Positions 1-64,000 of a stretch of 64,000 nt of DNA are shown here, in pieces. The stretch comes from Eledone cirrhosa. Taxonomy: Eukaryota. A program made the position numbers and the translations under genes. The stretch covers positions 256,990,001-257,054,000 of the forward strand of contig OZ024741.1 of assembly GCA_964016885.1 (NCBI GenBank). The letters are read 5' to 3'. Below the pieces are notes generated by a model. It did no database searches, was not told the origin of the DNA, and worked only from the letters and a program-made list of their open reading frames with translations. Every line of letters starts with the position of its first letter. Position 1 is the stretch's first letter.

Positions 1-960
1 TTTACGGATGTTTCGACATACGAGTGTTTTGACTTACGATGTTTCGACTTACGAGTGTTTCGACTTACGAGTGTTTCGACTTACGGGTGTTTCGACTTAC
101 GAGTGTTTCAACTTACGAGTGTTTCGACTTACGAATGTTTCGACTTACGGGTGTTTCGGCTTACGAGTGTTTCGACTTACGAGTGTTCTGACTTACGAGT
201 GTTCTGACTTACGAGTGTTCCGGCTTACGAGTTTTTCGACTTACGAGTGTTTCGACTTACGAGTGTTTCGACTTACGAGTGTTTCGGCTTACGAGTGGTT
301 TGACTTACGAGTGTTCTTACTACGAGTGTTCTGACTTACGAATGTTTCGGCTTATGAGTGTTTCGACTTACGAGTGTTTCGGTTTATGAGTGTTTCGACT
401 TACGAGTGTTTCGGCTTACGAGTGTTTGGACTTACCAGTGTTTCGACTTACGGGTGTTTCGACTTACGAGTGTTTCGTCTACGAGTGTTTCGGCTTACGA
501 GTGTTTCGACATACGGGTGTTTCGACTTACGGTGTTTCGGCTTACGAGTGTTTCGACTTACGAGTGTTCTGACTTACGAGTGTTCTGACTTATGAGTGTT
601 CTGACTTACGAGTGTTCCGACTTACGAGTGTTTCGGCTTACGAGTGTTTCGACTTACGAGTGTTTCGACTTACGAGTGTTTCGACTTATGAGTGTTTTGA
701 CTTACGGTGTTTCGGCTTACGAGTGTTTCGACTTACGAGTGTTTTGACTTACTGGTGTTTTGACATACGAGTGTTTCGATACGAGTGTTTCGACTTACGA
801 GTGTTCTGACTTACGAGTGTTCTGACTTACGAGTGTTCTGACTTACGAGTGTTCTAACTTACGAGTGTTCTGACTTACGAGTGTTCTGACTTACGAGTGT
901 TCCGACTTACGAGTGTTTCGGCTCACGAGTGTTTCGGCTTACGAGTGTTTCGACTTACGA

Positions 961-1029
961 AAATAACAAATAGACGCGGTTTCAAATCCCTATGCTTTTC
1001 AAATTCAGTACATTAATCTTTATTCATAC
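961..1029. repeat. AT-rich island, subtype A
   Basis: AAATAACAAATAGACGCGGTTTCAAATCCCTATGCTTTTCAAATTCAGTACATTAATCTTTATTCATAC interrupts a monomer after GACTTACGA. Confidence 0.97.
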
Positions 1030-3373
1030 GTTTCGCTTTACGAGTGTTTCGACTTACGAGTGTTTCGACTTACGAGTGTTTCGGCTTACGAGTGTTTTGA
1101 CTTACGAGTGTTTTGACTTACATGTGTTTCGACTTACGCGTGTTTCGACTTACGAGTGTTTCGACTTGCGAGTGTTTCGACTACGAGTGTTTCGACTTAC
1201 GAATGTTTTGACTTACGGATGTTTTGACTTACGGGTGTTTCGGCTTACGAGTGTTTCGACTTACGAGTGTTCTGACTTACGAGTGTTCTGACTTACGAGT
1301 GTTCTGACTTACGAGTGTTCCGACTTACGAGTGTTTCGACTTAAGAGTGTTTCGGATTACGAGTGCTTCGACTTACGAGTGTTTCGGCTTACGAGTGTTT
1401 CGACTTACTAATGTTTTTACTTACGAGTGTTTCGGCGTACGAGTGTTTCCACTTACGAGTGTTTCGACTTACGGGTGTTTTGACTTACGGGTGTTTCGGC
1501 TTACGAGTGTTTCGACTTACGAGTGTTTTGACTTAAGGGTGTTTCGACTTACGAGTATTTTTGGCTTACGAGTGTTTCGACTTACGAGTGTTTTGACTTA
1601 CGAGTGTTCTAATTTACAGATGTTTCGACATACGAGTGTTTTGACTTACGAGTGTTTCGACTTATGAGTGTTTCGACTTACGAGTGTTTCGGCTTACGAG
1701 TGGTTTGACTTACGAGTGTTCTGACTACGAGTGTTTTGACTTACGAGTGTTTCGGCTTATGAGTGTTTCGACTTACGAGTGTTTCGGTTTACGAGTGTTT
1801 CGACTTACGAGTGTTTCGACTTACGAGTGTTTCGACTTACGAGTGATTCGACCACGAGTGTTTCGACTTACGAGTGTTTCGGCTTACGAGGGTTTCGACA
1901 TACGGGTGTTTCGACTTACGATGTTTCGGCTTACGAGTGTTTCGACTTACGAGTGTTCTGACTTACGGGTGTTTCGACTTACTGGTGTTTCGACTTAAGA
2001 GTGTTTCGACTTACGAGCGCTTCGACTTACGAGTGTTCTGACTTACGAGTGTTCCGACTTACGAGTGTTTCGGCTTACGAGTGTTTCGGCTTACTAATGT
2101 TTTTACTTACGAGTGTTTCGGTGTACGAGTGTTTCGACTTAAGGATGTTTCGACTTACGAGTGTTTCGACTTACGAGTGTTTCGACTTACGAGTGTTTCG
2201 ACTTACGAGTGTTTCGACTTACGAGTTTTTTGGCTTACGAAGGTTTTGACTTACGGGTGTTTCGACTTACGGGTGTTTCGGCTTACGAGTGTTTCGACTT
2301 ACGAGTGTTTTGACTTACGAGTGTTCTGACTTACGAGTGTTCCGACTTACGAGTGTTCCGACTTACGAGTGTTTCGGCTTAAGAGTGTTTCGGCTTACGA
2401 ATGTTTCGGCTTACGAGTGTTTTGACTTACGAGTGTTCTGACTACGAGTGTTCTGACTTACGGGTGTTCTGACTTACGAGTGTTCCGACTTACGAGAGTT
2501 TCGGCTAATGAGTGTTTCGACTTACGGGCGTTTCGACTTACGGGTGTTTCGACTTACGAGTGTTTTGACTTACGAGTGTTCTGACTTACGAGTGTTCTGA
2601 CTTACGAGTGTTCCGACTTACGACTGTTTCGACTTACGAGTGTTTTGACTTACGAGTGTTCCGACTTACGATTGTTTCGGCTTACGGGTGTTTCGACGTA
2701 CGAGTATTTTTGGCTTACGAGTGTTTCGACTTACGAGTGTTTTGAATTACGATTGTTTCGGCTTACGAGTGTTTCGACTTACGAGTATTTCGACTTACGA
2801 GTTTTTTTACTTACGGTGTTTCGGCTTACGAGTGTTTCGACTTATGAGTGTTTCGACTTACGAGTGTTCTGACTTACGAGTGTTCTGACTTGCGAGTGTT
2901 CCGACTTACGAGTGTTTCGGCTTACGAGTGTTTCGACATACGAGTGTTTTGACTTACGGATGTTTCGACTTACGGGTGTTTCGACTTACGAGTGTTTCGA
3001 CTTACGAGTGTTCTGACTGCGAGTGTTCTGACTTACGGGTGTTTCGACTTACGTGTGTTTCGACTTACGAGTGTTCCGACCTACGAGGTTTTCAGCTTAC
3101 GGGTGTTCCGGCTTATGAGTATTTTCGGCTTACGTGTGTTTCGACTTACGAGTGTTTTGACTTACGATTGTTTCGGCTTACGAGTGTTTCGACTTACGAG
3201 TGTTTCGACTTACGAGTGTTTTGACTTACGGGTGTTTTGACATACGAGTGTTTCGACACGAGTGTTCTGACTTAAGAGTGTTCTGACTTACGAGTGTTCT
3301 GACTTACGAGTGTTCTGACTTACGAGTGTTCTGACTTACGAGTGTTCTGACTTACGAGTGTTTCGACTTACGA

Positions 3374-3442
3374 AAATAACAAATAGACGCGGTTTCAAAT
3401 CTCTATGCTTTTCAAGTTCATTACATTAATCTTTATTTATAC
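3374..3442. repeat. AT-rich island, subtype B
   Basis: Diagnostic sequence ...AATCTCTATGCTTTTCAAGTTCATTACATTAATCTTTATTTATAC. Confidence 0.97.
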
Positions 3443-6400
3443 GTTTCGCTTTACGAATGTTTCGACTTACGAGTGTTTCGACTTACGAGTGTTTCCACTT
3501 ACGAGTGTTCTGACTTACGAGTGTTCTGACTTACGAGTGTTCCGACTTACGAGTGTTTCGACTTACGAGTGTTTTGGCTTACGAGTGTTTTGACTTAAGG
3601 GTGTTTCGACTTACGAGTGTTTCGATACGAGTGTTTCGACTTACGAGTGTTTCGGCTTACGAGTGTTTCGACTTACGAGTGTTTCGACTTACGAGTGTTC
3701 TGATTTACGGATGTTTCGACATACGAGTGTTTCGACTTACGATTGTTTCGACTTACGAGTGTTTTGACATACGGGTGTTTTGACATACGAGTGTTTCGAT
3801 ACGAGTGTTTCGACTTACGAGTGTTCTGACTTACGAGTGTTCTGACTTACGAGTGTTCTGACTTACGAGTGTTCCGACTTACGAGTGTTCCGACTTACGA
3901 GTGTTCTGACTTACGAGTGTTCTGACTTACGAGTGTTCCGGCTTACGAGTTTTCGACTTACGAGTGTTTCGACTTACGAGTGTTTCGGCTTACAAGTGTT
4001 TCGGCTTACGAGTGGTTTGACTTACGAGTGTTCTGACTACGAGTGTTCTGTCTTACGAGTGTTTCGACTTACGAGTGTTTCGGCTTATGAGTGTTTCGAC
4101 TTACGAGTGTTTCGGCTTACGAGTGTTTCGACTTACGAGTGTTTCGACTTACGGGTGTTTCGACTTACGAGTGTTTCGACTACGAATGTTTCGACTTACG
4201 AGTGTTTCGGCTTACGAGTGTTTCGACTTATGGGTGTTTCGACTTACGAGTGTTTTTACTTACGGTGTTTCGGCTTACGAGTGTTTCGACATACGAGTGT
4301 TTTGACTTACGGGTGTTTCGACTTACGAGTGTTTCAACTTACGAATGTTTTGACTTACGGGTGTTTCGGCTTACGAGTGTTTCGATTTATGAGTGTTTCG
4401 GCTTACGAGTGTTTCGACTTACTAATGTTTTTACTTACGAGTGTTTCGGCGTACGAGAGTTTTGACTTACGAGTGTTTCTACTTACGAGTGTTTCGACTT
4501 ACGAGTGTTTTGACTTACGAATGTTTTGACTTACGGGTGTTTCGGCTTACGAGTGTTTCGACTTACGAGTCTTTCGGCTTACGAGTGTTTCTACTTACTA
4601 ATGTTTTTACTTACGAGTGTTTCGGCGTACGAGTGTTTCGACTTACGAGTGTTTCGACTTACGGGTGTTTTGACTTACGGGTGTTTCGGCTTACGAGTGT
4701 TTCGACTTACGAGTGTTTTGACTTAAGGGTGTTTCGACTTACGAGTATTTTTGGCTTACGAAGGTTTTGACTTACGGGTGTTTCGACTTACGGGTGTTTC
4801 GGCTTACGTGTGTTTCGACTTACGAGTGTTTTGACTTACGAGTGTTTCGGCTTATGAGTGTTTCGACTTACGAGTGTTTCGGTTTACGAGTGTTTCGACT
4901 TACGAGTGTTTCGACTTACGAGTGTTTCGACTTACGAGTGATTCGACCACGAGTGTTTCGACTTACGAGTGTTTCGGCTTACGAGTGTTTCGACATACGG
5001 GTGTTTCGACTTACGATGTTTCGGCTTACGAGTGTTTCGACTTACGAGTGTTCTGACTTACGGGTGTTTCGACTTACTGGTGTTTCGACTTAAGAGTGTT
5101 TCGACTTACGAGCGCTTCGACTTACGAGTGTTCTGACTTACGAGTGTTCCGACTTACGAGTGTTTCGGCTTACGAGTGTTTCGGCTTACTAATGTTTTTA
5201 CTTACGAGTGTTTCGGTGTACGAGTGTTTCGACTTAAGGATGTTTCGACTTACGAGTGTTTCGACTTACGAGTGTTTCGACTTACGAGTGTTTCGACTTA
5301 CGAGTGTTTCGACTTACGAGTTTTTTGGCTTACGAAGGTTTTGACTTACGGGTGTTTCGACTTACGGGTGTTTCGGCTTACGAGTGTTTCGACTTACGAG
5401 TGTTTTGACTTACGAGTGTTCTGACTTACGAGTGTTCCGACTTACGAGTGTTCCGACTTACGAGTGTTTCGGCTTAAGAGTGTTTCGGCTTACGAATGTT
5501 TCGGCTTACGAGTGTTTTGACTTACGAGTGTTCTGACTACGAGTGTTCTGACTTACGGGTGTTCTGACTTACGAGTGTTCCGACTTACGAGAGTTTCGGC
5601 TAATGAGTGTTTCGACTTACGGGCGTTTCGACTTACGGGTGTTTCGACTTACGAGTGTTTTGACTTACGAGTGTTCTGACTTACGAGTGTTCTGACTTAC
5701 GAGTGTTCCGACTTACGACTGTTTCGACTTACGAGTGTTTTGACTTACGAGTGTTCCGACTTACGATTGTTTCGGCTTACGGGTGTTTCGACGTACGAGT
5801 ATTTTTGGCTTACGAGTGTTTCGACTTACGAGTGTTTTGAATTACGATTGTTTCGGCTTACGAGTGTTTCGACTTACGAGTATTTCGACTTACGAGTTTT
5901 TTTACTTACGGTGTTTCGGCTTACGAGTGTTTCGACTTATGAGTGTTTCGACTTACGAGTGTTCTGACTTACGAGTGTTCTGACTTGCGAGTGTTCCGAC
6001 TTACGAGTGTTTCGGCTTACGAGTGTTTCGACATACGAGTGTTTTGACTTACGGATGTTTCGACTTACGGGTGTTTCGACTTACGAGTGTTTCGACTTAC
6101 GAGTGTTCTGACTGCGAGTGTTCTGACTTACGGGTGTTTCGACTTACGTGTGTTTCGACTTACGAGTGTTCCGACCTACGAGGTTTTCAGCTTACGGGTG
6201 TTCCGGCTTATGAGTATTTTCGGCTTACGCGTGTTTCGACTTACGAGTGTTTTGACTTACGATTGTTTCGGCTTACGAGTGTTTCGACTTACGAGTGTTT
6301 CGACTTACGAGTGTTTTGACTTACGGGTGTTTTGACATACGAGTGTTTCGACACGAGTGTTCTGACTTAAGAGTGTTCTGACTTACGAGTGTTCTGACTT

Positions 6401-6468
6401 ACGAGTGTTCTGACTTACGAGTGTTCTGACTTACGAGTGTTCTGAATTACGAGTGTTTCGACTTACGA

Positions 6469-6537
6469 AAATAACAAATAGACGCGGTTTCAAATCTCTA
6501 TGCTTTTCAAGTTCATTACATTAATCTTTATTTATAC
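6469..6537. repeat. AT-rich island, subtype B
   Basis: Same sequence as the 3374 copy, at +3,095. Confidence 0.97.
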
Positions 6538-7074
6538 GTTTCGCTTTACGAATGTTTCGACTTACGAGTGTTTCGACTTACGAGTGTTTCCACTTACGAG
6601 TGTTCTGACTTACGAGTGTTCTGACTTACGAGTGTTCCGACTTACGAGTGTTTCGACTTACGAGTGTTTTGGCTTACGAGTGTTTTGACTTAAGGGTGTT
6701 TCGACTTACGAGTGTTTCGATACGAGTGTTTCGACTTACGAGTGTTTCGGCTTACGAGTGTTTCGACTTACGAGTGTTTCGACTTACGAGTGTTCTGATT
6801 TACGGATGTTTCGACATACGAGTGTTTCGACTTACGATTGTTTCGACTTACGAGTGTTTTGACATACGGGTGTTTTGACATACGAGTGTTTCGATACGAG
6901 TGTTTCGACTTACGAGTGTTCTGACTTACGAGTGTTCTGACTTACGAGTGTTCTGACTTACGAGTGTTCTGACTTACGAGTGTTCCGACTTACGAGTGTT
7001 CCGACTTACGAGTGTTCTGACATACGAGTGTTCTGACTTACGAGTGTTCCGGCTTACGAGTTTTCGACTTACGA

Positions 7075-10000
7075 GTGTTTCGACTTACGAGTGTTTCGGC
7101 TTACAAGTGTTTCGGCTTACGAGTGGTTTGACTTACGAGTGTTCTGACTACGAGTGTTCTGTCTTACGAGTGTTTCGACTTACGAGTGTTTCGGCTTATG
7201 AGTGTTTCGACTTACGAGTGTTTCGGCTTACGAGTGTTTCGACTTACGAGTGTTTCGACTTACGGGTGTTTCGACTTACGAGTGTTTCGACTACGAATGT
7301 TTCGACTTACGAGTGTTTCGGCTTACGAGTGTTTCGACTTATGGGTGTTTCGACTTACGAGTGTTTTTACTTACGGTGTTTCGGCTTACGAGTGTTTCGA
7401 CATACGAGTGTTTTGACTTACGGGTGTTTCGACTTACGAGTGTTTCAACTTACGAATGTTTTGACTTACGGGTGTTTCGGCTTACGAGTGTTTCGATTTA
7501 TGAGTGTTTCGGCTTACGAGTGTTTCGACTTACTAATGTTTTTACTTACGAGTGTTTCGGCGTACGAGAGTTTTGACTTACGAGTGTTTCTACTTACGAG
7601 TGTTTCGACTTACGAGTGTTTTGACTTACGAATGTTTTGACTTACGGGTGTTTCGGCTTACGAGTGTTTCGACTTACGAGTCTTTCGGCTTACGAGTGTT
7701 TCTACTTACTAATGTTTTTACTTACGAGTGTTTCGGCGTACGAGTGTTTCGACTTACGAGTGTTTCGACTTACGGGTGTTTTGACTTACGGGTGTTTCGG
7801 CTTACGAGTGTTTCGACTTACGAGTGTTTTGACTTAAGGGTGTTTCGACTTACGAGTATTTTTGACTTACGAGTGTTTCGACTTACGAGTGTTTTGACTT
7901 ACGAGTGTTCTAATTTACGGATGTTTCGACATACGAGTGTTTTGACTTACGAGTGTTTCGACTTATGAGTGTTTCGACTTACGAGTGTTTCGGCTTACGA
8001 GTGGTTTGACTTACGAGTGTTCTGACTACGAGTGTTTTGACTTACGAGTTTTTCGGCTTATGAGTGTTTCGACTTACGAGTGTTTCGGCTTATGAGTGTT
8101 TCGACTTACGTGTGTTTCGGTTTACGAGTGTTTCGACTTACGAGTGTTTCGACTTACGGGTGTTTCGACTTACGAGTGTTTCGACTACGAGTGTTTCGAC
8201 TTACGAGTGTTTCGGCTTATGAGTGTTTCGACATACGGGTGTTTCGACTTACGATGTTTCGGCTTACGAGTGTTTCGACTTACGAGTATTCTGACTTACG
8301 GGTGTTTCGACTTACGGGTGTTTCGACTTAAGAGTGTTTCGACTTACGAGCGCTTCGACTTACGAGTGTTCTGACTTACGAGTGTTCCGACTTACGAGTG
8401 TTTCGGCTTACGAGTGTTTCGACTTACGAGTGTTCCGGCTTACGCGTGTTTCGACTTACGAGTGTTTCGGCTTATGAGTGTTTCGACTTACGAGTGCTTC
8501 GGCTTACGAGTGTTTCGACTTACGAGTGTTTCGGCTTACGAGAGTTTCGACTTACGAATGTTTTGGCTTACGAGTGTTTCGGCTTACGAGTGTTTCGACT
8601 TACGGGTGTTTCGACTTACGGGTGTTCCGACTTAAGAGTGATTCGACTTACGAGCGCTTCGACTTACGAGTGTTCCGACTTACGAGTGTTTCTGCTTACG
8701 AGTGTTTCGACTTACGAGTGTTTCGGCTTACAAGTGTTTCGGCTTACGAGTGGTTTGACTTACGAGTGTTCTGACTACGAGTGTTTCGACTTACGAGTGT
8801 TCCGGCTTACGCGTGTTTCGACTTACGAGTGTTTCGGCTTATGAGTGTTTCGACTCACGAGTGTTTCGGCTTACGAGTGTTTCGACTTACGAGTGTTTCG
8901 ACTTACGGGTGTTTCGACTTACGAGTGTTTCGACTACGAATGTTTCGACTTACGAGTGTTTCGGCTTACGAGTGTTTCGACTTATGGGTGTTTCGACTTA
9001 CGAGTGTTTTTACTTACGGTGTTTCGGCTTCCGAGTGTTTCGACATACGAGTGTTTTGACTTACGGGTGTTTCGACTTACGAATGTTTTGACTTACGGGT
9101 GTTTCGGCTTACGATTGTTTCGATTTATGAGTGTTTCGGCTTACGAGTGTTTCGACTTACTAATGTTTTTACTTACGAGTGTTTCGGCGTACGAGAGTTT
9201 TGACTTACGAGTGTTTCTACTTACGAGTGTTTCGACTTACGAGTGTTTTGACTTACGAATGTTTTGACTTACGGGTGTTTCGGCTTACGAGTGTTTCGAC
9301 TTTCGAGTCTTTCGGCTTACGAGTGTTTCGACTTACTAATGTTTTTACTTACGAGTGTTTCGGCGTACGAGTGTTTCGACTTACGAGTGTTTCGACTTAC
9401 GGGTGTTTTGACTTACGGGTGTTTCGGCTTACGAGTGTTTCGACTTACGAGTGTTTTGACTTAAGGGTGTTTCGACTTACGAGTATTTTTGGCTTACGAG
9501 TGTTTCGACTTACGAGTGTTTCGACTTACGAGTGTTCTAATTTACGGATGTTTCGACATACGAGTGTTTTGACTTACGAGTGTTTCGACTTATGAGTGTT
9601 TCGACTTACGAGTGTTTCGGCTTACGAGTGGTTTGACTTACGAGTGTTCTGACTACGAGTGATTTGACTTACGAGTGTTTCGGCTTATGAGTGTTTCGAC
9701 TTACGAGTGTTTCGGCTTATGAGTGTTTCGACTTACGTGTGTTTCGGTTTACGAGTGTTTCGACTTACGAGTGTTTCGACTTACGGGTGTTTCGACTTAC
9801 GAGTGTTTCGACTACGAGTGTTTCGACTTACGAGTGTTTCGGCTTACGAGTGTTTCGACATACGGGTGTTTCGACTTACGATGTTTCGGCTTACGAGTGT
9901 TTCGACTTACGAGTATTCTGACTTACGGGTGTTTCGACTTATGGGTGTTTCGACTTAAGAGTGTTTCGACTTACGAGCGCTTCGACTTACGAGTGTTCTG

Positions 10001-10340
10001 ACTTACGAGTGTTCCGACTTACGAGTGTTTCGGCTTACGAGTGTTTCGACTTACGAGTGTTCCGGCTTACGCGTGTTTCGACTTACGAGTGTTTCGGCTT
10101 ATGAGTGTTTCGACTTACGAGTGCTTCGGCTTACGAGTGTTTCGACTTACGAGTGTTTCGGCTTACGAGAGTTTCGACTTACGAATGTTTTGGCTTACGA
10201 GTGTTTCGGCTTACGAGTGTTTCGACTTACGGGTGTTTCGACTTACGGGTGTTCCGACTTAAGAGTGATTCGACTTACGGGCGCTTCGACTTACGAGTGT
10301 TCCGACTTACGAGTGTTTCTGCTTACGAGTGTTTCGACTT
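7075..10340 (+). repeat. Nested 1,627-bp tandem duplication (present in units 1-4, begun in unit 6, collapsed in unit 5); boundaries approximate
   Basis: The TTACAAG marker is at 7101 and 8728. Landmarks recur as 7552->9179, 8080->9707 and 47893->49520. Confidence 0.9.
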
Positions 10341-10544
10341 ACGAATGTTTCGACTTACGAGTGTTTCGGCTTACGAGTGTTTCGACTTACTAATGTTTTT
10401 ACTTACGAGTGTTTCGGCGTACGAGTGTTTCGACTTACGAGTGTTTCGGCTTACGAGTGTTTCGACTTACGAGTGTTTTTACTTAAGGGTGTTTCGACTT
10501 ACGAGTATTTTTGGCTTACGAGTGTTTCGACTTACGAGTGTTTT

Positions 10545-10975
10545 GACTTACGAGTGTTCTGATTTACGAATGTTTCGACATACGAGTGTTTTGACTTACG
10601 ATGTTTCGACTTACGAGTGTTTCGACTTACGAGTGTTCTGACTTACGAGTGTTCTGACTTACGAGTGTTCCGGCTTACGAGTTTTTCGACTTACGAGTGT
10701 TTCGACTTACGAGTGTTTCGACTTACGAGTGTTTCGGCTTACGAGTGGTTTGACTTACGAGTGTTCTGATTTACGAATGTTTCGACATACGAGTGTTTTG
10801 ACTTACGATGTTTCGACTTACGAGTGTTTCGACTTACGAGTGTTCTGACTTACGAGTGTTCTGACTTACGAGTGTTCCGGCTTACGAGTTTTTCGACTTA
10901 CGAGTGTTTCGACTTACGAGTGTTTCGACTTACGAGTGTTTCGGCTTACGAGTGGTTTGACTTACGAGTGTTCTG
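10545..10975 (+). repeat. 207-bp (13-monomer) local tandem duplication, units 1-3
   Basis: GATTTACGAATGTTTCGACATACG occurs at 10561 and 10768, followed by the same string of variants. Confidence 0.88.
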
Positions 10976-13454
10976 ACTACGAGTGTTCTGACTTACGAGT
11001 GTTTCGGCTTATGAGTGTTTCGACTTACGAGTGTTTCGGTTTATGAGTGTTTCGACTTACGAGTGTTTCGGCTTACGAGTGTTTCGACTTACGAATGTTT
11101 CGACTTACGGGTGTTTCGACTTACGAGTGTTTCGTCTACGAGTGTTTCGACTTACGAGTGTTTCGGCTTACGAGTGTTTCGACATACGGGTGTTTCGACT
11201 TACGGTGTTTCGGCTTACGAGTGTTTCGACTTACGAGTGTTTTGACTTACGAGTGTTCTGACTTACGAGTGTTCCGACTTACGAGTGTTCCGACTTACGA
11301 GTGTTTCGGCTTACGAGTGTTTCGGCTTACGAGTGTTTCGGCTTACGAGTGTTTTGACTTACGAGTGTTCTGACTACGAGTGTTCTGACTTACGGGTGTT
11401 CTGACTTACGGTGTTCCGACTTACGAGTGTTTCGGCTAATGAGTGTTTCGACTTACGGGCGTTTCGACTTACGGGTGTTTCGAATTACGAGTGTTTTGAC
11501 TTACGAGTGTTCTGACTTACGAGTGTTTTGACTTACGAGTGTTCCGACTTACGAGTGTTTCGGCTTACGGGTGTTTCGACGTACGAGTATTTTTGGCTTA
11601 CGAGTGTTTCGAGTTACGAGTGTTTTGAATTACGATTGTTTCGGCTTACGAGTGTTTCGACTTACGAGTATTTCGACTTACGAGTTTTTTTACTTACGGT
11701 GTTTCGGCTTACGAGTGTTTCGACTTACGAGTGTTTCGACTTACGGGTGTTTTGACATACGAGTGTTTCGATATGAGTGCTCTGACTTACGAGTGTTCTG
11801 ACTTACGAGTGTTCTGACTTACGGGTGTTCTGACTTACGTGTGTTCCGACTTACGAGTGTTTCAGCTATGGGTGTTTCGATTTACGAGTGTTTCGACTTA
11901 CGAATGTTTTGGCTTACGAGTGTTTCGGCTTATGGGTGTTTCGACTTACGAGTGTTTCGACTTACGAGTGTTTTGACTTACGGTGTTTCGGCTTACAAGT
12001 TATTCGACATACGAGTGTTTCGACTTACGGGTGTTTCGACTTACGGGTGTTTCGACTTACGAGTGTTTCGACTTACGAGTGTTCTGACTTACGAGTGTTC
12101 TGACTTACGAGTGTTCTGACTTACGAGTGTTCCGACTTACGAGTGTTCCGACTTACGAGTGTTTTGACTTACGAGTGTTCTGACTTACGAGTGTTCTGAC
12201 TTACGAGTGTTCCGACTTACGAGTGTTCCGACTTACGAGTGTTTCGGCTTACGAGTGTTTCGGCTTACTAATGTTTTTACTTACGAGTGTTTCGGTGTAC
12301 GAGTGTTTCGACTTAAGGATGTTTCGACTTACGAGTGTTTCGACTTACGAGTGTTTCGACTTACGAGTGTTTTGGCTTACGAATGTTTTTACTTACGGGT
12401 GTTTCGACTTACGGGTGTTTCGGCTTACGAGTGTTTCGACTTACGAGTGTTTTGACTTACGAGTGTTCTGACTTACGAGTGTTCCGACTTACGAGTGTTC
12501 CGACTTACGAGTGTTTCGGCTTACGAGTGTTTCGGCTTACGAGTGTTTCGGCTTACGAGTGTTTTGACTTACGAGTGTTCTGACTACGAGTGTTCTGACT
12601 TACGGGTGTTCTGACTTACGAGTGTTCCGACTTACGAGTGTTTCGGCTAATGAGTGTTTCGACTTACGGGCGTTTCGACTTACGGGTGTTTCGACTTACG
12701 AGTGTTTTGACTTATGAGTGTTCAGACTTACGAGTGTTCTGACTTACGAGTGTTCCGACTTACGACTGTTTCGACTTACGAGTGTTTTGACTTACGAGTG
12801 TTCCGACTTACGATTGTTTCGGCTTACGGGTGTTTCGACGTACGAGTATTTTTGGCTTACGAGTGTTTCGACTTACGAGTGTTTTGAATTACGATTGTTT
12901 CGGCTTACGAGTGTTTCGACTTACGAGTATTTCGACGTACGAGTTTTTTTTCCTTACGGTGTTTCGGCTTACGAGTGTTTCGACTTATGAGTGTTTCGAC
13001 TTACGAGTGTTCTGACTTACGAGTGTTCTGACTTGCGAGTGTTCCGACTTACGAGTGTTTCGGTTTACGAGTGTTTCGACATACGAGTGTTTTGACTTAC
13101 GGATGTTTCGACTTACGGGTGTTTCGACTTACGAGTGTTTCGACTTACGAGTGTTCTGACTACGAGTGTTCTGACTTACGGGTGTTTCGACTTACGAGTG
13201 TTCCGACCTACGAGGGTTTCAGCTTACGGGTGTTCCGGCTTATGAGTATTTTCGGCTTACGTGTGTTTCGACTTACGAGTGTTTTGACTTACGATTGTTT
13301 CGGCTTACGAGTGTTTCGACTTACGAGTGTTTCTACTTACGAGTGTTTTGACTTACGATTGTTTCGGCTTACGAGTGTTTCGACTTACGAGTGTTCTGAC
13401 TTACGAGTGTTCTGACTTACGAGTGTTCTGACTTACGAGTGTTTCGACTTACGA

Positions 13455-13523
13455 AAATAACAAATAGACGCGGTTTCAAATCTGTATGCTTTTCAAGTTC
13501 ATTACATTAATCTTTATTTATAC
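13455..13523. repeat. AT-rich island, subtype C
   Basis: As subtype B but with AATCTGTATG. Confidence 0.97.
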
Positions 13524-15449
13524 GTTTCGCTTTACGAATGTTTCGACTTACGAGTGTTTCGACTTACGAGTGTTTCGACTTACGGGTGTTTCGACTTACG
13601 AGTGTTTCGACATACGAGTGTTCTGACTACGAGTGTTCTGACTTACGGGTGCTCTGACTTACGAGTGTTTCGACTTACGAGTGTTTCGACTTACGAGTGT
13701 TTCGACTTACGAGTGTTTCGGCTTACGAGTGTTTCGACTTACTAATGTTTTTACTTACGAGTGTTTCGGTGTACGAGTGTTTCGACTTAAGGATGTTTCG
13801 ACTTACGAGTGTTTCGACTTACGAGTGTTTTGGCTTACGTGAGTTTCGACTTAAGAGTGTTCTGATTTACGAGTGTTCTGACTTGCGGGTGTTCTGATTT
13901 ACGAGTGTTCCGACTTACGAGTGTTTCGGCTTATGAGTGTTTCGACTTACGAGTGTTTCGGCTTACGAGTGTTTCGACTTATGGGCGTTTCGACTTACGA
14001 GTGTTTTTACTTACGGTGTTTCGGCTTACGAGTGCTTCGACATACGAGTGTTTTGACTTACGTGTGTTTCGACTTACGAGTGTTTTGACTTACGAATGTT
14101 TTGACTTACGAGTGTTTCGGCGTACGAGAGTTTTGACTTACGAGTGTTTCTACTTACGAGTGTTTCGACTTACGAGTGTATTGACTTACGAATGTTTTGA
14201 CTTACGGGTGTTTCGGCTTACGAGTGTTTCGACTTACGAGTCTTTCGGCTTACGAGTGTTTCGACTTACTAATGTTTTTACTTACGAGTGTTTCGGCGTA
14301 CGAGTGTTTCGACTTACGAGTGTTTCGGCTTACGAGTGTTTCGACTTACTAATGTTTTTACTTACGAGTGTTTCGGCGTACGAGTGTTTCGACTTACGAG
14401 TGTTTTTACTTAAGGGTGTTTCGACTTACGTGTATTTTTGGCTTACGAGTGTTTCGACTTACGAGTGTTTTGACTTACGAGTGTTCTGATTTACGGATGT
14501 TTCGACATACGAGTGTTTTGACTTACGATGTTTCGACTTACGAGTGTTTCGACTTACGAGTGTTTCGACTTACGGGTGTTTCGACTTACGAGTGTTTCAA
14601 CTTACGAGTGTTTCGACTTACGAATGTTTCGACTTACGGGTGTTTCGGCTTACGAGTGTTTCGACTTACGAGTGTTCTGACTTACGAGTGTTCTGACTTA
14701 CGAGTGTTCCGGCTTACGAGTTTTTCGACTTACGAGTGTTTCGACTTACGAGTGTTTCGACTTACGAGTGTTTCGGCTTACGAGTGGTTTGACTTACGAG
14801 TGTTCTTACTACGAGTGTTCTGACTTACGAATGTTTCGGCTTATGAGTGTTTCGACTTACGAGTGTTTCGGTTTATGAGTGTTTCGACTTACGAGTGTTT
14901 CGGCTTACGAGTGTTTGGACTTACCAGTGTTTCGACTTACGGGTGTTTCGACTTACGAGTGTTTCGTCTACGAGTGTTTCGGCTTACGAGTGTTTCGACA
15001 TACGGGTGTTTCGACTTACGGTGTTTCGGCTTACGAGTGTTTCGACTTACGAGTGTTCTGACTTACGAGTGTTCTGACTTATGAGTGTTCTGACTTACGA
15101 GTGTTCCGACTTACGAGTGTTTCGGCTTACGAGTGTTTCGACTTACGAGTGTTTCGACTTACGAGTGTTTCGACTTATGAGTGTTTTGACTTACGGTGTT
15201 TCGGCTTACGAGTGTTTCGACTTACGAGTGTTTTGACTTACTGGTGTTTTGACATACGAGTGTTTCGATACGAGTGTTTCGACTTACGAGTGTTCTGACT
15301 TACGAGTGTTCTGACTTACGAGTGTTCTGACTTACGAGTGTTCTAACTTACGAGTGTTCTGACTTACGAGTGTTCTGACTTACGAGTGTTCCGACTTACG
15401 AGTGTTTCGGCTCACGAGTGTTTCGGCTTACGAGTGTTTCGACTTACGA

Positions 15450-15518
15450 AAATAACAAATAGACGCGGTTTCAAATCCCTATGCTTTTCAAATTCAGTAC
15501 ATTAATCTTTATTCATAC
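15450..15518. repeat. AT-rich island, subtype A
   Basis: Same sequence as the 961 copy. Confidence 0.97.
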
Positions 15519-17862
15519 GTTTCGCTTTACGAGTGTTTCGACTTACGAGTGTTTCGACTTACGAGTGTTTCGGCTTACGAGTGTTTTGACTTACGAGTGT
15601 TTTGACTTACATGTGTTTCGACTTACGCGTGTTTCGACTTACGAGTGTTTCGACTTGCGAGTGTTTCGACTACGAGTGTTTCGACTTACGAATGTTTTGA
15701 CTTACGGATGTTTTGACTTACGGGTGTTTCGGCTTACGAGTGTTTCGACTTACGAGTGTTCTGACTTACGAGTGTTCTGACTTACGAGTGTTCTGACTTA
15801 CGAGTGTTCCGACTTACGAGTGTTTCGACTTAAGAGTGTTTCGGATTACGAGTGCTTCGACTTACGAGTGTTTCGGCTTACGAGTGTTTCGACTTACTAA
15901 TGTTTTTACTTACGAGTGTTTCGGCGTACGAGTGTTTCCACTTACGAGTGTTTCGACTTACGGGTGTTTTGACTTACGGGTGTTTCGGCTTACGAGTGTT
16001 TCGACTTACGAGTGTTTTGACTTAAGGGTGTTTCGACTTACGAGTATTTTTGGCTTACGAGTGTTTCGACTTACGAGTGTTTTGACTTACGAGTGTTCTA
16101 ATTTACAGATGTTTCGACATACGAGTGTTTTGACTTACGAGTGTTTCGACTTATGAGTGTTTCGACTTACGAGTGTTTCGGCTTACGAGTGGTTTGACTT
16201 ACGAGTGTTCTGACTACGAGTGTTTTGACTTACGAGTGTTTCGGCTTATGAGTGTTTCGACTTACGAGTGTTTCGGTTTACGAGTGTTTCGACTTACGAG
16301 TGTTTCGACTTACGAGTGTTTCGACTTACGAGTGATTCGACCACGAGTGTTTCGACTTACGAGTGTTTCGGCTTACGAGTGTTTCGACATACGGGTGTTT
16401 CGACTTACGATGTTTCGGCTTACGAGTGTTTCGACTTACGAGTGTTCTGACTTACGGGTGTTTCGACTTACTGGTGTTTCGACTTAAGAGTGTTTCGACT
16501 TACGAGCGCTTCGACTTACGAGTGTTCTGACTTACGAGTGTTCCGACTTACGAGTGTTTCGGCTTACGAGTGTTTCGGCTTACTAATGTTTTTACTTACG
16601 AGTGTTTCGGTGTACGAGTGTTTCGACTTAAGGATGTTTCGACTTACGAGTGTTTCGACTTACGAGTGTTTCGACTTACGAGTGTTTCGACTTACGAGTG
16701 TTTCGACTTACGAGTTTTTTGGCTTACGAAGGTTTTGACTTACGGGTGTTTCGACTTACGGGTGTTTCGGCTTACGAGTGTTTCGACTTACGAGTGTTTT
16801 GACTTACGAGTGTTCTGACTTACGAGTGTTCCGACTTACGAGTGTTCCGACTTACGAGTGTTTCGGCTTAAGAGTGTTTCGGCTTACGAATGTTTCGGCT
16901 TACGAGTGTTTTGACTTACGAGTGTTCTGACTACGAGTGTTCTGACTTACGGGTGTTCTGACTTACGAGTGTTCCGACTTACGAGAGTTTCGGCTAATGA
17001 GTGTTTCGACTTACGGGCGTTTCGACTTACGGGTGTTTCGACTTACGAGTGTTTTGACTTACGAGTGTTCTGACTTACGAGTGTTCTGACTTACGAGTGT
17101 TCCGACTTACGACTGTTTCGACTTACGAGTGTTTTGACTTACGAGTGTTCCGACTTACGATTGTTTCGGCTTACGGGTGTTTCGACGTACGAGTATTTTT
17201 GGCTTACGAGTGTTTCGACTTACGAGTGTTTTGAATTACGATTGTTTCGGCTTACGAGTGTTTCGACTTACGAGTATTTCGACTTACGAGTTTTTTTACT
17301 TACGGTGTTTCGGCTTACGAGTGTTTCGACTTATGAGTGTTTCGACTTACGAGTGTTCTGACTTACGAGTGTTCTGACTTGCGAGTGTTCCGACTTACGA
17401 GTGTTTCGGCTTACGAGTGTTTCGACATACGAGTGTTTTGACTTACGGATGTTTCGACTTACGGGTGTTTCGACTTACGAGTGTTTCGACTTACGAGTGT
17501 TCTGACTGCGAGTGTTCTGACTTACGGGTGTTTCGACTTACGTGTGTTTCGACTTACGAGTGTTCCGACCTACGAGGTTTTCAGCTTACGGGTGTTCCGG
17601 CTTATGAGTATTTTCGGCTTACGTGTGTTTCGACTTACGAGTGTTTTGACTTACGATTGTTTCGGCTTACGAGTGTTTCGACTTACGAGTGTTTCGACTT
17701 ACGAGTGTTTTGACTTACGGGTGTTTTGACATACGAGTGTTTCGACACGAGTGTTCTGACTTAAGAGTGTTCTGACTTACGAGTGTTCTGACTTACGAGT
17801 GTTCTGACTTACGAGTGTTCTGACTTACGAGTGTTCTGACTTACGAGTGTTTCGACTTACGA

Positions 17863-17931
17863 AAATAACAAATAGACGCGGTTTCAAATCTCTATGCTTT
17901 TCAAGTTCATTACATTAATCTTTATTTATAC
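17863..17931. repeat. AT-rich island, subtype B
   Basis: Same sequence as the 3374 copy. Confidence 0.97.
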
Positions 17932-20900
17932 GTTTCGCTTTACGAATGTTTCGACTTACGAGTGTTTCGACTTACGAGTGTTTCCACTTACGAGTGTTCT
18001 GACTTACGAGTGTTCTGACTTACGAGTGTTCCGACTTACGAGTGTTTCGACTTACGAGTGTTTTGGCTTACGAGTGTTTTGACTTAATGGTGTTTCGACT
18101 TACGAGTGTTTCGATACGAGTGTTTCGACTTACGAGTGTTTCGGCTTACGAGTGTTTCGACTTACGAGTGTTTCGACTTACGAGTGTTCTGATTTACGGA
18201 TGTTTCGACATACGAGTGTTTCGACTTACGATTGTTTCGACTTACGAGTGTTTTGACATACGGGTGTTTTGACATACGAGTGTTTCGATACGAGTGTTTC
18301 GACTTACGAGTGTTCTGACTTACGAGTGTTCTGACTTACGAGTGTTCTGACTTACGAGTGTTCCGACTTACGAGTGTTCCGACTTACGAGTGTTCTGACT
18401 TACGAGTGTTCTGACTTACGAGTGTTCCGGCTTACGAGTTTTCGACTTACGAGTGTTTCGACTTACGAGTGTTTCGGCTTACAAGTGTTTCGGCTTACGA
18501 GTGGTTTGACTTACGAGTGTTCTGACTACGAGTGTTCTGTCTTACGAGTGTTTCGACTTACGAGTGTTTCGGCTTATGAGTGTTTCGACTTACGAGTGTT
18601 TCGGCTTACGAGTGTTTCGACTTACGAGTGTTTCGACTTACGGGTGTTTCGACTTACGAGTGTTTCGACTACGAATGTTTCGACTTACGAGTGTTTCGGC
18701 TTACGAGTGTTTCGACTTATGGGTGTTTCGACTTACGAGTGTTTTTACTTACGGTGTTTCGGCTTACGAGTGTTTCGACATACGAGTGTTTTGACTTACG
18801 GGTGTTTCGACTTACGAGTGTTTCAACTTACGAATGTTTTGACTTACGGGTGTTTCGGCTTACGAGTGTTTCGATTTATGAGTGTTTCGGCTTACGAGTG
18901 TTTCGACTTACTAATGTTTTTACTTACGAGTGTTTCGGCGTACGAGAGTTTTGACTTACGAGTGTTTCTACTTACGAGTGTTTCGACTTACGAGTGTTTT
19001 GACTTACGAATGTTTTGACTTACGGGTGTTTCGGCTTACGAGTGTTTCGACTTACGAGTCTTTCGGCTTACGAGTGTTTCTACTTACTAATGTTTTTACT
19101 TACGAGTGTTTCGGCGTACGAGTGTTTCGACTTACGAGTGTTTCGACTTACGGGTGTTTTGACTTACGGGTGTTTCGGCTTACGAGTGTTTCGACTTACG
19201 AGTGTTTTGACTTAAGGGTGTTTCGACTTACGAGTATTTTTGGCTTACGAAGGTTTTGACTTACGGGTGTTTCGACTTACGGGTGTTTCGGCTTACGAGT
19301 GTTTCGACTTACGAGTGTTTTGACTTACGAGTGTTTCGGCTTATGAGTGTTTCGACTTACGAGTGTTTCGGTTTACGAGTGTTTCGACTTACGAGTGTTT
19401 CGACTTACGAGTGTTTCGACTTACGAGTGATTCGACCACGAGTGTTTCGACTTACGAGTGTTTCGGCTTACGAGTGTTTCGACATACGGGTGTTTCGACT
19501 TACGATGTTTCGGCTTACGAGTGTTTCGACTTACGAGTGTTCTGACTTACGGGTGTTTCGACTTACTGGTGTTTCGACTTAAGAGTGTTTCGACTTACGA
19601 GCGCTTCGACTTACGAGTGTTCTGACTTACGAGTGTTCCGACTTACGAGTGTTTCGGCTTACGAGTGTTTCGGCTTACTAATGTTTTTACTTACGAGTGT
19701 TTCGGTGTACGAGTGTTTCGACTTAAGGATGTTTCGACTTACGAGTGTTTCGACTTACGAGTGTTTCGACTTACGAGTGTTTCGACTTACGAGTGTTTCG
19801 ACTTACGAGTTTTTTGGCTTACGAAGGTTTTGACTTACGGGTGTTTCGACTTACGGGTGTTTCGGCTTACGAGTGTTTCGACTTACGAGTGTTTTGACTT
19901 ACGAGTGTTCTGACTTACGAGTGTTCCGACTTACGAGTGTTCCGACTTACGAGTGTTTCGGCTTAAGAGTGTTTCGGCTTACGAATGTTTCGGCTTACGA
20001 GTGTTTTGACTTACGAGTGTTCTGACTACGAGTGTTCTGACTTACGGGTGTTCTGACTTACGAGTGTTCCGACTTACGAGAGTTTCGGCTAATGAGTGTT
20101 TCGACTTACGGGCGTTTCGACTTACGGGTGTTTCGACTTACGAGTGTTTTGACTTACGAGTGTTCTGACTTACGAGTGTTCTGACTTACGAGTGTTCCGA
20201 CTTACGACTGTTTCGACTTACGAGTGTTTTGACTTACGAGTGTTCCGACTTACGATTGTTTCGGCTTACGGGTGTTTCGACGTACGAGTATTTTTGGCTT
20301 ACGAGTGTTTCGACTTACGAGTGTTTTGAATTACGATTGTTTCGGCTTACGAGTGTTTCGACTTACGAGTATTTCGACTTACGAGTTTTTTTACTTACGG
20401 TGTTTCGGCTTACGAGTGTTTCGACTTATGAGTGTTTCGACTTACGAGTGTTCTGACTTACGAGTGTTCTGACTTGCGAGTGTTCCGACTTACGAGTGTT
20501 TCGGCTTACGAGTGTTTCGACATACGAGTGTTTTGACTTACGGATGTTTCGACTTACGGGTGTTTCGACTTACGAGTGTTTCGACTTACGAGTGTTCTGA
20601 CTGCGAGTGTTCTGACTTACGGGTGTTTCGACTTACGTGTGTTTCGACTTACGAGTGTTCCGACCTACGAGGTTTTCAGCTTACGGGTGTTCCGGCTTAT
20701 GAGTATTTTCGGCTTACTCGTGTTTCGACTTACGAGTGTTTTGACTTACGATTGTTTCGGCTTACGAGTGTTTCGACTTACGAGTGTTTCGACTTACGAG
20801 TGTTTTGACTTACGGGTGTTTTGACATACGAGTGTTTCGACACGAGTGTTCTGACTTAAGAGTGTTCTGACTTACGAGTGTTCTGACTTACGAGTGTTCT

Positions 20901-20957
20901 GACTTACGAGTGTTCTGACTTACGAGTGTTCTGAATTACGAGTGTTTCGACTTACGA

Positions 20958-21026
20958 AAATAACAAATAGACGCGGTTTCAAATCTCTATGCTTTTCAAG
21001 TTCATTACATTAATCTTTATTTATAC
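20958..21026. repeat. AT-rich island, subtype B
   Basis: Same sequence as the 3374 copy. Confidence 0.97.
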
Positions 21027-24000
21027 GTTTCGCTTTACGAATGTTTCGACTTACGAGTGTTTCGACTTACGAGTGTTTCCACTTACGAGTGTTCTGACTT
21101 ACGAGTGTTCTGACTTACGAGTGTTCCGACTTACGAGTGTTTCGACTTACGAGTGTTTTGGCTTACGAGTGTTTTGACTTAAGGGTGTTTCGACTTACGA
21201 GTGTTTCGATACGAGTGTTTCGACTTACGAGTGTTTCGGCTTACGAGTGTTTCGACTTACGAGTGTTTCGACTTACGAGTGTTCTGATTTACGGATGTTT
21301 CGACATACGAGTGTTTCGACTTACGATTGTTTCGACTTACGAGTGTTTTGACATACGGGTGTTTTGACATACGAGTGTTTCGATACGAGTGTTTCGACTT
21401 ACGAGTGTTCTGACTTACGAGTGTTCTGACTTACGAGTGTTCTGACTTACGAGTGTTCTGACTTACGAGTGTTCCGACTTACGAGTGTTCCGACTTACGA
21501 GTGTTCTGACATACGAGTGTTCTGACTTACGAGTGTTCCGGCTTACGAGTTTTCGACTTACGAGTGTTTCGACTTACGAGTGTTTCGGCTTACAAGTGTT
21601 TCGGCTTACGAGTGGTTTGACTTACGAGTGTTCTGACTACGAGTGTTCTGTCTTACGAGTGTTTCGACTTACGAGTGTTTCGGCTTATGAGTGTTTCGAC
21701 TTACGAGTGTTTCGGCTTACGAGTGTTTCGACTTACGAGTGTTTCGACTTACGGGTGTTTCGACTTACGAGTGTTTCGACTACGAATGTTTCGACTTACG
21801 AGTGTTTCGGCTTACGAGTGTTTCGACTTATGGGTGTTTCGACTTACGAGTGTTTTTACTTACGGTGTTTCGGCTTACGAGTGTTTCGACATACGAGTGT
21901 TTTGACTTACGGGTGTTTCGACTTACGAGTGTTTCAACTTACGAATGTTTTGACTTACGGGTGTTTCGGCTTACGAGTGTTTCGATTTATGAGTGTTTCG
22001 GCTTACGAGTGTTTCGACTTACTAATGTTTTTACTTACGAGTGTTTCGGCGTACGAGAGTTTTGACTTACGAGTGTTTCTACTTACGAGTGTTTCGACTT
22101 ACGAGTGTTTTGACTTACGAATGTTTTGACTTACGGGTGTTTCGGCTTACGAGTGTTTCGACTTACGAGTCTTTCGGCTTACGAGTGTTTCTACTTACTA
22201 ATGTTTTTACTTACGAGTGTTTCGGCGTACGAGTGTTTCGACTTACGAGTGTTTCGACTTACGGGTGTTTTGACTTACGGGTGTTTCGGCTTACGAGTGT
22301 TTCGACTTACGAGTGTTTTGACTTAAGGGTGTTTCGACTTACGAGTATTTTTGACTTACGAGTGTTTCGACTTACGAGTGTTTTGACTTACGAGTGTTCT
22401 AATTTACGGATGTTTCGACATACGAGTGTTTTGACTTACGAGTGTTTCGACTTATGAGTGTTTCGACTTACGAGTGTTTCGGCTTACGAGTGGTTTGACT
22501 TACGAGTGTTCTGACTACGAGTGTTTTGACTTACGAGTTTTTCGGCTTATGAGTGTTTCGACTTACGAGTGTTTCGGCTTATGAGTGTTTCGACTTACGT
22601 GTGTTTCGGTTTACGAGTGTTTCGACTTACGAGTGTTTCGACTTACGGGTGTTTCGACTTACGAGTGTTTCGACTACGAGTGTTTCGACTTACGAGTGTT
22701 TCGGCTTATGAGTGTTTCGACATACGGGTGTTTCGACTTACGATGTTTCGGCTTACGAGTGTTTCGACTTACGAGTATTCTGACTTACGGGTGTTTCGAC
22801 TTACGGGTGTTTCGACTTAAGAGTGTTTCGACTTACGAGCGCTTCGACTTACGAGTGTTCTGACTTACGAGTGTTCCGACTTACGAGTGTTTCGGCTTAC
22901 GAGTGTTTCGACTTACGAGTGTTCCGGCTTACGCGTGTTTCGACTTACGAGTGTTTCGGCTTATGAGTGTTTCGACTTACGAGTGCTTCGGCTTACGAGT
23001 GTTTCGACTTACGAGTGTTTCGGCTTACGAGAGTTTCGACTTACGAATGTTTTGGCTTACGAGTGTTTCGGCTTACGAGTGTTTCGACTTACGGGTGTTT
23101 CGACTTACGGGTGTTCCGACTTAAGAGTGATTCGACTTACGAGCGCTTCGACTTACGAGTGTTCCGACTTACGAGTGTTTCTGCTTACGAGTGTTTCGAC
23201 TTACGAGTGTTTCGGCTTACAAGTGTTTCGGCTTACGAGTGGTTTGACTTACGAGTGTTCTGACTACGAGTGTTTCGACTTACGAGTGTTCCGGCTTACG
23301 CGTGTTTCGACTTACGAGTGTTTCGGCTTATGAGTGTTTCGACTCACGAGTGTTTCGGCTTACGAGTGTTTCGACTTACGAGTGTTTCGACTTACGGGTG
23401 TTTCGACTTACGAGTGTTTCGACTACGAATGTTTCGACTTACGAGTGTTTCGGCTTACGAGTGTTTCGACTTATGGGTGTTTCGACTTACGAGTGTTTTT
23501 ACTTACGGTGTTTCGGCTTCCGAGTGTTTCGACATACGAGTGTTTTGACTTACGGGTGTTTCGACTTACGAATGTTTTGACTTACGGGTGTTTCGGCTTA
23601 CGATTGTTTCGATTTATGAGTGTTTCGGCTTACGAGTGTTTCGACTTACTAATGTTTTTACTTACGAGTGTTTCGGCGTACGAGAGTTTTGACTTACGAG
23701 TGTTTCTACTTACGAGTGTTTCGACTTACGAGTGTTTTGACTTACGAATGTTTTGACTTACGGGTGTTTCGGCTTACGAGTGTTTCGACTTTCGAGTCTT
23801 TCGGCTTACGAGTGTTTCGACTTACTAATGTTTTTACTTACGAGTGTTTCGGCGTACGAGTGTTTCGACTTACGAGTGTTTCGACTTACGGGTGTTTTGA
23901 CTTACGGGTGTTTCGGCTTACGAGTGTTTCGACTTACGAGTGTTTTGACTTAAGGGTGTTTCGACTTACGAGTATTTTTGGCTTACGAGTGTTTCGACTT

Positions 24001-27000
24001 ACGAGTGTTTCGACTTACGAGTGTTCTAATTTACGGATGTTTCGACATACGAGTGTTTTGACTTACGAGTGTTTCGACTTATGAGTGTTTCGACTTACGA
24101 GTGTTTCGGCTTACGAGTGGTTTGACTTACGAGTGTTCTGACTACGAGTGATTTGACTTACGAGTGTTTCGGCTTATGAGTGTTTCGACTTACGAGTGTT
24201 TCGGCTTATGAGTGTTTCGACTTACGTGTGTTTCGGTTTACGAGTGTTTCGACTTACGAGTGTTTCGACTTACGGGTGTTTCGACTTACGAGTGTTTCGA
24301 CTACGAGTGTTTCGACTTACGAGTGTTTCGGCTTACGAGTGTTTCGACATACGGGTGTTTCGACTTACGATGTTTCGGCTTACGAGTGTTTCGACTTACG
24401 AGTATTCTGACTTACGGGTGTTTCGACTTATGGGTGTTTCGACTTAAGAGTGTTTCGACTTACGAGCGCTTCGACTTACGAGTGTTCTGACTTACGAGTG
24501 TTCCGACTTACGAGTGTTTCGGCTTACGAGTGTTTCGACTTACGAGTGTTCCGGCTTACGCGTGTTTCGACTTACGAGTGTTTCGGCTTATGAGTGTTTC
24601 GACTTACGAGTGCTTCGGCTTACGAGTGTTTCGACTTACGAGTGTTTCGGCTTACGAGAGTTTCGACTTACGAATGTTTTGGCTTACGAGTGTTTCGGCT
24701 TACGAGTGTTTCGACTTACGGGTGTTTCGACTTACGGGTGTTCCGACTTAAGAGTGATTCGACTTACGGGCGCTTCGACTTACGAGTGTTCCGACTTACG
24801 AGTGTTTCTGCTTACGAGTGTTTCGACTTACGAATGTTTCGACTTACGAGTGTTTCGGCTTACGAGTGTTTCGACTTACTAATGTTTTTACTTAAGAGTG
24901 TTTCGGCGTACGAGTGTTTCGACTTACGAGTGTTTCGGCTTACGAGTGTTTCGACTTACGAGTGTTTTTACTTAAGGGTGTTTCGACTTACGAGTATTTT
25001 TGGCTTACGAGTGTTTCGACTTACGAGTGTTTTGACTTACGAGTGTTCTGATTTACGAATGTTTCGACATACGAGTGTTTTGACTTACGATGTTTCGACT
25101 TACGAGTGTTTCGACTTACGAGTGTTCTGACTTACGAGTGTTCTGACTTACGAGTGTTCCGGCTTACGAGTTTTTCGACTTACGAGTGTTTCGACTTACG
25201 AGTGTTTCGACTTACGAGTGTTTCGGCTTACGAGTGGTTTGACTTACGAGTGTTCTGATTTACGAATGTTTCGACATACGAGTGTTTTGACTTACGATGT
25301 TTCGACTTACGAGTGTTTCGACTTACGAGTGTTCTGACTTACGAGTGTTCTGACTTACGAGTGTTCCGGCTTACGAGTTTTTCGACTTACGAGTGTTTCG
25401 ACTTACGAGTGTTTCGACTTACGAGTGTTTCGGCTTACGAGTGGTTTGACTTACGAGTGTTCTGACTACGAGTGTTCTGACTTACGAGTGTTTCGGCTTA
25501 TGAGTGTTTCGACTTACGAGTGTTTCGGTTTATGAGTGTTTCGACTTACGAGTGTTTCGGCTTACGAGTGTTTCGACTTACGAATGTTTCGACTTACGGG
25601 TGTTTCGACTTACGAGTGTTTCGTCTACGAGTGTTTCGACTTACGAGTGTTTCGGCTTACGAGTGTTTCGACATACGGGTGTTTCGACTTACGGTGTTTC
25701 GGCTTACGAGTGTTTCGACTTACGAGTGTTTTGACTTACGAGTGTTCTGACTTACGAGTGTTCCGACTTACGAGTGTTCCGACTTACGAGTGTTTCGGCT
25801 TACGAGTGTTTCGGCTTACGAGTGTTTCGGCTTACGAGTGTTTTGACTTACGAGTGTTCTGACTACGAGTGTTCTGACTTACGGGTGTTCTGACTTACGG
25901 TGTTCCGACTTACGAGTGTTTCGGCTAATGAGTGTTTCGACTTACGGGCGTTTCGACTTACGGGTGTTTCGAATTACGAGTGTTTTGACTTACGAGTGTT
26001 CTGACTTACGAGTGTTTTGACTTACGAGTGTTCCGACTTACGAGTGTTTCGGCTTACGGGTGTTTCGACGTACGAGTATTTTTGGCTTACGAGTGTTTCG
26101 AGTTACGAGTGTTTTGAATTACGATTGTTTCGGCTTACGAGTGTTTCGACTTACGAGTATTTCGACTTACGAGTTTTTTTACTTACGGTGTTTCGGCTTA
26201 CGAGTGTTTCGACTTACGAGTGTTTCGACTTACGGGTGTTTTGACATACGAGTGTTTCGATATGAGTGCTCTGACTTACGAGTGTTCTGACTTACGAGTG
26301 TTCTGACTTACGGGTGTTCTGACTTACGTGTGTTCCGACTTACGAGTGTTTCAGCTATGGGTGTTTCGACTTACGAGTGTTTCGACTTACGAATGTTTTG
26401 GCTTACGAGTGTTTCGGCTTATGGGTGTTTCGACTTACGAGTGTTTCGACTTACGAGTGTTTTGACTTACGGTGTTTCGGCTTACAAGTTATTCGACATA
26501 CGAGTGTTTCGACTTACGGGTGTTTCGACTTACGGGTGTTTCGACTTACGAGTGTTTCGACTTACGAGTGTTCTGACTTACGAGTGTTCTGACTTACGAG
26601 TGTTCTGACTTACGAGTGTTCCGACTTACGAGTGTTCCGACTTACGAGTGTTTTGACTTACGAGTGTTCTGACTTACGAGTGTTCTGACTTACGAGTGTT
26701 CCGACTTACGAGTGTTCCGACTTACGAGTGTTTCGGCTTACGAGTGTTTCGGCTTACTAATGTTTTTACTTACGAGTGTTTCGGTGTACGAGTGTTTCGA
26801 CTTAAGGATGTTTCGACTTACGAGTGTTTCGACTTACGAGTGTTTCGACTTACGAGTGTTTTGGCTTACGAATGTTTTTACTTACGGGTGTTTCGACTTA
26901 CGGGTGTTTCGGCTTACGAGTGTTTCGACTTACGAGTGTTTTGACTTACGAGTGTTCTGACTTACGAGTGTTCCGACTTACGAGTGTTCCGACTTACGAG

Positions 27001-27943
27001 TGTTTCGGCTTACGAGTGTTTCGGCTTACGAGTGTTTCGGCTTACGAGTGTTTTGACTTACGAGTGTTCTGACTACGAGTGTTCTGACTTACGGGTGTTC
27101 TGACTTACGAGTGTTCCGACTTACGAGTGTTTCGGCTAATGAGTGTTTCGACTTACGGGCGTTTCGACTTACGGGTGTTTCGACTTACGAGTGTTTTGAC
27201 TTATGAGTGTTCAGACTTACGAGTGTTCTGACTTACGAGTGTTCCGACTTACGACTGTTTCGACTTACGAGTGTTTTGACTTACGAGTGTTCCGACTTAC
27301 GATTGTTTCGGCTTACGGGTGTTTCGACGTACGAGTATTTTTGGCTTACGAGTGTTTCGACTTACGAGTGTTTTGAATTACGATTGTTTCGGCTTACGAG
27401 TGTTTCGACTTACGAGTATTTCGACGTACGAGTTTTTTTTCCTTACGGTGTTTCGGCTTACGAGTGTTTCGACTTATGAGTGTTTCGACTTACGAGTGTT
27501 CTGACTTACGAGTGTTCTGACTTGCGAGTGTTCCGACTTACGAGTGTTTCGGCTTACGAGTGTTTCGACATACGAGTGTTTTGACTTACGGATGTTTCGA
27601 CTTACGGGTGTTTCGACTTACGAGTGTTTCGACTTACGAGTGTTCTGACTACGAGTGTTCTGACTTACGGGTGTTTCGACTTACGAGTGTTCCGACCTAC
27701 GAGGGTTTCAGCTTACGGGTGTTCCGGCTTATGAGTATTTTCGGCTTACGTGTGTTTCGACTTACGAGTGTTTTGACTTACGATTGTTTCGGCTTACGAG
27801 TGTTTCGACTTACGAGTGTTTCTACTTACGAGTGTTTTGACTTACGATTGTTTCGGCTTACGAGTGTTTCGACTTACGAGTGTTCTGACTTACGAGTGTT
27901 CTGACTTACGAGTGTTCTGACTTACGAGTGTTTCGACTTACGA

Positions 27944-28012
27944 AAATAACAAATAGACGCGGTTTCAAATCTGTATGCTTTTCAAGTTCATTACATTAAT
28001 CTTTATTTATAC
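27944..28012. repeat. AT-rich island, subtype C
   Basis: Same sequence as the 13455 copy. Confidence 0.97.
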
Positions 28013-29938
28013 GTTTCGCTTTACGAATGTTTCGACTTACGAGTGTTTCGACTTACGAGTGTTTCGACTTACGGGTGTTTCGACTTACGAGTGTTTCGAC
28101 ATACGAGTGTTCTGACTACGAGTGTTCTGACTTACGGGTGCTCTGACTTACGAGTGTTTCGACTTACGAGTGTTTCGACTTACGAGTGTTTCGACTTACG
28201 AGTGTTTCGGCTTACGAGTGTTTCGACTTACTAATGTTTTTACTTACGAGTGTTTCGGTGTACGAGTGTTTCGACTTAAGGATGTTTCGACTTACGAGTG
28301 TTTCGACTTACGAGTGTTTTGGCTTACGTGAGTTTCGACTTAAGAGTGTTCTGATTTACGAGTGTTCTGACTTGCGGGTGTTCTGATTTACGAGTGTTCC
28401 GACTTACGAGTGTTTCGGCTTATGAGTGTTTCGACTTACGAGTGTTTCGGCTTACGAGTGTTTCGACTTATGGGCGTTTCGACTTACGAGTGTTTTTACT
28501 TACGGTGTTTCGGCTTACGAGTGCTTCGACATACGAGTGTTTTGACTTACGTGTGTTTCGACTTACGAGTGTTTTGACTTACGAATGTTTTGACTTACGA
28601 GTGTTTCGGCGTACGAGAGTTTTGACTTACGAGTGTTTCTACTTACGAGTGTTTCGACTTACGAGTGTATTGACTTACGAATGTTTTGACTTACGGGTGT
28701 TTCGGCTTACGAGTGTTTCGACTTACGAGTCTTTCGGCTTACGAGTGTTTCGACTTACTAATGTTTTTACTTACGAGTGTTTCGGCGTACGAGTGTTTCG
28801 ACTTACGAGTGTTTCGGCTTACGAGTGTTTCGACTTACTAATGTTTTTACTTACGAGTGTTTCGGCGTACGAGTGTTTCGACTTACGAGTGTTTTTACTT
28901 AAGGGTGTTTCGACTTACGTGTATTTTTGGCTTACGAGTGTTTCGACTTACGAGTGTTTTGACTTACGAGTGTTCTGATTTACGGATGTTTCGACATACG
29001 AGTGTTTTGACTTACGATGTTTCGACTTACGAGTGTTTCGACTTACGAGTGTTTCGACTTACGGGTGTTTCGACTTACGAGTGTTTCAACTTACGAGTGT
29101 TTCGACTTACGAATGTTTCGACTTACGGGTGTTTCGGCTTACGAGTGTTTCGACTTACGAGTGTTCTGACTTACGAGTGTTCTGACTTACGAGTGTTCCG
29201 GCTTACGAGTTTTTCGACTTACGAGTGTTTCGACTTACGAGTGTTTCGACTTACGAGTGTTTCGGCTTACGAGTGGTTTGACTTACGAGTGTTCTTACTA
29301 CGAGTGTTCTGACTTACGAATGTTTCGGCTTATGAGTGTTTCGACTTACGAGTGTTTCGGTTTATGAGTGTTTCGACTTACGAGTGTTTCGGCTTACGAG
29401 TGTTTGGACTTACCAGTGTTTCGACTTACGGGTGTTTCGACTTACGAGTGTTTCGTCTACGAGTGTTTCGGCTTACGAGTGTTTCGACATACGGGTGTTT
29501 CGACTTACGGTGTTTCGGCTTACGAGTGTTTCGACTTACGAGTGTTCTGACTTACGAGTGTTCTGACTTATGAGTGTTCTGACTTACGAGTGTTCCGACT
29601 TACGAGTGTTTCGGCTTACGAGTGTTTCGACTTACGAGTGTTTCGACTTACGAGTGTTTCGACTTATGAGTGTTTTGACTTACGGTGTTTCGGCTTACGA
29701 GTGTTTCGACTTACGAGTGTTTTGACTTACTGGTGTTTTGACATACGAGTGTTTCGATACGAGTGTTTCGACTTACGAGTGTTCTGACTTACGAGTGTTC
29801 TGACTTACGAGTGTTCTGACTTACGAGTGTTCTAACTTACGAGTGTTCTGACTTACGAGTGTTCTGACTTACGAGTGTTCCGACTTACGAGTGTTTCGGC
29901 TCACGAGTGTTTCGGCTTACGAGTGTTTCGACTTACGA

Positions 29939-30007
29939 AAATAACAAATAGACGCGGTTTCAAATCCCTATGCTTTTCAAATTCAGTACATTAATCTTTA
30001 TTCATAC
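29939..30007. repeat. AT-rich island, subtype A
   Basis: Same sequence as the 961 copy. Confidence 0.97.
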
Positions 30008-32351
30008 GTTTCGCTTTACGAGTGTTTCGACTTACGAGTGTTTCGACTTACGAGTGTTTCGGCTTACGAGTGTTTTGACTTACGAGTGTTTTGACTTACA
30101 TGTGTTTCGACTTACGCGTGTTTCGACTTACGAGTGTTTCGACTTGCGAGTGTTTCGACTACGAGTGTTTCGACTTACGAATGTTTTGACTTACGGATGT
30201 TTTGACTTACGGGTGTTTCGGCTTACGAGTGTTTCGACTTACGAGTGTTCTGACTTACGAGTGTTCTGACTTACGAGTGTTCTGACTTACGAGTGTTCCG
30301 ACTTACGAGTGTTTCGACTTAAGAGTGTTTCGGATTACGAGTGCTTCGACTTACGAGTGTTTCGGCTTACGAGTGTTTCGACTTACTAATGTTTTTACTT
30401 ACGAGTGTTTCGGCGTACGAGTGTTTCCACTTACGAGTGTTTCGACTTACGGGTGTTTTGACTTACGGGTGTTTCGGCTTACGAGTGTTTCGACTTACGA
30501 GTGTTTTGACTTAAGGGTGTTTCGACTTACGAGTATTTTTGGCTTACGAGTGTTTCGACTTACGAGTGTTTTGACTTACGAGTGTTCTAATTTACAGATG
30601 TTTCGACATACGAGTGTTTTGACTTACGAGTGTTTCGACTTATGAGTGTTTCGACTTACGAGTGTTTCGGCTTACGAGTGGTTTGACTTACGAGTGTTCT
30701 GACTACGAGTGTTTTGACTTACGAGTGTTTCGGCTTATGAGTGTTTCGACTTACGAGTGTTTCGGTTTACGAGTGTTTCGACTTACGAGTGTTTCGACTT
30801 ACGAGTGTTTCGACTTACGAGTGATTCGACCACGAGTGTTTCGACTTACGAGTGTTTCGGCTTACGAGTGTTTCGACATACGGGTGTTTCGACTTACGAT
30901 GTTTCGGCTTACGAGTGTTTCGACTTACGAGTGTTCTGACTTACGGGTGTTTCGACTTACTGGTGTTTCGACTTAAGAGTGTTTCGACTTACGAGCGCTT
31001 CGACTTACGAGTGTTCTGACTTACGAGTGTTCCGACTTACGAGTGTTTCGGCTTACGAGTGTTTCGGCTTACTAATGTTTTTACTTACGAGTGTTTCGGT
31101 GTACGAGTGTTTCGACTTAAGGATGTTTCGACTTACGAGTGTTTCGACTTACGAGTGTTTCGACTTACGAGTGTTTCGACTTACGAGTGTTTCGACTTAC
31201 GAGTTTTTTGGCTTACGAAGGTTTTGACTTACGGGTGTTTCGACTTACGGGTGTTTCGGCTTACGAGTGTTTCGACTTACGAGTGTTTTGACTTACGAGT
31301 GTTCTGACTTACGAGTGTTCCGACTTACGAGTGTTCCGACTTACGAGTGTTTCGGCTTAAGAGTGTTTCGGCTTACGAATGTTTCGGCTTACGAGTGTTT
31401 TGACTTACGAGTGTTCTGACTACGAGTGTTCTGACTTACGGGTGTTCTGACTTACGAGTGTTCCGACTTACGAGAGTTTCGGCTAATGAGTGTTTCGACT
31501 TACGGGCGTTTCGACTTACGGGTGTTTCGACTTACGAGTGTTTTGACTTACGAGTGTTCTGACTTACGAGTGTTCTGACTTACGAGTGTTCCGACTTACG
31601 ACTGTTTCGACTTACGAGTGTTTTGACTTACGAGTGTTCCGACTTACGATTGTTTCGGCTTACGGGTGTTTCGACGTACGAGTATTTTTGGCTTACGAGT
31701 GTTTCGACTTACGAGTGTTTTGAATTACGATTGTTTCGGCTTACGAGTGTTTCGACTTACGAGTATTTCGACTTACGAGTTTTTTTACTTACGGTGTTTC
31801 GGCTTACGAGTGTTTCGACTTATGAGTGTTTCGACTTACGAGTGTTCTGACTTACGAGTGTTCTGACTTGCGAGTGTTCCGACTTACGAGTGTTTCGGCT
31901 TACGAGTGTTTCGACATACGAGTGTTTTGACTTACGGATGTTTCGACTTACGGGTGTTTCGACTTACGAGTGTTTCGACTTACGAGTGTTCTGACTGCGA
32001 GTGTTCTGACTTACGGGTGTTTCGACTTACGTGTGTTTCGACTTACGAGTGTTCCGACCTACGAGGTTTTCAGCTTACGGGTGTTCCGGCTTATGAGTAT
32101 TTTCGGCTTACGTGTGTTTCGACTTACGAGTGTTTTGACTTACGATTGTTTCGGCTTACGAGTGTTTCGACTTACGAGTGTTTCGACTTACGAGTGTTTT
32201 GACTTACGGGTGTTTTGACATACGAGTGTTTCGACACGAGTGTTCTGACTTAAGAGTGTTCTGACTTACGAGTGTTCTGACTTACGAGTGTTCTGACTTA
32301 CGAGTGTTCTGACTTACGAGTGTTCTGACTTACGAGTGTTTCGACTTACGA

Positions 32352-32420
32352 AAATAACAAATAGACGCGGTTTCAAATCTCTATGCTTTTCAAGTTCATT
32401 ACATTAATCTTTATTTATAC
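32352..32420. repeat. AT-rich island, subtype B
   Basis: Same sequence as the 3374 copy. Confidence 0.97.
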
Positions 32421-35400
32421 GTTTCGCTTTACGAATGTTTCGACTTACGAGTGTTTCGACTTACGAGTGTTTCCACTTACGAGTGTTCTGACTTACGAGT
32501 GTTCTGACTTACGAGTGTTCCGACTTACGAGTGTTTCGACTTACGAGTGTTTTGGCTTACGAGTGTTTTGACTTAATGGTGTTTCGACTTACGAGTGTTT
32601 CGATACGAGTGTTTCGACTTACGAGTGTTTCGGCTTACGAGTGTTTCGACTTACGAGTGTTTCGACTTACGAGTGTTCTGATTTACGGATGTTTCGACAT
32701 ACGAGTGTTTCGACTTACGATTGTTTCGACTTACGAGTGTTTTGACATACGGGTGTTTTGACATACGAGTGTTTCGATACGAGTGTTTCGACTTACGAGT
32801 GTTCTGACTTACGAGTGTTCTGACTTACGAGTGTTCTGACTTACGAGTGTTCCGACTTACGAGTGTTCCGACTTACGAGTGTTCTGACTTACGAGTGTTC
32901 TGACTTACGAGTGTTCCGGCTTACGAGTTTTCGACTTACGAGTGTTTCGACTTACGAGTGTTTCGGCTTACAAGTGTTTCGGCTTACGAGTGGTTTGACT
33001 TACGAGTGTTCTGACTACGAGTGTTCTGTCTTACGAGTGTTTCGACTTACGAGTGTTTCGGCTTATGAGTGTTTCGACTTACGAGTGTTTCGGCTTACGA
33101 GTGTTTCGACTTACGAGTGTTTCGACTTACGGGTGTTTCGACTTACGAGTGTTTCGACTACGAATGTTTCGACTTACGAGTGTTTCGGCTTACGAGTGTT
33201 TCGACTTATGGGTGTTTCGACTTACGAGTGTTTTTACTTACGGTGTTTCGGCTTACGAGTGTTTCGACATACGAGTGTTTTGACTTACGGGTGTTTCGAC
33301 TTACGAGTGTTTCAACTTACGAATGTTTTGACTTACGGGTGTTTCGGCTTACGAGTGTTTCGATTTATGAGTGTTTCGGCTTACGAGTGTTTCGACTTAC
33401 TAATGTTTTTACTTACGAGTGTTTCGGCGTACGAGAGTTTTGACTTACGAGTGTTTCTACTTACGAGTGTTTCGACTTACGAGTGTTTTGACTTACGAAT
33501 GTTTTGACTTACGGGTGTTTCGGCTTACGAGTGTTTCGACTTACGAGTCTTTCGGCTTACGAGTGTTTCTACTTACTAATGTTTTTACTTACGAGTGTTT
33601 CGGCGTACGAGTGTTTCGACTTACGAGTGTTTCGACTTACGGGTGTTTTGACTTACGGGTGTTTCGGCTTACGAGTGTTTCGACTTACGAGTGTTTTGAC
33701 TTAAGGGTGTTTCGACTTACGAGTATTTTTGGCTTACGAAGGTTTTGACTTACGGGTGTTTCGACTTACGGGTGTTTCGGCTTACGAGTGTTTCGACTTA
33801 CGAGTGTTTTGACTTACGAGTGTTTCGGCTTATGAGTGTTTCGACTTACGAGTGTTTCGGTTTACGAGTGTTTCGACTTACGAGTGTTTCGACTTACGAG
33901 TGTTTCGACTTACGAGTGATTCGACCACGAGTGTTTCGACTTACGAGTGTTTCGGCTTACGAGTGTTTCGACATACGGGTGTTTCGACTTACGATGTTTC
34001 GGCTTACGAGTGTTTCGACTTACGAGTGTTCTGACTTACGGGTGTTTCGACTTACTGGTGTTTCGACTTAAGAGTGTTTCGACTTACGAGCGCTTCGACT
34101 TACGAGTGTTCTGACTTACGAGTGTTCCGACTTACGAGTGTTTCGGCTTACGAGTGTTTCGGCTTACTAATGTTTTTACTTACGAGTGTTTCGGTGTACG
34201 AGTGTTTCGACTTAAGGATGTTTCGACTTACGAGTGTTTCGACTTACGAGTGTTTCGACTTACGAGTGTTTCGACTTACGAGTGTTTCGACTTACGAGTT
34301 TTTTGGCTTACGAAGGTTTTGACTTACGGGTGTTTCGACTTACGGGTGTTTCGGCTTACGAGTGTTTCGACTTACGAGTGTTTTGACTTACGAGTGTTCT
34401 GACTTACGAGTGTTCCGACTTACGAGTGTTCCGACTTACGAGTGTTTCGGCTTAAGAGTGTTTCGGCTTACGAATGTTTCGGCTTACGAGTGTTTTGACT
34501 TACGAGTGTTCTGACTACGAGTGTTCTGACTTACGGGTGTTCTGACTTACGAGTGTTCCGACTTACGAGAGTTTCGGCTAATGAGTGTTTCGACTTACGG
34601 GCGTTTCGACTTACGGGTGTTTCGACTTACGAGTGTTTTGACTTACGAGTGTTCTGACTTACGAGTGTTCTGACTTACGAGTGTTCCGACTTACGACTGT
34701 TTCGACTTACGAGTGTTTTGACTTACGAGTGTTCCGACTTACGATTGTTTCGGCTTACGGGTGTTTCGACGTACGAGTATTTTTGGCTTACGAGTGTTTC
34801 GACTTACGAGTGTTTTGAATTACGATTGTTTCGGCTTACGAGTGTTTCGACTTACGAGTATTTCGACTTACGAGTTTTTTTACTTACGGTGTTTCGGCTT
34901 ACGAGTGTTTCGACTTATGAGTGTTTCGACTTACGAGTGTTCTGACTTACGAGTGTTCTGACTTGCGAGTGTTCCGACTTACGAGTGTTTCGGCTTACGA
35001 GTGTTTCGACATACGAGTGTTTTGACTTACGGATGTTTCGACTTACGGGTGTTTCGACTTACGAGTGTTTCGACTTACGAGTGTTCTGACTGCGAGTGTT
35101 CTGACTTACGGGTGTTTCGACTTACGTGTGTTTCGACTTACGAGTGTTCCGACCTACGAGGTTTTCAGCTTACGGGTGTTCCGGCTTATGAGTATTTTCG
35201 GCTTACGTGTGTTTCGACTTACGAGTGTTTTGACTTACGATTGTTTCGGCTTACGAGTGTTTCGACTTACGAGTGTTTCGACTTACGAGTGTTTTGACTT
35301 ACGGGTGTTTTGACATACGAGTGTTTCGACACGAGTGTTCTGACTTAAGAGTGTTCTGACTTACGAGTGTTCTGACTTACGAGTGTTCTGACTTACGAGT

Positions 35401-35446
35401 GTTCTGACTTACGAGTGTTCTGAATTACGAGTGTTTCGACTTACGA

Positions 35447-35515
35447 AAATAACAAATAGACGCGGTTTCAAATCTCTATGCTTTTCAAGTTCATTACATT
35501 AATCTTTATTTATAC
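35447..35515. repeat. AT-rich island, subtype B
   Basis: Same sequence as the 3374 copy. Confidence 0.97.
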
Positions 35516-38500
35516 GTTTCGCTTTACGAATGTTTCGACTTACGAGTGTTTCGACTTACGAGTGTTTCCACTTACGAGTGTTCTGACTTACGAGTGTTCT
35601 GACTTACGAGTGTTCCGACTTACGAGTGTTTCGACTTACGAGTGTTTTGGCTTACGAGTGTTTTGACTTAAGGGTGTTTCGACTTACGAGTGTTTCGATA
35701 CGAGTGTTTCGACTTACGAGTGTTTCGGCTTACGAGTGTTTCGACTTACGAGTGTTTCGACTTACGAGTGTTCTGATTTACGGATGTTTCGACATACGAG
35801 TGTTTCGACTTACGATTGTTTCGACTTACGAGTGTTTTGACATACGGGTGTTTTGACATACGAGTGTTTCGATACGAGTGTTTCGACTTACGAGTGTTCT
35901 GACTTACGAGTGTTCTGACTTACGAGTGTTCTGACTTACGAGTGTTCTGACTTACGAGTGTTCCGACTTACGAGTGTTCCGACTTACGAGTGTTCTGACA
36001 TACGAGTGTTCTGACTTACGAGTGTTCCGGCTTACGAGTTTTCGACTTACGAGTGTTTCGACTTACGAGTGTTTCGGCTTACAAGTGTTTCGGCTTACGA
36101 GTGGTTTGACTTACGAGTGTTCTGACTACGAGTGTTCTGTCTTACGAGTGTTTCGACTTACGAGTGTTTCGGCTTATGAGTGTTTCGACTTACGAGTGTT
36201 TCGGCTTACGAGTGTTTCGACTTACGAGTGTTTCGACTTACGGGTGTTTCGACTTACGAGTGTTTCGACTACGAATGTTTCGACTTACGAGTGTTTCGGC
36301 TTACGAGTGTTTCGACTTATGGGTGTTTCGACTTACGAGTGTTTTTACTTACGGTGTTTCGGCTTACGAGTGTTTCGACATACGAGTGTTTTGACTTACG
36401 GGTGTTTCGACTTACGAGTGTTTCAACTTACGAATGTTTTGACTTACGGGTGTTTCGGCTTTCGAGTGTTTCGATTTATGAGTGTTTCGGCTTACGAGTG
36501 TTTCGACTTACTAATGTTTTTACTTACGAGTGTTTCGGCGTACGAGAGTTTTGACTTACGAGTGTTTCTACTTACGAGTGTTTCGACTTACGAGTGTTTT
36601 GACTTACGAATGTTTTGACTTACGGGTGTTTCGGCTTACGAGTGTTTCGACTTACGAGTCTTTCGGCTTACGAGTGTTTCTACTTACTAATGTTTTTACT
36701 TACGAGTGTTTCGGCGTACGAGTGTTTCGACTTACGAGTGTTTCGACTTACGGGTGTTTTGACTTACGGGTGTTTCGGCTTACGAGTGTTTCGACTTACG
36801 AGTGTTTTGACTTAAGGGTGTTTCGACTTACGAGTATTTTTGACTTACGAGTGTTTCGACTTACGAGTGTTTTGACTTACGAGTGTTCTAATTTACGGAT
36901 GTTTCGACATACGAGTGTTTTGACTTACGAGTGTTTCGACTTATGAGTGTTTCGACTTACGAGTGTTTCGGCTTACGAGTGGTTTGACTTACGAGTGTTC
37001 TGACTACGAGTGTTTTGACTTACGAGTTTTTCGGCTTATGAGTGTTTCGACTTACGAGTGTTTCGGCTTATGAGTGTTTCGACTTACGTGTGTTTCGGTT
37101 TACGAGTGTTTCGACTTACGAGTGTTTCGACTTACGGGTGTTTCGACTTACGAGTGTTTCGACTACGAGTGTTTCGACTTACGAGTGTTTCGGCTTATGA
37201 GTGTTTCGACATACGGGTGTTTCGACTTACGATGTTTCGGCTTACGAGTGTTTCGACTTACGAGTATTCTGACTTACGGGTGTTTCGACTTACGGGTGTT
37301 TCGACTTAAGAGTGTTTCGACTTACGAGCGCTTCGACTTACGAGTGTTCTGACTTACGAGTGTTCCGACTTACGAGTGTTTCGGCTTACGAGTGTTTCGA
37401 CTTACGAGTGTTCCGGCTTACGCGTGTTTCGACTTACGAGTGTTTCGGCTTATGAGTGTTTCGACTTACGAGTGCTTCGGCTTACGAGTGTTTCGACTTA
37501 CGAGTGTTTCGGCTTACGAGAGTTTCGACTTACGAATGTTTTGGCTTACGAGTGTTTCGGCTTACGAGTGTTTCGACTTACGGGTGTTTCGACTTACGGG
37601 TGTTCCGACTTAAGAGTGATTCGACTTACGAGCGCTTCGACTTACGAGTGTTCCGACTTACGAGTGTTTCTGCTTACGAGTGTTTCGACTTACGAGTGTT
37701 TCGGCTTACAAGTGTTTCGGCTTACGAGTGGTTTGACTTACGAGTGTTCTGACTACGAGTGTTTCGACTTACGAGTGTTCCGGCTTACGCGTGTTTCGAC
37801 TTACGAGTGTTTCGGCTTATGAGTGTTTCGACTCACGAGTGTTTCGGCTTACGAGTGTTTCGACTTACGAGTGTTTCGACTTACGGGTGTTTCGACTTAC
37901 GAGTGTTTCGACTACGAATGTTTCGACTTACGAGTGTTTCGGCTTACGAGTGTTTCGACTTATGGGTGTTTCGACTTACGAGTGTTTTTACTTACGGTGT
38001 TTCGGCTTCCGAGTGTTTCGACATACGAGTGTTTTGACTTACGGGTGTTTCGACTTACGAATGTTTTGACTTACGGGTGTTTCGGCTTACGATTGTTTCG
38101 ATTTATGAGTGTTTCGGCTTACGAGTGTTTCGACTTACTAATGTTTTTACTTACGAGTGTTTCGGCGTACGAGAGTTTTGACTTACGAGTGTTTCTACTT
38201 ACGAGTGTTTCGACTTACGAGTGTTTTGACTTACGAATGTTTTGACTTACGGGTGTTTCGGCTTACGAGTGTTTCGACTTTCGAGTCTTTCGGCTTACGA
38301 GTGTTTCGACTTACTAATGTTTTTACTTACGAGTGTTTCGGCGTACGAGTGTTTCGACTTACGAGTGTTTCGACTTACGGGTGTTTTGACTTACGGGTGT
38401 TTCGGCTTACGAGTGTTTCGACTTACGAGTGTTTTGACTTAAGGGTGTTTCGACTTACGAGTATTTTTGGCTTACGAGTGTTTCGACTTACGAGTGTTTT

Positions 38501-41500
38501 GACCTACGAGTGTTCTAATTTACGGATGTTTCGACATACGAGTGTTTTGACTTACGAGTGTTTCGACTTATGAGTGTTTCGACTTACGAGTGTTTCGGCT
38601 TACGAGTGGTTTGACTTACGAGTGTTCTGACTACGAGTGTTTTGACTTACGAGTGTTTCGGCTTATGAGTGTTTCGACTTACGTGTGTTTCGGTTTACGA
38701 GTGTCTCGACTTACGAGTGTTTCGACTTACGGGTGTTTCGACTTACGAGTGTTTCGACTACGAGTGTTTCGACTTACGAGTGTTTCGGCTTACGAGTGTT
38801 TCGACATACGGGTGTTTCGACTTACGATGTTTCGGCTTACGAGTGTTTCGACTTACGAGTATTCTGACTTACGGGTGTTTCGACTTATGGGTGTTTCGAC
38901 TTAAGAGTGTTTCGACTTACGAGCGCTTCGACTTACGAGTGTTCTGACTTACGAGTGTTCCGACTTACGAGTGTTTCGGCTTACGAGTGTTTCGACTTAC
39001 GAGTGTTCCGGCTTACGCGTGTTTCGACTTACGAGTGTTTCGGCTTATGAGTGTTTCGACTTACGAGTGCTTCGGCTTACGAGTGTTTCGACTTACGAGT
39101 GTTTCGGCTTACGAGAGTTTCGACTTACGAATGTTTTGGCTTACGAGTGTTTCGGCTTACGAGTGTTTCGACTTACGGGTGTTTCGACTTACGGGTGTTC
39201 CGACTTAAGAGTGATTCGACTTACGGGCGCTTCGACTTACGAGTGTTCCGACTTACGAGTGTTTCTGCTTACGAGTGTTTCGACTTACGAATGTTTCGAC
39301 TTACGAGTGTTTCGGCTTACGAGTGTTTCGACTTACTAATGTTTTTACTTACGAGTGTTTCGGCGTACGAGTGTTTCGACTTACGAGTGTTTCGGCTTAC
39401 GAGTGTTTCGACTTACGAGTGTTTTTACTTAAGGGTGTTTCGACTTACGAGTATTTTTGGCTTACGAGTGTTTCGACTTACGAGTGTTTTGACTTACGAG
39501 TGTTCTGATTTACGAATGTTTCGACATACGAGTGTTTTGACTTACGATGTTTCGACTTACGAGTGTTTCGACTTACGAGTGTTCTGACTTACGAGTGTTC
39601 TGACTTACGAGTGTTCCGGCTTACGAGTTTTTCGACTTACGAGTGTTTCGACTTACGAGTGTTTCGACTTACGAGTGTTTCGGCTTACGAGTGGTTTGAC
39701 TTACGAGTGTTCTGATTTACGAATGTTTCGACATACGAGTGTTTTGACTTACGATGTTTCGACTTACGAGTGTTTCGACTTACGAGTGTTCTGACTTACG
39801 AGTGTTCTGACTTACGAGTGTTCCGGCTTACGAGTTTTTCGACTTACGAGTGTTTCGACTTACGAGTGTTTCGACTTACGAGTGTTTCGGCTTACGAGTG
39901 GTTTGACTTACGAGTGTTCTGACTACGAGTGTTCTGACTTACGAGTGTTTCGGCTTATGAGTGTTTCGACTTACGAGTGTTTCGGTTTATGAGTGTTTCG
40001 ACTTACGAGTGTTTCGGCTTACGAGTGTTTCGACTTACGAATGTTTCGACTTACGGGTGTTTCGACTTACGAGTGTTTCGTCTACGAGTGTTTCGACTTA
40101 CGAGTGTTTCGGCTTACGAGTGTTTCGACATACGGGTGTTTCGACTTACGGTGTTTCGGCTTACGAGTGTTTCGACTTACGAGTGTTTTGACTTACGAGT
40201 GTTCTGACTTACGAGTGTTCCGACTTACGAGTGTTCCGACTTACGAGTGTTTCGGCTTACGAGTGTTTCGGCTTACGAGTGTTTCGGCTTACGAGTGTTT
40301 TGACTTACGAGTGTTCTGACTACGAGTGTTCTGACTTACGGGTGTTCTGACTTACGGTGTTCCGACTTACGAGTGTTTCGGCTAATGAGTGTTTCGACTT
40401 ACGGGCGTTTCGACTTACGGGTGTTTCGAATTACGAGTGTTTTGACTTACGAGTGTTCTGACTTACGAGTGTTTTGACTTACGAGTGTTCCGACTTACGA
40501 GTGTTTCGGCTTACGGGTGTTTCGACGTACGAGTATTTTTGGCTTACGAGTGTTTCGAGTTACGAGTGTTTTGAATTACGATTGTTTCGGCTTACGAGTG
40601 TTTCGACTTACGAGTATTTCGACTTACGAGTTTTTTTACTTACGGTGTTTCGGCTTACGAGTGTTTCGACTTACGAGTGTTTCGACTTACGGGTGTTTTG
40701 ACATACGAGTGTTTCGATATGAGTGCTCTGACTTACGAGTGTTCTGACTTATGAGTGTTCTGACTTACGAGTGTTCTGACTTACGGGTGTTCTGACTTAC
40801 GTGTGTTCCGACTTACGAGTGTTTCAGCTATGGGTGTTTCGACTTACGAGTGTTTCGACTTACGAATGTTTTGGCTTACGAGTGTTTCGGCTTATGGGTG
40901 TTTCGACTTACGAGTGTTTCGACTTACGAGTGTTTTGACTTACGGTGTTTCGGCTTACAAGTTATTCGACATACGAGTGTTTCGACTTACGGGTGTTTCG
41001 ACTTACGGGTGTTTCGACTTACGAGTGTTTCGACTTACGAGTGTTCTGACTTACGAGTGTTCTGACTTACGAGTGTTCTGACTTACGAGTGTTCCGACTT
41101 ACGAGTGTTCCGACTTACGAGTGTTTTGACTTACGAGTGTTCTGACTTACGAGTGTTCTGACTTACGAGTGTTCCGACTTACGAGTGTTCCGACTTACGA
41201 GTGTTTCGGCTTACGAGTGTTTCGGCTTACTAATGTTTTTACTTACGAGTGTTTCGGTGTACGAGTGTTTCGACTTAAGGATGTTTCGACTTACGAGTGT
41301 TTCGACTTACGAGTGTTTCGACTTACGAGTGTTTTGGCTTACGAATGTTTTTACTTACGGGTGTTTCGACTTACGGGTGTTTCGGCTTACGAGTGTTTCG
41401 ACTTACGAGTGTTTTGACTTACGAGTGTTCTGACTTACGAGTGTTCCGACTTACGAGTGTTCCGACTTACGAGTGTTTCGGCTTACGAGTGTTTCGGCTT

Positions 41501-42416
41501 ACGAGTGTTTCGGCTTACGAGTGTTTTGACTTACGAGTGTTCTGACTACGAGTGTTCTGACTTACGGGTGTTCTGACTTACGAGTGTTCCGACTTACGAG
41601 TGTTTCGGCTAATGAGTGTTTCGACTTACGGGCGTTTCGACTTACGGGTGTTTCGACTTACGAGTGTTTTGACTTATGAGTGTTCAGACTTACGAGTGTT
41701 CTGACTTACGAGTGTTCCGACTTACGACTGTTTCGACTTACGAGTGTTTTGACTTACGAGTGTTCCGACTTACGATTGTTTCGGCTTACGGGTGTTTCGA
41801 CGTACGAGTATTTTTGGCTTACGAGTGTTTCGACTTACGAGTGTTTTGAATTACGATTGTTTCGGCTTACGAGTGTTTCGACTTACGAGTATTTCGACGT
41901 ACGAGTTTTTTTTCCTTACGGTGTTTCGGCTTACGAGTGTTTCGACTTATGAGTGTTTCGACTTACGAGTGTTCTGACTTACGAGTGTTCTGACTTGCGA
42001 GTGTTCCGACTTACGAGTGTTTCGGCTTACGAGTGTTTCGACATACGAGTGTTTTGACTTACGGATGTTTCGACTTACGGGTGTTTCGACTTACGAGTGT
42101 TTCGACTTACGAGTGTTCTGACTACGAGTGTTCTGACTTACGGGTGTTTCGACTTACGAGTGTTCCGACCTACGAGGGTTTCAGCTTACGGGTGTTCCGG
42201 CTTATGAGTATTTTCGGCTTACGTGTGTTTCGACTTACGAGTGTTTTGACTTACGATTGTTTCGGCTTACGAGTGTTTCGACTTACGAGTGTTTCTACTT
42301 ACGAGTGTTTTGACTTACGATTGTTTCGGCTTACGAGTGTTTCGACTTACGAGTGTTCTGACTTACGAGTGTTCTGACTTACGAGTGTTCTGACTTACGA
42401 GTGTTTCGACTTACGA

Positions 42417-42485
42417 AAATAACAAATAGACGCGGTTTCAAATCTGTATGCTTTTCAAGTTCATTACATTAATCTTTATTTATAC
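42417..42485. repeat. AT-rich island, subtype C
   Basis: Same sequence as the 13455 copy. Confidence 0.97.
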
Positions 42486-44395
42486 GTTTCGCTTTACGAA
42501 TGTTTCGACTTACGAGTGTTTCGACTTACGAGTGTTTCGACTTACGGGTGTTTCGACTTACGAGTGTTTCGACATACGAGTGTTCTGACTACGAGTGTTC
42601 TGACTTACGGGTGCTCTGACTTACGAGTGTTTCGACTTACGAGTGTTTCGACTTACGAGTGTTTCGACTTACGAGTGTTTCGGCTTACGAGTGTTTCGAC
42701 TTACTAATGTTTTTACTTACGAGTGTTTCGGTGTACGAGTGTTTCGACTTAAGGATGTTTCGACTTACGAGTGTTTCGACTTACGAGTGTTTTGGCTTAC
42801 GTGAGTTTCGACTTAAGAGTGTTCTGATTTACGAGTGTTCTGACTTGCGGGTGTTCTGATTTACGAGTGTTCCGACTTACGAGTGTTTCGGCTTATGAGT
42901 GTTTCGACTTACGAGTGTTTCGGCTTACGAGTGTTTCGACTTATGGGCGTTTCGACTTACGAGTGTTTTTACTTACGGTGTTTCGGCTTACGAGTGCTTC
43001 GACATACGAGTGTTTTGACTTACGTGTGTTTCGACTTACGAGTGTTTTGACTTACGAATGTTTTGACTTACGAGTGTTTCGGCGTACGAGAGTTTTGACT
43101 TACGAGTGTTTCTACTTACGAGTGTTTCGACTTACGAGTGTATTGACTTACGAATGTTTTGACTTACGGGTGTTTCGGCTTACGAGTGTTTCGACTTACG
43201 AGTCTTTCGGCTTACGAGTGTTTCGACTTACTAATGTTTTTACTTACGAGTGTTTCGGCGTACGAGTGTTTCGACTTACGAGTGTTTCGGCTTACGAGTG
43301 TTTCGACTTACTAATGTTTTTACTTACGAGTGTTTCGGCGTACGAGTGTTTCGACTTACGAGTGTTTTTACTTAAGGGTGTTTCGACTTACGTGTATTTT
43401 TGGCTTACGAGTGTTTCGACTTACGAGTGTTTTGACTTACGAGTGTTCTGATTTACGGATGTTTCGACATACGAGTGTTTTGACTTACGATGTTTCGACT
43501 TACGAGTGTTTCGACTTACGAGTGTTTCGACTTACGGGTGTTTCGACTTACGAGTGTTTCAACTTACGAGTGTTTCGACTTACGGGTGTTTCGGCTTACG
43601 AGTGTTTCGACTTACGAGTGTTCTGACTTACGAGTGTTCTGACTTACGAGTGTTCCGGCTTACGAGTTTTTCGACTTACGAGTGTTTCGACTTACGAGTG
43701 TTTCGACTTACGAGTGTTTCGGCTTACGAGTGGTTTGACTTACGAGTGTTCTTACTACGAGTGTTCTGACTTACGAATGTTTCGGCTTATGAGTGTTTCG
43801 ACTTACGAGTGTTTCGGTTTATGAGTGTTTCGACTTACGAGTGTTTCGGCTTACGAGTGTTTGGACTTACCAGTGTTTCGACTTACGGGTGTTTCGACTT
43901 ACGAGTGTTTCGTCTACGAGTGTTTCGGCTTACGAGTGTTTCGACATACGGGTGTTTCGACTTACGGTGTTTCGGCTTACGAGTGTTTCGACTTACGAGT
44001 GTTCTGACTTACGAGTGTTCTGACTTATGAGTGTTCTGACTTACGAGTGTTCCGACTTACGAGTGTTTCGGCTTACGAGTGTTTCGACTTACGAGTGTTT
44101 CGACTTACGAGTGTTTCGACTTATGAGTGTTTTGACTTACGGTGTTTCGGCTTACGAGTGTTTCGACTTACGAGTGTTTTGACTTACTGGTGTTTTGACA
44201 TACGAGTGTTTCGATACGAGTGTTTCGACTTACGAGTGTTCTGACTTACGAGTGTTCTGACTTACGAGTGTTCTGACTTACGAGTGTTCTAACTTACGAG
44301 TGTTCTGACTTACGAGTGTTCTGACTTACGAGTGTTCCGACTTACGAGTGTTTCGGCTCACGAGTGTTTCGGCTTACGAGTGTTTCGACTTACGA

Positions 44396-44464
44396 AAATA
44401 ACAAATAGACGCGGTTTCAAATCCCTATGCTTTTCAAATTCAGTACATTAATCTTTATTCATAC
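44396..44464. repeat. AT-rich island, subtype A
   Basis: Same sequence as the 961 copy. Confidence 0.97.
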
Positions 44465-46808
44465 GTTTCGCTTTACGAGTGTTTCGACTTACGAGTGTTT
44501 CGACTTACGAGTGTTTCGGCTTACGAGTGTTTTGACTTACGAGTGTTTTGACTTACATGTGTTTCGACTTACGCGTGTTTCGACTTACGAGTGTTTCGAC
44601 TTGCGAGTGTTTCGACTACGAGTGTTTCGACTTACGAATGTTTTGACTTACGGATGTTTTGACTTACGGGTGTTTCGGCTTACGAGTGTTTCGACTTACG
44701 AGTGTTCTGACTTACGAGTGTTCTGACTTACGAGTGTTCTGACTTACGAGTGTTCCGACTTACGAGTGTTTCGACTTAAGAGTGTTTCGGATTACGAGTG
44801 CTTCGACTTACGAGTGTTTCGGCTTACGAGTGTTTCGACTTACTAATGTTTTTACTTACGAGTGTTTCGGCGTACGAGTGTTTCCACTTACGAGTGTTTC
44901 GACTTACGGGTGTTTTGACTTACGGGTGTTTCGGCTTACGAGTGTTTCGACTTACGAGTGTTTTGACTTAAGGGTGTTTCGACTTACGAGTATTTTTGGC
45001 TTACGAGTGTTTCGACTTACGAGTGTTTTGACTTACGAGTGTTCTAATTTACAGATGTTTCGACATACGAGTGTTTTGACTTACGAGTGTTTCGACTTAT
45101 GAGTGTTTCGACTTACGAGTGTTTCGGCTTACGAGTGGTTTGACTTACGAGTGTTCTGACTACGAGTGTTTTGACTTACGAGTGTTTCGGCTTATGAGTG
45201 TTTCGACTTACGAGTGTTTCGGTTTACGAGTGTTTCGACTTACGAATGTTTCGACTTACGAGTGTTTCGACTTACGAGTGATTCGACCACGAGTGTTTCG
45301 ACTTACGAGTGTTTCGGCTTACGAGTGTTTCGACATACGGGTGTTTCGACTTACGATGTTTCGGCTTACGAGTGTTTCGACTTACGAGTGTTCTGACTTA
45401 CGGGTGTTTCGACTTACTGGTGTTTCGACTTAAGAGTGTTTCGACTTACGAGCGCTTCGACTTACGAGTGTTCTGACTTACGAGTGTTCCGACTTACGAG
45501 TGTTTCGGCTTACGAGTGTTTCGGCTTACTAATGTTTTTACTTACGAGTGTTTCGGTGTACGAGTGTTTCGACTTAAGGATGTTTCGACTTACGAGTGTT
45601 TCGACTTACGAGTGTTTCGACTTACGAGTGTTTCGACTTACGAGTGTTTCGACTTACGAGTTTTTTGGCTTACGAAGGTTTTGACTTACGGGTGTTTCGA
45701 CTTACGGGTGTTTCGGCTTACGAGTGTTTCGACTTACGAGTGTTTTGACTTACGAGTGTTCTGACTTACGAGTGTTCCGACTTACGAGTGTTCCGACTTA
45801 CGAGTGTTTCGGCTTAAGAGTGTTTCGGCTTACGAATGTTTCGGCTTACGAGTGTTTTGACTTACGAGTGTTCTGACTACGAGTGTTCTGACTTACGGGT
45901 GTTCTGACTTACGAGTGTTCCGACTTACGAGAGTTTCGGCTAATGAGTGTTTCGACTTACGGGCGTTTCGACTTACGGGTGTTTCGACTTACGAGTGTTT
46001 TGACTTACGAGTGTTCTGACTTACGAGTGTTCTGACTTACGAGTGTTCCGACTTACGACTGTTTCGACTTACGAGTGTTTTGACTTACGAGTGTTCCGAC
46101 TTACGATTGTTTCGGCTTACGGGTGTTTCGACGTACGAGTATTTTTGGCTTACGAGTGTTTCGACTTACGAGTGTTTTGAATTACGATTGTTTCGGCTTA
46201 CGAGTGTTTCGACTTACGAGTATTTCGACTTACGAGTTTTTTTACTTACGGTGTTTCGGCTTACGAGTGTTTCGACTTATGAGTGTTTCGACTTACGAGT
46301 GTTCTGACTTACGAGTGTTCTGACTTGCGAGTGTTCCGACTTACGAGTGTTTCGGCTTACGAGTGTTTCGACATACGAGTGTTTTGACTTACGGATGTTT
46401 CGACTTACGGGTGTTTCGACTTACGAGTGTTTCGACTTACGAGTGTTCTGACTGCGAGTGTTCTGACTTACGGGTGTTTCGACTTACGTGTGTTTCGACT
46501 TACGAGTGTTCCGACCTACGAGGTTTTCAGCTTACGGGTGTTCCGGCTTATGAGTATTTTCGGCTTACGTGTGTTTCGACTTACGAGTGTTTTGACTTAC
46601 GATTGTTTCGGCTTACGAGTGTTTCGACTTACGAGTGTTTCGACTTACGAGTGTTTTGACTTACGGGTGTTTTGACATACGAGTGTTTCGACACGAGTGT
46701 TCTGACTTAAGAGTGTTCTGACTTACGAGTGTTCTGACTTACGAGTGTTCTGACTTACGAGTGTTCTGACTTACGAGTGTTCTGACTTACGAGTGTTTCG
46801 ACTTACGA

Positions 46809-46877
46809 AAATAACAAATAGACGCGGTTTCAAATCTCTATGCTTTTCAAGTTCATTACATTAATCTTTATTTATAC
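46809..46877. repeat. AT-rich island, subtype B
   Basis: Same sequence as the 3374 copy. Confidence 0.97.
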
Positions 46878-49800
46878 GTTTCGCTTTACGAATGTTTCGA
46901 CTTACGAGTGTTTCGACTTACGAGTGTTTCCACTTACGAGTGTTCTGACTTACGAGTGTTCTGACTTACGAGTGTTCCGACTTACGAGTGTTTCGACTTA
47001 CGAGTGTTTTGGCTTACGAGTGTTTTGACTTAAGGGTGTTTCGACTTACGAGTGTTTCGATACGAGTGTTTCGACTTACGAGTGTTTCGGCTTACGAGTG
47101 TTTCGACTTACGAGTGTTTCGACTTACGAGTGTTCTGATTTACGGATGTTTCGACATACGAGTGTTTCGACTTACGATTGTTTCGACTTACGAGTGTTTT
47201 GACATACGGGTGTTTTGACATACGAGTGTTTCGATACGAGTGTTTCGACTTACGAGTGTTCTGACTTACGAGTGTTCTGACTTACGAGTGTTCTGACTTA
47301 CGAGTGTTCTGACTTACGAGTGTTCCGACTTACGAGTGTTCCGACTTACGAGTGTTCTGACTTACGAGTGTTCTGACTTACGAGTGTTCCGGCTTACGAG
47401 TTTTTCGACTTACGAGTGTTTCGACTTACGAGTGTTTCGGCTTACAAGTGTTTCGGCTTACGAGTGGTTTGACTTACGAGTGTTCTGACTACGAGTGTTC
47501 TGTCTTACGAGTGTTTCGACTTACGAGTGTTTCGGCTTATGAGTGTTTCGACTTACGAGTGTTTCGGCTTACGAGTGTTTCGACTTACGAGTGTTTCGAC
47601 TTACGGGTGTTTCGACTTACGAGTGTTTCGACTACGAATGTTTCGACTTACGAGTGTTTCGGCTTACGAGTGTTTCGACTTATGGGTGTTTCGACTTACG
47701 AGTGTTTTTACTTACGGTGTTTCGGCATACGAGTGTTTCGACATACGAGTGTTTTGACTTACGGGTGTTTCGACTTACGAGTGTTTCAACTTACGAATGT
47801 TTTGACTTACGGGTGTTTCGGCTTACGAGTGTTTCAATTTATGAGTGTTTCGGCTTACGAGTGTTTCGACTTACTAATGTTTTTACTTACGAGTGTTTCG
47901 GCGTACGAGAGTTTTGACTTACGAGTGTTTCTACTTACGAGTGTTTCGACTTACGAGTGTTTTGACTTACGAATGTTTTGACTTACGGGTGTTTCGGCTT
48001 ACGAGTGTTTCGACTTACGAGTCTTTCGGCTTACGAGTGTTTCTACTTACTAATGTTTTTACTTACGAGTGTTTCGGCGTACGAGTGTTTCGACTTACGA
48101 GTGTTTCGACTTACGGGTGTTTTGACTTACGGGTGTTTCGGCTTACGAGTGTTTCGACTTACGAGTGTTTTGACTTAAGGGTGTTTCGACTTACGAGTAT
48201 TTTTGGCTTACGAGTGTTTCGACTTACGAGTGTTTTGACTTACGAGTGTTCTAATTTACGGATGTTTCGACATACGAGTGTTTTGACTTACGAGTGTTTC
48301 GACTTATGAGTGTTTCGACTTACGAGTGTTTCGGCTTACGAGTGGTTTGACTTACGAGTGTTCTGACTACGGGTGTTTTGACTTACGAGTTTTTCGGCTT
48401 ATGAGTGTTTCGACTTACGAGTGTTTCGGCTTATGAGTGTTTCGACTTACGTGTGTTTCGGTTTACGAGTGTTTCGACTTACGAGTGTTTCGACTTACGG
48501 GTGTTTCGACTTACGAGTGTTTCGACTACGAGTGTTTCGACTTACGAGTGTTTCGGCTTATGAGTGTTTCGACATACGGGTGTTTCGTCTTACGATGTTT
48601 CGGCTTACGAGTGTTTCGACTTACGAGTATTCTGACTTACGGGTGTTTCGACTTACGGGTGTTTCGACTTAAGAGTGTTTCGACTTACGAGCGCTTCGAC
48701 TTACGAGTGTTCTGACTTACGAGTGTTCCGACTTACGAGTGTTTCGGCTTACGAGTGTTTCGACTTACGAGTGTTCCGGCTTACGCGTGTTTCGACTTAC
48801 GAGTGTTTCGGCTTATGAGTGTTTCGACTTACGAGTGCTTCGGCTTACGAGTGTTTCGACTTACGAGTGTTTCGGCTTACGAGAGTTTCGACTTACGAAT
48901 GTTTTGGCTTACGAGTGTTTCGGCTTACGAGTGTTTCGACTTACGGGTGTTTCGACTTACGGGTGTTCCGACTTAAGAGTGATTCGACTTACGAGCGCTT
49001 CGACTTACGAGTGTTCCGACTTACGAGTGTTTCTGCTTACGAGTGTTTCGACTTACGAGTGTTTCGGCTTACAAGTGTTTCGGCTTACGAGTGGTTTGAC
49101 TTACGAGTGTTCTGACTACGAGTGTTCTGTCTTACGAGTGTTTCGACTTACGAGTGTTTCGGCTTATGAGTGTTTCGACTCACGAGTGTTTCGGCTTACG
49201 AATGTTTCGACTTACGAGTGCTTCGACTTACGGGTGTTTCGACTTACGAGTGTTTCGACTACGAATGTTTCGACTTACGAGTGTTTCGGCTTACGAGTGT
49301 TTCGACTTATGGGTGTTTCGACTTACGAGTGTTTTTACTTACGGTGTTTCGGCTTACGAGTGTTTCGACATACGAGTGTTTTGACTTACGGGTGTTTCGA
49401 CTTACGAGTGTTTCGACTTACGAATGTTTTGACTTACGGGTGTTTCGGCTTACGATTGTTTCGATTTATGAGTGTTTCGGCTTATGAGTGTTTCGACTTA
49501 CTAATGTTTTTACTTACGAGTGTTTCGGCGTACGAGAGTTTTGACTTACGAGTGTTTCTACTTACGAGTGTTTCGACTTACGAGTGTTTTGACTTACGAA
49601 TGTTTTGACTTACGGGTGTTTCGGCTTACGAGTGTTTCGACTTACGAGTCTTTCGGCTTACGAGTGTTTCGACTTACTAATGTTTTTACTTACGAGTGTT
49701 TCGGCGTACGAGTGTTTCGACTTACGAGTGTTTCGACTTACGGGTGTTTTGACTTACGGGTGTTTCGGCTTACGAGTGTTTCGACTTACGAGTGTTTTGA

Positions 49801-50349
49801 CTTAAGGGTGTTTCGACTTACGAGTATTTTTGGCTTACGAGTGTTTCGACTTACGAGTGTTTTGACTTACGAGTGTTCTAATTTACGGATGTTTCGACAT
49901 ACGAGTGTTTTGACTTACGAGTGTTTCGACTTATGAGTGTTTCGACTTACGAGTGTTTCGGCTTACGAGTGGTTTGACTTACGAGTGTTCTGACTACGAG
50001 TGTTTTGACTTACGAGTGTTTCGGCTTATGAGTGTTTCGACTTACGAGTGTTTCGGCTTATGAGTGTTTCGACTTACGTGTGTTTCGGTTTACGAGTGTT
50101 TCGACTTACGAGTGTTTCGACTTACGGGTGTTTCGACTTACGAGTGTTTCGACTACGAGTGTTTCGACTTACGAGTGTTTCGGCTTACGAGTGTTTCGAC
50201 ATACGGGTGTTTCGACTTACGATGTTTCGGCTTACGAGTGTTTCGACTTACGAGTATTCTGACTTACGGGTGTTTCGACTTATGGGTGTTTCGACTTAAG
50301 AGTGTTTCGACTTACGAGCGCTTCGACTTACGAGTGTTTCGACTTACGA

Positions 50350-50860
50350 GTGTTCCGGCTTACGAGTGTTTCGGCTTACGAGTGTTTCGACTTACGAGTG
50401 TTCCGGCTTACGCGTGTTTCGACTTACGAGTGTTTCGGCTTATGAGTGTTTCGACTTACGAGTGCTTCGGCTTACGAGTGTTTCGACTTACGAGTGTTTC
50501 GGCTTACGAGAGTTTCGACTTACGAATGTTTTGGCTTACGAGTGTTTCGGCTTACGAGTGTTTCGACTTACGGGTGTTTCGACTTACGGGTGTTCCGACT
50601 TAAGAGTGATTGGACTTACGGGCGCTTCGACTTACGAGTGTTCCGACTTACGAGTGTTCCGGCTTACGAGTGTTTCGGCTTACGAGTATTTCGACTTACG
50701 AGTGTTCCGGCTTACGCGTGTTTCGACTTACGAGTGTTTCGGCTTATGAGTGTTTCGACTTACGAGTGCTTCGGCTTACGAGTGTTTCGACTTACGAGTG
50801 TTTCGGCTTACGAGAGTTTCGACTTACGAATGTTTTGGCTTACGAGTGTTTCGGCTTACG
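50350..50860 (+). repeat. 304-bp-offset (19-monomer) partial local duplication specific to the short HORs (also ~58130-58620)
   Basis: The string TTCCGGCTTACGCGTG...GTGCTTCGG...GAGAGTTTC starts at 50401 and again at 50705. Confidence 0.8.
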
Positions 50861-51805
50861 AGTGTTTCGGCTTACGAGTGTTTCGGCTTACGAGTGTTTC
50901 GGCTTACGAGTGTTTTGACTTACGAGTGTTCTGACTACGAGTGTTCTGACTTACGGGTGTTCTGACTTACGAGTGTTCCGACTTACGAGTGTTTCGGCTA
51001 ATGAGTGTTTCGACTTACGGGCGTTTCGACTTACGGGTGTTTCGACTTACGAGTGTTTTGACTTATGAGTGTTCAGACTTACGAGTGTTCTGACTTACGA
51101 GTGTTCCGACTTACGACTGTTTCGACTTACGAGTGTTTTGACTTACGAGTGTTCCGACTTACGATTGTTTCGGCTTACGGGTGTTTCGACGTACGAGTAT
51201 TTTTGGCTTACGAGTGTTTCGACTTACGAGTGTTTTGAATTACGATTGTTTCGGCTTACGAGTGTTTCGACTTACGAGTATTTCGACGTACGAGTTTTTT
51301 TTCCTTACGGTGTTTCGGCTTACGAGTGTTTCGACTTATGAGTGTTTCGACTTACGAGTGTTCTGACTTACGAGTGTTCTGACTTGCGAGTGTTCCGACT
51401 TACGAGTGTTTCGGCTTACGAGTGTTTCGACATACGAGTGTTTTGACTTACGGATGTTTCGACTTACGGGTGTTTCGACTTACGAGTGTTTCGACTTACG
51501 AGTGTTCTGACTACGAGTGTTCTGACTTACGGGTGTTTCGACTTACGAGTGTTCCGACCTACGAGGGTTTCAGCTTACGGGTGTTCCGGCTTATGAGTAT
51601 TTTCGGCTTACGTGTGTTTCGACTTACGAGTGTTTTGACTTACGATTGTTTCGGCTTACGAGTGTTTCGACTTACGAGTGTTTCGACTTACGAGTGTTTT
51701 GACTTACGATTGTTTCGGCTTACGAGTGTTTCGACTTACGAGTGTTCTGACTTACGAGTGTTCTGACTTACGAGTGTTCTGACTTACGAGTGTTTCGACT
51801 TACGA

Positions 51806-51874
51806 AAATAACAAATAGACGCGGTTTCAAATCTGTATGCTTTTCAAGTTCATTACATTAATCTTTATTTATAC
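51806..51874. repeat. AT-rich island, subtype C
   Basis: Same sequence as the 13455 copy. Confidence 0.97.
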
Positions 51875-53800
51875 GTTTCGCTTTACGAATGTTTCGACTT
51901 ACGAGTGTTTCGACTTACGAGTGTTTCGACTTACGGGTGTTTCGACTTACGAGTGTTTCGACATACGAGTGTTCTGACTACGAGTGTTCTGACTTACGGG
52001 TGCTCTGACTTACGAGTGTTTCGACTTACGAGTGTTTCGACTTACGAGTGTTTCGACTTACGAGTGTTTCGGCTTACGAGTGTTTCGACTTACTAATGTT
52101 TTTACTTACGAGTGTTTCGGTGTACGAGTGTTTCGACTTAAGGATGTTTCGACTTACGAGTGTTTCGACTTACGAGTGTTTTGGCTTACGTGAGTTTCGA
52201 CTTAAGAGTGTTCTGATTTACGAGTGTTCTGACTTGCGGGTGTTCTGATTTACGAGTGTTCCGACTTACGAGTGTTTCGGCTTATGAGTGTTTCGACTTA
52301 CGAGTGTTTCGGCTTACGAGTGTTTCGACTTATGGGCGTTTCGACTTACGAGTGTTTTTACTTGCGGTGTTTCGGCTTACGAGTGCTTCGACATACGAGT
52401 GTTTTGACTTACGTGTGTTTCGACTTACGAGTGTTTTGACTTACGAATGTTTTGACTTACGAGTGTTTCGGCGTACGAGAGTTTTGACTTACGAGTGTTT
52501 CTACTTACGAGTGTTTCGACTTACGAGTGTTTTGACTTACGAATGTTTTGACTTACGGGTGTTTCGGCTTACGAGTGTTTCGACTTACGAGTCTTTCGGC
52601 TTACGAGTGTTTCGACTTACTAATGTTTTTACTTACGAGTGTTTCGGCGTACGAGTGTTTCGACTTACGAGTGTTTCGGCTTACGAGTGTTTCGACTTAC
52701 TAATGTTTTTACTTACGAGTGTTTCGGCGTACGAGTGTTTCGACTTACGAGTGTTTTTACTTAAGGGTGTTTCGACTTACGTGTATTTTTGGCTTACGAG
52801 TGTTTCGACTTACGAGTGTTTTGACTTACGAGTGTTCTGATTTACGGATGTTTCGACATACGAGTGTTTTGACTTACGATGTTTCGACTTACGAGTGTTT
52901 CGACTTACGAGTGTTTCGACTTACGGGTGTTTCGACTTACGAGTGTTTCAACTTACGAGTGTTTCGACTTACGAATGTTTCGACTTACGGGTGTTTCGGC
53001 TTACGAGTGTTTCGACTTACGAGTGTTCTGACTTACGAGTGTTCTGACTTACGAGTGTTCCGGCTTACGAGTTTTTCGACTTACGAGTGTTTCGACTTAC
53101 GAGTGTTTCGACTTACGAGTGTTTCGGCTTACGAGTGGTTTGACTTACGAGTGTTCTGACTACGAGTGTTCTGACTTACGAATGTTTCGGCTTATGAGTG
53201 TTTCGACTTACGAGTGTTTCGGTTTATGAGTGTTTCGACTTACGAGTGTTTCGGCTTACGAGTGTTTGGACTTACGAGTGTTTCGACTTACGGGTGTTTC
53301 GACTTACGAGTGTTTCGTCTACGAGTGTTTCGGCTTACGAGTGTTTCGACATACGGGTGATTCGACTTACGGTGTTTCGGCTTACGAGTGTTTCGACTTA
53401 CGAGTGTTCTGACTTACGAGTGTTCTGACTTATGAGTGTTCTGACTTACGAGTGTTCCGACTTACGAGTGTTTCGGCTTACGAGTGTTTCGACTTACGAG
53501 TGTTTCGACTTACGAGTGTTTCGACTTATGAGTGTTTTGACTTACGGTGTTTCGGCTTACGAGTGTTTCGACTTACGAGTGTTTTGACTTACTGGTGTTT
53601 TGACATACGAGTGTTTCGATACGAGTGTTTCGACTTACGAGTGTTCTGACTTACGAGTGTTCTGACTTACGAGTGTTCTGACTTACGAGTGTTCTAACTT
53701 AAGAGTGTTCTGACTTACGAGTGTTCTGACTTACGAGTGTTCCGACTTACGAGTGTTTCGGCTCACGAGTGTTTCGGCTTACGAGTGTTTCGACTTACGA

Positions 53801-53869
53801 AAATAACAAATAGACGCGGTTTCAAATCTCTATGCTTTTCAAATTCAGTACATTAATCTTTATTCATAC
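53801..53869. repeat. AT-rich island, subtype A' (A with AATCTCTATG)
   Basis: Has the A-type 3' half (AAATTCAGT, ATTCAT) but TCTC in place of TCCC. Confidence 0.97.
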
Positions 53870-56197
53870 GTTTCGCTTTACGAGTGTTTCGACTTACGAG
53901 TGTTTCGACTTACGAGTGTTTCGGCTTACGAGTGTTTTGACTTACGAGTGTTTTGACTTACATGTGTTTCGACTTACGCGTGTTTCGACTTACGAGTGTT
54001 TCGACTTGCGAGTGTTTCGACTACGGGTGTTTCGACTTACGAATGTTTTGGCTTACGGATGTTTTGACTTACGGGTGTTTCGGCTTACGAGTGTTTCGAC
54101 TTACGAGTGTTCTGACTTACGAGTGTTCTGACTTACGAGTGTTCTGACTTACGAGTGTTCCGACTTACGAGTGTTTCGACTTAAGAGTGTTTCGGATTAC
54201 GAGTGCTTCGACTTACGAGTGTTTCGGCTTACGAGTGTTTCGACTTACTAATGTTTTTACTTACGAGTGTTTCGGCGTACGAGTGTTTCGACTTACGAGT
54301 GTTTCGACTTACGGGTGTTTTGACTTACGGGTGTTTCGGCTTACGAGTGTTTCGACTTACGAGTGTTTTGACTTAAGGGTGTTTCGACTTACGAGTATTT
54401 TTGGCTTACGAGTGTTTCGACTTACGAGTGTTTTGACTTACGAGTGTTCTAATTTACGGATGTTTCGACATACGAGTGTTTTGACTTACGAGTGTTTCGA
54501 CTTATGAGTGTTTCGACTTACGAGTGTTTCGGCTTACGAGTGGTTTGACTTACGAGTGTTCTGACTACGAGTGTTTTGACTTACGAGTGTTTCGGCTTAT
54601 GAGTGTTTCGACTTACGAGTGTTTCGGTTTACGAGTGTTTCGACTTACGAGTGTTTCGACTTACGAGTGTTTCGACTTACGAGTGATTCGACCACGAGTA
54701 TTTCGACTTACGAGTGTTTCGGCTTACGAGTGTTTCGACATACGGGTGTTTCGACTTACGATGTTTCGGCTTAGGAGTGTTTCGACTTACGAGTGTTCTG
54801 ACTTACGGGTGTTTCGACTTACTGGTGTTTCGACTTAAGAGTGTTTCGACTTACGAGCGCTTCGACTTACGAGTGTTCTGACTTACGAGTGTTCCGACTT
54901 ACGAGTGTTTCGGCTTACGAGTGTTTCGGCTTACTAATGTTTTTACTTACGAGTGTTTCGGTGTACGAGTGTTTCGACTTAAGGATGTTTCGACTTACGA
55001 GTGTTTCGACTTACGAGTGTTTCGACTTACGAGTGTTTCGACTTACGAGTTTTTTGGCTTACGAAGGTTTTGACTTACGGGTGTTTCGACTTACGGGTGT
55101 TTCGGCTTACGAGTGTTTCGACTTACGAGTGTTTTGACTTACGAGTGTTCTGACTTACGAGTGTTCCGACTTACGAGTTCCGACTTACGAGTGTTTCGGC
55201 TTAAGAGTGTTTCGGCTTACGAATGTTTCGGCTTACGAGTGTTTTGACTTACGAGTGTTCTGACTACGAGTGTTCTGACTTACGGGTGTTCTGACTTACG
55301 AGTGTTCCGACTTACGAGAGTTTCGGCTAATGAGTGTTTCGACTTACGGACGTTTCGACTTACGGGTGTTTCGACTTACGAGTGTTTTGACTTACGAGTG
55401 TTCTGACTTACGAGTGTTCTGACTTACGAGTGTTCCGACTTACGACTGTTTCGACTTACGAGTGTTTTGACTTACGAGTGTTCCGACTTACGATTGTTTC
55501 GGCTTACGGGTGTTTCGACGTACGAGTATTTTTGGCTTACGAGTGTTTCGACTTACGAGTGTTTTGAATTACGATTGTTTCGGCTTACGAGTGTTTCGAC
55601 TTACGAGTATTTCGACTTACGAGTTTTTTTACTTACGGTGTTTCGGCTTACGAGTGTTTCGACTTATGAGTGTTTCGACTTACGAGTGTTCTGACTTACG
55701 AGTGTTCTGACTTGCGAGTGTTCCGACTTACGAGTGTTTCGGCTTACGAGTGTTTCGACATACGAGTGTTTTGACTTACGGATGTTTCGACTTACGGGTG
55801 TTTCGACTTACGAGTGTTTCGACTTACGAGTGTTCTGACTGCGAGTGTTCTGACTTACGGGTGTTTCGACTTACGTGTGTTTCGACTTACGAGTGTTCCG
55901 ACCTACGAGGTTTTCAGCTTACGGGTGTTCCGGCTTATGAGTATTTTCGGCTTACGTGTGTTTCGACTTACGAGTGTTTTGACTTACGATTGTTTCGGCT
56001 TACGAGTGTTTCGACTTACGAGTGTTTCGACTTACGAGTGTTTTGACTTACGGGTGTATTGACATACGAGTGTTTCGACTTACGAGTGTTCTGACTTAAG
56101 AGTGTTCTGACTTACGAGTGTTCTGACTTACGAGTGTTCTGACTTACGAGTGTTCTGACTTACGAGTGTTCTGACTTACGAGTGTTTCGACTTACGA

Positions 56198-56266
56198 AAA
56201 TAACAAATAGACGCGGTTTCAAATCTCTATGCTTTTCAAGTTCATTACATTAATCTTTATTTATAC
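56198..56266. repeat. AT-rich island, subtype B
   Basis: Same sequence as the 3374 copy. Confidence 0.97.
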
Positions 56267-59200
56267 GTTTCGCTTTACGAATGTTTCGACTTACGAGTGT
56301 TTCGACTTACGAGTGTTTCCACTTACGAGTGTTCTGACTTACGAGTGTTCTGACTTACGAGTGTTCCGACTTACGAGTGTTTCGATTTACGAGTGTTTTG
56401 GCTTACGAGTGTTTTGACTTAAGGGTGTTTCGACTTACGAGTGTTTCGATACGAGTGTTTCGACTTACGAGTGTTTCGGCATACGAGTGTTTCGACTTAC
56501 GAGTGTTTCGACTTACGAGTGTTCTGATTTACGGATGTTTCGACATACGAGTGTTTCGACTTACGATTGTTTCGACTTACGAGTGTTTTGACATACGGGT
56601 GTTTTGACATACGAGTGTTTCGATACGAGTGTTTCGACTTACGAGTGTTCTGACTTACGAGTGTTCTGACTTACGAGTGTTCTGACTTACGAGTGTTCTG
56701 ACTTACGAGTGTTCCGACTTACGAGTGTTCCGACTTACGAGTGTTCTGACTTACGAGTGTTCTGACTTACGAGTGTTCCGGCTTACGAGTTTTTCGACTT
56801 ACGAGTGTTTCGACTTACGAGTGTTTCGGCTTACAAGTGTTTCGGCTTACGAGTGGTTTGACTTACGAGTGTTCTGACTACGAGTGTTCTGTCTTACGAG
56901 TGTTTCGACTTACGAGTGTTTCGGCTTATGAGTGTTTCGACTTACGAGTGTTTCGGCTTACGAGTGTTTCGACTTACGAGTGTTTCGACTTACGGGTGTT
57001 TCGACTTACGAGTGTTTCGACTACGAATGTTTCGACTTACGAGTGTTTCGGCTTACGAGTGTTTCGACTTATGGGTGTTTCGACTTACGAGTGTTTTTAC
57101 TTACGGTGTTTCGGCTTACGAGTGTTTCGACATACGAGTGTTTTGACTTACGGGTGTTTCGACTTACGAGTGTTTCGACTTACGAATGTTTTGACTTACG
57201 GGTGTTTCGGCTTACGAGTGTTTCGATTTATGAGTGTTTCGGCTTACGAGTGTTTCGACTTACTAATGTTTTTACTTACGAGTGTTTCGGCGTACGAGAG
57301 TTTTGACTTACGAGTGTTTCTACTTACGAGTGTTTCGACTTACGAGTGTTTTGACTTACGAATGTTTTGACTTACGGGTGTTTCGGCTTACGAGTGTTTC
57401 GACTTACGAGTCTTTCGGCTTACGAGTGTTTCTACTTACTAATGTTTTTACTTACGAGTGTTTCGGCGTACGAGTGTTTCGACTTACGAGTGTTTCGACT
57501 TACGGGTGTTTTGACTTACGGGTGTTTCGGCTTACGAGTGTTTCGACTTACGAGTGTTTTGACTTAAGGGTGTTTCGACTTACGAGTATTTTTGGCTTAC
57601 GAGTGTTTCGACTTACGAGTGTTTTGACTTACGAGTGTTCTAATTTACGGATGTTTCGACATACGAGTGTTTTGACTTACGAGTGTTTCGACTTATGAGT
57701 GTTTCGACTTACGAGTGTTTCGGCTTACGAGTGGTTTGACTTACGAGTGTTCTGACTACGAGTGTTTTGACTTACGAGTTTTTCGGCTTATGAGTGTTTC
57801 GACTTACGAGTGTTTCGGCTTATGAGTGTTTCGACTTACGTGTGTTTCGGTTTACGAGTGTTTCGACTTACGAGTGTTTCGACTTACGGGTGTTTCGACT
57901 TACGAGTGTTTCGACTACGAGTGTTTCGACTTACGAGTGTTTCGGCTTATGAGTGTTTCGACATACGGGTGTTTCGACTTACGATGTTTCGGCTTACGAG
58001 TGTTTCGACTTACGAGTATTCTGACTTACGGGTGTTTCGACTTACGGGTGTTTCGACTTAAGAGTGTTTCGACTTACGAGCGCTTCGACTTACGAGTGTT
58101 CTGACTTACGAGTGTTCCGACTTACGAGTGTTTCGGCTTACGAGTGTTTCGACTTACGAGTGTTCCGGCTTACGCGTGTTTCGACTTACGAGTGTTTCGG
58201 CTTATGAGTGTTTCGACTTACGAGTGCTTCGGCTTACGAGTGTTTCGACTTACGAGTGTTTCGGCTTACGAGAGTTTCGACTTACGAATGTTTTGGCTTA
58301 CGAGTGTTTCGGCTTACGAGTGTTTCGACTTACGGGTGTTTCGACTTACGGGTGTTCCGACTTAAGAGTGATTGGACTTACGGGCGCTTCGACTTACGAG
58401 TGTTCCGACTTACGAGTGTTCCGGCTTACGAGTGTTTCGGCTTACGAGTATTTCGACTTACGAGTGTTCCGGCTTACGCGTGTTTCGACTTACGAGTGTT
58501 TCGGCTTATGAGTGTTTCGACTTACGAGTGCTTCGGCTTACGAGTGTTTCGACTTACGAGTGTTTCGGCTTACGAGAGTTTCGACTTACGAATGTTTTGA
58601 CTTACGAGTGTTTCGGCTTACGAGTGTTTCGGCTTACGAGTGTTTCGGCTTACGAGTGTTTCGGCTTACGAGTGTTTTGACTTACGAGTGTTCTGACTAC
58701 GAGTGTTCTGACTTACGGGTGTTCTGACTTACGAGTGTTCCGACTTACGAGTGTTTCGGCTAATGAGTGTTTCGACTTACGGGCGTTTCGACTTACGGGT
58801 GTTTCGACTTACGAGTGTTTTGACTTATGAGTGTTCAGACTTACGAGTGTTCTGACTTACGAGTGTTCCGACTTACGACTGTTTCGACTTACGAGTGTTT
58901 TGACTTACGAGTGTTCCGACTTACGATTGTTTCGGATTACGGGTGTTTCGACGTACGAGTATTTTTGGCTTACGAGTGTTTCGACTTACGAGTGTTTTGA
59001 ATTACGATTGTTTCGGCTTACGAGTGTTTCGACTTACGAGTATTTCGACGTACGAGTTTTTTTTCCTTACGGTGTTTCGGCTTACGAGTGTTTCGACTTA
59101 TGAGTGTTTCGACTTACGAGTGTTCTGACTTACGAGTGTTCTGACTTGCGAGTGTTCCGACTTACGAGTGTTTCGGCTTACGAGTGTTTCGACATACGAG

Positions 59201-59567
59201 TGTTTTGACTTACGGATGTTTCGACTTACGGGTGTTTCGACTTACGAGTGTTTCGACTTACGAGTGTTCTGACTACGAGTGTTCTGACTTACGGGTGTTT
59301 CGACTTACGAGTGTTCCGACCTACGAGGGTTTCAGCTTACGGGTGTTCCGGCTTATGAGTATTTTCGGCTTACGTGTGTTTCGACTTACGAGTGTTTTGA
59401 CTTACGATTGTTTCGGCTTACGAGTGTTTCGACTTACGAGTGTTTCGACTTACGAGTGTTTTGACTTACGATTGTTTCGGCTTACGAGTGTTTCGACTTA
59501 CGAGTGTTCTGACTTACGAGTGTTCTGACTTACGAGTGTTCTGACTTACGAGTGTTTCGACTTACGA

Positions 59568-59636
59568 AAATAACAAATAGACGCGGTTTCAAATCTGTAT
59601 GCTTTTCAAGTTCATTACATTAATCTTTATTTATAC
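59568..59636. repeat. AT-rich island, subtype C
   Basis: Same sequence as the 13455 copy. Confidence 0.97.
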
Positions 59637-61562
59637 GTTTCGCTTTACGAATGTTTCGACTTACGAGTGTTTCGACTTACGAGTGTTTCGACTTACGGGT
59701 GTTTCGACTTACGAGTGTTTCGACATACGAGTGTTCTGACTACGAGTGTTCTGACTTACGGGTGCTCTGACTTACGAGTGTTTCGACTTACGAGTGTTTC
59801 GACTTACGAGTGTTTCGACTTACGAGTGTTTCGGCTTACGAGTGTTTCGACTTACTAATGTTTTTACTTACGAGTGTTTCGGTGTACGAGTGTTTCGACT
59901 TAAGGATGTTTCGACTTACGAGTGTTTCGACTTACGAGTGTTTTGGCTTACGTGAGTTTCGACTTAAGAGTGTTCTGATTTACGAGTGTTCTGACTTGCG
60001 GGTGTTCTGATTTACGAGTGTTCCGACTTACGAGTGTTTCGGCTTATGAGTGTTTCGACTTACGAGTGTTTCGGCTTACGAGTGTTTCGACTTATGGGCG
60101 TTTCGACTTACGAGTGTTTTTACTTACGGTGTTTCGGCTTACGAGTGCTTCGACATACGAGTGTTTTGACTTACGTGTGTTTCGACTTACGAGTGTTTTG
60201 ACTTACGAATGTTTTGACTTACGAGTGTTTCGGCGTACGAGAGTTTTGACTTACGAGTGTTTCTACTTACGAGTGTTTCGACTTACGAGTGTTTTGACTT
60301 ACGAATGTTTTGACTTACGGGTGTTTCGGCTTACGAGTGTTTCGACTTACGAGTCTTTCGGCTTACGAGTGTTTCGACTTACTAATGTTTTTACTTACGA
60401 GTGTTTCGGCGTACGAGTGTTTCGACTTACGAGTGTTTCGGCTTACGAGTGTTTCGACTTACTAATGTTTTTACTTACGAGTGTTTCGGCGTACGAGTGT
60501 TTCGACTTACGAGTGTTTTTACTTAAGGGTGTTTCGACTTACGTGTATTTTTGGCTTACGAGTGTTTCGACTTACGAGTGTTTTGACTTACGAGTGTTCT
60601 GATTTACGGATGTTTCGACATACGAGTGTTTTGACTTACGATGTTTCGACTTACGAGTGTTTCGACTTACGAGTGTTTCGACTTACGGGTGTTTCGACTT
60701 ACGAGTGTTTCAACTTACGAGTGTTTCGACTTACGAATGTTTCGACTTACGGGTGTTTCGGCTTACGAGTGTTTCGACTTACGAGTGTTCTGACTTACGA
60801 GTGTTCTGACTTACGAGTGTTCCGGCTTACGAGTTTTTCGACTTACGAGTGTTTCGACTTACGAGTGTTTCGACTTACGAGTGTTTCGGCTTACGAGTGG
60901 TTTGACTTACGAGTGTTCTGACTACGAGTGTTCTGACTTACGAATGTTTCGGCTTATGAGTGTTTCGACTTACGAGTGTTTCGGTTTATGAGTGTTTCGA
61001 CTTACGAGTGTTTCGGCTTACGAGTGTTTGGACTTACGAGTGTTTCGACTTACGGGTGTTTCGACTTACGAGTGTTTCGTCTACGAGTGTTTCGGCTTAC
61101 GAGTGTTTCGACATACGGGTGATTCGACTTACGGTGTTTCGGCTTACGAGTGTTTCGACTTACGAGTGTTCTGACTTACGAGTGTTCTGACTTATGAGTG
61201 TTCTGACTTACGAGTGTTCCGACTTACGAGTGTTTCGGCTTACGAGTGTTTCGACTTACGAGTGTTTCGACTTACGAGTGTTTCGACTTATGAGTGTTTT
61301 GACTTACGGTGTTTCGGCTTACGAGTGTTTCGACTTACGAGTGTTTTGACTTACTGGTGTTTTGACATACGAGTGTTTCGATACGAGTGTTTCGACTTAC
61401 GAGTGTTCTGACTTACGAGTGTTCTGACTTACGAGTGTTCTGACTTACGAGTGTTCTAACTTAAGAGTGTTCTGACTTACGAGTGTTCTGACTTACGAGT
61501 GTTCCGACTTACGAGTGTTTCGGCTCACGAGTGTTTCGGCTTACGAGTGTTTCGACTTACGA

Positions 61563-61631
61563 AAATAACAAATAGACGCGGTTTCAAATCTCTATGCTTT
61601 TCAAATTCAGTACATTAATCTTTATTCATAC
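61563..61631. repeat. AT-rich island, subtype A'
   Basis: Same sequence as the 53801 copy. Confidence 0.97.
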
Positions 61632-64000
61632 GTTTCGCTTTACGAGTGTTTCGACTTACGAGTGTTTCGACTTACGAGTGTTTCGGCTTACGAGTGTTTT
61701 GACTTACGAGTGTTTTGACTTACATGTGTTTCGACTTACGCGTGTTTCGACTTACGAGTGTTTCGACTTGCGAGTGTTTCGACTACGGGTGTTTCGACTT
61801 ACGAATGTTTTGGCTTACGGATGTTTTGACTTACGGGTGTTTCGGCTTACGAGTGTTTCGACTTACGAGTGTTCTGACTTACGAGTGTTCTGACTTACGA
61901 GTGTTCTGACTTACGAGTGTTCCGACTTACGAGTGTTTCGACTTAAGAGTGTTTCGGATTACGAGTGCTTCGACTTACGAGTGTTTCGGCTTACGAGTGT
62001 TTCGACTTACTAATGTTTTTACTTACGAGTGTTTCGGCGTACGAGTGTTTCGACTTACGAGTGTTTCGACTTACGGGTGTTTTGACTTACGGGTGTTTCG
62101 GCTTACGAGTGTTTCGACTTATGGGTGTTTCGACTTACGAGTGTTTTTACTTACGGTGTTTCGGCTTACGAGTGTTTCGACATACGAGTGTTTTGACTTA
62201 CGGGTGTTTCGACTTACGAGTGTTTCGACTTACGAATGTTATGACTTACGGGTGTTTCGGCTTACGAGTGTTTCGATTTATGAGTGTTTCGGCTTACGAG
62301 TGTTTCGACTTACTAATGTTTTTACTTACGAGTGTTTCGGCGTACGAGAGTTTTGACTTACGAGTGTTTCTACTTACGAGTGTTTCGACTTACGAGTGTT
62401 TTGACTTACGAATGTTTTGACTTACGGGTGTTTCGGCTTACGAGTGTTTCGACTTACGAGTCTTTCGGCTTACGAGTGTTTCTACTTACTAATGTTTTTA
62501 CTTACGAGTGTTTCGGCGTACGAGTGTTTCGACTTACGAGTGTTTCGACTTACGGGTGTTTTGACTTACGGGTGTTTCGGCTTACGAGTGTTTCGACTTA
62601 CGAGTGTTTTGACTTAAGGGTGTTTCGACTTACGAGTATTTTTGGCTTACGAGTGTTTCGACTTACGAGTGTTTTGACTTACGAGTGTTCTAATTTACGG
62701 ATGTTTCGACATACGAGTGTTTTGACTTACGAGTGTTTCGACTTATGAGTGTTTCGACTTACGAGTGTTTCGGCTTACGAGTGGTTTGACTTACGAGTGT
62801 TCTGACTACGAGTGTTTTGACTTACGAGTTTTTCGGCTTATGAGTGTTTCGACTTACGAGTGTTTCGGCTTATGAGTGTTTCGACTTACGTGTGTTTCGG
62901 TTTACGAGTGTTTCGACTTACGAGTGTTTCGACTTACGGGTGTTTCGACTTACGAGTGTTTCGACTACGAGTGTTTCGACTTACGAGTGTTTCGGCTTAT
63001 GAGTGTTTCGACATACGGGTGTTTCGACTTACGATGTTTCGGCTTACGAGTGTTTCGACTTACGAGTATTCTGACTTACGGGTGTTTCGACTTACGGGTG
63101 TTTCGACTTAAGAGTGTTTCGACTTACGAGCGCTTCGACTTACGAGTGTTCTGACTTACGAGTGTTCCGACTTACGAGTGTTTCGGCTTACGAGTGTTTC
63201 GACTTACGAGTGTTCCGGCTTACGCGTGTTTCGACTTACGAGTGTTTCGGCTTATGAGTGTTTCGACTTACGAGTGCTTCGGCTTACGAGTGTTTCGACT
63301 TACGAGTGTTTCGGCTTACGAGAGTTTCGACTTACGAATGTTTTGGCTTACGAGTGTTTCGGCTTACGAGTGTTTCGACTTACGGGTGTTTCGACTTACG
63401 GGTGTTCCGACTTAAGAGTGATTCGACTTACGAGCGCTTCGACTTACGAGTGTTCCGACTTACGAGTGTTTCTGCTTACGAGTGTTTCGACTTACGAGTG
63501 TTTCGGCTTACAAGTGTTTCGGCTTACGAGTGGTTTGACTTACGAGTGTTCTGACTACGAGTGTTCTGTCTTACGAGTGTTTCGACTTACGAGTGTTTCG
63601 GCTTATGAGTGTTTCGACTCACGAGTGTTTCGGCTTAAGAGTGTTTCGACTTACGAGTGTTTCGACTTACGGGTGTTTCGACTTACGAGTGTTTCGACTA
63701 CGAATGTTTCGACTTACGAGTGTTTCGGCTTACGAGTGTTTCGACTTATGGGTGTTTCGACTTACGAGTGTTTTTACTTACGGTGTTTCGGCTTACGAGT
63801 GTTTCGACATACGAGTGTTTTGACTTACGGGTGTTTCGACTTACGAGTGTTTCGACTTACGAATGTTTTGACTTACGGGTGTTTCGGCTTACGATTGTTT
63901 CGATTTATGAGTGTTTCGGCTTACGAGTGTTTCCACTTACTAATGTTTTTACTTACGAGTGTTTCGGCGTACGAGAGTTTTGACTTACGAGTGTTTCTAC
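61563..64000 (+). repeat. HOR unit 6 (partial) with a 2,712-bp deletion removing the B island
   Basis: The offset to unit 5 switches from +7,762 to +5,050 at ~62095-62121. Confidence 0.9.

What the first reader, a model, noticed from the sequence alone, without database searches (positions are those of the whole stretch)
1..64000. Very large (~900-monomer, 14.5 kb) higher-order repeat built on a 16-bp monomer
Seen: neighbouring monomers often differ by 1-2 of 16 bases, yet the entire variant string recurs almost exactly at 14,489 bp. Periods are nested at 16, 207/304, 1,627, 3,095, 7,762/9,405 and 14,489 bp. Known: HOR organisation is typical of primate alpha-satellite centromeres, usually with tens of monomers at most. 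Inference: this is a recently amplified, possibly centromeric satellite whose homogenised unit is multi-kb rather than the monomer.
Basis: partly seen in the sequence, partly recalled or inferred. Interest (0 to 1): 0.75.

Follow-up and report, generated by a model that had tools for sequence, protein, structure and literature searches.

The report
Helitron-born octopod satellite, young duplications
The 14.5-kb repeat is real in the assembly but exists in only three and a half copies, so it is likely one recent local duplication, not a fixed centromere-type unit, inside a multi-megabase 16-letter satellite that likely grew out of a tiny repeat carried by a small jumping element in an octopus-like animal.

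Summary
The 14,489-bp period is real: about 900 monomers of 16 bp recur at about 99.95% identity. But the unit has only 3 whole copies plus 1 partial; a marker private to it hits 4 times in the 3-Gb assembly, all in this window. In 674 kb of the array, tandem duplications of 0.1-14.5 kb occur in 2-3 copies each, larger ones less diverged; this is the largest and among the youngest. So this is a heterogeneous array of nested one-off duplications (like human HSat3 nested tandem repeats), not an array-wide higher-order repeat. The monomer and the 70-bp spacer that interrupts it match the inside of a dispersed ~500-bp non-autonomous Helitron-like element with 1-3 monomers; copies with 12 and 141 monomers exist, and three megabase blocks start at that element's head. 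The family (~6 Mb) sits almost wholly at one interior site of one octopod chromosome; a centromere role is untested and not favoured. The scan reported the Helitron origin before, on DNA 35 kb away. Unexplained: monomers are about six times more diverged than the element pieces among them. Long reads are needed to exclude a false third copy.

The parts
1..64000 (+). 16-bp satellite array (commonest monomer TTACGAGTGTTTCGAC, 19% of monomers; 151 variants), part of an 817-kb block at C2:256,612,460-257,429,247
1..13969 (+). Copy 1 of the 14,489-bp unit (begins 519 bases before the window)
13970..28458 (+). Copy 2 (14,489 bp); its left part matches copy 3 and most of its right part matches copy 1
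28459..42931 (+). Copy 3 (14,473 bp; indels of -32 and +16 against copy 2)
42932..50658 (+). Partial copy 4; lacks the internal 3.1-kb duplication, as do the flanking relatives
50855..64000 (+). Rearranged mosaic of the same kb-scale blocks at about 99.5-99.8% identity; source of the 7,762, 9,389/9,405 and 304 lags
1726..7931 (+). Internal tandem duplication of 3,095/3,111 bp (0.33% diverged), in copies 1-3 only
7489..10279 (+). Internal 1,627-bp lag duplication (0.69% diverged over the 1,164 matched bases)
10515..10976 (+). 207-bp (13-monomer) duplication, 2.2 copies, once per unit
961..1037 (+). First of 19 non-satellite spacers (others start at 3374, 6469, 13455, 15450, 17863, 20958, 27944, 29939, 32352, 35447, 42417, 44396, 46809, 51806, 53801, 56198, 59568, 61563); matches the stretch just 5' of the internal repeat of a dispersed Helitron-like element; this variant is private to the four copies

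Best explanation
The window is satellite DNA in which a 14.5-kb stretch is present in three whole copies and one partial copy, likely the latest of many one-off tandem duplications in a multi-megabase 16-bp array that likely grew from a 1-3-copy repeat inside a small non-autonomous Helitron. Step 1 (shown): a ~500-bp dispersed element with a 5'-TC start, a GTCT microsatellite, a terminal hairpin and a CTAG end carries the spacer followed by 1-3 monomers. Step 2 (sizes shown, order inferred): the repeat lengthened in place (12 monomers in one copy, 141 in another between intact ends), and one insertion with an 8-bp-deleted head became the megabase array. Step 3 (inferred): an early duplication copied the 70-bp spacer into the array, where it now recurs every few kb. 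Step 4 (pattern shown, mechanism inferred): out-of-register repair between monomers (unequal sister exchange or break-induced replication with template switching) keeps making 2-3-copy tandem duplications of any length; later small events break up the large ones, so only the youngest large ones stay intact. Step 5 (shown at the block ends only): head plus left flank, and block end plus right flank, recur megabases apart. The array is likely heterochromatin with no sequence-specific job.
For: Copy number: unit-private 41-mer has 4 hits in the genome, all in the window; painting 264 kb on the unit gives 3 whole copies and 1 partial, a 92-97%-covered mosaic within about 80 kb, and 44-60% at 100 kb and beyond. 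Spectrum: 128 tandem duplications of 100 bp or more in 674 kb, at most 3.05 copies; median divergence 1.6% (100-300 bp, n=87), 0.39% (n=10), 0.30% (n=15), 0.16% (3-10 kb, n=15), 0.05% (14.5 kb, n=1) (rows are not independent events). Nested clock: 1.63-kb pair 0.69%, 3.1-kb pair 0.33%, 14.5-kb pairs 0.03-0.06%. Element: 16 of 17 dispersed spacer sites fetched are the element with 1-3 monomers, 1 is a 4-kb array; 15 of 16 show the hairpin-CTAG end; 166 exact hits of its 5' 32-mer; the genome holds many Helitron Rep/helicase frames (150 of 3,704 candidates scored, all matched). Series: 12 monomers (C2:80.55 Mb), 141 between head and tail (C4:114.05), 252 with tail only (C2:240.96), ~95 kb (C1:279.3). 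The 8-bp-deleted head has 4 hits: three block starts on C2 with the same left flank (96.5-99.5%) and the C4 copy; the spacer junction in the array carries that same deletion (278 junction hits in the stretches scanned). Arrays begin with the element's first monomer type and end before tails with its last type.
Against: Monomers are 8.5% diverged from the commonest monomer (7.1% without the variant already in the element), while spacers (n=363) and tails (n=25) in the arrays are 1.4% and the four heads 0-0.8% from a dispersed copy; plain neutral growth from one insertion predicts similar values. Run X1 (organism A) holds monomers but no contig over the spacer, which could mean that the satellite is older than the element's capture of it, although contigs cannot prove absence. 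The 5' flank base is A in only 5 of 16 dispersed copies and no empty site was checked. The C1 array has other satellites, not element ends, at both borders. No read spans a 14.5-kb copy; runs X4-X8 lack the unit's private spacer variants.
Confidence: 0.78

Rival explanations
1. The youngest 14.5-kb copy is a false duplication: the assembler joined two haplotypes, each holding two copies, out of register.
For: The stretch 6,230-20,718 and its copy differ at only 4 of 14,489 bases with no indel, and copy 2 is left-like-copy-3, right-like-copy-1, which a haplotype switch would also give. No available run could test it.
Against: Every copy has private substitutions, copies 3 and 4 have their own monomer-multiple indels, and the divergences form an ordered series. 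Equally young duplications (0.00-0.07%) of 1.7-8.8 kb occur in three of the five contiguous regions scanned. No N in any stretch. At most this removes one copy.
Confidence: 0.2
2. The array is, or contains, the functional centromere of this chromosome, and the young duplications mark the kinetochore zone.
For: Interior position (61-63% along a 416-Mb contig) inside a satellite cluster of at least 248-263 Mb with several families and one inverted block. The window is the most self-similar of 7 regions scanned (74% of 500-mers repeated vs 33-69%; it is also the shortest region). In human arrays CENP-A often lies on zones of recent duplication (passages of 10.1101/2021.07.12.452052).
Against: 73 of 74 exact five-monomer hits are on C2 and 1 on C4; the C1 array is only ~95 kb; so other chromosomes would need other repeats. 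No match to the CENP-B box pattern (recalled consensus; 0 on both strands). Recent duplications occur throughout the array.
Confidence: 0.2
3. The satellite came first; a Helitron captured 1-3 monomers, and an element copy later recombined into the old array through those monomers, bringing head, spacer and tail with it.
For: Monomers are about six times more diverged than the element pieces. Organism A has monomers with the same variant types but no spacer cover. Helitrons capture host tandem repeats (passages of PMC12628747).
Against: All three megabase blocks whose start was found by the head search begin at the element's head on a unique flank. The C4 copy has 141 monomers, already 1.5 changes per monomer, between near-intact ends and shares at most 37 of 2,077 80-mers with any one sampled stretch. 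A standard copy has expanded in place to 12 perfect monomers. First-type monomers stand at heads and last-type at tails.
Confidence: 0.15
4. The 14.5-kb unit is a true regimented higher-order repeat, and the assembly has collapsed a long array of it.
For: Near-identical copies can collapse in assemblies (own knowledge); lag 14,489 is the strongest long period in the window.
Against: 4 marker hits in the assembly. None of the laid contigs of X4, X5, X6, none of 48 reads of X7 and none of 28 reads of X8 covering position 989 carries the unit's private base, so it is not abundant in those individuals. Flanks are a shuffled mosaic with other periods.
Confidence: 0.04

Closest known systems
Human HSat2/HSat3 nested tandem repeats, including DYZ1 on Yq12 (10.1101/2021.07.12.452052 and 10.1101/2022.12.01.518724; passages read)
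   Same: Multi-kb near-identical units built from hundreds of diverged short monomers; periodicity that varies along the array and expands very locally; iterative tandem duplications up to megabases.
   Different: DYZ1 keeps one ~3.6-kb unit over 20 Mb; here no unit exceeds about 3.5 copies. Monomer 16 bp, unrelated sequence, interrupted by transposon pieces.
Heterogeneous higher-order repeats of the Arabidopsis type (10.64898/2026.09.17.752431; abstract, passages and sections 6 and 9 read)
   Same: Abundant paired blocks with no array-wide period.
   Different: That survey covers candidate centromeric satellites (mean monomer 140 bp) and tests periods of 2-100 monomers; the block here is ~900 monomers of 16 bp. 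Its main text does not mention octopus, cephalopod or mollusc; its supplementary tables were not available.
Helitron/Helentron-derived satellites: DINE-TR1/154TR in Drosophila virilis, Cg170 in Crassostrea gigas (passages of PMC6922343 and PMC12628747)
   Same: Tandem repeat inside a non-autonomous rolling-circle element that exists as element-borne, one-sided and free arrays.
   Different: Monomer 16 bp instead of 154-170 bp; one insertion appears to have given ~6 Mb at one site; the element has canonical TC/CTAG ends rather than the subterminal inverted repeats of Helentrons; a piece of the element's unique sequence is amplified within the array.
Primate alpha-satellite higher-order repeats (2-46 monomers, as stated)
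   Same: Copies of the long unit are far more alike than neighbouring monomers.
   Different: No fixed unit repeated hundreds of times, no fixed monomer number, no CENP-B box, no shown kinetochore.

Membership tests
Regimented higher-order repeat (alpha-satellite type) | Unit-to-unit identity far above monomer-to-monomer identity | tested here: met
   About 99.95% between copies; monomers 8.5% from the commonest type
Regimented higher-order repeat (alpha-satellite type) | One unit repeated many times with array-wide periodicity | tested here: not met
   3 whole copies and 1 partial; 4 marker hits in the genome; other periods elsewhere
Heterogeneous HOR / nested tandem repeat | Many near-identical paired blocks with locally changing spacing | tested here: met
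   75-94% of 100-mers repeated within each of 7 regions; 128 tandem duplications of many sizes
Non-autonomous canonical Helitron (source element) | 5' TC terminus | tested here: met
   16 of 16 copies examined share a boundary at TC; definition from PMC4067079
Non-autonomous canonical Helitron (source element) | 3' CTRR end with a nearby palindrome | tested here: met
   15 of 16 end in a GC-rich hairpin followed by CTAG
Non-autonomous canonical Helitron (source element) | Insertion between A and T without target duplication | tested here: inconclusive
   T follows in 15 of 15, but the 5' base is A in 5, G in 10, T in 1 of 16; copies sit in chains with other elements; no empty site checked
Non-autonomous canonical Helitron (source element) | Autonomous Rep/helicase partner with matching ends | tested here: inconclusive
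   PF14214 frames are abundant in the genome; none was linked to this family's ends
Helentron / HINE / DINE-1 | Subterminal inverted repeats and TT target | not tested
   No formal search; TC and CTAG ends point to the canonical type
Centromeric satellite | CENP-A occupancy or primary constriction | not testable with these tools
   No chromatin, methylation or Hi-C data
Centromeric satellite | One large array on each chromosome (monotypic case) | tested here: not met
   73 of 74 five-monomer hits on C2; C1 array ~95 kb; lists are cut at 100 places for commoner patterns
Telomeric repeat | Terminal position, replacing the usual telomere motif | tested here: not met
   Interior position; 24,922 hits of a 20-fold TTAGGG pattern in the genome

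The most novel reading that the evidence does not exclude
One Helitron insertion grew into about 6 Mb of satellite so fast that its own unique pieces, still scattered through the array, changed by only 1.4%, while the 16-bp monomers around them changed by 7-8.5%. The array would then carry a built-in clock showing that short-monomer satellites mutate about five times faster than neighbouring non-repeated DNA of the same age, and the youngest layer of that array could be a newborn, chromosome-specific centromere on a giant octopod chromosome.
Probability: 0.25. Interest if true: 0.7.

Novelty: new member of a known kind. Interest (0 to 1): 0.36.

Why it matters
As a higher-order repeat the finding is ordinary: satellites keep making such young duplications. 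The value lies in the setting. The searches run here found no description of this monomer or of any cephalopod satellite with this origin, and the genome holds the whole series from 1-3 monomers in a transposon to megabase blocks that begin at that transposon's head. The transposon pieces inside the array give an internal age marker, which makes the rate of monomer change and of array growth directly measurable if relatives and long reads are added.

Tried and rejected
Paper search for six rotations and reverse complements of the monomer: 0 papers. Searches for octopus or cephalopod satellites and centromeres: listings only, none on this subject; subscription journals, Dfam and Repbase were not searchable. 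Short nested periods: in monomer space no lag under 100 monomers beat the shuffle maximum, so 207 and 304 are rejected as array periods. CENP-B box: 0 (pattern recalled). Coding: 27 stop-free frames of 150 aa or more, all on the + strand, follow from a monomer without stop codons; not followed up as genes. Telomere system: rejected. Arthropod host, first suspected from the GTCT microsatellite: rejected (no TTAGG tracts, no PF00379; that family search had no positive control). A direct blastn of whole copies printed nothing and was replaced by diagonal counts and global alignments. Public runs: X4-X8 confirm monomer and spacer in organism D but are short contigs or reduced-representation reads and cannot test the 14.5-kb copies; X2 laid nothing and X3 one low-depth contig, which is no evidence on where the repeat occurs. 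The right end of the third block was bracketed only (satellite at 262.9 Mb, none at 263.2 Mb).
Full report
Observation. The window is one tandem array of a 16-bp monomer (9-63,997; 4,009 copies). The commonest monomer makes up 19% of 3,915 monomers counted outside spacers; 151 variants occur, and neighbours differ by 1-2 bases in 53% of pairs. Lag 14,489 is the strongest long period, with about 100% identity over 1-24,150. Nineteen copies of a ~70-bp non-satellite spacer interrupt the array, four per unit. The window lies at G000:C2:256,990,001-257,054,000 of a 3.0-Gb assembly; C2 is 416 Mb.

How many copies. With 100 kb added on each side, painting on copy 2 gives copy 1 (-519 to 13,969), copy 2 (13,970-28,458), copy 3 (28,459-42,931) and a partial copy 4 (to about 50,660). 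Copies 1 and 2 differ by 7 substitutions and no indel; copies 2 and 3 by 8 substitutions and indels of -32 and +16. A 41-mer private to the unit has 4 exact hits in the genome, all in the window. Within about 80 kb on each side, 92-97% of the DNA is a shuffled mosaic of the unit's blocks at roughly 99.5%; at 100 kb and beyond this falls to 44-60%. In 25 distant 10-kb samples, 0-29% of 100-mers are shared with the unit.

The nested periods. In monomer space within one unit, lags of 194/195 (3,095/3,111 bp), 102 (1,627 bp), 442 and 297 monomers beat the 99th percentile of the shuffle maximum; no lag under 100 did. 207 bp is a single 2.2-copy duplication per unit, 304 bp occurs once in the window outside the unit, and 7,762 and 9,405 link rearranged pieces after 41 kb. 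Divergences order the events: 1.63-kb pair 0.69%, 3.1-kb pair 0.33%, older 14.5-kb pair about 0.06%, youngest 0.03% (4 of 14,489). The 3.1-kb duplication is in copies 1-3 only; copy 4 and the flanking relatives have the single state. A census over five contiguous regions (674 kb) found 128 ungapped tandem duplications of 100 bp or more, none above 3.05 copies, with median divergence falling from 1.6% (100-300 bp) to 0.16% (3-10 kb) and 0.05% (this unit). Rows repeat when a duplication was itself duplicated, and gapped ones are missed. The 14.5-kb event is the largest seen; 8.8-kb and 15.3-kb lags occur within 110 kb. I infer serial out-of-register duplication, with large blocks surviving intact only while young.

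Is it real. Monomer and spacer are present in five runs of organism D from two studies (X4-X8), so the family is real. Those runs carry T at positions 989 and 1008 in everything laid, so they are likely other individuals or dropped the rare variants; they cannot test the copies. Copy 2 shares its left part with copy 3 and most of its right part with copy 1: the pattern of an unequal exchange, but also of a haplotype switch in assembly. I put a false third copy at about 20%.

Genomic setting. The host has TTAGGG tracts, no TTAGG tracts, and mollusc hemocyanin genes with seven domains each; the best single-unit match of one domain is PDB 1js8, which I recall as octopus hemocyanin. An octopod is therefore likely. 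The 16-bp family has 11,704 exact dimer hits, about 6.4 Mb at the sampled density of 18.4 per 10 kb (91 stretches, many near the window). It occupies most of C2:254.735 to about 263.0 Mb, interleaved with a 36/39-bp and a 45-bp satellite and non-repeated DNA, with one inverted block at about 258.95-260.1 Mb. 73 of 74 exact five-monomer hits are on C2. Small arrays lie at C1:279.3 (~95 kb), C2:240.96, C2:80.55 and C4:114.05 Mb.

Origin. The spacer's 23-mer has 1,855 hits, and many are single, dispersed sites (first 100 listed). Of 17 such sites fetched, 16 are one element of about 480-515 bp (three are longer through insertions; one had no end found): 5'-TC, a GTCT microsatellite, the spacer, 1-3 monomers, an AT-rich tail, a hairpin and CTAG; the seventeenth is a 4-kb array with the element's tail. 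These ends fit the canonical Helitron definition quoted in PMC4067079 (passages); the A|T target rule is not cleanly met (5' base A in 5 of 16). The element's first 32 bases have 166 exact hits, and Helitron Rep/helicase frames are abundant. The 704-bp islands downstream of the window are the element's tail plus the head of another element. One standard copy has 12 perfect monomers; the C4 copy has 141 monomers and an internal spacer between head and tail. The C4 head has an 8-bp deletion; this form has 4 hits in the genome: C4 and three starts of megabase blocks on C2 (254,735,123; 257,768,264; 262,043,165), which share their left flank at 96.5-99.5%. The spacers in the array begin at that same deletion junction. 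The right end of the window's block and its flank recur at 261.67 Mb at 99.0-99.5%. I infer that a single insertion founded the array and that megabase segments were later duplicated. I reached this before the first look-up of earlier notes; note e1-9957287, on DNA 35 kb away, says the same and is not independent support.

Against this reading. Spacers (n=363) and tails (n=25) in the arrays differ by 1.4% from a dispersed copy and the four heads by 0-1 of 129 bases, while monomers differ by 8.5% from the commonest type (7.1% without the variant already in the element; CpG transitions are 27% of changes). Four frequent variants make up most of this, so founder effects may explain part. An older satellite captured by the element would explain it too, and run X1 of organism A shows monomers without spacer cover. 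But the C4 copy already has 1.5 changes per monomer between near-intact ends, and arrays start with the element's first monomer type and end with its last. I rate element-to-satellite at about 80-85%.

Comparison. Multi-kb units of hundreds of short monomers are known: DYZ1 is a ~3.6-kb nested repeat of a pentamer, and such periods vary along arrays and expand very locally (passages). A 325-genome survey reports both regimented and heterogeneous higher-order repeats as prevalent in plants and animals (abstract, passages, sections 6 and 9); its supplementary satellite tables were not available and could list this family. Satellites born from Helitron-internal repeats are known in Drosophila (DINE-TR1/154TR) and oyster (Cg170) (passages). 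Searches for the monomer and for cephalopod satellites found no description.

Verdict. The array works like human nested tandem repeats and belongs with Helitron-derived satellites. A centromere role is open at about 20%. Interest 0.36, mainly for the complete birth series and the built-in age marker.

Noticed in passing
G000:C2:254.735, 257.768, 262.043 Mb (L130/L133, L172, L173); 257.429 and 261.669 Mb (L158, L156): Block heads with unique left flank recur three times and a block end with right flank twice, at 96.5-99.5% identity: megabase-scale duplication of the satellite domain, or partly false duplication.
   Followed up: partly
window 1-64000 vs spacers and tails in all sampled arrays: Monomers are about six times more diverged from their commonest type (8.5%) than the embedded element pieces are from a dispersed element copy (1.4%).
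   Followed up: partly
L113-L129 (dispersed element copies): In 15 of 15 copies with a found end, CTAG is followed directly by TC, in most cases the head of another Helitron-like element; 11 of 16 share one upstream sequence. The family sits in chains.
   Followed up: no
monomer: Weak self-similarity at lags 7 and 9 (0.37 vs about 0.25): the monomer looks like two diverged 7-9-bp halves.
   Followed up: no
G000:C2:257.36-257.43 Mb (L145, L146, L157, L158): Near the block's right end the 750-bp tail island recurs every 3-4 kb, a local compound unit of satellite plus transposon tail.
   Followed up: no
G000:C2:248-254.7, 255.1-255.3, 256.5-256.6, 257.7, 258.5-258.8, 260.2, 261.9 Mb: Neighbouring satellites of 25/27, 35, 36/39 (75, 114) and 45 bp; the 36/39-bp family flips strand between 254.65 and 255.1 Mb; the 25/27-bp family also borders the C1 array.
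   Followed up: no
G000:C1:217.89-218.09 Mb: Interstitial TTAGGG tracts near the middle of the 443-Mb C1, possibly a fusion scar.
   Followed up: no
G000:C20:3.5-5.2 Mb, C27:13-15.5 Mb, C19:35-40 Mb: Near-identical Helitron Rep/helicase frames recur at about 100-kb spacing, suggesting a very large tandem unit that contains a Helitron.
   Followed up: no
window 6229-6230, 20718-20719, 35207-35208: Three different dinucleotides at the same unit position in copies 1-3, at the inferred breakpoint of the youngest duplication.
   Followed up: no
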